Source: Moniliella sp. 'wahieum'
Lineage: Eukaryota
DNA: 64,000 bases
Assembly: GCA_003971905.1 (NCBI GenBank)
Contig: RSEE01000001.1
Span: 620,001-684,000 of the forward strand
Direction: 5' to 3'
This document shows positions 1 to 64,000 of this stretch, in pieces. Made by a program: the position numbers and the translations under genes. Each line of letters opens with the position of its first letter. Position 1 is the first letter of the stretch. The notes beneath the pieces were generated by a model. The model had not been told where the DNA came from. It ran no database searches and worked only from the letters and a program-made list of their open reading frames with translations.

Positions 1-820
1 CCTGGAGTTGTGCATGGCCACACGACTGGCCTACACCCCCGCTGTCCAGGATGACACCTGAACGAGCCGAGCGCTTGTGGTTGGTGTATTGTGCGACCGC
101 CAGATGCTTGTAGAAGTCTTAGAAGTAAAAGTAGTAGGGGTTGCGCCCCGAAGCGATTTGGTGGGCAAAAGTAAAAAGCACCAGTTATAGGTGTAGTGAA
201 AGAAAATTGGAAACTTGGAGTAAATGCGGTCCAAGGTCGTTTGGCATCAAAATTGGATGCGTTTGGTAGTTGTTTGGTTCCGCATGCCTGGTGCCAGTGG
301 GGTCCATTGGGCATGGGAAATGAACGGGCGCTATGCGTCAACCGTCTTGATCTGTTTGGGTTCTCTTTGTTGTTGAAAAAGAGGAGTGGAAGAAGTTGGG
401 TGACCACCCCCCCCCATCCTTTCCCCAGGTGCCCCGGATGAATTGGCAATCCGGGGCGTGTAGCCGTGGGTGGGGCACTTGATGAGCAGCCACCCCCGCT
501 TTCTGCGATTCGCCTGCGCCGTTTTGTCGTTGGAGGAATTTCGTCTCGTTGACGATACCCGACACGTTTTGTTCCGTCGTGTGTTGTCCCTAAAAATCAT
601 TGCCCATCTGTGGGGGACGAGTGTGCCGATTGTGGCGGTAGTATGCCGATTGTGGCGGTAGTATGCCGATTGTGGCGGTAAGGTGCCGATTGTGGCGGTG
701 GTGTTGTTGGGCGGGGGACGGGTGTGTCTTGTGGGCTTGGCGGCTTAGCTTGGGCTTGTAGGCTTGGGGGTGGGCTTGCTTGAAGAGCGCTCCCCTTCCG
801 GGGGGATCAGATTGTAGCTC
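1..820 (-). mobile_element. Degenerate internal region of an LTR retrotransposon (gag zinc-knuckle and aspartic protease remnants), continuing beyond window start
   Basis: Minus strand near 30-60 reads GVILDSGGVG, a retroviral-type D-S-G protease motif. Near 445-500 is a broken C..KC...HG..PDC knuckle-like segment. The region lies directly downstream of the LTR at 821-1059. There is no intact ORF. Confidence 0.5.
624..699. repeat. 20-bp tandem repeat (tgccgattgtggcggtagta) x~4
   Basis: Read directly from the sequence; it sits in the leader region of the putative retroelement. Confidence 0.9.
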
Positions 821-1059
821 TGTTGGCCTAGGGAGCCGGACGGGCAGAAGGATGAGGAGAAGGTGATGGATTGGAGCCAGAGTTGGGTCTGGGTACAAGG
901 CATCTATATAGGAGGCTGGACTAGGCACAGGGACAGTGAGTCACACAGGAGAGAGTGCAGGGCACAGGGACAGTGACACGCAGGGACGTCAGCGTGGAAG
1001 CCGATGGAACCGAGGCGAACCTGGTCTACCGACTGGGAGCCAGAGGATCACAGTCAACA
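821..1059 (-). mobile_element. LTR copy 1 (239 bp, TGTTG...CAACA)
   Basis: 5-bp terminal inverted repeats TGTTG/CAACA and an internal TATATA. Clear homology to 30613-30851, including a 47-nt identical core gcagaaggatgaggagaaggtgatggattggagccagagttgggtct. Confidence 0.8.
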
Positions 1060-1079
1060 TGACCCGCTGGCAAAATAAC

Positions 1080-1151
1080 GCCTCTTTGGCTCAATGGTAA
1101 GGCGTCGCACTCGTAATGCGAAGATTAGTCGTTCGATTCGGCTAGGAGGCA
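1080..1151 (+). tRNA. tRNA-Thr(CGT)
   Basis: Acceptor stem GCCTCTT/AGGAGGC, D-loop TGGTA, anticodon arm TCGCA-CT-CGT-AA-TGCGA, T-loop GTTCGAT, followed by a T7 Pol III terminator. Confidence 0.95.
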
Positions 1152-2029
1152 TTTTTTTGTGCTGTTGGCCATTGCTACCGTGGAACGGAGCACTCTTCGA
1201 CGTGCGAGAGAGCAGTGGCCGGTGACAGTTGCTTTGGCCGCGAGCGGGCAAGACCTAACGTACAGGTAGAGCGAATGGGGGAGCGGGGGTAGGAAGACAG
1301 GATGCGCAAGAGAAACAGCGTGTACAGCGTTGACTGTTTGCGTACACAGGCCTTCCGCTTCTGGGCTGCGGCAGCAGCCTACAGGCAAAAACTATCTGTC
1401 CCACCTTGTGCGTCCCCCGAAAGCTGGCCTAGACAAGCTATAATATAGCGAGGACGATAAACGATGCAGGACTTCTGGTACTGAGTCTCAGTATCCTCAG
1501 GCCTGAGGAGGTATCACACGATATATCACGAGGCCGAGGGCAGGTGATGAGGCGGTGAGGCCACGCTCGGCAGGCGGAGGAAGATGCTCAGCGGCTCAGC
1601 TGCCAGCACCTCTGTTTCAAGCATGGGACCCTGCCAGGCACCAGCCCTGCGGCCAAATGGATCGGCATGTGCCGGCACAGGGCAGTGCTCCTGCGCCAGG
1701 CCAGTACTGATGCATGATGCATGATGAGGCTCCTAGCAAGCTAGCAGGGGGCCGGTGTACGTCACTTGTGGCGTGGACCCCCGTGCGTCGCTGCGCACAC
1801 TGCTCCTGTGCTACCACAGCCCTTGGTGCGACCCGCTGCCTTCGCATTCGCACACCCTGGCTCAGCGCTCGCTCAGCCGGAGCGTACAACTCAACCGACC
1901 ACCTGAAATCGCAGCCCGTCCGCAGTCGCCACTGCCATCACCACCACTACATACACACCATCACCATCCTCTCAATTCCCCCCGAACAACTACCACCTCC
2001 ACAGCACCACAACTTCTGCCAGCGGCTGG

Positions 2030-5000
2030 ATGCCCCTTCCCCCCAGCGCTCCTGCCGCCGCCATCGCTGCCATCTTGGCCAGCGCGCCCCCCCACGTGGC
2101 CATGAACACTGGCGTCGAGACGGTTGACGCTGATGATTCCTGTGACCCCACTTTACCAGCTCAGTCATCTCCTCTGTCCTACAATCAGACGTGGCAATTG
2201 ATATCGGCTTAGATGACCAACCCGACGTTGACGATGTTGACGCCGACAACAGCAATAGCGGCATCTACCCCCTCCCTCCCGACGCCTTCACTGGGGAATC
2301 CGAACCAGACGCGTTCGATTACTCGGATGGGGAGGAAGAATACGAGTACGATTTTGATGACCAACCTGAAGATCCACAAGAACAGATTTGGCCATATGTC
2401 CCTCCTCAAGCCTACGGCGCCACGGGACCAGTACCCTATCCCGCGGAGCACGGCGAGGCACTACTGGCTGATGCTCTGGCTGCTGGATGGCCTCTACCCG
2501 AAGGAATGACCGCCCCTGACCAATGGGCTCTTGGAGCGCCCGTCGTTCCGGGAGTCACTCAGCTCAGTCTTCCGTGCGAGTTGGCCGCCGAGGCCTCCCT
2601 GATCTTACACAAAGCCCAGACTGAAGCATTCGATAATACTCGCCGGCAGCGTGCTCATCGCCATCACTTCTCCATTCCGGACGTCTATGTCACTCCCGAT
2701 CCGGAGGAAGGGGGGGATCCAATTGTCGAGGTCGCTGTTCCACCCCAGAAACGCCGCTCTATGGTTTTCAGCCAGCTCTCGTCCGTCGATTTTGCATGTG
2801 AGCCCCCCTTCCCTAACCAGCCCGAGATGGACGCTCCTTCGGCCTTAGCCGCTCTCGCCCATGACTCAGGGGCTCACATGGGACCTGTGCATGATGAGCA
2901 TGACCAACAAGATCACCAATACTCTGGGACTGCATTCGATCTAAATTCATTTGAGGGCGACTGGGATTCCACCCCCAGCCAAAGCTTGGAGTCTTTTCCC
3001 CAAGCAGATGACCATTGGGTTGCTCCGTTGCGCGATCTACCCCGTCAGAAGAGCACCCTATTGACCTCGAAGAACTACAACGAGAGGGAAGGTCAACGCA
3101 CTCCTCGCCCCCAAGACTTCGTTCCGCAAGCCCTTTCTCAAAGCGTTACCCCGACTGCCATCTCGACTGCAACTGTATTGGCCTCTTGGGACCAGTCTGG
3201 TGGTGTTATTCAGCCCGCTGCGCCGGCAGAAGCCACCCCTACCCACGTTGAGTCCAACCCGCTTTGGACGGATCCTGAAGAGCTCAAGGCGAACGACTCT
3301 TCGGCTAATTTTGCCCTTGTCCCCTCTCGCCGTGCGCCCCCGCCCCCCCCCCCCTCGCCGCCTTCATCAATGGAGGAGCATGGCTCGTCGTACGACCCCA
3401 TCCGACCCTTCCATCATGCTGAACCAACCCAGCTCCCCAGTCCAAGCAATTCATGGTCTGATTTGGCCCTCTAACATCCAACATTGAAGAGGAGGTCGTC
3501 TCTGTTGCAGACCCTGACCCTGAATATGGTACTTCCACTGCGAGGAATGTGCCGCTAATGGAGGCCAAGTGTTCGTCGCTACACTGCCAGTCGACGGAAG
3601 AACAACCGCAAGCGCATCCGGCGTCCACTTCGACATCCTTTAGCTCCCTCACCGAAGTGTGGGCTACCCCGCAAGCACACCTGTTGCCTCCCCGCCCGAC
3701 TCGCCCAACGTTCAGCCTTTGAGGCAGGATACCGCTCCTCCCACTTGGAACCTGGTGGAACCGCCCCCATCCGTGGTGCCCTCTCTGGACGAACGAAAGA
3801 ATTTGGCAGACACGTGGACCAGTTGCTTCAGAGCAGGTACGTTATCTTTGTCACGTATAAGGCTACAGTCTTAACCGTGTCCTAGCACCAGGCGCTAACC
3901 TCCCTATGTAAGGCATCTTCCCCCCCGGGCAAGGCGCCATCCTCCCCAGATGAAAGGATCCTTCCCTGGACAGGTCGCAGTACGCGGAAGGATTGTTATC
4001 TTTGCAGATTGGGTCAGAGCCAGTGCAATCATCCCCCACCATCCATCAACCCACCGTGCCGGATGCCATTCTTCCCCCACTCCCGGAGATGCACATCAAA
4101 CCCACATCGAGCCGAGCGATGTCATTGGGACCCACTTTGACGCAGTCTTCCAGTTCCAAGGAGGAAACTTCCTCCAAGTCAACTCACACCCCTCCCCCAG
4201 CCCAGGAGCCCTTGCACTCGGGCAGTGAGTCCAAGCCGTAATACTTGCACTAGCAGACGATGAGGAGGATTGTATCAACAAACTGGGCCCGTTTCACCAC
4301 CGCTTCCTGCTATCGAGGTGAGGCGGGATATGTCAACCCCCTCCAAAAGTGCTGGAAGGCCAGACCCCATCCTTTCAACTGAACCCTCGACCTCGACCGC
4401 TCCCTCAAGCCGATCAGTCCCTCCGACCCGATGCGCCCTTCGGAAGCTTCCGTCGTGCGCCCCGGCCGCAACAACTGGACCTCGCTTTTCAGCTTCCGAA
4501 GCAAAATGGGAAACCTGCCCCCGCCACGCCACCGTCGCATGCTATGCGCACGGCCCTACCCACACTGCAATCCACCCCGACACGCTCTCCGTCGTCACCC
4601 CGCTTCCCGGCCAGAAATCCGGTTTCTTTCTGCCACTCTACCCTCCCTGCCCCTACCCCGGGCCCGGCTGCGCAGTGGTACAACTACACCGCTTCCTGAG
4701 CCCCATCACCCCCAGACGTCTTCGCTTGGGAATGAGTCATTGCCCAGCTTGCCTTCGCTCAACTTGACCGGACAGGGCTCCATGACCGATTTCTTGGGTA
4801 CACTAAGTCTCTCCACCATGTCACTGGCCTCGCTCGCCTCGCCCCCGGCTGCTGACTCGCAGGAACCTAAGCTGGAACCCGTTATGCCCACCCCTCTAGC
4901 TTTTGCCTCCGTCCCAGGGCTTAAGGCGGGTGGTGCGACGCAAGTTTCTCAGTCTCCCTCTTCTGTTGCCCCGGGCAGGCCTACCAACCCCCCGGTCATC

Positions 5001-6889
5001 CAGCCCGCGCACGGGCCGCCTCCTAGTGCCGCGACCTGGTTGAACAAGCGCGAGAAAGCAAGCCGTTGAGCTACACTGTGCCCGACATTGGGTCAGAATT
5101 TCCTTGGATTTTCTCTGCTCCTTCGGGTTCGGTGCCCGACTCCGCCTCGGGATCAGCGCCTGTTTCTCCCACTACCAATACTCCTCCTGAATTGGCCGAA
5201 CATGATGAGGTCCCCATGCTGGCAGCACAGAATCTGCACCGGTCCCTGAAGCCGGAGCGGTCCTCACACCCCGCTCATGAACTGGAGTCCGCTTCATTAT
5301 TGGGGGCAATGCCTATTCAACAACACCTCCAGTGGACCTGAAAGGCATAAGAAGGTCAAACAACAGGATGCTCGTGCCACTCTGCTGCCTGCCTCCTCGG
5401 TTTTGCCCGCTGCTCGCATTTGTGCTCCGGAGGTGACAAACTCCCCTGCCACACCTCCACGGCTTGCTTGCCGCCCCGTTCATACGGAGACAAGCGCCCT
5501 CCCCCCACTGCATCTCCGCTGCCTAGCCCAGTAATTTTGGCGAATCCCACCTCCAAAGTGGAGGTGAATGCCAAAGTGAGTCGACGGGCTGCGAAGGCGG
5601 CAGCCAAGCAGGCGGCCAAGGCGAAAAAGGAGCAAGCCAAGACGGAGGCAGCTCTGCTTAAAGGCTCCACAAGGTCGACCGTATGGTCCGTGCCCACGAT
5701 GCGAAAATGGCCAAGAAAGAGGCCAAGTCGGCTGTGCAGTCAACGTCCCCCGCTGGAGCTCTTTCACCTTCTGCAGCGCTGTACCCAGAGTCACAGCAAA
5801 GCCCGCCGCCAAGGGAGCGTCGGCCCTCGTACTGGCCAATTTCTCAAGCTTCGTCCCAAGGACCGGTCAAGTCGGCGGCCCCTCTTGAACACCCATCCTC
5901 CTATTCCTAGGGCGCGGGCTCGTCCACCGCAGTCCGATCAGCCCGAGAAAGCCAGGAACCGTTATCGTCCATCAAACCTGTCTCCCGCCGTGTGCACTCT
6001 CGCTCCCCCTCGGCTCGCTCGCACTCGACCATATGTCGCGACGCGTTTCTAGTCCTGGCGGAGGGACGGCGTTCCTTGTCCGCACCCATTCTTCCCGCTC
6101 ACGACTTAGTATGCGTGGCGAACCTACCCTCGCCCCTCGGCTGGGCCTTCTCTCTCCCTCTCTGCGATGAGCCACCCCCTCGATGCAGAGGATGAGGATG
6201 AGGATGAGGGTTGGACCAATACCAACCCCTCGGACGAGATCGAGCTATCGGCCTTGTCCACTGGCCCATCTCCCCCGTTGCCCAGCTCGCGTGAGTGGTC
6301 GTCGTCCATACAGCAGGAAGGCCGACGCAACCCTCTGCGGCATTTGGAATTTTGGCACCTCGCTACCCCGCTTTCCACTGATGCGTTTGCCCCCATTTCT
6401 ATGACGCACCATGTCCTGTCACATCCCGCGCCCAAACCCGCCTCCGAATCGGCTCTGACTCTGCCGCTCGCACCCCGGCGGAATCGCCCATCGAGTCGCG
6501 TGCGTCGCATGGCAACCCGAATTTCGGGGGAAAGTATCGCGACGAGTGTGTCCTCGCCCGTGGCTCATAGTAAAACTGCCTCACCGCCATCGCGTGGAGG
6601 GGCTTTTACACGCCAAGACCGGCTTCAATTTTGCCGGCTGTACCGCAAAAGGCACCCCCGCCTCCGCCCCGCTCGGCCACCTACACACCACCATCCCTGC
6701 ACCCCAGCGCAACAGGACGTGGACGCCTTTGTCTTCCCCGCCTTCTACGCTTGCCTCGTGAACCTTGAAGTTGGATGCTTGCTTTCCTTCGCAGTTATAT
6801 CCTATCGCCCGTTCCAAGCGCTCTGGCAGCTTGCTTGCCCTCATACACTCTTTTGTCCCCTGCACGTCCCGGCCAATGACTCGGCTTGA
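2030..6889 (+). CDS. Large Pro/Ser/acidic low-complexity hypothetical protein (frameshifted; boundaries uncertain)
   Basis: Chain of overlapping + strand ORFs (427 aa at 2191-3474, then 3993, 4431, 5066, 5420, 5683, 6167) with consistent P/S/D/E-rich composition. No domain recognised. Confidence 0.5.
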
Positions 6890-7422
6890 ACCTTGCTCTC
6901 CACCCTTTTGCTCCTCACGTGAAACCCAACCTGCTTATCTCTGCTCTGGCTCGGGTACCGTCCGTCCCGTTTGACCGTGCTCTGCTGTATTGGTGCATGT
7001 GCCAAGCCTTGCTAATGGTCTTTGGTCACCTTGTACGCCTTGAATTCTTGTCGTTTGCTATAGCTTGCCCACCTCAGTACGCCCAGTCCTCGCAATTGGT
7101 ACCTATCGTTGTTACTTTTTAGCATCGCCGCAGCATATGGATGCGCTGCAAAGGGACGAATAGAGTGCCATCGTTGTGTAGCTTGCTCTCCCCCACTTGT
7201 GCTTGGGCCAGGGGACCATAATGCATAAGACCATGCATAAGGCCTAAAGGCTCAAGGTATAGAGCAGTGTCAATATTAGGTGAAGAGGAAGCGTGAAGCC
7301 AAGCTTGAAGCTTACAATTCAAGGAGGATCAGCACGATCAGCACGATCATCGCGATCGACCAGTAGGGTTGCACTGAGAGCGACAGGGTTAGATAAGGGT
7401 ATGACCAAGCGTATGCTCGTCC

Positions 7423-9404
7423 ATGAAGCTTGAACTTCAAGCCAACTGCCCTTCACGGCGCTGGCACCATCTTGGCCCCCCACGCAGAAGGATGCGCGCA
7501 TTGGTCCGCCTGAGCCAGGATCTGGCCTTATCCTGCTTCTTGCCCCATGTGCTTCCGTCCTTGCCCACGCGGAGCAGGTTGTTCTCGATACACGCAAGAC
7601 CCCTCCTGACGGTCCCGGCAGGATCCGCGGGTTTGAGCTCAATACCCCTCCCCCTCTCGATGCTGGCAAAAAACTATTTCGTCAATGTCGGCACCAGCTC
7701 TTCGACCACTCTTTTGGCCAGTACAGGACATGCAGAGTCCACGCCCTGGTCACCCTCGTTGGTGGAAGCCTGCGGACCGCCCATCACTGGCGGGCAGTGG
7801 AACTGGAGATGACCGGACGAGTACGTTGGGCCCATGAACGTGTGGTATTACAACCTAGAGAAGGTCTTGAAGCACTGATCACAGATCCTTCCTTTTATTG
7901 CGTTGTACAGGTGCCGGGCGACAGTACGATCGTCTTGGTTCGGTTTTGGTTCGGGGGGGTGAGCTGTGGCGCACCGACAATTCCGAACCTACACCTGCCG
8001 GGTCGTGTGGAACGCACGCAAGGATGTGAGCAAATACTTTGCTCTCTGGGCGCAGCAGGGGACCGTCCTCTTTGATTATGAAAACTATCTAAGTGCGGTG
8101 GATAATGCCCCGCTCAACGTGACACTGGACATTGCTGTTCACGTTCCCTGGACAGAGGAAGTATGAGGGTCCCACCCCTCTGGCCCAGCGTACGGCTGAG
8201 CTGATCCTCCCCTTATCCACAACTATACTACGGACAAGTCCATGTTTTCCGTCGGTGGTGAGGGAAACCCACCATCTGGCAATTCAAGTATCACGTTGCC
8301 TCCGCACACGAGCTCGGCACTGGTAGAGGTTTACGCCAGTGGAACGTCGCAAGAGGAAGAATGGTACACCTCGGTCCCGGATGATGTGTACCCCACCCTA
8401 TCCCAGTCCACGACGCAGAACCTGGAATTGTATCCCCCGCGGTCCGGTACGGGAAATCCAAGTCCGGGTGGACGATCGGCTGGCGGGATTTGTCCAGCCT
8501 TATCCGGTGATCTTTACTGGAGGAATTGCACCCGGAATGTGGAGGCCGATGGTCTCCTTTGGCGCGTTTGACCAGCCCACCTACATCTTAGATCTGACCC
8601 CCTTTCTCCCTCTCCTGTTGGATGGACAGCAGCACACTGTATCCCTCGCCGTCGTTTCAGGGAGAAGAACGGGACGATTGACTCGTCATGGTTTCTGAGT
8701 GGAAACATCCAGGTCCGCTTGGACCCGTCGGGAAAGCCCACCAAGGGATCCCTGATAACCTACGAAGCCGACATCCTCCCTCACACGTCTCTCACTACCA
8801 CTTCCCGCGTAACGGGCAACTCGTCTATTCTATCCATTCTCCAGAGCCGAGTCCCACGCACGCTAAAAGTCGAAAGTATCCTGCACTTGGGCTCACAGGC
8901 GAAGCCCAAGTGGATCAAATGGCACCAATCCGCCACCACCTTTGCCAATTGCACCGTCGTTGGATCAGGCCAGTTAGCTCAGATGAACATTGTCAACAGT
9001 CGCGGTCGATCTTTCTCCACCCATGGCCCCGGCCCTTTTTGGAGTATGCGTGGAACTTGCCCCTCAACGTGTCCAGTCGCGGAGACGGCACCCCGTTCGA
9101 AGCATGGGTCCAACGCGGCTATCACGCTCACCTCGCCCTTCCCACTGGGGAATTTGGCGTTCCCCTTTGGGCTCGCACGGATTCCGTCCAATCCTCCCAG
9201 GGTGAATTCAACCTCTCTACAATTGGTCGACTAGCTTCTTCAAAGGGAACTGCGTCTCAGCAATACGCGTACGCCGACGCTGCGGGCAACACATTCCAAC
9301 GTTCCACCCAAGTCTGGTCGGCCAATGCCACCACGGGAGTCATCCAGGACAATGTGGGTGGCACGCTTGCCGTGTACGCACCCTCGATTCTGCCTCCTCC
9401 GTAA
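7423..9404 (+). CDS. Peptide-N4-(N-acetyl-beta-glucosaminyl)asparagine amidase A (PNGase A) family
   Basis: Motifs QYDRLG, EEEWYTSVP, GPVREIQVRVD..LAG...PYPVIFTGGI.P..WRP..SFGAFD.P.Y.LDLTPFLPLLLDG..H, WFLSGNI. Probable intron ~7821-7910; several frameshifts. Confidence 0.85.
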
Positions 9405-10658
9405 TCATTCACTTCTTCGTCTTTCTTGTGGCATCATCCATATGCTGGTATACCACACCGTCAGAGGAAATCGGAACGGGACGGCAGATGTGATGTTGAA
9501 AGGGGGGTGGCATCGACAGCAAGGATGGGGGGGCATGTTAGAAACATGCGAGGGAGCTGGGGTTGATTCATCCCTTTTTTGGAGAATCGATGGTAAATGA
9601 GCTTTGGTAGAGGGCGAGCGAGGCCTGCGTATGCTTCGCTGGTCGATCTCTTGCCCCTCTTCCGCCGTGATTCCTTGGTCCCCAATCCATCCCCCAAAGC
9701 CATTTCATCTTGACGCACGCTGGACAAGGCGCACCCACCAATATCATTCCCTCATCGTTCGTGCCGGTATTGCGGGCTCCGAAGCGGGATTTTCGGTACA
9801 GGCGTTCGATGCTATCGCCTCTCTATACAACTAAGTAAGCTCCCGCTCACAGCTGACGCGGTCAAGCTGTTCAAAGACCGTCTTGCCAATTTCTGCGGCG
9901 CCAGCCAAATCCCATATGGCGCCTTGCGCTCGACCTTGACCTGAGCCCTCCAGGCAGCCTATTAGGGGGGTGATAAACGAACGCACGCGCTTCCTTGCCT
10001 ACCCGGCGGCCGACGAGGCACAGCTGACAACTTGATGGCTTTGTCGAGTACCACACGATCGACTACGCGAACGCTATTGAGACCATGTGAGCTATGTGAG
10101 CAACACGCTTGATGGCTTGATGCCACCTGTTTGGCGTACTCTCGATTCGAGCATTCGGATGGTAAGGAGGCGGCGTAACTGCAACAGCGAGCCGTGGGCA
10201 ACTAAACTAGACTGGGTTTGAGGCTGCTTGGAGGCTAATGTGGGTCGCACGAGATCACTGCCGTGTGGGGAAGGCACCAGGTCAGTGTGTCCAGACCCTG
10301 CTCGCTCCTCTCAGCCGCAGCCGCGGCGGATGCGGAACAGCGCCCCCAAGCCTGCTGCTGTCCAACGCAACATCGACCCCTCCGCTCGCTCGCTCGTCTC
10401 GCTCACAAACTACAAGGGCGAAGAGGCTCTTTGCTCTGGCGCCTTGGAGCTCCCACAAAGAGATCCAGCAATCTCCAACGTCCATCGTACGTCCATCGCG
10501 CCCAACAGCCATGCGTCATGACGCGTGACGCGAGTAAGGGCAGATGCTCTTCGCTGCACCACTGTACTAGTCACTCCAGCCGTTCCTCTTTTCCTTTTCT
10601 CTGCCACCATCGCCGCCCCTCATCGCCCACTAAAGCTCCAATCCACTAACATCGAAGC

Positions 10659-11576
10659 ATGAAGCTTCTCTCCGGTGCCATGCTTGGGCTGCTGGCTGCC
10701 CTCCCCTACTCCAGACCATCACTGCTGCCGACTTGAACAATGTCACTGGGATCGATGGTACTTGGTCCAGCGGCTCTGGCAACGTCACTACTGGGCTGAA
10801 ATTCTTCAACCCAGCTAATGCCAAGTTCACCGTGCCCTCGACCAGTGGGATCTCTTACTCCTTTACGCAAGATGGCTTCTTTGAGGAGGCTAAGTACATT
10901 TACACATCCAATTGTACGTTTCCCACATGTGGTGTGCTATTCCAGGTCGACAACGGACGGCTGACCCGAATGCTCGTGTCCCCGCTGAAACTGTACAGCA
11001 ACAGTGAACCGATGCATCAAAGCCTCACTCATTTGGCAGCATGGCACCTACCAAATCAACTCCAATGGCAGTCTGTCCCTTCAGCCTTGGAAGAGCGATG
11101 GGAAAGTGATGGTGTTTGACGTGTGTGCTCGCCAGACCGTGCAGCAATACTACTATGTCCAACCGGAACTTATCCCGCTCTGGTATAACTTTCTTGAGCC
11201 TGACGCGGGCACAGCGCCTTGGTCAGACACCAAAGAAAATGCCGACCCTGCGTTTGCTCTCCAGATGTATCAGAACGGAGGGGGGGGTCAGGCAGGGGCC
11301 AAAATGGTATGTGCTTTTAAGATCCATCACTCCATACGTCCATACTGACCTATGCTCCTCTGCCTACACAAGCCGGTCTTGTACCTTCAAGCCCGCCCTC
11401 CAAACATGCTACCGACTGTGCCTTTGATGGAGAACGTACTGAATCCTGAGGCTACAGGGGGGAAAACATCTTCAGCAGGCGGCTCCAACCAAGGGGGTGA
11501 TGATGGAGATGAAGGGCTGGATGAAGGTGCTTGGAGGAAGAGACGGTTTTTTGGTTCAATGGGGGTTGAGGGGTAA
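10659..11576 (+). CDS. ROT1: ER chaperone Rot1
   Basis: Signal peptide, then GTWSSGSGNVTTG..FFNP, GISYSFT.DGFFEEAKY, C..A.LIWQHGTY....NGSL.L.P...DG and LYL..RPPNMLPT. Introns begin at ~10914 and ~11307. Confidence 0.9.
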
Positions 11577-12326
11577 AGCCACAGTGGCGCCTACTAGGTC
11601 GAATCGGGATTTACGTCCCACGCCAAGTCCTACTGCATCTTAGCCCACGACAACGCCTGCACTCCTACGTTAGGGAGATGGCCTCCCATCCTTTTTATCT
11701 CTTCACGCGCAATGCTGTTTTCGCTCCTACATTCGTCTCTTCTGCTCCCCTAAAGACTCTCATTTCTTACCAACAAAACGGCAATTGCTTGGACTGTGGA
11801 TGTACAATGATATTCCTGATCGACCCCGCACTTATGGCAGTGGCTTCTTCATTTGATAAAGCGCTCCTTTACTTGCGGACAGCTGATGTTGCCTGCGTGT
11901 TGTCAGAGCGGCACACTACCAGATATATGGTTAGTAGAGTACTAGTAGTCCTACTACCTCTATCATGACCCTCACCTCGTAGGCTGCAGCCGTTGCCTTG
12001 AGCAGGCCTCATGCACACAGCACAGGCTCCACCAGATCCAACCAAAGCTGATATCATATCATCATGCCAGCATGTATACCACTGCACTCTTCTTTCGCCT
12101 ACGTCCAGCAGCCGAAGCCACATCTAAGTCATGGCCGCGATCACCCCACAAATGCAAACGAGTTCGTAGTACATGCACCAGGCAAATCGCAGATGGGTAT
12201 GAACAACGATGGGAGAACAGAGCGAGTAGTACGACAAGCGCGAGGTAAACAAGAAACTAGGACATAAAGTTCCATCCGTTGGACTCACCCATTGTGTCAT
12301 CCTGACTAGCTTCTCCCGCATTGGCC

Positions 12327-15300
12327 TCACGGGGAGTGGCATTCAACCCAAACATACTGGGAAACCACGGATCGAACCCTTGGTCGATGGATGCATCCAT
12401 CCCCCCTGACCCTAAAAAGCTCGTGCCAAAGAGGGATCAGAGCCTTGGGGGGCGGAGGATAAGAAACCATCTCCTTGAGAAGGAATCCCCATGGAAGGAG
12501 CCAAGTCTGAAGGCATCTGGGAGAAACTCCTCCTGACATGTGGGGAGAGAGGTGCACGTTCCCCGCAGGATTGGGAAGAGGGATGGACAGCGTTCCTGCG
12601 CGGATGGGCGAGCTCCGCAAGTTGGATGGCCTAGCCACATTTCTCGGAGCAAGGTGGGGGGTGCCCATTTGTCCCCAACCCATACCCGGCATAGCAGGGG
12701 GTAGGAGCTGGGACGAGTCGGGGGCGAATGAGGTCGGGGCGGAAGAGCGAGTGGTACCAGCCTCCGATCCCACCTGTGGGGTTTTCGATTGGGGCGCTGG
12801 AGGAACAGGAACGTCTGTTGTTTGCAGCTTAGCACGTCCCCTTGCCGCTCGTTTCGTCGTCCCGCGCCCGGTGGTGGGACGTCCAGCCCCACGCGGCCTT
12901 CGTGGTCTCCCCCGGCCACGCTTTCCCCTCTCTGGGGGGGAAGGAGCGAGCTCAGCCCCCGCCAGCAGCTCCAAGTGAAGGTGCAACTGTGCCCACTACA
13001 TGCGCGGGACCGGAAAGAGGGGTCGGCTGAACGGGATGAGGGGGCTGAACTTGTTGAGCTTGCTGAACTTGCTGAACACGCTGAGCGGGCTGGGAGGGGT
13101 GGGCGGGCTGAGTGGACTGAGCGGGCTGAGCGGGCTGAGTGGGCTGAGCGGGCTGGGCGGGCTGAGCAATAGGGAACGCAGTATTAACGTCTCCCGGGGT
13201 GAGGTGGAGGAGGCTTGAGGGGTTAGAGAAAAGAGCAGTATAGGAGGAGCTTGGTGTGCTCCTGGCGGGGCCCACACCGCAGCAGGATGGGACGATAAGG
13301 GTATTCCTGGGGCTGGAATAGCAGGTGGCGTGGGAGCAACGGGGAGAGCTGGAGGTGGGATTTGCCCACTCACACTGCCCCACTTGCCTTTCGCGGAGTC
13401 CGTTGGTTCCGTGTCCTTACTCTGTCCCGTGGGGGCGAGACTATCCCCTGCATTTTCGACGGAGTGCTCTGGGGGGCCTTGCGTTTCCTCCCCCTAGTAG
13501 GCTTGGGTGGTGCGGGTTGGGCTTGTGGGGAGGTAGGAGCCAGAGACCCAAGTTGAACGCTCGCTGGAGTGGGTGGAGCGGGGGAAACAGGCACGGGGAC
13601 CAGGAAGGGGTTGGGCGTGGCAGGAGACGCCGCTGGCTGGGGCGGGACGGTCGAGTTTTTGGGCTTGGCCGCTTTAGGGCGAGGCCGTTTGCGCGGTGGG
13701 GGAGGCGGTGATTTCTGGGCGATGGGCTCAGGCGGGATGGAATGGGGTGCAGAGGTTGGAAGGGTACTCTCAGTCCCTGTTGTGGCATTCTGAGTAGGCG
13801 ACCCCAAGGCTGAGGGCGCAGCTAATGGGGGCGACTTCAATTTGAGCAACATGGACAGTGCTGGGCTGCCAGGAGGACTGGCTTCGGGCTCTGGTTCCGG
13901 TTCTGAGTCTGAGAGGATACTTGACATGGGCGAGGAACAGTTTTCCCACCGTCTCCATGGGGAGGAGGACAGACACGCGAACAATGTCTTCCTCTTCGTC
14001 CACAACGATTGGCGGGGGTGGGTCAAGGATGCGCCCCTCTTCCTCCAACCGGGTACGGAGCTTAAGTATCGTCGAGGCATGGGTCCGCATTGCCCGTACT
14101 TCAGGCGGATCAGAGTAGGTGCCATACGTTCTTTCGGCCTCAATGGAGCGAGCGACGGTCGAGTCGTCGTGAGGGAAAATAGGACGCGGGTGCGGGAGGA
14201 GGTGAAGCCTTGGCCCGTCTCGTTCCTTCCGGGCAGCAAAGGAGGCAAGAGAGGAACGCCTTGGTCTGGTATACTTCCTAAAGGATCGTAGGTTGTCGTG
14301 TACGCCTCCGTCCCAGGTGGTGCTGTTGGTCCACCATCTGACTGGCGGAGTGAGGGACAAGTTCCCACGTCTTGGTCTCCACTGGAGTGAAGTAAGATTC
14401 CCGCAATGCAACAGTGAGAGAGGGAGCAAGTACCACTTTCTCCCGTGGGGGCAGGATGGGAGTAGGACCCTAGCTACATCCTGTGCCAGGGGGACGGAAC
14501 AGAGGCTAGCCAAGCTAGGTTGGAGTGACCCTGCCCCTCTGTTGGAGGAGAAAGGTTGACTCCTTGCTGACAAAGGGACAGCAAGCTCGTCGGAATGTCC
14601 TCCACCAAGATTAAGAGTGAGTCGAGGCTGAGTGCCACCACATCCATCTCCCCCCGTCCTGCAGCGGAGATGAGCAAGCGGGCCAGGCGGGCATATAACC
14701 GGGGGACCATCCCGCGCATGGCCTGGCTTGCGGTCCACCATTCGTTGGGCTGGCACAGGAGCCAGACTGCATGGATCGCGAGGATGGTCGGCTCAGAAGG
14801 CTTGCTCTCTCCGGCGCCAAGGAGCTTCAGCACCGCATGAATCAGCGCCGACCAAAGAGGCACATCGGCAGGGTATACAGTCTTGACACCCAAGAGGTGG
14901 CGGATCCGGACGAGTTGTGCCAACGCTGCTTCAGTTGAATGCAGTTCCTTGTCCCGCCCCTCCATGCGAGATGGGTCCGAAATACTCTCCATTCCTCGCA
15001 CAAGTGCTGTGAGGAGTAGTGTGTGGACCCGGTTCCCTAGTGAAGGAGGGGAGAGCATCAGGACCTGTTCGCCTGCACGGGTCGAGGTGGGGGTAAATAG
15101 GCGTTCAATCAGGACGGGTGCCAGCGCGGCTTCGTCCGATTCGTCGCCCCTCCGAGCTGGCAACCCTGTCAGTGGGGAAGACACGACGAGCGGGGCCGAG
15201 GGCAATGCACAGATCCGCTCTAGGGCCATGTGAAGCGACCAGGGCGTGATGAGCGAGGTAATCGGACCGCCTTTCAGTGGCGGGGGCGTGTGAAGCGACC

Positions 15301-18300
15301 CGTGTCCGCAGGCAACAGCACGCATGCCTTCTTTCCAGAGTTGAGGGCGGCGCAGCTCCCCCCACAGAATAGGACGATGTGGTGCGGGGATAATATCGAG
15401 CAAGGCCAAAAGGAGGGGAAGCAGGAATGCCTTGGACGACGCTTTGCCCAAGAGACGAAACACCTCTCGTCCTAATGGGAGGCTGATCCTGCGTTTGGCG
15501 GAGGCAAGGTCATTAAGGAAACGGAGGAGCGGATCGGACACAGGAGGATCTGATGCATGTAGGAACGGCAGAACGAGATGAGAGACAAGCACATCAGCAC
15601 CCACAGCCGCCTTCTTGACGAGCCCGAGCAGGAGTGGAGAGAGTGCCGGCAGGGCGCGAAGCAGGCTGCCCGTCGCCACGGTTTCCAGAGCAGAAGCCAC
15701 AGCCGCATCAGCATTCACCACCACGTCCTGCACGAGGTCGAGCAGAGTCTGGTCAAATATGTCGATCCTCGAACCCGTGCATCTGGACGTGGAGTTCGGG
15801 TCAAGCTCCTCGAATGCGAGATGAGCCTGGATCGAGCCTGGATGGCGGCTAGTGCAACAGGCTCTGGCGATCCCAGCATACTCGCACGCAACATCGGCTC
15901 CAGTTCCTGGGGACGATGAAAGCAGGTTTGGAAGGAAGCCAGCGTTTCAGACTGGATCTCGTCAACTTTCCCCGGGCGGCTGGACCGACAGCAAGGGCCT
16001 CCTCCACCAGAGCATCGGAAGGTTCGCGCATTTCCGCTACTGCTTCAAGTGCCGGGCCACTCCCTGCCCTTGCGAGAGATAGGAGCACCCGCGTGCCCAT
16101 CGTACTGTAGGGCGTGGATGGGATGGAAGCGTAGCGGGAACAGGCCTGGAGCGACGTGATCATCGTGGCGAGCTCCCCGCGGGCGGTCCACAGCAGGGCA
16201 TGGCACACCACCGATGTTTCCACCAATGGGAGAGCAGACGCGTAGCGCACGCTTTCCTGGATCGAGACATCATGCAAAACCAAAAGCAGCAGCTGGAAAG
16301 AAGTCAGTCCAATGTCAACCGGCTATAGATAGACGTACCTGAGCCAATGCATCCCAATCACAAGCACGCTCAAGGAGAAGTAGAGACGTTGCAAGTCTGC
16401 GGCACCTAGGCGAGGGGAGAAGGAGGGACGCCATCCCTCGTGAGGAAACAGCCGAGCAACAGCCGTGACGAGAGGCGCCAGTACGGCACGCTGGACATGA
16501 GGTGTGCTATCCCACAAGTGCGGGAGACGCGTCTCAATTTCCTCCTTGCAAGCGGACAGGTCTTGCTCCTTGTTTCCTGCCGCGGAGGAGGGGGAAGAGC
16601 GCCTCGAGTTCTCTGCTAGCTCGGCGCTCCATAGCTTCATCCCAGGTCTCCCGGTCCCGGGAACGGGAGCCATAAATTGTGCGCCTTCGCACCGATGCGT
16701 CGTCCCCAGGGGGCAGAGGGACGTAGCGAACCAGTCGTGATGCCAGAGTAGCGGATTGGCCCGTACGCAAGCCCGGGCCTGCGGCCCTAAGCAAGGTTGC
16801 GTATGAGAGGGCCCCCGTATTGAGCAGCGCCTCAACAAGAGCCGCAAGGGGCGCGAACTCGACTGCTGCCCTAGCCTGGACCGGAAGTGATGGGATCGGC
16901 TGGGCAGATGTGCGCGGGAGAGGGAGGGAGATGAGTTTGGGACTCGACGTTGGCGGGTTGGAGGAAAGCTGGTAGGCCCTCTGCACCTCCTCCAGCCAAG
17001 ATGGGAGAAAGAGATCTAGCGAGAAAGGTTTGGGCTTCGGCCGTGGAGGTGGCAATGCCTCCTCCTCATGTTCCCCAGTTGCAGGTACCGATTGGGCCAA
17101 AAACTCCGCATGTTCCTCCTCACTCATCTCGCCTGCGTGAAGACGGGACTCGAGCCAACGGGGAACGTCACCTCCACACCCATGTAGCCAAATGAACCAA
17201 GTAGACACGAGCGCGATGCGTGGGGCGGCATCAGCCATGCCAGCAGGCCAGTCTTGCCCTCTGATGGAAGAAAATGAGATGGGGCAAGCCCAGAGAAGCA
17301 GTTCCTCTACTCGGCGTTGCGTTTGGGAGGGAGAACGGGCCAGACCAAAGAGTTGCACAAAGCAGGCTCCCAGGTCGCAGCTGGGTTCGAGCGCATCAAG
17401 TAGCTGGGCGAGCGAGACCGCTGTGTCAAATTCGGTGCAGGGCGGAGGCAGGCGTCCAGTCAAAGGCAAGAGCGTCAGTCGATGCACCCGTGCTTGAGCA
17501 CGGCCAAGTACAGACCGCAGACTGCATCCTGCTCTGTGTCGGGGCGGTTTTCGGTGAGGCCCAACACGAGCGGGAGCGACGCTGCGAATAACGACCAGAG
17601 CCGAGGAGCTACCAAGACACGTGGCGAAGAAAGCACAATCCCGCGAGCCAAGCGTGTGGTTTGCTGCACAAGCGACACGGCCAAGGCATGTCCCCCATCG
17701 CCCTCGACCACGGCACGAAGGCTGAGAGTGGTGGTAGCGTGGGCACGTACCAATGCCGCTAAGGCAGTACGGGCAAGTGGCAGTGGTGCCCCAGTCTGTG
17801 GAAAGAGATGGAGGGCATGATCAAGCAGGGGGAGGAGGAAGGGGCTGGCCAATGTGAGCGGGAGCTAAAAGCTCGCTGCTCATCCTCAGCCAGGTGGGAG
17901 GGTGGAGCAACTGCAAGTCGCCCATGACGCGGGAGAGGGTGAGCAGGTAGCTCAGTCGATGAGTCCACTGTGGTGATGCAAACGTAACAGATGTAGTTAA
18001 CGTAGCTGGCGTAGGAGCAACAACCGGAGAGGACGACGGAGCAACGGCAGGTGAAGGCGAGAGTGCGGAAGGAGACGCCCCAGGCCCGGCTCCGACTGTA
18101 ACCCCTACTCCAGTGCCAACGCCATTGTACAGGCCGGTGCTACTGGGCAAGACTCCGCTATCCGCTGGGGCAGGAATGGCGTCGATGAGCCGCTTGAGCG
18201 CAGTAGCCAAAGCCTGGGTCAAGTCGGCAGCGACAGGTGGGGGCTTGGCCCGGGCGGATTGCAGGTCGGTGGCGCCGACGGTGTGAAGGAACCATGCTGC

Positions 18301-19012
18301 GCGGGCGATGGGCACGGGGGTAGGAACGGCCGTGGCAGCAGCAGAGGCAGGATAGAGGCGGAAGGGGTGCTGCGCTCCGGCGTGGCGCGAGCCGAAGGCG
18401 GAGGCTTGGGCTCGTCCTGTGAGGGGGGGGGGGGCGAGGTAGAGCATGTCGATCAAGCGCTCGCCGCGGATGCCGTGGGGCACCGAACGAGCAAGGCGAG
18501 CGAGCGGCACGGAGGGGTCGGCGAGGTCGCGCAGGTAGGCTGCAGCTTGGCCTCGTTGAGCGTGACGCGGGGCCAGGCGGGCAGCTGGGCGGGGCGGGGG
18601 GGAGGGTGGAGGCGCGTGCCAGGTCCGCCTGGCGCGCAGCAATCTCGGCTAGCAGGGGCGCGACGAGGTGCTGGGTGAGAGAGGCGCTCATGCATCAAGT
18701 CGTGGGCGAGAAGCCTTCGCTCTTGGTCGCCAGCTGCGCCGTGTACCCCGAGCGGGCGGAGGCGGGGGTGATGGTCATCTCGGGGGACGCGGCGGGGACG
18801 GCGGGAAAGACATCGGGCCAGCCGAGATGGGGGGCGAGCGCATTGAGGCGCGCACGCCACGGGGGCGCCCGCAGATGGTATACGTCTGAGGGGTGCGGGG
18901 CGGGCATCAGCAATCAGCACATGCCGCCGAGGCGGATGGAGGTGGGCGAGACGAGCGAGCGGACGGCGGCGGCGGCTGGGTGCGGTTGGGTCGGTTGGCC
19001 AAGGAGCATCAT
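12327..19012 (-). CDS. MED12: Mediator kinase-module subunit Med12/Srb8 (frameshifted)
   Basis: Med12 domain PRVTLNEAK..AYLRDLADPSVPLARLARSVPHGIRGERLIDML...VPIARAAWFL..VGA, a long helical body and a P/Q-rich C-terminus. Ends approximate. Confidence 0.85.
13050..13167 (-). repeat. Coding 9-bp tandem repeat (PAQ/PTQ/VQQ) in the Med12 tail
   Basis: gctgagcgg-like units on the + strand translate to AQPAQPAQPTQPAQPAQ...VQQVQQAQQ on the minus strand. Confidence 0.75.
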
Positions 19013-19262
19013 GCGTCGGGTCACACGTCGCCCCGGTTGTCCAGTAGGGCGTGCCCTCCACTACGGCCTACAGCGGCCAACAGCACTGCCACGGACTAAT
19101 TGACTCGCCTGCATGAGCGCATGAACTAGCTAACCCTAGCCGTCACCCGTCCCTCCCTCCCATCCATCTATCTTTCCCGGCTTAGCCCTCCCCGATGCCC
19201 ACCCTCCCCTCCGCCCCCCCACGCGCGCCGTAATAGTACACATCGTTCCCCACGCCCGCCGC

Positions 19263-20049
19263 CTACTCGGACAGAAGCAGCACCCCGTTCACACACCCGT
19301 CGTTCTCGGGGTTGTTGGTCACCTGCGCGTACTTGCCCCACACCACCTTGCCCCCGTGGTCACCATGCCCAGGTCCGACACATTCACCTCAATAATCGTG
19401 CCCTTGGTCAGCACGCCCAGCTGCGTGTACATGGGCGACTGCGGGTTCTTCTTGACCCCCAAGATGGGCAGTTGGAAGGTGGCCTTGAGATCAGGGTGGG
19501 TGATGTGAGCCTTCTTGAAGCGTAGCCCCGAGGGCCGAATGAAGCGTTCCAGCTTGGGCGGTTTCCGGGTGAACCCATCACCAACAAATGTGGCCTTGGT
19601 GACCATGCGCTTCCACGCATTCGAGTTGCGCTTCCCCGAGCGCACCACCTTGAACGCCTCGTCCTCCGCAATGCCCCTTACCTGCGGCAGCGGCACAGCA
19701 AACCGAGCTGCCTTGTCCTTCCTCCGCTCCTTGACCGCCGACGAGAGAGCTTTGGCGTCGCGCTCGCCTTCACGGTCCAGCAGATACGCCGGCCGTGCCT
19801 CACCCTCGTCAGCCGGGGCTGATGCTGCTTGACGTTGCGCTCCTCGTGGGCCTTGATCGTCTTCTTCATCTGAATCTTCTCGGCTCGGCGCTTCTTGTTG
19901 AGCATCTTGGCTTTCCAGCCCTTGGTGCTCTGGGCAATGGCCGAGTGCTTGTGGACCATGCGAGCCTCCTTCTTGCGCATGCGCTCCTCATGGTCCATGC
20001 GGCGACCATGGCGGCGGATGTGCTCCTCAATGTACTCGTTCTGCGGCAT
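19263..20049 (-). CDS. NSA2: Ribosome biogenesis protein Nsa2
   Basis: [23 protein letters not shown]...[28 protein letters not shown]...[17 protein letters not shown]...[18 protein letters not shown]. Confidence 0.97.
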
Positions 20050-20265
20050 GACCAGGAAGGAGGGGAGACTTGGTGGGGACTGTCCACTGCCGACACGAGC
20101 GCGCAAAAAATATCGAAGCGGCCCGCAAACTGAGCGCCCGCCCGGCCATCGGTGCAATTGGCATATTACTCTTTTTGAGTGCCCATAATTTCGCTCGGGG
20201 CGTCCCGCCTGCCACAGGAAACGGCCGATACGAACAGCACGCCGCCTCTTCTCCCACCCACACCC

Positions 20266-22057
20266 ATGGCCGCCGCGCCCGTCTCTGCCTTCTCCCACGC
20301 GGACGCCGACATCATTGCGCCCAGGCGCCTCTGGACCCGGCCCTGCTCTCCGCATCAGCCGCTGCCCAGGACCAGACGGTGGACGACGTCTACGACCTGG
20401 CCCGCACCGCCCAGCGCCTCTTTGGCTGCCCCCAGCCCTATGGACTGCAGCGTGTTGCCCTCCAGTTCCCCGATGAGCTGCTGTGCGACTCCGTGCCGGT
20501 GTACCATGCTCTGAACCGCCACCTCGCCCGTCTGGCCGACGCGCACAATCACCTCTCCCGGCCTCCCGTCTCCCCACCTGAGCTCTACATCCTCGCCGAC
20601 ACCTCCTATGGCGCCTGTTGTGTGGACGAGGTGGCAGCCGCCCATGTGGACGCCCAAGCGCTCATCCACTTTGGCCACGCCTGTCTCTCCCCGCACTGCC
20701 CGTCTTCCCACGCTGTATGTGTTCAGCAAGCTCCCACTCGACGTGCCTGCCGCTGCAGAGGCCATTGCCGCCACCGAGCCCAGCAGCGCTGTCCTGACTG
20801 TCCTCTACGAGGTTGGGTATGCCCACCAAATCCCGGCCCTCTGCGCCGCCCTTCAGCCTTACCTCCCCCACGCCACCATCGTCCCCGAACAACTGGACAC
20901 GCATGTCAACTTTGAAGCCAAACTTGCCCTTCATCGCGACACTGCCCTTACTCCCGACACGCTTGCTGCTCCCCTCCCGTCGGATGAGACCGAAGGATCC
21001 ACACGCCACCTCCCGCTCCGGACGGCGTATCTTTCTCCGAAACCGATCTCGTCTACATTGGCGGGGACTCGCTGGCGTTGACCACGCTCTTGACTGCCCA
21101 CCCACCTGCCTCGCGCACCGGAAAGTTCATCGTTTTCGACCGACCACCGGACGTGCGGAGCAGGAAACTGGCCGCGGGGCGAACCGGCTGCTGATGCGAC
21201 GCTACGCCGCGGTGCAGCGAGCAAAAGACGCGCGGGTGGTGGCCCTGGTGGTGGGCACGTTGGGCGTGGCGGCGTACCGTCCACTGTTGGCGGCGCTCCG
21301 CGCCCTCCTCACCGGTCGCGGCAGCCGGAGGAAAGTGTACACCTTGTCCGTGGGAAAGCTGACGCCTGCCAAGCTGGCCAACTTTAGTGAGGTGGACACG
21401 TACGTCCTCGTTGCCTGTCCCGAAAACTCGTTGGCCTTGGCTGGGTCTGGGAGCAGTGCGAACCGCGAGCCTCCAGGCAGCAAAGAGTTTTTCGGTACGA
21501 TCGTCACGCCGTTTGAGATGCTGGTCGCCCTGGCGTCAGAGGCAGAGGAGCAGCGGGATGGGGTTCCTGGCTCTGGTGGATGGGACAAAGGGTATGAGTT
21601 GGACTTGGCGGCACTGTATACGCGTGCGGTTGACGAGTACCAAGCTCGTACCGGCCGTCCATGGGCCGTACCGGGAAAGAAGGCCAACTTTGTTGCGACC
21701 GAAGCGGATGTGGAGGAAGAAGAGGAGGAGGAAGATGCCCCACCTATTTTTTCCTTGGCGACGGGCAAGTATGTCACTCGGACTGCCTATTACCCTGCTG
21801 CCGATCTGGCTCGTTTGCCGGCTCCAGAAGACACGGACGACATGGGAGGGAAACAGGTGGCGCTGCGGCGAGGGGATGGGACGGTGACCCGGATCCTAAA
21901 CACAGCGTCGGATGCTAAGAATGGGGATCGGGCCTGGACAGGACTCGATCCACGTGTTGGATTGGATCCGCCTGCCTTACTCGAGGAAGGGCGGGCTGGG
22001 TTTGCGGGCCAGTACGCATATGCGGATGACACACCTGAAGGCCGGAACGGAGCGTAA
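20266..22057 (+). CDS. DPH2: Diphthamide biosynthesis protein Dph2
   Basis: [59 protein letters not shown]...[27 protein letters not shown]-terminal EEGRAG.A..Y. Confidence 0.92.
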
Positions 22058-22208
22058 CTGATCCTGGAATCCATCCTGAGATCTCAGGAAGCTAAGGACA
22101 ACCATAGGTTAGCTTTCATCCAAGTGGATGACCGAGAAAGAAATGACACAGGAGAGGATATTGCTAAGTGTCGCTTCCAAATCATATTGGTCGTTTGGGC
22201 TTTCACGC

Positions 22209-22292
22209 GGTTCCATATTGTAGTTGGTTAGCAAGTAGGATTCTGACTCACGTCGCTTTCCTGAAACCTGGGTTCGAATCCCAGTGGGACCT
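22209..22292 (+). tRNA. tRNA-Gln(CTG) with 11-nt intron (22247-22257)
   Basis: Acceptor GGTTCCA/TGGGACC, anticodon stem TAGGA/TCCTG with loop TT-CTG-A^T, T-arm CTGGG-TTCGAAT-CCCAG. Confidence 0.93.
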
Positions 22293-22520
22293 TCACTTTT
22301 GCCCCTTCGCTCCTCCAGGAACGCAGAAGTTTGCATTTGAGTTTTTTTTTCTCCCCGAGTTTGATGACGTTGATCAACGTACGTTGATACAACTGGACCT
22401 TAATTCTCACCGATGCGCTATAATGGTCAAAAGCCTCCCGAAGAACAACGACCTATGGTATGCAATGCCCAAACCCAGATCCAAAGAACGCTTCCGCCAT
22501 GATCGTCTCTAGCTGATGCA

Positions 22521-24181
22521 CTACCAGAAGCCAACTAGGGAGGGGGGGCCGGAAAAGATGAAGTATACAGATACAAAAGGAAGGTGACTGTGAGGAGGCA
22601 GGTGAAAGATGACATCATTAGGACAGCTACCGCTGAACCTTACAATCGACCCAAAGAGTGCCTTGGGACTTGGTGAGACGAAAACGTTGTGCCCACGGGA
22701 CAAGTCTGACGGCCCGGCGGGTCGGTGGCAAGACCATCGAGTTCGACAGCCTTGGCCACCTTGGAGGGAGAGAGGAGGTCGAGTTTGACCGCATGGTCCA
22801 GTTCGACGGCAGCACAACGGAAACTAGGAGTGGTGTGGGCCGGCACCATTAAGCTACCGGCCAAAACGCGTGCGCCGTCGACACCTGGAACCTCGTGCAA
22901 GGCAGCGCGGGCAAGCAGTTGTATCCTAGGTGGTCGTGCACCCGACTGGACGTGATTTTCGTCGGCCTGCAGCACTTGGACAAGGGTGAGAGCAAGGTGA
23001 GAAGCAAGGTCCTCCACTACTTTGCGTCGTGGATGCTCCAACGACGAGTTTGATTCTTCCGACCCAGGGCGCTCTTTTCTCCTCCCAAATCTGCGGAGGA
23101 AAGGGATGCGTTCAGTCTCCCCTGCTGAGGGAGGTGGGGTGGGCATCCCTCGCCCCACCCGGGCCGGGGATCCGGGCAACTGCTCCTCCACCTCTGGGCG
23201 GAGCACCAGTAAACAAGGCATCGTCTGCCCAGCCACTAAAGGAGCTAAGGGCATGTGGAGTTCCAGCTCCACCTCAGGAGGAAGGACGGACCAGGATGAT
23301 GCAGCACAAGGCGCAGCCCAGCGCGTCTTGTGTGCATTCACCCCCCAGCCTGGCGCGATCGGTTGCCCTGGAATCAAGACTGGGGAAAGGGGCAGGGCGC
23401 TTGGTCCAGGTGGCAAGGGCCCTGGCTCGCCAAGGAAACAGACAGGAATGTGGATAGTGTCTGCGGCAGGAGGGAAGTGGTGGGGGAAGAGCGAAGCAGG
23501 GTAAGGTCAACAGCGTACCAGACACCGAGCACATCGGCCTCGTCCGGGCGTTCAAGGCGTTTAAGCATGCTGAGCGAGACGAGACGAGTACGCTTTCCAT
23601 GTTGTGAAGGTGGACTGTTGCTGTCGGGCTCGGGAGGGTCGTCGGATGTAAGGAAGGAGGGGGGCAAGGAGGCCCGGGCGAGCTGGCCGTCGCCATACGC
23701 ATCACTGGCCACACCATGGGGAAACTCAAGTTGAAAGGAAGGTCGGCTAAGGTGGACGCGTTGGGGCTCAGGCGCGCCACATCATCCGCATGCCAGGGCA
23801 CAAACTCATCGGGGCCAAAAGACTCTTCAACGGAAAACATGAGCTTGCGCAAGTAGCCGCGACTGCCACTGCGTCCCATGCCGGCATCGGGGTCTTTGCG
23901 CTGGCCCAGGCAGAGATCGTGATGGCCACGCCGCTCACATTGGCGGGGTCAAAGGTGAGGTGGCCCTGGACTTCAGCGCAGGCGCCTGCATAGAGCGGGC
24001 AATGGTGCGCGTCGAAGCCAGCGGGGGGGGCGTAGAGGACAACAGAAAAGGCCGCGTCCGAGTGAGACTGCTGGTCGCTCGCATTGCCACTGCCGCTGCC
24101 ACGCAGGTCCTCTCTGCGCCCGTACCGCCGGGTGGGGCGCGCGGCGGAGGAGGCGTCGGCGGGTGCAGCCGTCGGCTCCAT
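22521..24181 (-). CDS. Arrestin-like (beta-sandwich) domain protein, hypothetical
   Basis: Segments PLY.G..AEVQGHL, LPFNLSFP, LPPSF, VWYAVDLTL and TPSFRC..VELDHAVKL resemble fungal arrestin-related trafficking adaptors. Frameshifted; 3' end uncertain. Confidence 0.55.
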
Positions 24182-26457
24182 GGGGATGGGTGGTGGGGGG
24201 TGAGTACTGAGTACCGGCACTCGGCCTCGACCGACAAACTGAGCAGCGAGGCGAGCGAGGCGAAGGGGCGCGGCCGGGCGCTGCCTGGCGCTGCCGCCTG
24301 GCCGGCAGCCAGGAACACCGGATCAGCGGTCGCCCGTCGGAGCACAAACGAAGCAGCACAGCAGCCGACGTGGCTTGTGCGTGCCTGGCACGCGCCGACA
24401 CTGGCCCTGTGCGCGGCCAGGGCGCTGCCGTGCGTGCGCGCCCTGGTGCTTGGGCCTGCTAAGCGCTGCTCCGCCCTGTTATGCGCCTGCTGGACTCAGT
24501 CGCCTGACGCTCGCATGGCTGTCCGCCCGGCGCCAGATGGCTGTGCTTCCGCTCGCTTCAGCGCCCCATTCTGTCCCCAAGAGCCTCCGCTTCGGTCCTC
24601 CCCATCGCCTCCATCGCCATGCCTGCGCGTGTCCTTCGCCTCGGCCCCGTCCATCCGCACCGCCCCAACCTGAGCCCTTGAAATTTGAGCCCCCCCACCG
24701 ACCACCGACAGCCACTGTCACATGTCACAGGCCACATGTCACACTGACACGTCGCATGTGGCATGTCACATGTCACACCTTGACGCGCACCCTTTTTATA
24801 CCTTTGTTGCCTCTTGCCATTAACCATTGCGGTGCAATATGGGCCCTTTTTTCGCGTCTCTCGCTCAGATCCCCTCCCCTTAACGTTTAACCCTTATGCA
24901 TGGTGCCTCGCCATGCACCATGCCCCTTGCCCTGTCGAAGATCTGCTACCCAGACGATTCGTGTATATCGTCCAAGCCGAGAGAGCATACAGGCCGATGG
25001 CTCCATTTGCGCAAACAAACTCTCTCTCCTCGGCGCAGAGGCTCAGCGTCCTCTCAGCGTCTCCGCGTCAGCCACAATAATGCACCAGTTTCGCATGGAA
25101 TTGCAAGTCACATCGTGCAACCAAGTATCTTCCTTTGAGGCTCTAATAACAAGCAAGCATCCTCACCCCCCAGCATCCTCTTCCCGTCCCAGCTTAATCC
25201 CGTATACATATACTGTCATACGAGTTCTAGGCATTCCAGTTATATTATGCGCAGCACTCAGCCTGCGCGCTCAGCTAAGCATCAACATCCACAATAGAAT
25301 TCGTACAAGACGCTACAGACCTCGGCCTCATCGTTGCCGGCCTCTTGAAAGCCACACGTCATGCTTCCCTACACCGGCCTTCTGAAGAGACGCTATAGCA
25401 CTATAGGGCACCGCGCTGGCTACGCGCCTGTGCTTTCCTTTATGCTCATGTGTTCGCTTTCCCCCAGAGTATCTTCATCACCACAATGGCGGCACGACCA
25501 GTGCTTCTTCCACTCATACTCCGTCAACCTCCGTACTTGTCGACAACTCCCTAACTCCTTCATTCTGGTAATCATAGTGATATAACGGTAAAGCGACGTT
25601 ACCCCTGAGCTCCTGGCCCCCTTCAGCGCTCTTGGCGAACAGCGCAAGCTGCTCCAGGTCCACAGACAGAGGGTCTGAGCAGCATCGTTTGCACGAGGAC
25701 CGCCGCCCAAACTTCGACATCTGTTCCTGCCCCTACATCCCCTCGGTTTCGGAATCTGAAACCGGACAAATCCTGCTTGGCTCCGATTGACCCGTCCAAC
25801 TTTTTCTGTCCCAAAACTGAAGAAAGAGGGGGTGTCCTACATCGGGGCTCGCCCCATGATATTGGCAATCGCATTTGTGAAAGGATCTCTTCCTCCCACC
25901 TCACACGCCTATACTCCCGAGCAGGGGTTCTGAAGATGGACATATAGGGTGCGCGTACAGCTCAAATTATTCGTCCAAAATGGTTTATACCCCGGCCCCT
26001 AACTTCAACCCCGAAGAGAATCCTAGTGAGAACACTCTATGGCAGACCTCCCCCAACGTGAAGTATACACGACTGTGCATAGTAAAAGGACAGATTGCGA
26101 ATAGAAACAAGACAAAAACAAGCAGCAAAAGTCGAAACGGATACGGTCGACAACAAATTTATCCCTCCAAAAAGCCACCTCTTTCCCCGCGTACAACTCG
26201 TCCCTCTCCCGCTTCTCCCTTTTGCTTGCCGCGCAATGTGTAGTGCATGTAACAACATCGCAGCGATGGCAAGGTGCTAATAGGGCCGCGCCGAGTTGGG
26301 AGGGAGGTGCACGGTCTGGGGTATCGACCAAGAGAGAAGAGGAGAAGGCGGTGACGGGGGGGGGGGACGTAGGCGGAGGAGGGTGCAACAGGTGAGGAGT
26401 GGTTGAAAGATGGGGGGGAATAGGGGACAGGAAGGGTAAGGACAGGTTTAGGCATAG

Positions 26458-28110
26458 CTACAATACGTGGCCACGGAAGCGGGTGGGGTTGGAGGTAGAA
26501 TTGGAACTGGAGATGGACGTGGAAGGGAGGCAACTTGCGTTTGAGTTGGGGTCAAGCGGTGCGACCCCTACGGGCCCTGGAGGGTGTGCGACGGCTGGAG
26601 GCGCTGGAGGTGCGAGGGGCGCCAGGAGGGGGTGCCGGTGGTACACATGGCGGTTGGTAACAGAGGAAACATGGGGATGGGGTGTGTGCATATTGTGAGC
26701 ATTGTGAAGAGTGAGTTGCTCTTGTAGACTCAAGGTGGGCAGGCACGGGCACGCGTCCTCTCCAGGGGATTGGTGACGCTGCAGCGCATCAAGGTGGGCG
26801 AATTCGGTGCCACACAATGCGCACGTGTGAGGACGGACGTTGAGATGCAGCGTTTCGTGTCGACGCTTGTCGTGGGCACGGGCAAAGCTGCGCTTGCAAA
26901 ACCGGCACGCATAGGGTCGTTCGTCCGTGTGCGAACGCAAGTGGCCCCGCAGATTCAAAGCACGGGTAAAAGACGATTCACACCCGGGCACCGGACATTT
27001 GAACGGCGCCGCCCCTTTCCGTCGTGAAGCCGAGGCGGCCTTGGTCTTGGTCGTGGTAACTTGCAGGTGGTGGATAGGTCGAGAAAGAAGGCCGAACGTG
27101 AGCTCGCCTTCGATCGCTGGCGAGCGTCGGACGACCGCGAGACCGAGCCAGTGCGGGAGGCTGAGGAGGAAGAGACGAACCGCGCCTCCGACCCGTCCGG
27201 GCTGGGAGCAAGAGTGGTGGGACTGGTCGAGAGTGAGCCCTGAGGCTGGCGAGGAGGGTAGAACGATAGACAGTTGCGGTGGTTCATCCAAAAGGCTTGG
27301 AACACTGCTACTCGTAGCCAGACTGGCGCCACTGAGGGCACTCTGTATGCTCCGCGGCGATGTGTGCAATGAGGTTTGAGACCTCGTCCGTTGAGGCACA
27401 CGCGGCACGATTTGGCTCTCCCACCCGTCCCGCGAGGGCGACCAGGGTGGCTGCGAAGCACCTTGGGTTACAGGCAGGATTGCCGCCCCAGCAGGGTCAA
27501 AATTCAACGTGAGCTGGTCCAGGGTTTGGGGAAGTGAGACGGGCTCGGCCTTGACGGGGGGGTGTGACGTGGAAAGAGCTTGTGGGTGTGCGAGTACATC
27601 GGGGCTAGGTTGGGGGTGTGGGAGGTGATGCGGGTAAGAATGTGGCTGTGTTGATGCCAGCGTACGCGAAGGTGCCACCACGGGCTGCAGTTGTGAATGA
27701 GGCAGGATGGAGGTCGGGTTAGGGCTGGCATGGCCGAGGCCGAGAAAGCGTTTGAAGTGGCCGTAGGAATCGGAGGGGATCTCCGTGGAAGAAGTAAGAG
27801 AGAGAGGACGCTGGTACTCGGTGAATTCGGTGGGGCGATGAGGCTTGTTGGAGTTCAAAGCAGAGGCTGCGCAGGCTGCAGGGGCTGGGGCAGAATTAGG
27901 CAGACTGACGAAGGAGGGGGTGGATACAGGGTTAAGACCAAGGGGGGTGCTCAGCGGTCCGGATAGCAGTGCGGGTGGAGACATTGGCACGGTCCGATCA
28001 AACGATAGCGGGACGACAAGTGGCGGGATAGACCCCGCTGGCCCCATTAGGGAGGAGGAGGAGGCTGTGCCCGTTGAGCTGGAGACGCCAAGGCTGTGGC
28101 TCGACATCAT
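26458..28110 (-). CDS. Crz1-like C2H2 zinc-finger transcription factor
   Basis: Three fingers FKCPVPGCESSFTRALNLRGHLRSHTDERPYACRFCKRSFARAHDKRRHETLH...CALCGTEFAHLDALQRH, a Ser/Pro-rich N-terminus and PQLSIV resembling a PxIxIT motif. The true stop may be further left. Confidence 0.85.
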   Translation of the reverse strand: MMSSHSLGVSSSTGTASSSSLMGPAGSIPPLVVPLSFDRTVPMSPPALLSGPLSTPLGLNPVSTPSFVSLPNSAPAPAACAASALNSNKPHRPTEFTEYQRPLSLTSSTEIPSDSYGHFKRFLGLGHASPNPTSILPHSQLQPVVAPSRTLASTQPHSYPHHLPHPQPSPDVLAHPQALSTSHPPVKAEPVSLPQTLDQLTLNFDPAGAAILPVTQGASQPPWSPSRDGWESQIVPRVPQRTRSQTSLHTSPRSIQSALSGASLATSSSVPSLLDEPPQLSIVLPSSPASGLTLDQSHHSCSQPGRVGGAVRLFLLSLPHWLGLAVVRRSPAIEGELTFGLLSRPIHHLQVTTTKTKAASASRRKGAAPFKCPVPGCESSFTRALNLRGHLRSHTDERPYACRFCKRSFARAHDKRRHETLHLNVRPHTCALCGTEFAHLDALQRHQSPGEDACPCLPTLSLQEQLTLHNAHNMHTPHPHVSSVTNRHVYHRHPLLAPLAPPAPPAVAHPPGPVGVAPLDPNSNASCLPSTSISSSNSTSNPTRFRGHVL

Positions 28111-28379
28111 GGTGGATAAGAGGATACAGGCTGAGGGGGGGGGGTGAAGGCTGGAATGGGGCGGAGAAACCAGGATGTCGGATGCAAGGGCAGCGAAGAA
28201 AGGGGGTCAGGGCTGGTGGCCAGGCAGGATTGATACCATGCAGTATTTCTGGCGAAGTAAGATGCTACAAGAAGGCGAAAAAGCAATGGTTGTTGCAGAT
28301 GGTTTCTGGTCCATGACCTGTGGGGCCTGGGGACTATTCTCAGGCGCCACAGAGGGGACGCTGTGAGCACAGGAGAGCT

Positions 28380-31300
28380 GGGCTGAGTCTCAGCACCAGC
28401 GCTGAGCGCTCCTCAGCGCTGAATTAAGTACTGACTGAGTACTGAGTGCCTCGGAGTAGGTACATACTTCCCACACTCGTATCGCCCGAAACGTCACACC
28501 TACATACATGTTTCTGGCTCTCTGAGCTCTGTCGTTGCATACCAGCTCCGGATACCGGCTACCGGTTACCGGTTACCAGCCTTAGGCCTTGGCCTTATTC
28601 ATAGCTACCAGCCCTACCAGCACCACCCGTTTGTTGCAGCCCAGCCCAGTGTGGCGTGTGGCTGAGCGGGCTGCGCGATGGGAGGCTGGGGAACGTGGAC
28701 GAGGCGCAGGGCCCGGCTTGGCCCTGCTGTTGTTGGGCCTTAGGCTTTAGGAGCGTGAAGCTTGAAGCTTGAGCGCTGAGCGATTAAGCGAGCTTGAGCT
28801 TAAGCTTGTAAGTCTTAGGTTGCTACGCGTTACGCGTTGCTTCCTTAGATCTTAGACTACGTGCGTATGAGATCTGCCACAACGCCCCCTTAGGGCCTTA
28901 GTTAGGCCTTAGGCCTTACGCGTTACGCCCATCGACCATCGTATCTCAGATCTTCCGACCGCAAATTCACCGACTCACCCACCATCTCAGCACCCGGAAA
29001 AAAACTGAAGGCCCGATCATCGATCACGCGTGCCCGTCACACGCCACAGACAGGCCAAGGCCCGGATGGCGTCCAAAGCCCAATCAGTACAATCAGTGCT
29101 GAACTGCGTGCGATTGTGAGTACTGAGTCTGTTTAAGCGCTTCTCAGCGTTCATCATCCTGAGCGGCTATGAGCTCAACAGGCTCAGCGTACTGAGGGCA
29201 CTAGTATAATACACTGAGGAATGGACTGCGTACCGAGCACTGGGCGTCAATACACTCTCAGGGAACTTGTGTGAGCGCGTGAGCTTCTGAGCCTGAAGAG
29301 GCCGGAGGGAAGGCTGAGATATGAAATGATCGATGAGATGACGCTTTTGAGGCTCTGGAACTTTTTAGCTTCACAAGCTCTTCAAGCTTCAAGCTTTGAG
29401 GGCGTTCGAAACGTTCAGCGCGTTTATAATGCTTCAAGCTATAAGCTTCGTGAGCTTGATGCAAGGCCACACCAATAGTACTAGGGGGATTCGTAGCCAC
29501 CGTTCCACCATTCCACCATTCCATGCTGGAGAGGCAAAATAATATCACCGAGATACGCTTGCTGGGTTGCGGGCGGTCGCTTGGCTGGGCGACGGAACAG
29601 CGACACTTCCGCGTGAGGCTTACCTATAAACGGTGTGCACTCCTGATTTTTCTCATTTTCGTATCAAGTAGAGATTCAACACGTACGTACACGAGTCACC
29701 GGTCACCGCATCTGCTAGTGGCTATGGCAAGTTGTGTGCTTGCTGTGTGGCGGGCTGGTGGATACCTAGGACCTACCACCCACCAGGCATCTTACATCGG
29801 GGTTTTATGACGACGGTGGCAAATGGTGTGGCATGGGACGCGGGATTGTCGATAGTCAATGGTAGGCATGGTAGGGATATAATCGACTCTAGTTTGGGAT
29901 ACTCGATACAGTGCAGGCACTTTTGTCGGGGCATCGTGAACTTGCGACATGTGGCATCTGTGACGCGTGACGGTAGTGACTAGTGATTAAAATGATTAAT
30001 GGTTAGCGCTTAGCGCTTAGCGCTTAGCAACAAAAAATTTAGAACAGCAGGTGGGGGCTGATGCAGTGCTGATGTGCTGACGCATGATGCATGATGCATG
30101 GTGCATGATGCATGATGCATGGTGCATGGTGCACATGAGGTGTGGCACTCGATGCATGATCGATGATCCGCATGAACGCGCGGAAAGGCACTGGAAAGGG
30201 ACCTCTTCCCCCCATGCACCCACCCACTTGGGGATTACATGGTACACTAGTGGTATACTTGTTTCAGGTTTGCATCCCCGGCGGGTAAACCTCCGTTTTG
30301 CAGCAGTTTCTTGTAGCATTTAGCCTGACTAGTGGCTGGCTGGAGAGCGCGTGATGCATGATGGATGATGCACGATGTGGAAGCGACCGGCACTGCAAGG
30401 TTGTGGGTGTCGATCCCCATCTAACCCATACATCGCGCTCTGGATTATCCAGCTCCAATAATGCGGAGCCTTGTCGCGGGCCGTCAGCGCGTCGGCGATA
30501 ACCGTAGTAATTCCGTAACGTGGTACCGCGTACCGCGTAAGGGTAAACGGGGTAAGCGCGTAAGCGCATAACATCTAAAAGAGGACGTACGGCGCCACGG
30601 GAAGGTCTAGGGTGTTGCCCTAGGGAGCCAGATGAGCAGAAGGATGAGGAGAAGGTGATGGATTGGAGCCAGAGTTGGGTCTAGGTACGAGGCATCTACA
30701 TAGGAGGCCTGACTAGGCGCAGGGCCAGTGAGGCATACAAGAGAGAATGCAGGACACAGAGGGGATGAAGTGCCACGCTGGGACGATACCCGCAGCGTGG
30801 AGAAGCCAATGGAGGGTCTACCGAGTGGGAGCCGGAGGATCACAGTCAACATCCCCGCTGGCCACAGGGAACCCGGAGACATCGGTTTGGGGCGATGACC
30901 TGTGACCGGTGACCGGTGACCTCATGCCGGTGGATGTAGAGACTGAGGACTTGAGCTTGAGTGTGGCAGCCAGGACGAATGGCTTGTGGAATTGCGCACG
31001 GCCACACTAGTAATAAGTGTTAAGCTTAGAACTAAGGCCGGTAACGCCGATGGATGAGATCGATGATCGATGATCGTTCAGACGTTCAAGCTTCAAGCTT
31101 CAAGTACGTTCAACGTAAAACGTTAATCACCAGTTACCTAGTTAACCGTTACCGGTTAGGTTACCCTTGTCGCCAGCTCGGAAGCGGGACAAAGTGGGGT
31201 CCAGTACGCCGAGCGCTACCTCAGCGCCTCAGGGTCTCTCAGCGCGTCTAGGGAACCTCGTCGTAACGCGTAACGCATAATGCACAACGTAAGTATAACG

Positions 31301-31410
31301 CGTACAAATGCTTGCGCTTAGTGCGGATTGCCGGGCAGAGCGGCTGGGGCAGGGACTGTGGGATGCATGTCAGATCTGAGATCCATCTGCGAGGACCCTG
31401 CGAGCGCTGA
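28380..31410. repeat. Dense field of 7-bp-periodic palindromic hexamer arrays
   Basis: (ACCGGT-T) 28561, (AAGCTT-G) 28758, (AGGCCT-T) 28904, (AGCGCT-T)x3 30003, (ATGCAT-G)x~7 30082, (ACCGGT-G) 30902, (ATCGAT-G) 31059, (AAGCTT-C) 31088. Confidence 0.85.
30613..30851 (-). mobile_element. Solo LTR (copy 2, 239 bp)
   Basis: TGTTG...CAACA ends; aligns without gaps to 821-1059 for about the first 145 nt. No internal retroelement sequence on either side and no obvious TSD. Confidence 0.8.
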
Positions 31411-32160
31411 GCGCTGATTTCAATGCGGGGAGAGTTGTATCCAACGCATCTGCCCCTTTTCCTCCATCTCACGTTTCCTGACAAATTGTCAGATAGCAAG
31501 TGCAAGTGTTATTGCGGGGTAGAGGCGACCGACAGTGAGGCTGGTGAGTACTGAGTCCGGTGGCTGGCGAGGCTGGCGAGGCGAGAGTAGCCTGATTCAT
31601 GTCAAAGGCGGCGGGGAAGGAGAAGAGTAAGAAGAGAAAGGTATAGACTCTGAGAACAAAGATCTGTGTTGGCATTATAAAGGAACCCCCCGCCCGCAGC
31701 GGAAAGGACAGACGAAACCCCCCAAAGAGCGCGACTGCCCTATTATTGAACGCTGTCACGATAGACTTCGTCGGCGGTGCCACATCATGCATCATCATCG
31801 AATCATGAGCAACAAGAGCGACAGGGACCTATAGTCGGCCGCCCAATCGCAGCAGCAGGCCGGGGAGCAGGCTACGGTAACGTAGGGTAGTATAATAGTA
31901 GGACAGGATAATATGAGTAAAAAGGGAGAATGTCTGTTCAAGCGTGGTGTGTATACGCGTGCGTGACGCTTAAACCTTGAAGGCTAAGGGCTCAAGCTCA
32001 GCCGCTCAGCCGGCAAAGCAAAGAGGGTCTGTCGACTACAGTGGCCGGGTCTCAAAGAAGAAAGTGGCATCAAATCGATCCAATTCCATCGACGACGGGA
32101 TGAGCCCGACGGTCTTCTAGTCAAATGCAGAGGGACAAGGCATGGCCGTAGAGGGAAGGT

Positions 32161-33545
32161 CTAGTCGGCAAAATCCTCCGGATGCTCGAAGTAGTAGTAC
32201 GACACAGCCTCCACGTTCTTCCCACAGAGCAAGTACACTTCCACGGCCTTGTCCTCCGGTACACCCAGATCGACATTGATTGTACCTCCCCCCGCTCCGC
32301 ATCCGAAAGGGATTCGATAGGCACAGATTCCGGTTCCGCTTCCGCCCCCGCACGACCCCCAAGGGCCGTCAAGAGACTCAGCACCTGCGCAGGTTACGTT
32401 GCAGCGCCTCAGCCAACATGGGTTCTGCTGGTTTACAGCACGCACCAATGGCTCCAGCGCAGATGGGTTCTCCTCTGCTAGCGTTTGTAGCTGACTTAAC
32501 AACGCAGGGTTGGCCAAGTCCAGAACCTCGTTCCCTTCGCCATCCAGCTGGCCCCCGTAGAACCCTCGTCCCCCCCTTGCTGTCGGTGCCGCACCGCCTC
32601 GGGCTGCTGCCGCCGCCGCCTCAAACAAATTTCCTGCCCCTGGTGGGGCCACAGGAGGGTCGGCAGGGGCAGTAGCCTCTCCACTGGCTGGACTCGTCGC
32701 TTCTTCCGAAGCAGGCGGCGGCGCGTAACTGGTGCAGGTGCAGCAGGGGGGGGCTGCTCCAGTCCCAAGCCAGCGGGAATGCCCGTCATCAGATACTCAA
32801 CCGCACGATCAGGGGTTGTACGACGCTCGCATTGCTCGTTCCACTTCAGACCGAGGGAAGCCCATCTCGACCATTTGGTCCATGGCCGTGCGAAGTGCGG
32901 CTCCAGCCAGGAACGCGTTGTTCGATAGGCCATCGCCACTCGTCGGGGCAGAAGTAGAGAGTGTGGAAGCAGGTGCAGGCTCACTGGGTGCCTGCACCGA
33001 AGCGGGAGGAGGGGCCGAGGAAGCTTCGACGGCAGTGGAAGACGACTTGGGCTCCTGCGCAGGCTCCTGTGGGGTTCCGTCGCGGCCGGCTCCTTCGGCT
33101 CTGGTGTGGGCGTCTGGGTCGATGCTTCCTTGGGATTCGGCGTCGAAGATTCCTTGGGAGTCGGGTAGACGCTTCCTTGAGTGGCTCCGAGGATGGGGCC
33201 TGGGCATCAGGCGTTGGGGCCGGAGCAGAGGTGGAGGCAACAGATTTAGCTGGTTTGGGCTTCGTCTTGGAAACCATGCTCACGAGGAAATCCTTCTCCT
33301 TGATGTGGCATGTATCAAGGGTCTGGTCATTGGCCAAAATCTTTCCCGCGAAAATGATCTTTTGCTGCTCCACCGCATGGCCTTTGGCCGCCAAAATCTT
33401 CTCCTTGACGGTAAGGATCTGTTGTGGGAGAGAGTCAGCCTCCCATCCTCGCATCTCAGATAAAAGGGGGAATATATACCGTATCGCTGGGATTCACGTC
33501 GAGGGTATAGCTTCCCCCCGTCAAAGCCTTGATCGTCACTTGCAT
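32161..33545 (-). CDS. RAD23: UV excision repair / proteasome shuttle Rad23
   Basis: UBL (MQVTIK...QQKIIFAGKILAND), UBA1 (MVEMGFPRSEVERAMRASYN.PDRAVEYLMTGIP), XPC-binding (ENPSALEPL....QQNP), UBA2 (LGVPEDKAVEVYLLCGKNVE). Intron ~33419-33479. Confidence 0.95.
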
Positions 33546-34083
33546 CCTGGTCGTCGTCCTCAAGCTTGAACCTCAAGTTGGTGGCGGGTGGTCGTGCAAG
33601 CCCAGCTCAGCCCAGCCGCCCCATGCCCCACGCCCAGGTGGTGCCACTAATTCCGCCCCGCCCCTTACTCACTAGTCACTCGGCTCCTACCGCCTTGGCG
33701 CGCCGTTCCGCTGGCCACGCGTCGCTGGAATCGAATTACCCCGGCCCTCTCATTAATATTTGAACAGTGCAATCGAGCCAGCAGCCCTCGTCCCAAGCTT
33801 TGTTCAAAAAGCCACTTGCTGTGACATGTGACGCTGTGACATGTGACAGACCACTTCAACCACTTCAACCACTTCAACCACTTCAACCTTCAGAGCTTCA
33901 GCCTGAGAGTCCCAAATATCTCCCTCCATCACATTTGTTAAAGTGCCCACACCGCTTTTCTTGATCGCGGGCGTGCTCCAGACCATTTTGAAAGGAAACG
34001 CGAGAATCATCAAAGGGCAGACGTCCGTGTGGCAAGCCTGTGGGTAGATCTCGAGACCGTGCTGGTGACAAAAAAGAAGAAGA

Positions 34084-34188
34084 AATTCCCCACACCGAGA
34101 CTCGAGCCCACAAGTACTAACGCCGGTTCCGACATTCTCATACTCGGTGCGAGAGATGATCACTTCACTCTGTATGGACTCCAGAAAA
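34084..34188 (-). ncRNA. Unidentified structured Pol III-like element (5S- or tRNA-like motifs)
   Basis: Long G.U-containing hairpin that pairs well only on the minus strand, B-box-like GGCTCGAGTC, downstream TTTCTTCTTCTTTTTT. It does not fold as a canonical cloverleaf. Confidence 0.35.
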
Positions 34189-35757
34189 CAATTGCAATGA
34201 GGGAAGCATTTTGGGGTGGGAATGTGAAGAGGCAGAGAGGAAGAGAAAGGGGGGCATATGAGGTATACGTTTTACTATCCAGACAGGGACGTATGTTCGT
34301 ATTGTCTCTGCGCACGAACCGCAAACTCAAGGGATACCGCCAGCTGAACGGAGGAGTCTCAATCCGGTTGTTAGCGATGCAGTGACCCGCACTCGCAGGC
34401 CCTTGATCCCCCCCTGTATATAACAGTCTGTGTGTGCTATACGCATCCACATATACTGTTTTGGGGCTTTGCTCTTTGCTTCATCAGGCATACTCAGGTA
34501 TACTCAACGTACACATCGCCGACACTCAATTTCCTGATTTCAGCGTCTCCTTCTCACTGTGAGATTCTCCCTTGTCATGCCTTTACCTTCTTGCTGAGGG
34601 CGGAGAATCCGCCCTTTACTTTGAGCCCTTTTCGTGTTTGACTGTTCCTGTTCCCAACTGCGCGAGGGAACCTTTCCGTACTTGATCTGTGCTCCATTTG
34701 AACCGCATTCGCCTCGATTACTTCTTTTTTCTACGTTGTATGTTGATTTGTTAAGTTCTTGTCTGTATAGCGTTTGTTCTATATGTTCTTTCCGCTAGCG
34801 GATCATTTTGTAACTTCTCCTTGCGAATCCATCATTGACGCCCAGCAACACATGCATTACTCCCTAGTTCACCAGAAGTCCCACCGGCCTGCTTCAGCTA
34901 TCACTTTTCTTCGCCTTGCCTTGGCCGCGACTGGCTAGGTTATTTCGACTAGGCACATCTTTTGCCGTCAATCTCTTCCCGCTTTCAGTCTCCTCTGTAC
35001 GGATCCCGCGGCCATCATCCTACAAGAGTTGTGGTCAAATCCTGTCTTTACCTGCCCGACAACCTTACGGCCAACCTTTCAAGGTTCTGGCCCTACAGGC
35101 ACGCTAGTCCTGCTCGTTCCGGTTCATACACAACTTTGCCATGGGAGCCGACGCCCCAATTGAGAAGTCTGACCTCATCTCTAGCTCCATTCGGATCCTC
35201 CACAATTGCGTTCAAGCTCGATTAAACATGAATGGACCTCCTCCTTCAAGGGAAAGCGCCCGTAATAAACCGTGGGTTGGGCTCCAATTCGCGCCCCCCG
35301 CCCATGACAGGACACAGACTGACTTTTTGGAGCATCACCAACCTCCAGGGATTCGTCATCTTTTAGACCAAAACAGACGCGCACATTTCAGTTTTCTGGC
35401 TCAGCAGTCGTTGATGAACGCAAAAGACTGAGGAGGCGATCTTTCTTGAGTTACTCTACTTGTCTCTTGTTTGCATCCTCACCCTGCCGTGTTGTGGGCT
35501 ATACAATATATCGCGCTACGTTCTCGGTAGGGCGTGAGAACCCGAACGACGGTCCTGGACACCTTATCTCCCAAAGACAATGGTTGTGGGGCTCTTGGCC
35601 TAGTCTTTCCCCAATTTGCATGACTCTTTTCGAGCGGACGACATTCATTCAGGCTCCGTGGGATGTTGCCTCTAATGTAAAGGAGGGGAAAACTTGAAGA
35701 GCCACAAAACAGTAGAGTGGAGGGGGGAGGGCTCGTAATGTAGCGACAAGAACGCAA

Positions 35758-35843
35758 TCTCCGATAGTTTAGTGGCTATGACACGTCCCTGTCATTGTGA
35801 CAGTCGTGCGGACGAGACCCGGGTTCGATTCCCGGTCGGAGAG
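35758..35843 (+). tRNA. tRNA-Asp(GTC) with 14-nt intron (35795-35808)
   Basis: Acceptor TCTCCGA/TCGGAGA, anticodon arm CGTCC-CT-GTC-A^C-GGACG, T-arm CCGGG-TTCGATT-CCCGG. The intron contains TGACAG, complementary to the anticodon loop. Confidence 0.95.
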
Positions 35844-37051
35844 TGTTTTGCCAAGCGGTGGAATGGAATGTCTCCGTGGTTCCTTTTTCAGCTGCAACAT
35901 GCCCAACGCCTTTCACTAGGCCCAACCACGATGAGGTCATCCCTTGGGGCTGGGTGTCCTACTGTGTTTGCTTGCACGCCAACTCAAACTTCACTGCGAA
36001 CGGGGTCAGCGCGCAGCCAGGGTCCGCGCTGTGCGCTGGCTAGAGTGAAGCTTGAAGCCTGTCGCCCTGAGCCTGAGCCTGAGGCCCCATGCCCCAGCAC
36101 TGGGTATCGCTCTCGGTATCGTGTATCGCAGCATCCAACACTAGTCACTAGTAACTAGTAACTAGTAACTAGTCACTGCTCCTCTGCCGAGTGCTCCCGC
36201 AGCATCGACGATCGGCGCTCGTAGGATCGGTGTCGGTCCAACCCTACTGGCATACGGTGAGTATGGGCCTCATCGACATCGATCATCTTGGGCTGCGCTC
36301 CCCGCACACGTCGATGGAGCGCCACCGGTCGCTGCCAGGCTGCCGCTGTCCTCCTGCTGGGCTAATCTGGGAGCGCGCCTTGGTCTCCCCGCTGTTGGCC
36401 GTGGTGCAGGCAGTACATGGGTGTGACGCGAGCGTTCGCTGGTTGAGCCTGAGATTCGGAGAGCCTGAGCAGAGTGCCGGATTTCAGCTTTCAGCTTTCC
36501 GTTAATTTCACCCTAAAAGCTGAGGCTCAGTGCCTCCGCATCCATCACCTCGTCGCTGCTGGCGGGGTGTCTGGTGCAGTGCCAGGCCAAGTAGCCGGCA
36601 CAGGCCCAGTGTGGCCAGCAGCTAGCCGGCGACAGAGCCAGTGCTGGGCGGACTGATCGATGGGTGCGGAGGATAGAGGACGCGGGCGGAGGACGAGCGA
36701 TCGATGAGCAGGACGTGTGCCGAGTGCACTGGTGCACTAGTGACTAAGGCATGGCACATGTGACATGTGGCGAGCGTGGTTCTTGGTGCTGTGCTGTGCT
36801 GTGCTGGGTGGCGCGGTGCTGCGCTGGGCCGTGTCGTGGAGGTGCTGAAGCGCTGGAGCTGCGTTCCAGGATGCACTCGCCTCGCCGCCGCAGCTCGCAG
36901 CAGCAGACAAGCGAACCCACACAGGCGCAACGCCGCTTGCATGCTGCCTCATCCACCTCATCGATCATCCCGCCGTGTTTCCTGCCACCGCCACCGCCAC
37001 TGTCACCACCCCCCATCTCCATCTTCCCCCCCACCCTTCCCCCCGACGACG

Positions 37052-40000
37052 ATGGGATCGGTGCAGCCCGTCGCTGGCGGCTACGGCAGTGGCGCCTTCG
37101 CCCAGGTTGGGCCCGACGCTGACCTCCTCCCCCCCCACCATGGCCTAGCTTCCTTTGATGGCTCTGACAGCCTCGACGGCAACACAGGCACCGGCCATGT
37201 TGCTGCCTCCATCGACCCCAAGAGCCGCGGAAGCTATGCTCCTAGCGGATATAGCGTGCCTTACACCCAGTACGACACCGCTGCCACCGCTGCTCCTGCC
37301 TTCCGCCAGCGCGAACCTTACCCGGCATGGACGGTCGAGCACAACATCCCTCTCTCCAAGGAGGAGATTGAGGACATTTTCATTGACCTGACCGCCAAGT
37401 TCGGTTTTCAGAAGGACTCTATGCGCAACATGTACGACCACCTGATGATCATGCTTGACAGTCGCGCTAGCCGCATGAGCCCTACTGTCGCACTCGCCAC
37501 TATCCACGCCGACTTCATTGGCGGCGAAAACAGCAATTACCGCAAATGGTACTTCGCCGCCCAGCTCGACCTAGACGATGCCATTGGAAAGGCCCAAAAC
37601 TTGGGGCTGAGCCGGGCAACGTCCCTTCGCCGTGGCCCATCCGCTGCAGGTACCAAGGGAGCATATGGCAAGAAGCAGAGCCGTTCATCGGTGCTTCTGA
37701 GCGCAAGCACCAAGTCGCTCGAGAGTGCAGCTACTCGCTGGCGTGACGCGATGAATCGGATGAACGATTACGATCGGATGCGCCAGATTGCCCTCTGGTT
37801 GCTCTGTTGGGGTGAGGCGGGGCAGGTGCGGCTGACTCCCGAATGCCTGTGTTTCATTTTCAAGTGTGCCGACGACTATTACCGCTCGCCCGAGTGCCAG
37901 AACCGGATGGACCCAGTTCCTGAGGGCCTGTACCTCCGTGCGGTTATCAAGCCCTTGTACCGGTTTATGCGCGACCAGATCTTTGAGGTTGTCGACGGCA
38001 AGTTCATCAAACGTGAACGCGACCACGACAAAATTATCGGCTACGACGATGTCAACCAGCTCTTTTGGTACCCTCAGGGCATCTCTCGCATCATCCTCCA
38101 GGACGGCACCCGTCTTGTCGACGTGCCCACTTCCCACGGTTCATGAAGTTTGACAAGATTAACTGGTCTAAAGTGTTCTTGAAGACATACAAAGAGAAGC
38201 GCTCTCTGCTCCATCTTCTGGTCAACTTTAACCGCATCTGGATTCTCCACATTTCAGCCTTCTGGTACTTCACAGCGTACGTCTCCCTCGACCTCTTTGT
38301 TACTCTTTCTGACTCTTTCCGCTTCCAGCCCTAACGCACCCAAGATTTACACTGAGCAAGCACCAACAATCCAGCAGAAGCTATCGGCTGCAGCGCTCGG
38401 TGGCTCTGTTTCATCGTTCATTATGATCTGCAGTACGCTTGCGGAAGCCTCCTTCCTCAACGCTACATGGCATAACTATATGCTGCTTGTTCGCCGTTTG
38501 ATTTTCCTCGGCGTTGCTCTGGGACTGTCCATGTGCCCTGCGATCTACGTGTTTGGCTGGAACCCTCACGGATCTGCGCCCGAAATTGTGGCGTATGTCG
38601 GCATCGCCTTTTCGGCCTGTGTGACGGTATTCCTCGGAGTAGTGCCGAGTGGGCGTATGTTTGGTGACCGGGTCGGTGGGCGATCTCGCAAGTACCTCGC
38701 AGCCAGACATTCACTGCTTCTTACCCTAGCCTACCCTGGACCCGGCGGACGATCAGCATTTTGCTCTGGGTGCTTGTGTTTGGATGTAAGTTGACCGAGT
38801 CTACTTCTTCCTCACGCTCTCCTTTAGAGACCCGCTGGCCATCATGGTGCACATGACGGTACAGAACTGCGATGACAAATACTTCGGCCACAACCTCTGT
38901 AAGAACCAGCCTGCATTCACCTTGGCTGCTATGTTCGTGCTCGATCTTTGCCTCTTCTTCCTCGATTCGTATCTTTGGTACGTGATCTGGAGCACCACGT
39001 TCAGCATTGGCTGGGCCTTCCGCTCGGGTATCTCGATCTGGACTCCTTGGAGCGACATGTTCCAGCGCTGCCTAAGCGCATCTACGCCAAGCTTCTCGCC
39101 ACGGCCGACATGGAAGTCAAATATAAGCCTAAGGTGCTCGTCTCTCAGGTGTGGAACGCAATCATTATTTCTATGTACCGCGAGCACTTGTTGTCCATCG
39201 ACCATGTCCAGAACCTGCTTTACCACCAGGTCGCATCGGCCGATGGTACCAAGCGCATCCTCCGTGCCCCGACCTTTTTCACCAGCCAGGGCAAGTCCGG
39301 GCGCAAGCCAGAGTTCTTCCCACGTGGCTCGGAGGCCGAGCGGCGTATCAGCTTTTTTGCGCAGTCCTTGACGCTTGACCTGCCTGAGCCGTTGCCGATT
39401 GATGCGATGCCTACCTTCACTGTGTTGACCCGCACTACTCGGAGAAGATTCTTCTTTCGCTTCGGGAAATCATTCGGGAGGAAGACCAGAACACGCGAGT
39501 AACTTTGCTTGAGTATCTGAAGCAGCTCCACCCCATTGAGTGGGACAACTTTGTCAAAGATACCAAGATCCTTGCAGAGGAGACTCAAGGCTATTCTACC
39601 TCCCCCTTCCCGAGGATGAGAAATCGAGTAAGAACTCCAAGACGGACGACCTGCCGTTCTACTGCGTTGGGTTCAAGAGTGCTGCCCGAGTATACGCTGC
39701 GCACCCGTATTTGGGCGTCACTTCGTGCCCAAACACTTTACCGCACCGTCTCGGGCTTTATGAACTATGCCAAGGCGATTAAGCTTCTGTATCGCGTCGA
39801 GAACCCGAAGTGGTGCAGCTCTTGGAGGCAACACCGAGAAGCTGGAGCGCGAGCTGGAGCGGATGAGCCGGCGGAAGTTCAAATACGTTATCTCGATGCA
39901 ACGTTACTCCAAGTTAACAAGGAAGAGCACGAAAACGCCGAGTTCCTTCTCCGTGCCTACCCCGACTTGCAGATCGCGTTCTGGATGAGGAGGCGCCGCG

Positions 40001-42432
40001 CAAAGATGGCGGCGAGTCTCGTTGGTTCTGTTTTGGTTGATGGACACTCGGAGATCCTGCCCAACGGGAAGCGTCGCGCTAAGTTCCGTGTTGAGTTGCC
40101 CGGCAACCCAATCCTTGGAGACGGTAAATCGACAACCAGAACATGCATCATCTTCCTCCGTGGCGAGTTTGTTCAGTGATTGACGCGAACCAAGACAACT
40201 ACCTGGAGGAGTTGCTTAAGATTCGCTCAGTGCTGGGTGAGTTCGAAGCCATTCAATGTTTCTCATGCCAACCGTATGGAAAGAACCAGGAACACGCCCA
40301 TGCGCTGTTGCAATGTCGGCGCACGTGAATAGTGTTTCGGAGAACATTGGTATCCTCGGTGACAACGCGGCTGGCAAAGAACAGACGTTCGGTACCCTCA
40401 CTGGACGTGGGTTAGCCAATATTGGCGGCAAGCTCCACTACGGTCACCCTGATTTCCTCAATACGATCTTCATGACGACACGTGGTGGTGTGTCGAAAGC
40501 CCAGAAGGGACTTCACCTTAATGAGGACATTTACGCTGGTATAATGGCGTTCAACCGTGGAGGGCGGATCAAACATTGCGAGTACTACCAGTGCGGCAAG
40601 GGCCGTGATCTTGGGTTGGTACCATTCTCAACTTCACCACCAAACTGGGTAACGGAATGGGCGAGCAGCTCCTGTCGCGCGAGTACTACTACATGGGCAC
40701 GCAACTGCCTATGGACCGTTTCCTCACGTTCTACTATGGCCACCCTGGTTTCCAACTGAACAACGTGATTGTGATCATGTCGGTCCAACTTCATGTTGGT
40801 CTGCATGTTTGTCGGTACGCTCAACTCGTCCTTGCGGGTGTGCAAGACGACAGAAAAACAACTACATCGTAGGAACCTCGGGCTGTTACTATCTTGACCC
40901 GGTCTTCTCCTGGCTCAAGCGAACGGTCATCTCTATCTTCTCGTTTTTGCCATTGCCTTCCTGCCGCTGTTTATGCAAGAGTTGTGCGAGCGTGGTGCCC
41001 TCAGTGCCGTTTTCCGTTTGGCGCGCCAGATCCTGTCTCTCAGCCCGTTTCGAGGTATTCAGTACCATGATCTACGCCAACTCGCTCTTGTCCAACCTCA
41101 CCTTTGGCGGTGCGCGGTACATTGCCACCGGCCGTGGGTTCGCCACAACACGTCAAAGCTTGCGTTGCTGTTCAGTCGATTTGCTGGTCCTTCCATCTAT
41201 TCCGGCACACGGCTGGTGCTGCTCCTGCTACACCACCTTCACCGTCTGGTTCTACCACCTGATCTACTTCTGGATCACATGCGTTTCGCTCTGCGTTGCC
41301 CCTTCATCTTCAACCCCCATCAGTTCTCCATCTCCGACTTCCTGGTGGACTACCGTGAGTTCCTTCGCTGGATGTCGCGGCAACTCGCGCTCGCATGCCA
41401 ATTCTGGGTCGGGTATTGCCGCTTGAGTCGGACCAAGGTGACGGGATACAAGAAAGCGTCTTGGTCACCCCTCGGAAAAGTTGGCAGGTGATGTGCCCCG
41501 CGCTGGCTGGCGCACCATCATCTTTGTTGAATGCTTGGCGCCCATCGCGATGGCGGTAATCTTTGTGGTGGCTTATGCGTTTGTCAAATCCTTCCATCGC
41601 CCCACCGATCCGCCTTCAGGTGCGATCGTCCGGATTGCCATCATCTCCCTCGGCCCATTGCTCTCAACGCGGGGTTCTGCTCATCTCCTTTGTCATCTCC
41701 ATCTTCTTTGGTACGGCGCTAAGCAACTGTTGCGGTCGGTTTGGTTCGATCATGGCCACCATCGCCCATAGCATTGCTGTGCTGGGCATGATTGCCGCCT
41801 TTGAGTTCCTATGGGTGATTGAGCTGTGGAGCCCGTCGCATGCGCTGCTGGGATTGATTGCGGTGATTGCGATCCAGCGCGCTATCTTCAAAGTCCTCAT
41901 TGCCCTTGTTCTCTCTCGTGAAATGAAGCACGATGAGACGAATCGAGCGTGGTGGACGGGGAGGTGGTATGGGCGTGGGCTGGGGGCCCATGCCTTCTCC
42001 CAGCCGTTGCGTGAGTTTGTGGTCAAGATCATTGAGATGAGTTGCTTCTCGGCCGACTTCATCTTGTACGTCCTTTTCGTTAGCTCCCATTCTGTCGTGC
42101 CACTAACAGATGTTTCCGATAGGTGCCATGTCCTGCTCTTTGCTTTGGCCGTGCCGATGCTGGTTCCCTTTATTGACCGGTTGCACTCCATGATGCTCTT
42201 CTGGCTCCGTCCTGGCCGGCAGATGAACAAGCCCATCTTTTCCCTCCGCCAACGGAAACAACGTCGGTCTATCGTGCTGCGGTACGGCATCTTGTTCCTA
42301 GCGTGCTACGCGGGCTTTGTCCGCTCATTGCTGTACCTGTCACGTTCCCGCATTGGCTCACGTACCATTGCACCATTTGCAAGAACTTTTGATCCCGCTC
42401 GCGCCGGAGTCCCTGTGAACAACTACTCCTGA
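37052..42432 (+). CDS. FKS1: 1,3-beta-glucan synthase catalytic subunit
   Basis: [102 protein letters not shown]. Introns near 38277 and 42067; many frameshifts. Confidence 0.98.
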
Positions 42433-42928
42433 CCCCCCCCCCCCACACACACCTTCCTCTTCCCCTGCCCCCACACCCATTCTTTCTTTCGGTGTCATGT
42501 TTTCTGTCTTTTCCGTACCTCTCTTCTGGCTCCTATCCATGCCGGTTTTGTCCTGATTTGCGTGTTACCTAGGAGAGCATCGTGCATACGTTCGCTCCCA
42601 AGATGTAGTTTGGTACCAACGGCATGGATTATAATGGGAACTGCATAGCCAAGTAGCACAACTCGTCTAGAGACTGTCCTCCTTCCCAACCCGCTTGCGC
42701 CCTAGCACACTGCCGAGCTTGCCACTATTGTATAGACCAGGCCGCGTGGAGCATAGTATCGATGAGGGCCAGTCACATGGAGGGGCATAACGCCCACGAC
42801 GGATTTTGCTCATTTTTAGGAGTCGCTAGGCGACCAGAGGAGGAACCACGCACACCTTCCTCTCAATCAAGGGGTCAAACCCCAGCATATCGGGGATGAA
42901 AAGGACCCCATTCGATTCCCGCATTCGT

Positions 42929-43487
42929 TTACGCCGAGGCACGGGCAACGGCCGGGTTAACCTTCTTGCCGTCCTTGTTGAAGCGCACGCGGACCGGCGG
43001 GGCACGGTTGCGGCGGTCCACACGGGAGCGCACACGCACCGTCTTGGAATGGATCGCGCACGAGACGCAGTAGTGCACCTTGTTGTACAGTTTGGGCAGG
43101 GTGTACTCGGCGTACACCGAGGCCTCACTCATGTCCCGCACCGCCGCGGCCTCAACCACATTGCGCACAGTGAAGCGCTTGATCGCCTTGTCCTTCGGCA
43201 CGGCACGCGAGCAGTTCGAGCACCGGACAAAGTTTACGTGCCCGCGGCCATGCTTGTTGCGGCCCCCGTTGCGGCGCTTGGTCGTCACTGTCCATGGCAT
43301 GTTAGTCCAGTTCCCGTGCCAGTACTGCACACGCGGCCGGGTTCGAGCAAGTGCGTCGCCCGCTTCCCTGCGCGAAAACAGGCAGGCGAAAAGTAGCGCT
43401 TCTCCTCACGCCCCCTCTCCTGCCCCTTTCCTGACGCCTCTCCTGCTGCCCTCCTGCTGCCCCTTTCCCTTCCAGTAGCAACTTACT
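42929..43487 (-). CDS. RPS26: 40S ribosomal protein eS26; intron 43288-43486 splits the ATG
   Basis: [36 protein letters not shown]...[15 protein letters not shown]. Donor A|GTAAGT, branch point ACTAAC, acceptor CAG|TG. Confidence 0.97.
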
Positions 43488-44514
43488 CTTGGAGTCAGTA
43501 TTGGCGGATGTGCGGACGGAACGAGGCTGGTCCGGCGTAGCGAGCAAGCCGGTCAGCTGGCTCAGACCAACCCAGGCAAGACTGCCCCCAAGCTGCGTCT
43601 GGATGCCAACCCTAGCTCCTGGGCGCAATAAAATAGCTACCCCCGGCCAACCTCCAATTCCACCGTCATGCCCGCCCCAGCAGCCCTCCCCGATTCAATC
43701 GTATACATTCAGGTTGGCCAACAGAGGTCCCCACCGTTGGCACCCGCCAGTCCTTAAGCCGTTGGGGTTACCGTCGTTGTAAATCTCTCTCAACAGAAAG
43801 GCTGCCATATACATCGCGGCGAGGGGTGATGCGGTGAATCCAAAGCTGCCCCATAGAGTTTGCAGTCAGTTCATGATACAGTCAGCCTATTACCCTCTAT
43901 ACCGGCATATAGTTATCGGCATTCGACATGACGCCCCAGGCCCGCTTACAGGTAGAGGAAAGACAGGCAGCTGCTTGGTAGGTGTCTAGGGGACTCTTCT
44001 TCCGTTCTCTGCCTTTGGGGGCTGGGCACGACCTCTCGTATGCAGTCTTTTCTCGGCTACGGAGACTAGCCTACGGTAAACCGTTGACTACACCAGCATG
44101 GATCCAAGTCCCCTCTATCCCATAGCATGTAACACCTCTTCCCTCTTCATCTCTCGTTCACCCGGCTTAATATGCTCGATTCAATCCTAGTGGAATGCAT
44201 CGCTTAGTTACTGTAGGTTGCCACTACATGAATGCGGCTCAGCTGTCGCTTTTGTTCCTTCTTCTTCCGCGTCTCACTCTCCAGAGATCAATAAGAAGCT
44301 AGTATACAAGACATAGATCTATCGTTGCCAAAGTGTTGCGTTCTCTCTCGGACGCTTTCTCGGCTCGTTGTCAAAGAGATGTAGTACACTGTGTGGTATG
44401 TTCTGGATCATTAATATATTCAGGAAGTATCTGTATGTTGGACCAACTTTAGAGGAAAGGAATTGTACACTGGAAGCAAGAGCGGGGCAGCCCAACAATG
44501 GCGCAGATCATGCA

Positions 44515-46198
44515 TCATGAAGCATCGCCAAGCGGAATGAGCATGAGCAGAAGGTTGAGCCCGGCGCAAACGATGCCCGAGATCCAAAAGGGCCTCCCGA
44601 CGGTCTTGGTTTGAAAGCGCCAGATGAGGGTGTAAACGATGCCTCCTGCGTTACCCACAGCACCAACCATGCCGGACATAAGGCCGTTGGACCTGGAGGA
44701 AATATCGGGACAAGAGAGTAGTTGGCTCCATTAGCCATGAAGCCAAACAAGGCACAGAGAACCACAAGACCCATAACGTTTCCTTTGGTGTGGTCACCGT
44801 AGTCCATCAACAACCCAAGGCCGAGGGACATGAGCCCCTGCACCGTGGCGCACATCAATCAACCATTTTTTGGATTGCACGCCGAAGCGGCGATAGAGTA
44901 GGTCGCTGGAAAGTCCCCCAATGAAGCGGAAACAGATGTTGAGCAGGCCATAGGTGCAGGCGAGGTAGCCGGCATTAAGCTGCTTAAAATGTGGGCCTTT
45001 GTACAGAGCATAAAGACTGTTGGCCAAACCCGAGTCGACTGCCAATTCGAACCCAAACGTAGAGCCGTAAGACAGGCCAAGAGCCAGGTGCGGGGGTCCA
45101 TCAACACAGCGCCAAGAACGTTGAGGGAAAAGGGTTCATTGACAGCCACACTCACGGGGTTGACAAAGTGATTGAGGTCGGTTGAGTGCTTTTCCATATC
45201 GAACGGAGTCTTCTTTTCTTCAACGGGATCGTCAGCATGGTTTTGGTCGGGAGTGACAATGATTGTCTTGGCTGCTGCGGGGTGGAGTGGCGCATGCTCC
45301 ATTTGCCTAAAGGATGGTCCTTGGCGAAGAGCATCATCCCTAGTGCAGTCAGAAGTAAGAGGGGACAGGAAGAATGACAAGCAGATCCGCCAAGCAAGGT
45401 GAGCCTTGAGGCCGTCCTTAACCAATCTTTGGAAGATTGCTGTCTGGGTAGAACGTCACGCCTCCTCCCGCGTTGCCCCAGCCCCTGAGAGAGCACTGGC
45501 CCGCCCTACAATCGATGTATCGACAAATGCCGTCATCCAGGCCTGGCAGGGAACAAACGTTCCCCCAGAATTCCCACAAAGAACCGAAGGGTGTACAACG
45601 AACCCGCATTATTGACCAATGGAACCAAGCCTGATGGAATAGCGCCAATGAAGAGAAGACCAGCCATGACTTTGCGCGGACCAAAGTGATCCACCATCGG
45701 GCCGACAATGATGCGCACCACCAGTGTCGCGCTAACCCGACAATGTTGCTGTCAGAGATCTGCTCTGCAGTCAAATGCAGATCCCTTGATAGTCTCGGGA
45801 GTGAGAGGCGAAAACGCGAACCAAGAAAGGAACGCAACGAAAAACCCGAGCTGCAGCTACGTTCAGTATACTTGCAACAGTTTTGAACAAACGAAGAGAG
45901 GAAAAGGGATATATGGAGATGGACAAGGGAGAGCGGGGGGGAGAAAAGAACGTACAGTGGCGAACCAAAAGGCGATAGCATATGTGTCCCAAAAGCGGAG
46001 GAGGGGAATGGAGTAGGCCTTGTGGTTAAGAGGATTTACCTCGGGTTTTCTCCAAAGGGCCGAGACAGAAAGCTTTGGTTTGTACTCGCCACGCGCAATA
46101 GCCTTCTCGTCCTCGGTGCGGTAATCATCGTTGCGTAGCTGCGCACCAGGAGAAATGATGGGATCCATGGGCGCGCTGGGCTCGGATGGAGCAGCCAT
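44515..46198 (-). CDS. NRT2: High-affinity nitrate/nitrite transporter (NNP family, CrnA/Ynt1-like)
   Basis: PEVNPLNHKAYSIP, GFFVAFLSWFAF, RIIVGPMVDHFGPRKVMAGLL, GWGNAGGG nitrate signature, ANGANYSLVP, GMVGAVGNAGGI. Intron ~45860-45955. Confidence 0.93.
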
Positions 46199-46437
46199 GA
46201 GTGGGGTGGTAGGACGGAAAGGCAGAGGAGTCGACGAGAGGAGAAAGAGAGGAAGTGATGGGCGGTACTTGAGGCGCACGGAGATGGACTGTGTAATCTG
46301 TAGTGTTGGCACCGACAGTAGGCAGTGTAAGATATTAGTACAGCCACACTGCGTATACAGCGATCTTGAAGCTTGATCGGATGACCTTTACTTTCGTTGT
46401 TGAATGGGTGTGGTTTTCACCGCTCCAAGCGTTGGAG

Positions 46438-48353
46438 AGATAGGTGGGGCGCAGCGGTAAAAGTTATATGGCCACAGCGGAGCTGCTCTTGGCGATGGAG
46501 CGCATCGATCTGTTGGTTGGAGATTGCAAAGGGTAACTGATGAAACTGGTGCGTGAGGCGGTGTGTTGAGGCAGAAGGCCCGTTGGCGGAGACCCTGCAC
46601 GCCGGATTATTATGCTGTGACGATGTCACGCGTTATCGGGCTATCAACAAAGCTACATTCCGGCACTGGAAGGAGACACAGTGGTGGTGTGCGCCCGCTC
46701 GATAAGCGTGTGCGAAACATGTGCCGCTCAGCGTTCACTCCTGCCCCTGCCCAATAATGCCGAACTCCGTTCCTTATCCACGAACGACCCAGTGACCGGT
46801 GACTGGCGTGACACAGTGACATCTGACATGTGACGGGTGATTGGTGGTCGATGATGCATGCGTGACTGTGCCGTCTCAGACTTGTCGCGCACCCCCGTCT
46901 CTATTGCGTTGTTTGCAAAAAGGCACGTTCTCGGTATAGATGTCGGGCAACGGTCAGGCTCAGGCCGAAGGCCTAATCGATAATCTGGGTTTCGCTCTGC
47001 CTTGCCGGTGCCTTGCCAGGCCCTGCCTCATTTGTTTTGGACGCCATTACGAATCAACACGAAAAAGCTTCTTCTTTCCTCCTCATTTATTGCATTACAT
47101 CTCAGAGCATGTAATCTAATCAAACACCACAGCACCCATCCACCAAAAGGGCTTTGCTGCGTTCGGTGGGGGCAGGTGGGGGTGTACAAGGGCGTACACG
47201 GTATACGGTAAGGAGGAGATAAGGAAAACGAACGATCAATAGTATGGTTTGAGATGAGTGGCTTTTACAGGTAAGCGCTATTAAGCTTCAAGTTTTTGAA
47301 GCTTGCGAAGCCAGCACGGCATCATAGAAACTGCCATGGTAAAATGACAAAAAGATGTGGCCGGAGGCATCGTGACGGTCATTATAATCGACAGGGCGAT
47401 ACGACAACAAAGGCGAGGGACGAGAGAACTCAGAACCCCCGGGCGTCTGCTTCGTTTGCACCCACAATCTCTCGCCCAGCCATAAAAATTCACACAGTCG
47501 CAGTCCTATAAACGTCCAAAACGACATCTGAGCAAGGTCAGGGAACTTCGGTCCAACAACATCTCCGTCGTGGAAAGGGGCTCGTTTCTTGAAGCCACAG
47601 ATTGCCAAAAGACGAGACCACGCGTCTCTGCCCTGTGCCTCTGAAAAAGGCAATATACACGGCGCGAGCTTGTGAGATACACATTCTCAATCATCAATCA
47701 ACTTCCATAATGTGCACAATGACCTCTTCCTTTGACACTCTCCTGTGCGCGATAAGCAAGACATCAATGCTTCGTCCACCACAACACTGTGGGACCGGGG
47801 GGTGGGGTTGCAAAATCGCACGTTCGCATGGTAGAGAGGTGTCGAGTTTATTTGGGCCTCGCCACACCGAGAATAAGACCCGAAATGGTCCCGGCGGCTA
47901 CGCTCTACCAGTGCCAAGGCGCCGATCCCCATACTGCCTGCTGCATATAGCTACGTTGCACAACCCACAACGTCTGGCCCCACCCAGCGAAGTGCGGCTT
48001 GTGAGGCGGTCTGAGGGTCTGAGGATCTGAGGCATGAAAAGCTGCTGACCAATGCAGCCCAAAAACCCCGCCGTACTTCGAGACAGAACGGCAAAATAAA
48101 CGGACCCTGCCAGTATCTGCCAGTACTCAGCGCACTCCGCCCCTGCGCTACTACAGAGGGCACCATTTCTAATCGTGACCAGTTTTCCTTTGATGCGGCC
48201 GGCGGGTGCCCGTCACATGTCACACGTCACATTGCCACTGGTTTTAAATTCGGCACGCGATTGTGTGACAGAGACTGGTGGGGGATTGTTACTTGAAGCT
48301 TGATTAATGATTGATTGCCTTGGTCCAGCGGGTGGCGCGTTTATCGTTTATCT
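46438..48353. promoter_or_regulatory. Divergent NRT2/nitrite reductase promoter with candidate GATA-factor (AreA/Nit2) sites
   Basis: HGATAR at 46438, 46633, 46641, 46700, 46978, 47217, 47750, 48341 and 48348. The count is near chance expectation; support comes from local pairing of sites and known nitrogen regulation. Confidence 0.4.
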
Positions 48354-48835
48354 CCCGAGATCTGAGAGCCAGCGCCCTGCACGTCCTGAACTCCACAGGA
48401 ACCGCACTGTCAGCGTCAGTCGCAGCTCGCTACAGGCATCTCTGCTCTCACATCTCACATCTCACATCTCAAATTCCACCGGCAGCGCCAACCAGACCTG
48501 TCACCGAATCCTGCGATCAGTGCTCCCTCGGCCTTATTGAAACGCAGGTTACATCAAGCGAACGCCCCCTTGTCGCTGGTGTAAGAGTAGCCACCACACT
48601 GATATCATCCAAATGGGCGTATCCCCTGTGCCAATGCTGGCCAGTACACAGCATTTTCGGGCTCCTAACTTGGTGTGGCCGATGATCGTTCCATATCTCC
48701 GTCCAAGTGTTGGCTCGAATTACTAACACACGCGGTTATTTCTCCCACCGCAGCCCACCACCTGCCCCCTTTTCAGTACTTTGACCCCAGTTTCTCAACC
48801 TTCCCCCTCCTCCACCAACTGTACACCCCCAAGCG

Positions 48836-51800
48836 ATGGCGCCTGTTCCCACCCAAGTCGTGTACAGCGACCTTTCTCCGTCCCGTCGCCGCCTCGTGGT
48901 GGTGGGACTCGGAATGGTGGGCATCGCCTTCACTGAGAAGTTGCTCAAGTACGACCTCGAAGGTGGGCGAGATGAGTGGGAGGTTGTGATTGTGGGAGAA
49001 GCCGTACCTGGCGTACAACCGCGTGGGTCTAACTGGCTACTTCAGCAACCGTTCTGTCGACGCTCTCCTGCTCAACTCGCCCGAATGGTACGACTCGCAC
49101 GCCGAGGGCAAGCTGCGGTATCACAGTGGTGTCAAGGCTACCCTTATCGACACGCAGGCCCACCAGGTTCACACTTCCGATGGCCGCACGGAGCCATACG
49201 ATGTTGTGTTTTGGCGACCGGATCCGACGCTGCCTTGCCCCCCTACATCACCCAGCAGCGGCTCATGGCGACTCAGGGGGCGTTTGTCTATCGCAACATT
49301 GCTGATTTGAACAACATGTTGGGGTACGCACAAACTCACGCACCTGTCAAGCGTGCCGCTGTCGTGGGCGGTGGCTGCTCGGACTCGAGGCAGCCAAGGC
49401 TCTTCTGGACCTAGAGGAGGTTGAACAGGTGGTGCTTGTGGAGCGCAATCGCTGGCCATTGAGCCGCCAGCTCGACCAAGAGGGAGGCAATATTGTGCTT
49501 CCAAGGTACGCGAATTGGGGGTGGAAGTACTGCTGCAAGCTCGTGTGCGTGGACTGGTGTTCGCCCCACACGCGTCGGGCAAGGACAAGCTCACCTCGAT
49601 CGAATTGGAGGATGGAACGGACTATGCTCTGGACATGATCGTTTTTGCTGTGGGCATCAAGCCGCGAGACGAGCTGGCGCGGCAGTCGGGACTGCAAGTG
49701 GCCGAACGCGGGGGAGTGGCTGTCAATGCTCAACTACAAACTTCGGCGCCAGATGTGTATGCGGTGGGAGAATGTGCTTCGTGGAATGGCGAGACATGGG
49801 GGCTGATTGCACCGGGCGTGGCCATGGCTGATGTACTGGCGTTCAACCTTACCGAGGGTCCATCGCATTCGATGCGTTCCATGACTACCCCCGATGTCAG
49901 CACCAAGCTCAAGCTAATGGGTGTTGATGTGGCTTCTTTGGAGACTACTTTGCCGACCAAGGAAAGTTTTCCCGCCTCTACCCGTCTGGAGCGGGAGGGG
50001 AAAGCAAACGTCTGCACCGAGGTGAAGGCGTTGACGTATCGTGACCCGTTCGGGGATGTGTACAAAAAGTACATCTTTACCGCGCGATGGCAAGTACTTG
50101 TAGGCGGTATGATGGTGGGCGACGTGGGCGATTACGTCAAGTTGCAAGGGATCAGCTCCAAGCTTAAGCCGCTCGAAATCCCCCCTTCCCAGCTTATGGT
50201 GGGTGCCAAGAAAGAGGGAGAGCGAAGGGGACGACTTGGCCGACGATGATCAGGTTGCTCGTGCCACAACGTTACCAAGGGCGCAATTGTTGCAGCGGTG
50301 GGCAAGGGCTGCCGGAGCATTGGGGAGCTCAAGGCGTCGACAAAAGTCGGCACTGGGTGCGGCGGGTGTTGCCATTAGCCACGTCCATCTTCAATGCGGC
50401 GCTCACGGCTGCCGGAGAGGAGGTGTCGAACAATCTCTGCCCACATTTTGCCTACACGCGGCAAGAGCTTTTCACCATTATCAAGTTCCGTCGCCTGCAA
50501 GACTTTACAGCAGTGATGCATGCTGTGGGCAAAAACCCGACGAGTCTTGGGTGCGAAGTCTGCCGTCCAGCGGTGGGATCGATCATCAGCAGTCTTTACA
50601 ACCCTTTCATCATGTTGCCTGCGGTTCGACAGACTCAAGATACCAACGATCGCTACCTCGGTAACATCCAGCGCGACGGTACCTACTCGGTCGTGCCTCG
50701 CGTGTCAGCGGGAGAGATCACGCCGGCCAAGCTTATCGTACTCGGGGAGGTGGCAAAGAAATATGGACTCTACACCAAGATTACCGGCGGGCAACGGGTT
50801 GATCTGTTCGGGGCCAAGAAGCAGGACTTGCCGCAAATCTGGGAGGAGCTGATCCAAGGAGGATTTGAGACGGGCCATGCTTATGGAAAGTCGTTGCGCA
50901 CGGTGAAGAGTGTGTGGGTTCTACCTGGTGCCGCTATGGAGTGGGCGACTCAGTTGGTCTGGCTGTGGAGTTGGAGGAGCGGTACAAGTCCATTCGTGCT
51001 CCTCACAAACTCAAGGGTGGAGGTACGTGTTCTCGGTTTCATGTGAAGGGGAGCTAAGCTAACGGCCCACGCGCAGTGAGTGGCTGTGTCCGCGAGTGTG
51101 CTGAAGCCCAGTCAAAGGACTTTGGCCTGATTGCAACCCCCAAGGGGTGGAACATTTACCTTGGTGGCAATGGCGGTGCCAAGCCGCGGCATGCTGATCT
51201 GATCGCAGAGAACGTCACACGACACATGGCCGTCAAATCGTCGACCGCTTCATCAGTACGTCGTACAAGTCCCCCCCGTGCTTGGTCAGATGAGTGATGT
51301 ACTTACCCCCAACAAGTTTACTATATTCGGAGTGCAGACAAGCTGCAACGTACAGCACGCTGGGTCGAAACGTTGCCCAAGGGTATGCAAAGTCTCAAAG
51401 AGGTCATTGTCGAGGACAAGCTTGGCATCTGCACCGAATTGGAGCAGGAGATGAACGCCCTTGTGGGTACATTCCATGATGAATGGGCTGAGGTGGTGCG
51501 GGACCCCCAGCGACGCAAGGAGTTTAGCCAATTTGCCAATACAACCGCGACGCAACAGACGTCCGAGTGGATTGAGCAGCGTGGACAAGCCCGACCAGCG
51601 GACTGGCCCGAGGACTCTCCACTCAAGTTCCGGCGGTCGGATGTACTGGCATCGGCTGTGTGGGAGTGGCGTCCACTCGTGGCGCTGAAGGAGCTCAACC
51701 CTCAAGAAAATACACCGACAAGCGTGGTGGTCAAGTATGGCGATGTCCAATTGGCCCTTTGGTCCATTCCCGGTCGCGGGCTGGCTGCGGCGCAGAACAT

Positions 51801-52237
51801 GTGCCCGCATAAGCGTGCATTCGTTCTTGCCGATGGTCTACTGGGCGAAGACGACAAGGGAAGGGCGTACGTCTCGTGCCCGATGCACAAGCGAAACTAT
51901 GTACTGCGTCCTCGGCCCCACCCGGCCAAGAGGGCGACCGGGGAACGTGCTCGGACCCTGACTACAGCATCATGACGTTTGAGGTGCGCGCGACGGAGGA
52001 TGGGATGGTGGAAGTGCGGCTTCCGCCCACCGACGCGCTGGACGCGGTGCTGAGCACGACCAAGTGGATGCTTCGGCGGGCGAGGGACGAGAGCGATGCG
52101 CTGGTCCGCGCGGCGGGGGGGCAGAGTAGTGGGATCGAGATCATTGGCCGGATGGGGGCAATCGCGGGAGCGACCAAGAGCTCAATGGCCGCCGGCCCAT
52201 TGCGTCGTGTGGCGACGGGGCCAACCTGGACTGGTGA
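48836..52237 (+). CDS. niiA: Assimilatory NAD(P)H nitrite reductase (siroheme, BFD-like and Rieske domains)
   Basis: [83 protein letters not shown], Rieske CPHKRAFVL...CPMHKRNY, C-terminal LDW*. Introns near 51024 and 51257. Confidence 0.97.
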
Positions 52238-52687
52238 TGATCGGGGATTAAGATGGTGCCCGTTGGCGGCCCTAGCGTGGGAGCGCGGTGTGGCAGAAGG
52301 ATCTGTGAATTGGATTTTTTGGCTAATGCGCATGGAGGCTGAGGGTGGATCAGGGGTGGCAGATGGCGGATGGTGGATAGTCGGTAGGCGTCTGTGCGAG
52401 GCTAAGGGGGCTAGCAATCTACCGGTAAGGCATCGCTTTAGATCGCGCCTATATCGCCCCTCCCATTGGCGCCGGAAGAGTTGCCGACGCTCGATGCTAA
52501 AACCAACTGCCGCGCCTTGGCAATGCAATGCGCAGGCTCATAAAAGCAGCAGGACCTTGCACATGACCCGGTGATGTGTTTCGGATACGCCGTCTGGCTA
52601 TCGCCCGACACTGCCCTGTCTTCTACTTCCATCAACCTCACAACCCTCTACGCCTCCGCCCGCCGCCCTCCACGGTCACGCCTGGTC

Positions 52688-53252
52688 ATGTGCGACGACA
52701 TCTTCTTCTGTGCGTGGCATCATTGTTGCTCTCTGTATTTCTGGCGATAGCTAACACCCTCCCAAGGCATCCCCATCGTGTTTGGGTGCGATGAGCACCT
52801 GAACCAGACTGACACCACACCCCATGGTACGCCCCATTCGCCACTCCTCTGCGTGCAACTAACCCCGGACTGTATCTCCCCACCCTTCACCCTACTTGAG
52901 TGTGGTACGTTCCGCCGTTCCAGCTCTTTCAACCGCGCATCCGACTAACTCTCTCGTCCTCTCTTCCAGCCCACGATGCCACAACGCTCAGGTCGTCTCG
53001 GCCCAAACACGGAGGTGGTTCACGCTCTGCTGGATTCCTCTGATTGTATGTTCCCACCTCTCATCGCTATTTCTTCCTCATTCTCACCACTTTTCTAGCC
53101 GACATCGTCTTCCAATATCTGGGTGCGGCATTTGTCAATGGCGCGCAGACCAGAACGGGTCTTATCAGCCTCCCTTGGCTGGGGCGATGGGATATGGTGG
53201 ACCAGGTGGGCCGTATGGGGCTCCTCAAGGATACCCGCCCCAGCAGTATTGA
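52688..53252 (+). CDS. Small zinc-ribbon protein (UPF0768/YBL029C-A-like), 5 exons
   Basis: Splicing introns 52710-52766, 52827-52900, 52905-52969 and 53046-53098 gives MCDDIFFCIPIVFGC...HVCPRCHNAQV....RRWFTLCWIPLIP...CGICQW plus a G/Y/P/Q tail (one frameshift needed). Confidence 0.8.
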
Positions 53253-53852
53253 TGGGAGGAGGACTATGGTCTGCTGCTTCCCGATGCAACGTTATGCCAA
53301 CATTGCGGGTTTGGCCGGCTATTTTAATCGGCAGATCAACAGCTTGATGAGGTTGATGGGGCTGAACGTGCTGATGTTCATTAGTGTGCAGCCAAAATGT
53401 TGGTTGTATTGTGCTTTATTTTTATTCTTTCCCCGGTCGTATCTACCGAACACCCTTTCTCACCACTACAAGTTGCTCCTCGGTTGGCCACGGCAGCAAT
53501 ACACCAGACCTCGAAGAACTGGATATCGGGAGGGTCGCCGAGACTTCAGAAGTAGTAAAGCGGTATTCTATAGGAACCGAAGAGGAGTGGAACTCTTCGA
53601 GGGCAACGAACATTCCTATTTCCTACTGTCCCCTAACTATCTTCAAATCCATATATAGCGGGGACAACCATATATCGTCTGTTGTACCCATAATGGTGTA
53701 ATGACGACACTGTCAGGAGTCAAACTGAGATTGATTCAAACTTATAGCCCCCGGTTGACTGGGGGTCTCCATTGCTAGGAAATAATAAGTAACCCTCACC
53801 CTTTGAAGAGGGGAAAAGCTCGTACTAGTAGTAGCGAGAGGACGGCATCGGT

Positions 53853-54599
53853 CTAACGCGTGGTGTATCCACCGTTGGCAAAGATGGTCTGTCCCGTGAT
53901 CCACTGGCCGTCGGTGACGAGGCCCTTAATCAGAGGGGCAATGTCCTTGTGCACATCCGTCAAACGTCCTTCCAGCGCTTGCGACTTGTGGAAGGCGACA
54001 GCCTCGGGCGACTCGGCCGGATAGAAGAAGGGGTGTCCATGGGACCAGGACCCAAAGCATTGACGGAGATGCGACGAGACATCAGTTCCTTGGCTGCAGC
54101 ACGGGTAAAGTGCTCCACCGGCGCCTTGGTCCCAGCATAGGCCGAATAGAACCCAGTGAAGGCGGCCAACAGCGAAGTCACCACCGACACAATCTTGCCG
54201 CCATCCTCCAGCGTCTGGCCGGCCCACTTGATAAAGAAGAAGGCAGCCTTAGTGTTCAGGCGTACATCTCGTCCAACTCGGCTTCAGAATATCCGCAATA
54301 GGCTTCTTCAAGACCTTGCCAACGTTGTTGACGGCAATGTGCACCTTCTGGCCAGGGAATCCACTCTTGGCTTGCTCGAATAACTTCTGACGGACGGCCG
54401 CCTCAGTGCGCAGGTCCGCTTGGTAGATGGCGTGTTTCTGGCCTTGAGCCGTAGAGAGCCCAGAGATGACTTTCTGGGCGGCCTCCGGGTGGGAGTGATA
54501 CGCATAGGCGATGGAAGCGCCCTCCTGAGCCAGCACCTGGGCAGTGGCGGCGCCGAGAGCCCCGCCCGTGATGAGCACGTTCTTGCCAACAAGCGACAT
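53853..54599 (-). CDS. Short-chain dehydrogenase/reductase (PRK12744-like), intronless
   Basis: GKNVLITGG, NNVGKVLKKPI, VTSLLAAFTGFYSAYAGTKAPVEHFTRA (YxxxK), GPGPMDTPFFYP, WITGQTIFANGGYTTR. Frameshifted. Confidence 0.92.
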
Positions 54600-55808
54600 G
54601 ATGGGAGACAGTTAGGTGGTGTAGAGGGTGAGAGGTAGGAGAGAGGAGAGGAGGGTGTGTGGGTGTGGGTGGTGAGGATCAAGACAGGCCAAGAAAAGAA
54701 GAGTTTATATACCTATGCGGGGGACTGCTTCTTGGAGGAGGATTGGCCAGGATTCTTCTCTCTGGGGCCGGTGGTGCTGTGCCAGTGCTGACGGCGGGCA
54801 CTGATGCTGATGGCATCTGCCAATGCCGGGCTGACGCGCTGACAGGCTGACGGGCTGACGGGCTGACGGTGTGTCTCCATTGATGCATTGATGTGGGGCT
54901 GGACGTGGAACACATTGAACGTTGAATGTGTTGAACGTTGAAGACGTCGAAGTTTGAAGAGTGGCCCGTGGAAGGGGGTTAATGTAGCGCGTATTGGCGC
55001 TTATATTATTAGCGCTCTCAGCCATCTCATCATCGACATCATCCGTCATCAATTGCATCAATGCCCATGCATCAACATACGTTCAACGTTCAACGTTCAA
55101 CGTGTTCAACCATCTTCGTTCTCGGCTAGCGTAGAGTAGGCGACAACAGGCGGGAGAGGCGAAGCGCTTGGTGGATGCGGTCGTGGATATTGAGTTACTG
55201 AGTTCGGTAGTGAATATGGAATGCGGCCTAGCTGACGCGTTGCTTCGAGGCATGGCTGACGCGCTGACGTCAGTTGCGTACTCTACCCCGCCATCAGCGC
55301 TGACCATCATGCATCACCCATCAGCTCCATCAGCGCATCAGCCATCGGCGTTGGCTGGCTTGGGCGCCCCGGTAGCTCCAGCACAAGGCCAGTGTGTCAG
55401 CCGTCATCCTGTATCGTCGCCCCGAGTTGCTTGGTTGCTTGGGCGGGTATCTATCGATCATCGGCACTCGGCAAACACTGATAGTGGCTACCACAGTGGA
55501 AGACGCAAGGAGGCCATTGCACTTTCATGATACCCGTCGTTGGTAGTACGCTGATAGCGTTGATAGATGACCGGTGACCGTAGCACACCCTCTGTGGGCG
55601 GAGGCGGGACAAGCGGAACACAAAGCAACGCGGGCCGCGGAAGGCCGGCGTCCAGCCTCGTTCCGCCTCGCCTCCTCCCCCTGGAACCCCACCATCTCCC
55701 TCGACGCACAACGTTGACGCCCAACGTACTCAAACCCAACCCTCGCCACCAGGCTTCCGGTCGCCCCTCTCCGCTCTCGCCCCGCCATCTCAGTAGGCTG
55801 CCTGGAAG

Positions 55809-56157
55809 ATGTCCGAGGCTGCCCTGCAGGCATACCTCATCGTCTTCAAAACCGACGCTCCGGCCTCGGCCATTGCGGACGCGCTGCAATCCACCGCCTC
55901 CCAGGGCGGCGAGGTGATTCGAACGATCGATTCGGGCTACCTACGCGGCTTTGCCGCTCGCCTGACTGCCGCCCAGGCTCAGGCCATGACCCAAGCTACC
56001 ACGGCTGGTGCCCATCGCTACATGTACGTCTTGTCTTGTTTTTTCCCCTTGGCTTGTCCTTGGCTGATGCAGGTTGCATGCTGGTCCGATGCGCTAAACG
56101 GATTCTGGGGGCCTTAGTGCGTACATTGAGCCCGATCAGGACATGGCAATCCAGTAA
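55809..56157 (+). CDS. Stand-alone peptidase inhibitor I9 (Pbi2/POIA1-like)
   Basis: YLIVFK.......I......QGGEV...I...LRGFAA.L; removing intron 56024-56117 restores the typical end IAYIEPDQDMAIQ*. Confidence 0.88.
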
Positions 56158-56180
56158 TCCAATGCACCTCTGTATCCATA

Positions 56181-56489
56181 CCATCCCCATCCCCATTCCC
56201 ATCCCATCCCCATCCCCATCCCATCCCCATCCCCATCCCCATCCCCATCCCCATCCCCATCCCCATCCCCATCCCCATCCCCATCCCCATCCCCATCCCC
56301 TCCCCATCCCCATCCCTCCCCATCCCCATCCCCATCCCCATCCCCATCCCCATCCCCATCCCCATCCCCATCCCCATCCCCATCCCCATCCCATCCCCAT
56401 CCCCATCCCCATCCCCATCCCCATCCCCATCCCCATCCCCATCCCCTCCCCATCCCATCCCCATCCCCATCCCCATCCCCATCCCCATC
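56181..56489. repeat. (CCCCAT)n hexanucleotide microsatellite, ~50 units
   Basis: Read directly from the sequence, with few 1-nt interruptions. Confidence 0.98.
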
Positions 56490-57301
56490 TAGAGTTCAAG
56501 GTGTTATGCGCGGCCCCGGACTGGAGCCCGACTCCCACAAGTTAGGGGTCCCGTTACCCTGGAGGAGGGAGATCACTCCCGATTGATCAAGCCTGAACCT
56601 ATTAGCAGATCCGAATGGAGCCAGAGACGAGATGGAGTCTTTTATCTGGGCTGCGGTCCGCGGGGCAAGGTTGTGACTGCACCGAACGAGCAAGACTAGC
56701 GTGCCTGTAGCCTCCGAACCTAAGCGTCAACGCCATTGGCCCTCCGAAATGAGATCTGAGAAAAGACTAACAAGTGTATACGGAACGTTCCTCACCCTCC
56801 GCTGGGAACGGGACCAGTCAACCAAAAAGAAATGCCCTAAGCAATGAGCGGTTCTCCACCCTCAGCCAGGAATGAGAAGAGCATGAGGAGAGAGAGAGCC
56901 CCGCAACGAAGACGAGACGCGCAGATTAGGAAACAGAAACTAACGCCCGGAATCCGACGCTCAACCAAGAGCCCTCATGTGTCCAGATGTCCCTTGCGTC
57001 TACGACCAAAGCCCAACTAATTCGAGGCCATACAACCATCGGTACGGGCCCAAAAAGCCAATGCACACAGATCTCTTTGGCTGTACAAAAGACATTCTAG
57101 ATCGAGGGGAACTTGCTCTGCTGAGACGAATATAGTATGGAACCTTAAAAAGTCTGTGGCTTTCGATAATCTCAGCTAATGATCCCCGTCACAAGGCAAT
57201 GCCTTCAGTCAGATCTCAGAGCTATCGCTCTCTCGGCTATCAATCCACATCCCAACCATATGCCGTCATGTACGACCCCCCCGCCTAACCCAGCTATCCA
57301 A

Positions 57302-60300
57302 TCAACCCATCAGACTGTCAGTCAATTCGATGAGATTCCGAGGCCTTTTGGTCGATGAGAGGGTCTTGAAAGATGCAAAAAGAAAGAAAGAAAGGTTCCC
57401 TCGTTCCAGCCGTTGGCGCAGTCCCGCGCTCTTCCGAACCCGCTGTTTGTTGGCCTTGGCCCATTGGCGTGGGGGTCGGGGAGGGGTCGGGAACCGGGGC
57501 GGGCGGGTGGTTTGTGCTGTTCGACGACGAACTAGCGACAAAGGATGCTCCAGCAGCATGGCGGCAGTGGGGCGCGCCCGATGGTCCAACTCAAACGTAG
57601 CCTGAAGAAACTGCGAGGCTTGGCCGAAGCATGATCGGGGATTCCGGGGTGCGCCCCGCCCGAACCAATTTTGAACAGCGCCTGCATCTGGTTCAGGCTG
57701 GCCCACGGATGCGTTCCTGTCAACATCTCGACCAGCAAGCACCCAAGGGACCAAATATCGGCCTTGGATGTGTAGGACGTTTGTTTGACTACCTCGGGCG
57801 CCATCCAAAACACGCTGCCTTGCAAAGAGGCACGGTTGTTGGCCTTGCGCCTGCGCCCAGATTCTCCGTCCTCGGGCACCCCCGACACGACCGACTCGAC
57901 TTTTTTCGAGATGCCAAAGTCGGAAATTTTGACCGTGCTGGCAGTGTCGACGAGGATGTTGGCACCCTTGATGTCGCGATGGACAATGGCGCGCTCGTGG
58001 AGGAATTTAAGGCCCTCGAGGATTTGACGGATGAATCGACGGGCGAGGCGCTCGGTAAAAGCGCCATACTCGGACACCACGCGGCCACCGACCCGCCCGG
58101 CACATACTCGAGGAAAATGTTGAGGTGGGTGTCGTCGGCATAGGAATCGAGGTACTGGACAATATGAGGGTGCTTGAGCGTCTTGAGCAGCTCAATTTCC
58201 CGTTCCACACGCACGCAGCTGCCCCACCTTGCGGAAGGCACCATCGCGCTCTGCCCTCCCGCCGCGGCCAAGTCTTTTGACTGCCATACCCGGGCGGAAG
58301 CTCCACTTGCTTCACTGCCATAATCGCCCCGTCCGTTCGTTCATACCCAAAAACACATTGCCAAACGAGCCGGCCCCGATCAACGCCCCCTTGAGCCAGC
58401 GCAACCGGCCATTGGGTTCACCTACACTCACAGTCAGTTCACTTTTTTCATTGCGGGAGCAGAGATCAGAGGGGGGAGGAGGGGGGGGGGGGGCGAACGT
58501 ACCTTCTTGCGAATCGTCGGACAAGTCGTCCAGATTGAACTCGTCCGCTTCCTCCTCTCCTTCGCCTTCCCCGTCGGCGTCTGCCTCGGCATCTCGGTAG
58601 GCGCCTTCGTCATGGGTCTCCGCGCCCTCGCTCTCCTCCTCGGTCGTGTCGAGAAGGGCGCTGGTACGGAACGTACTGGAACTGGCTTCCTTGCTCGCGG
58701 ACTCATCCGACAGGACTCTGGCCACGGCAGCGGCCGTGCCCGTGCTCTCCTCTTCCCCGGATTTGGATTTTGGACGATTTGGACGATTTGGACGGGAGAA
58801 AGGATGGGGATGCGCGCGTCGCTTGCTGCGCGACGAACGCGAAGAACGGACGCTGGACTTGGTCTGCGCACCGACCGAGCCGAACGAAGCGAACGACGGT
58901 CGCCGCTAAGCCCGCGCCCCAGGCTCCGGCCCAGATCTAGGGTGGCATCCACGTTGAGATCCAGGCCTTGTTCCCTCCGCTGCTCCACCTCAAGAGTGAT
59001 TTCGTCGACGGTCAGGAGCGACGCTGCATCGCTGTGTGAGGAGAGGAACGAGGTAGGGCGGACAGTGGAACGGGACACGCTCGAACCGGACCGGGAAATG
59101 GCTGTCCCAGTCTGCAGCGTCAAAGGGTCGGTGGTAAACGCAGAAGGTGGAGGACGGTGGGTAGTGGGGTGTGGGGTGCCCACCAGCTCACCGGCCACCT
59201 GGCCGGCCGGCACGGCATTCCCAGACGACAGCGACAAGGCGGGCAAGGAAGGTATGATGGGGAGCGAGACGGATTCGGATAACACTGGCTGCGATAGCAG
59301 AGGTGACTGCCGAGGTGGGTTGGAGCCCAGCTGGGGGTGCGCAATCTGACTGGACGACATTGGGAAGGGAGCAGAGGAAAGGGAAGCCAAGTTGGTTTCG
59401 CTCCCCGTCGCAGCGTACAGCAAGTGCTGCGCCCAGTCGTCGCCGGAGCAGCGACGGGCGGAAGGAGTGGGAACGTGTCCCCTTCCTCTGCCGTGTCCTC
59501 CCCCGTAGGAGCCAGGCGTCGGTCGCGCCCCATTGAGCTGCGGTACAAGCTTCGGCGAGCCGTCCGTTCCAGCAAGCGCTTTTCAGTGGCTGGGAAATAG
59601 TCGGCAAGGTGAGATGAGATGAGTTCAGAGGGGTCGTTGGCCAGCGAAGTGCTTTTTCTTGTGTCGTGGCACCGGTGCCGGCATAGGGGACGGTGTGGGG
59701 GAGGATGAGGGTACCATAGTCGTTGATAGAGGCAGAAGAGGGGGAGTCATATCGAAAATGTTGAGTGTCTTTTTTCGTCGAAGTCGAGCCTTAGATCCCG
59801 AGGACTGCCGGGTTGCCGACAGCGTCGAAGTCCGCTCTCCAAAGAAGGCTTCCAACTTGCTCATCCCGCGCGGTCGACGGCCCGGTTCAACCCGCGCCCC
59901 CCATGGTCGTATTCGTACTCGTCGGACTCACTCTGAGCGCCTGGGCTAGGGAGAACAGGAGGTACCAGATACGAACCCTGTGGAGAAGGCGACGGGCTGG
60001 GATCACTTCCGCATCCGATAACTCGGGTTGTGGGCTGCGAGTACGAGGGAAGTGCACCAGGGCCTCGTCCTGTGCATGGGGCAGGGCCAGCGTCTCGACC
60101 GAGTCCGCTCGAGGCGGAGGAAGCAAAGCCGAGATGGAGGGTGTGCTTGCCGAACCAGAGGGCGAAGTGAGACAGACAAGCAACAACCCCCGCGCCCGAT
60201 CGTTGACAGGTGCGTTTTGGCACAGCTGCAGTAACTCGTCCGCTTCTAGCAGCCGTGTTTCCCCGTCGACCATAGGGGCAGCCAAACGCCAAAGCTGGTC

Positions 60301-61883
60301 CCGGTGCTCCTCCTCGGCCATTGTCCGAGGCGGGGAAGGCACTAGATACCCATTCCCATGCGCGGGCACACCAAACTTGCGCAGCACGCGCGCCAAAACC
60401 TCCGCCGCATCTCGACAATCTGACACATTTACCATCCGACTCGCCCATCGGCCGAGACAAATTTCATGGTTCGACGTTGTAGATCCTCGAGGGTCGGGTT
60501 TTGGGACGAAGACGAAGTTGAACGAAGTTTGCGGGGCTGGTACGTCCGTAAGACGTAGCCCGATGATAAGGGGGACGTTCCATGGCATCCATACCGGGGG
60601 CAAAAATGGAGTCTGGGCCGAAGTGGGGTGTGGGGCAAGTCATTAGAGATGGTTGCCGGCTGTTGCTGTGGGGGATAGGGAGGATTGAGTCCGTGGTAAA
60701 GCTGCTGGGCCTGCTGTAGCTGCCCCCGAAAGCGGAGTGGAGGAAGAGGGTGGCGAGTGGCTGTACCGCAGTTGCGTGGCACGGGGCAGGCCAATGGCTG
60801 AGAGCCCACGCCGATCCAGGGCGCGAGGAGCTACCGGCTGAAGCGGGGTAGGGGTGGCGCAACGGGGTCCCAGTGGACGAGGTAGGAGTTCCTGTACCAG
60901 TTGCGGCGGTTGTACCAGGGCGGGAAAGGGGATGAGTTGCATTGACGATCGTGTTGTAACGGAGCCAAGTGTAGAGTGAGAGCGTGTCCGTCGCGCTAAG
61001 GGGTAACTAGAGGAACGCAGCGAGGCGATGAAGCTCGGCCCCGAAGCACTTCCGCCCGAAGAGGCACTGCTATCAGTGTGGGCATGATGGCGTCGGCGAG
61101 AGCGGTGGTGTGAGATGATCAGGGGTCAGAGGCAGACGGAACGACGTTTCATTCAGGTGGAGTGGGGGAGGGCGGGAACCAAGGCGCCTGCCACTGAGTC
61201 CGGTGAGGCATTTTTGGAGGAGTAGGCACCCGATCCAGCCGAGTCAAGGGGAGTAAGGGTATCACCGGGTGTAGCGGCCGGGCTTCCTGGAACCGAAGAC
61301 GCAGGTGTCGAAGGGGTCCGGGCCCGGCCGAGATCTGAAACGGAGGGTGCCAAGGGATCGTGGACTTCAGGGCTGTGGGAGACGGACGCAGTGGCTCCTG
61401 ATACTGTGCGATGATTGGCGCTGAAGGATGGGGCGCCGGCCACGGCATATCGGGCGCCAATACTTCAATCGTGTCGTCCCATTGCGGCTGGAAGTGAAGT
61501 GCAGCGCTGTCGGAATCGGAAAGGAGGGTGGTGGCGTGTGGAGGGGTGGGGTACGCGTGGGGACGAGAGGGAGGAGACGGTGCGAGCGTGGGTGTCAAGG
61601 CGGGTGCGGACGCTGAGGTCGCTGCTGCCAGAGCTGGGGCTGCAGAGGGGCGTTGGTAGGGACGTTGGCGCAGGGCATTGATGGCGGCGGCAAGACGCAG
61701 CTCGTCGCCCACACGCGCCACGCCCATCGCACGGAGCGCCGGACGGGTCACGTCACAGAGAACGTCGCCGGTGATGTCGTGGTGTGCAAAGAGGGGGGCA
61801 TAGGAGCCGAGGCTGAGGGCGACGAGCCAGGCACGCACCGCGTCATGACCCCAGGTGCGAACGTCGCCCTGAGGCAGTTCCAT
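57302..61883 (-). CDS. STE11: MAP kinase kinase kinase Ste11 (Ubc4/Kpp4-like)
   Basis: N-terminal SAM domain (W....V.AWL..L.L..Y...F..HDITGDVL), RA domain (TLEDLQRRTMKF...MVNVSDC.DA.EVLARVLRKFG), kinase WLKGALIGAGSFGNVFLGMN, MAVKQVELP, HRDIKGANILVD, RASLQGSVFWMAPEVVKQT. Stop position approximate. Confidence 0.95.
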
Positions 61884-62783
61884 GGCTATGCCGCCGCGCC
61901 AGAAGAGGGACGGAGGGGAGGAGAGGAGAGGAGAGGAGGTGGCAGGGAAGAGGAGGGTGGAGAGGAGGAGGCAGAAGTGGAGGAGCGCCGAGGGAGCGTG
62001 GCCGGTGGGGCGACAGCGACGGCCGCGGCGAAGCGTGACTGGAGGGTGATGCCTGAAACTGAGATCGACACGGCAGGACTCTGCGTCTCCTCCGCCCCAC
62101 CGCCCCCGGCGTTTGCTTCAGACTGCCGTGGTGCGTGCCGCTGGCATGCATGACAGCTGAGCGCTGACATGTCACAGGACGTGTGGCATGGCGCCACTAC
62201 GGCGTGCGCAGTAGGGTTGCGTTCGCCCTGGTCCGTCTGCAAGATTCCCGGCAGTCTGATTGCCACTCACACGGCACACTTGCCGCTAGGAGCACCACAA
62301 CCGGCACTCCCACCACCTCCCTCCCCGACCTGTGGTTCAGACCCACATCACAACTCTCAAAGTAGTGGGAGCAATGTATTGCTGGAATGACCTTAACGAT
62401 CCCCGTGACAGGAATGAATATACGCTGCTGTGGATTATACGCTGCTGAGTGAACAGCGTGCGTCAAAAAGGCAATAGACCCATAGGTTGCTTGGTTCCTC
62501 TCAGCGTATATGTTCATGCGAAAAGGGAGAAGAAACGCAGAGGGGGCAAGAAAGAAGGGGGAGCGACAGAGCGCAGAGGGAAGGATATACAGAAGAGAAT
62601 GTCTGTTGGGGATGAAGAACCCCATTATGAAAGAATGTGGAAAGTAATCCGAAAAGAGAGGTAATGAGGAGACGCTAACTGGCGACCCACATCCCAAAAC
62701 CCGTAACCAAAAACCAATAACGGTAGAGCACACGGACAGCATTTTGCAAGATACGAAGATGAGGAGAGCGATATGGCTCTAAG

Positions 62784-64000
62784 TTAGGGGTTGGACACGA
62801 CCAGGGGCGTATGCTCCTCCTGGTCCGATCCTGCCTCTGGGAAGGACAAGTTGGGCGACGGCTGCAGATCCCGCCCAGCTCCAGGAACATTGCTGAAGGA
62901 ATGGGTCATGCCATAGGGCGGCGAGAGATGGGCACCTTCATATCCATGTTCCGAATGGGCGTAAAGGTTGGCTGCATCCTGCCCTAGTTGAGAGGCTTGG
63001 TCGAGCCGGAAAGAAGAGCCGCGCAATTCACTCGGTCCTGTTGTTGGAATGGGGGAGGAGAGAGTGGCCGGGCCAGTCGCCGAGGAGCCCGTAGGATAAT
63101 AACCGACCACATCAGAGTAAGGGTATGCGTAGGGCGCGCTCCCACTCAGCGTGTTCTGGTGGCTCGAATGCCCGGCCGACTGGGATGCAGCCGTAGCGGC
63201 TGCTGCGACCGCGGCAGCCTCCTGGGCTCTCTGCTCCCGGAGTTCAGGCGGGTCCAAGTGTGAGTAATCTGGAGTGGCCAGGGGTAGTAGTGCGACTGGT
63301 CCGACACGCCAGCCAACTTGGGCGTGACACCATTGCTGGTAGCCGTCGCGCCATCCGCAAACGCCTCGTTCCCGCCTTCGTTTTGGTAGGGGCTCATCGC
63401 ACCGCCCGCAGCGCCATCCGCCAGGTCATCCTCGTCGGCGTAAAGGTTGGGCAAAGCGGCGTTGGTCATCTCGTGGGCGTCTTCCCGTCCAGGGTCGAAG
63501 GAGGGCCAGTTGACCCCGGCACCGTGGTTCAAGTCGGCTTTGTCTCCATACAATGGCCGCTTGCCGAAGCACAAAAAGTAAGCCGAGCCCGTGCGAGACT
63601 TGCGCCGACGCAACAAAAGGAGCAATAACAGCAGTAGTGTCAATGCTGCCACACCGCCGACCACTCCACCAACTGCCCCCCAATCAGGCCCCCATTGGGC
63701 CCACTTTTCTTGCCCCCGACGTATCCTGTCGAGGTAGCAGTGACGACGACCACCTTGGTCCCCGTAATCTGCCTCACTATCCCATCACTGGTAATGTCCG
63801 AGGTGTAAAGACTGAAGGAGCTGGAAAGGAAGGTAGCGGCTGTGGGGTGGCTCCCGGGCTTACTTGTACTCTCCAACACAGGTGTCGCCGTACTCTGAGC
63901 CCCGTTCGACGACACTGGCGAGCCGCTCACAAGGGCCGTTTGCGTTGACTCGACCACTGTCGTCTCCACCCCGCCAGACTGTGATGGAGTGAGGCCCGTG
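62784..64000 (-). CDS. Single-pass membrane protein with Ser/Thr-rich ectodomain (Mid2/Wsc-like architecture), 5'-partial
   Basis: S/T-rich stretch, then GGLIGG.VGGVVGGVAALTLLLLLLLLL followed by RRRKSR stop-transfer and a Tyr/Pro-containing cytoplasmic tail. Frameshifted. Confidence 0.7.

Follow-up and report, generated by a model that had tools for sequence, protein, structure and literature searches.

Canonical hAT transposons duplicate 8 bp of target DNA and prefer targets of the form nTnnnnAn. RAG-made hairpins are opened about 2 nt from the tip, which yields 4-nt self-complementary 3' overhangs and 2-nt palindromic additions, and transposition by RAG or Transib creates 5-bp duplications. 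Hairpin-derived palindromes without a spacer have been reported from Ac/Ds as well as RAG, Transib and MULE elements (PMC4561436; PMC5873905; PMC5499845). Footprints of Ac/Ds (hAT) in plants and yeasts keep both copies of the duplication together with palindromic P-nucleotides from flank hairpins (PMC4561436; PMC5873905). Ac/Ds produced 28 distinct footprints in 128 events in Candida albicans (PMC5873905), and two intact duplicates were left by 8 of 94 excisions in rice (PMC4423477). Among fungal transposons, hAT7 of the Pucciniales and Kyakuja of the Agaricomycotina are reported to make 7-bp duplications; Kyakuja has CA..TG ends without inverted repeats (PMC12730594). PIF/Harbinger elements (mPing/Pong) use TTA and TAA as natural targets and TCA and TGA as workable ones (PMC4561436).

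We analyzed a 64-kb stretch of DNA from Moniliella sp. 'wahieum', here called the window, for which an earlier note had described arrays of palindromic hexamers starting with A at a 7-bp spacing. Hexamers of this type were found exactly 7 bp apart in 31 pairs, as compared to a mean of 0.43 and a maximum of 2 in 40 order-3 Markov simulations. The same hexamer was repeated in 22 of these pairs and two hexamers were mixed in 9; a further 11 pairs were found at a lag of 14 bp. Palindromes starting with C, G or T gave 2, 0 and 0 pairs at lag 7. The hexamers formed 24 chains with a length of 2 to 5 units, and 12 distinct hexamers were in use. Furthermore, tandem runs of period 7 and at least 14 nt numbered 38 as compared to 4.0 in 20 dinucleotide shuffles, and periods 8 to 12 showed no rise comparable with period 7. 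The expected excess over shuffled DNA and over other terminal bases was thereby borne out. An A..T palindrome was present in 25 of the 38 runs and T-N-A (TNA) in 30, with 8 runs lacking TNA. The 7-bp palindromic repeats in the non-coding DNA of the window are real and constitute a very strong signal.

The unit was restated as T-N-A, a 4-bp palindrome and a second T-N-A with the same N (same-N TNA-pal4-TNA). Such units occurred 69 times in the window where 2.0 were expected, and units with different N 13 times where 4.0 were expected. Spacers of 2 and 6 bp between the TNA copies remained at chance level; a weak rise was observed for 3 bp (15 versus 6.0), mostly caused by one 6-bp repeat, and for 5 bp (7 versus 1.9). 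Replacing TNA by ANT, CNG, GNC, TNT or GNA gave no signal. When all 64 trinucleotides were tried, only TGA (36), TCA (17), TTA (10) and TAA (6) stood out, and the remaining 60 together gave 77 units versus 58. The rate per site was alike, with 53 units for 1821 TGA and TCA sites and 16 for 654 TTA and TAA sites. Of the 16 possible palindromic cores, 14 were in fairly even use and none was found more than 10 times among the 69 units, which were spread over at least 39 separate clusters; 48 of the 69 units are single and lie outside arrays. The claim that geometry is common while sequence is not was correct. TNA and the 4-bp spacer are strictly required, and the lack of a conserved core agrees with the previous doubt about a single transcription factor motif.

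In isolated units, the palindrome consisted of the dinucleotide beside TNA and its reverse complement. Where TNAxy was repeated at lag 7, the middle two bases were the reverse complement of xy in 47 of 59 cases, and the mirror form obeyed the same rule in 32 of 41; for 5-mers other than TNA, the rule held for 16 and 8 of 256, chance being about 1 in 16. Most isolated units were composed of a 5-nt direct repeat and 2 inverted bases. The repeat was extended by 2 nt or more to one or both sides in 39 of the 48 isolated units (19 to the right only, 10 to the left only, 10 to both sides) and in 12 of 48 units from control fungi; nine isolated units showed no flank extension. The direct repeat reached at most 2 nt to each side of TNA, that is, a maximum of 7 nt, and an 8-nt repeat with 2 P-nucleotides did not occur in the window. 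In 10 of 12 forms spaced by 8 bp, the one extra base equaled the base preceding the first TNA (chance 1/4), and in 4 of 6 forms spaced by 9 bp the two extra bases matched those preceding it (chance 1/16); the only form with three extra bases did not match. Mixed arrays followed the same logic, e.g. at 28756, where the left units match the dinucleotide of the left flank and the right unit that of the right flank.

Additionally, the outcomes of a hairpin-opening model were tabulated. The keep-2/lose-2 class with 2 P-nucleotides comprised 47 and 32 cases versus 0.15 and 0.3, the lose-1 class 5 and 5 versus 0.05 and 0, the lose-0 class 3 and 1 versus 0.05 and 0, and loss of 1 nt without P-nucleotides 6 and 6 versus 0.6 and 0.45. 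Plain 7-bp TNA-centred duplications with a non-palindromic junction were found 4 times versus 0.18. The outcome in which both overhangs are kept, giving two adjacent 4-bp palindromes, had no case in the window, and the outcome in which both are lost (TNATNA) was not raised (39 versus 40.5); that neither was raised fits an in-register joining of two 4-nt overhangs. The anatomy points to the pattern expected of a 7-bp target-site duplication nnTNAnn joined via 2-nt P-nucleotides. As a description of the unit, a duplicated 7-bp target with 2 P-nucleotides is to be preferred to a hexamer with one spacer base.

The motifs are probably excision footprints of a cut-and-paste DNA transposon of which the window holds no copy. 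From the anatomy and its statistics, both observed directly, we infer the hairpin chemistry, the element itself and its insertion preference. The element would insert at T-N-A with a 7-bp staggered cut, giving the target-site duplication nnTNAnn. Upon excision, the transposase would close each flank covalently into a hairpin, with its end exactly on the outer edge of the duplicate, and both hairpins would be nicked 2 nt from the tip. Two flank bases and 2 P-nucleotides would then form a self-complementary 3' overhang of 4 nt at each nicked end, and the two ends, being of equal length, would be ligated in register. After replication, one daughter would keep the palindrome of the right-flank dinucleotide and the other that of the left-flank dinucleotide; either would contain TNA twice, 7 bp apart, with a 4-bp palindrome in between. 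Both TNA copies would be fresh targets and, therefore, arrays would be phase-locked with hexamers that may differ and a constant N. Repeated hits, probably together with later slippage, would extend the arrays, which would not represent one binding motif. A palindrome without spacer built from the flank characterizes an opened hairpin and supports the footprint reading.

The earlier note had offered three origins, and its interpretation is partly supported overall. The footprint of a hairpin-opening process fits the flank-templated palindrome and the 7-bp TNA-centred repeat, whereas a structural signal or a polymeric TNA binder is not needed, as 48 of the 69 units are single and the folding gap is modest. 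Several observations count against excision footprints. Outcomes are far more uniform than in known footprints, partly owing to a detection bias, since deletions would have left no trace recognizable to the scans. The density is very high, with 33 units in one 4-kb region. Moreover, there are the even centres of the palindromes, unlike those of Ac/Ds, the period-7 runs without TNA, exact duplications at 18906 and 47687 that are both off-centre relative to TNA, the unextended isolated units, and the lack of a transposon in the window.

Compared with Ac/Ds, the footprints are alike in keeping both duplication copies with flank-derived P-nucleotides, but they differ in the length of the duplication (7 bp instead of the 8 bp of canonical hAT elements) and in the target, which is nnTNAnn here. 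The hAT-type odd centre was not found: 4-bp spacers dominate, 3-bp spacers are few, and in one 3-bp-spacer repeat that was worked through the centre base is not the hAT-type complement. Ac/Ds palindromes centre on the complement of the element-adjacent base (PMC5873905), whereas those in the window are even-centred. In this respect they resemble RAG V(D)J coding joints and Transib, with even-centred P-nucleotides and a hairpin at the exact border (flank hairpins, PMC5499845); unlike the 5-bp duplication of RAG/Transib, the outer two bases are also duplicated here when untrimmed. RAG-like genes or signal sequences were not seen in the window, and the host is a fungus. The likeness to hAT7 and Kyakuja, cut-and-paste elements with a 7-bp duplication in fungi (PMC12730594), concerns duplication length alone, and no copy of either was found in the window. 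The parallel to PIF/Harbinger drawn before holds for T-N-A at the target centre with a free middle base, only TGA, TCA, TTA and TAA being enriched here; it fails for the duplication, which is 3 bp with precise excision in these elements (PMC4561436), whereas here the duplication measures 7 bp and footprints are the norm. Tc1/mariner elements also leave stereotyped small insertions at the target, but these come from the element ends and are therefore constant per family (PMC4561436), whereas here they are copied from the local flank. If our reading is right, no characterized superfamily would match the signature of nnTNAnn, a 7-bp duplication and 2-nt even P-nucleotides.

The units were scarce in coding DNA and in convergent gaps, as had been noticed by eye. 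Promoter-bearing gaps (14.2 kb) contained 60 of the 69 same-N units, convergent gaps (4.6 kb) 2, a 1.5-kb gap of ambiguous type 1, and the remaining 43.7 kb, mostly covered by ORFs, 6. Excluding the 4-kb hot region, the 5' bias of clusters gave a binomial p = 0.028 and is only suggestive, because gene orientation was read roughly from ORFs and Pfam hits. The promoter-gap excess may reflect a preference of the element for open 5' regions, combined with the removal by selection of 7-bp insertions from coding sequence. A unit is present at about 5% of the TNA sites in non-coding DNA (59 units for 1150 sites).

In 80 FKS1-bearing fungal loci (805 kb), 48 units were counted versus 48.1 expected; such a chance level indicates that the feature is lineage-specific. 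An element flanked by 7-bp nnTNAnn or 3-bp TNA duplications next to inverted ends was searched for in the window, and only array-internal or chance matches were obtained. No transposase family matched the scanned ORF translations, which comprised 39 of the 108 ORFs with 150 aa or more, 52 of the 155 ORFs with 70 aa or more in selected regions, and 18 others. A published description of these footprints was not found. A bolder version, which we put forward only tentatively and consider rather unlikely, would be a hairpin-forming transposase system of a new type with a 7-bp stagger on T-N-A. It would still be highly active or domesticated in one fungal lineage, with palindromic 7-bp units being added all the time to promoter DNA free of nucleosomes, at nearly the rate of point mutation per site, and the hexamers (ACGCGT, ACGT-core and ATGCAT types) would provide the fungus with raw material for new regulatory sites.

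The same chemistry might also proceed without a resident mobile element. A transposase-like nuclease, host-encoded or domesticated, or a transposase whose attacks are abortive would make 7-bp staggered breaks at TNA in open chromatin, with ends that are hairpinned, opened and rejoined. This would account for the same unit anatomy and would fit the lack of an element in the window, the very high density and the uniform outcome. We consider it unlikely; two full 7-bp targets with hairpin-derived palindromes most simply need something between them, and a staggered break alone would give a filled-in duplication without P-nucleotides, which is rare here (4 cases). Furthermore, we know of no nuclease making such breaks.

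Selected promoter elements, either sites at which a factor, dimeric or polymeric, recognizes TNA at 7-bp intervals or hairpin and cruciform signals whose palindromes are kept by selection, would agree with the concentration of units in promoter-bearing gaps and with the excess of perfect palindromes over those with one broken pair (69 to 28). Long arrays also have favourable single-strand folding energies (-7 to -17 kcal/mol), but 30-mers around the motifs fold only 1.3 kcal/mol below controls (-3.0 versus -1.75 kcal/mol in other non-coding 30-mers). Considering also the many single units, the even use of cores, the absence of the feature from the other fungi and a core copied from the TNA-adjacent dinucleotide, which selection for binding does not predict, this origin appears quite improbable, although some arrays could still have been put to such use secondarily.

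An origin as 7-bp microsatellites prone to hairpins, by ordinary slippage during replication or by template switching, is very unlikely; slippage had been doubted before. The excess of period-7 runs would be expected from it, as would the recurrence of the same hexamer in 22 of 31 pairs, and slippage can lengthen arrays of identical units. However, a tandem duplication gives at least 7 matches at lag 7, whereas most isolated units show exactly 5 matches plus 2 inverted bases; the strict TNA requirement, the mixed arrays and the 8- and 9-bp forms keeping outer target bases would be left unexplained, and periods 8 to 12 are not comparably raised. Highly improbable is an element with a 5-bp duplication (TNAnn), the length known from Transib/RAG-type transposition, and with P-nucleotides always on one side. 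It would suit the commonest form, a 5-nt repeat plus 2 inverted bases, and Transib/RAG-type elements do form flank hairpins (PMC5499845), but an asymmetric target and asymmetric processing would both be required and the extra-base matches at lags 8 and 9 (10/12 and 4/6) are not predicted. A sequencing or assembly artefact is hardly credible in view of a strict logic tied to local flanks, the avoidance of coding DNA and the number of separate clusters, and we know of no sequencing error mode producing such a pattern.

If the motifs are excision footprints, about 1 in 20 non-coding TNA sites would be a recognizable transposon scar, with more than 30 in one 4-kb upstream region. The process looks to have rewritten much promoter DNA in this lineage, which would make it an unusually clear and quantifiable case of promoter reshaping by small palindromes from element departures instead of insertions. 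The signature could be used for finding the element and for studying hairpin opening and end joining in fungi, and would offer a simple means of mapping past transposon activity and open chromatin across the genome in the lineage.

Clusters had been reported at ten named genes or loci, and the motif was present at all ten. The first cluster (1497..1730) lies upstream of ORF 2146-3474, with a 3-hexamer chain at 1703 and same-N units at 1708 and 1715. The second (7219..7433), just 5' of ORF 7434-8075, has units at 7219, 7238 and 7424 and hexamer pairs at 7233 and 7301. A single unit (10519..10532) was found about 100 bp upstream of the Rot1 ORF. Units at 24201, 24679, 24718, 24766 and 24880 (24201..24893) lie in and beside a putative divergent promoter. 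The hot region (28398..31800) is located upstream of a C2H2 zinc-finger gene (26458-28206, minus strand), whose upstream gap (28207-32163) accounts for 33 of the 69 same-N units; arrays there reach 3 hexamers in length, and some are mixed. The region includes a full form at 29082..29097, in which two direct copies of a 7-nt sequence centred on TCA are spaced by 9 bp and separated by 2 P-nucleotides. Units at 33669, 33822 and 33837 (33669..33850) follow. A cluster 600-700 bp upstream of FKS1 (36046..36180) includes the longest array, five ACTAGT hexamers with the spacers c,a,a,a, and an ACATGT pair (36756..36768) lies where the first piece of the FKS1 ORF starts. In a metagenome scan, identity across the N-terminal segment of FKS1 did not exceed 71% for the closest relatives.

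The divergent nitrate-gene promoter carries units on its NRT2-like side (46793..46983) and on its nitrite-reductase side (48213..48310). In the same promoter, 48209-48238 is an imperfect inverted copy of 46808-46837. Forms spaced by 7, 8 and 9 bp occur in the divergent promoter (54830..55577) that separates the minus-strand SDR gene from ORF 55718-56545; three of them, at 55028, 55047 and 55095, are full 7-nt repeats with 2 P-nucleotides. Two single units at 56750 and 57209 (56750..57218) in a putative convergent gap are the sole units in convergent gaps. Finally, two units (62158..62174) were found about 40 bp upstream of a STE11/Byr2-like ORF on the minus strand.

Palindromic hexamers that begin with A and end with T were counted in the window, which has a G+C content of 58%, belongs to an intron-rich fungus and shows Pfam matches to Rot1, Med12, FKS1, ribosomal protein S26e, nitrite reductase and a Byr2/STE11-type kinase. 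An exact 7-bp spacing was observed for 31 pairs of these hexamers (22 of the same hexamer, 9 mixed) and a lag of 14, lag being the distance between repeat copies, in 11 cases; an order-3 Markov null gave a mean of 0.43 and a maximum of 2 lag-7 pairs in 40 simulations. Palindromic hexamers starting with C, G, and T yielded 2, 0, and 0 pairs at lag 7. The hexamers form 24 chains of 2 to 5 members each, with 12 different hexamers in use. Period-7 tandem runs of at least 14 nt numbered 38 as compared to 4.0 in dinucleotide shuffles; 25 of these runs contain an A..T palindromic hexamer and 30 contain TNA. An earlier note had described such hexamers as phase-locked at 7 bp in promoters, and had named a lack of excess over shuffled sequence or of bias to A..T over other terminal bases as evidence to the contrary. 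The excess is present and the lag-7 signal is restricted to hexamers starting with A; therefore, this observation stands.

The invariant element of the motif is the trinucleotide TNA, with the same middle base in the two copies that enclose a 4-bp palindrome (pal4). TNA-pal4-TNA with identical N was found 69 times versus 2.0 expected, and with different N 13 times versus 4.0. Spacers of 2 or 6 bp between the TNAs remained at chance level; spacer 3 gave 15 versus 6.0 and spacer 5 gave 7 versus 1.9, which is weakly raised. A survey of all 64 trinucleotides revealed the motif for TGA (36), TCA (17), TTA (10), and TAA (6) and for no others, the remaining 60 reaching 77 versus 58 expected when pooled. 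Per available site, the usage of TGA/TCA is similar to that of TTA/TAA, so N is free. Among the 16 possible 4-bp palindrome cores, 14 are present, each at most 10 times. The motif was found in all ten clusters listed in the earlier note.

Isolated units account for 48 of the 69. In 39 of them the lag-7 repeat extends at least 2 nt past TNA on at least one side (right only 19, left only 10, both 10); hence, at its smallest the unit consists of two TNAxy copies with the reverse complement of xy between them, or of the mirror image. The inverted dinucleotide was present in the middle of 47 of 59 TNAxy..TNAxy lag-7 repeats and of 32 of 41 mirror-form repeats, as compared to 16/256 and 8/256 for other 5-mers, which is chance level. 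Simple tandem duplication cannot give five direct plus two inverted bases. Spacer-free palindromes derived from flanking bases are treated as the trace of an opened covalent hairpin (P-nucleotides, i.e., inserted bases that are the reverse complement of the adjoining flank) in the available text of studies on Ac/Ds footprints and on RAG, Transib, and MULE cleavage (PMC4561436, PMC5873905, PMC5499845).

In the 8-bp-spaced form, the P-nucleotides are separated from the second TNA by one extra base, which matches the base preceding the first TNA in 10 of 12 cases (chance 1/4); in the 9-bp-spaced form, the two extra bases match the two that precede the first TNA in 4 of 6 (chance 1/16). The single case with three extra bases showed no match. 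The rarer 8- and 9-bp-spaced forms thus settle the size of the target duplication. The complete form, a TNA-centred 7-nt repeat with 2 P-nucleotides between the copies, occurs at 29082, 55028, 55047, and 55095, and an 8-nt repeat with 2 P-nucleotides between the copies was absent from the window. Models were scored by the outer bases kept per copy and the P-nucleotides added per side, and the excess was restricted to combinations compatible with a 7-bp duplication. Loss of 2 bases plus 2 P-nucleotides was observed 47 and 32 times (expected 0.15 and 0.3), loss of 1 plus 2 P-nucleotides 5 and 5 times (0.05 and 0), loss of 0 plus 2 P-nucleotides 3 and 1 times (0.05 and 0), and loss of 1 with no P-nucleotides 6 and 6 times (0.6 and 0.45). 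Additionally, plain TNA-centred 7-bp duplications with a non-palindromic junction numbered 4 versus 0.18.

In one promoter gap, three copies of a TCA-centred 7-bp unit (48446-48472) meet at a non-palindromic junction and resemble target duplicates that were left intact and gained no P-nucleotides. Another promoter gap harbors four tandem copies of a 9-bp unit (33850-33890). A 6-bp-spaced form, TNA followed by GCC or its complement and TNA, was found at 11195, 29288, 36068-36082, 36444, 39124, and 46954; this form is consistent with footprints that have lost one base from one copy and gained no P-nucleotides, but it may instead be a distinct hexamer repeat.

The units are probably excision footprints of a cut-and-paste transposon with an nnTNAnn duplication. 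Such an element would insert at nnTNAnn with a 7-bp stagger, and upon excision both flanks would become hairpins whose tips correspond to the outer edge of each duplicate. Nicks 2 nt from each tip would leave two 4-nt self-complementary 3' overhangs, each of which would be ligated to the opposite side at its recessed 5' end, giving a duplex of fixed length. One strand would contain the palindrome derived from the right flank dinucleotide and the other that derived from the left, and replication would part the two. Opening of one hairpin nearer the tip would yield the 8- and 9-bp-spaced forms. As the footprint doubles the target, arrays could grow by further hits or by slippage. This hairpin-joining scheme would explain the fixed 7-bp spacing, both mirror types, and the constant N, as well as the absence of the outcomes in which both overhangs are kept (two adjacent palindromes, 0 cases in the window) or both are lost (TNATNA, 39 versus 40.5 expected). 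At 28756, for example, a mixed array has palindromes of the left flank in its left part and one of the right flank in its right part.

Several observations count against a transposon. Inverted ends flanked by 7-bp nnTNAnn duplicates gave one candidate in the window and those flanked by 3-bp TNA duplicates two, all array-internal or due to chance. Pfam detected no transposase domain in the ORF translations scanned (39 of 108 ORFs of at least 150 aa, 52 of 155 of at least 70 aa in chosen regions, and 18 more). For the unit-rich gap 28207-32163, 13 translations (76-137 aa) selected among its 49 ORFs of 50 aa or longer matched no family up to E = 0.1. The same anatomy would result from a transposase-like nuclease that acts with no resident element present; we regard such a nuclease as a rather improbable source. 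The uniformity of the units, far above that of known footprints, also counts against a transposon, and is partly a detection bias because the scans would miss deletions. For Ac/Ds in Candida albicans, the available text reports 28 kinds of footprint among 128 events (PMC5873905), and for rice, likewise in the text available, both duplicates were left intact in 8 of 94 excisions (PMC4423477). Furthermore, the 8 of 38 period-7 runs without TNA and two exact duplications off-centre from TNA fit excision poorly.

An origin as selected binding or structural arrays is unlikely, since most units are single, their cores reproduce the flank, and 30-mer folding energies differ little (-3.0 versus -1.75 kcal/mol in other non-coding DNA). 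This modest difference also weakens the hairpin or cruciform signal proposed in the earlier note; a secondary use of long arrays is possible. Slippage is able to lengthen arrays, but cannot start them. Fillers derived from element ends, of the Tc1/mariner kind, are rejected on the variety of cores; a palindromic target simply duplicated over 7 bp is rejected on the one-sided match of most isolated units. A 3-bp duplication with a hairpin on TNA itself predicted T-N-A-T-N'-A palindromes, which are not raised, and T-start palindromic hexamers gave no lag signal, contrary to that model; the canonical hAT footprint with net +7 predicted an A-N-T junction (0 versus 1.1 expected).

The P-nucleotide logic of the units is common to hAT and RAG/Transib; however, RAG/Transib transposition produces 5-bp and hAT 8-bp duplications, as compared to 7 bp here. 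The even-centred palindromes are a further difference from Ac/Ds, and one that counts against excision. PIF/Harbinger elements share a similar central TNA in their target, but duplicate 3 bp and, according to the available text, excise precisely (PMC4561436). Duplications of 7 bp are given in the available text of PMC12730594 for hAT7 of rust fungi and Kyakuja of mushroom-forming fungi; there the likeness lies in the duplication length. No account of 7-bp palindromic arrays or footprints centred on TNA in fungi turned up in a full-text literature search.

Promoter-bearing gaps (14.2 kb) contain 60 units in 39 clusters, putative convergent gaps (4.6 kb) 2, a gap of unclear type (1.5 kb) 1, and the rest, mostly ORF-covered (43.7 kb), 6. 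The gap 28207-32163 upstream of a C2H2 zinc-finger gene alone holds 33; with this region excluded, promoter-bearing and convergent gaps differ at cluster level with p = 0.028. The upstream bias of the earlier note is thus suggestive and short of proof, because gene orientations were read roughly from ORFs and Pfam matches. Its claim of rarity in coding DNA was confirmed; a 7-bp insertion shifts the frame, and this scarcity is therefore expected under any mutational origin.

Other fungi were represented by 80 FKS1-bearing metagenome loci (805 kb, at most 71% identity to the query segment). They contained 48 units versus 48.1 expected, and the flank extension occurred in 12 of 48. Hence, the unit-forming process is a property of this lineage and not general to fungal promoters.

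Two GTGACA/TGTCAC-rich arrays of putative footprints (46808-46837 and 48209-48238) lie in inverted orientation on either side of the divergent nitrate-assimilation promoter, 1371 bp from each other, with 83% complementarity over 30 nt. At 821-1071 and 30613-30862 there are two copies (82% identity) of a dispersed repeat, about 250 bp in length and with LTR-like ends TGTTG...CAACA, which may represent a solo LTR from a tRNA-associated retrotransposon. The first copy stops 9 bp short of a tRNA-Thr gene (1080-1151) and is preceded by four tandem copies of a 20-bp unit (620-699); the second lies inside the 4-kb region rich in putative footprints. Rfam identified three tRNA genes and nothing else in the window. 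ARAGORN labelled the sequence at 35758-35843 a tRNA-SeC (anticodon tca), whereas Rfam aligned it to ordinary tRNA, with the anticodon loop containing a 16-nt insertion (50.9 bits); a tRNA with an intron, its anticodon read as GTC, is a likelier identity than a selenocysteine tRNA. Within the 3' portion of ORF 55718-56545 lies a long array that is rich in CCCATC-like units and has a period of 11-12 bp (56184-56518). A dispersed repeat in inverted orientation, about 105 bp long and with 78.5% identity, is located at 35093-35197 and 56608-56710.
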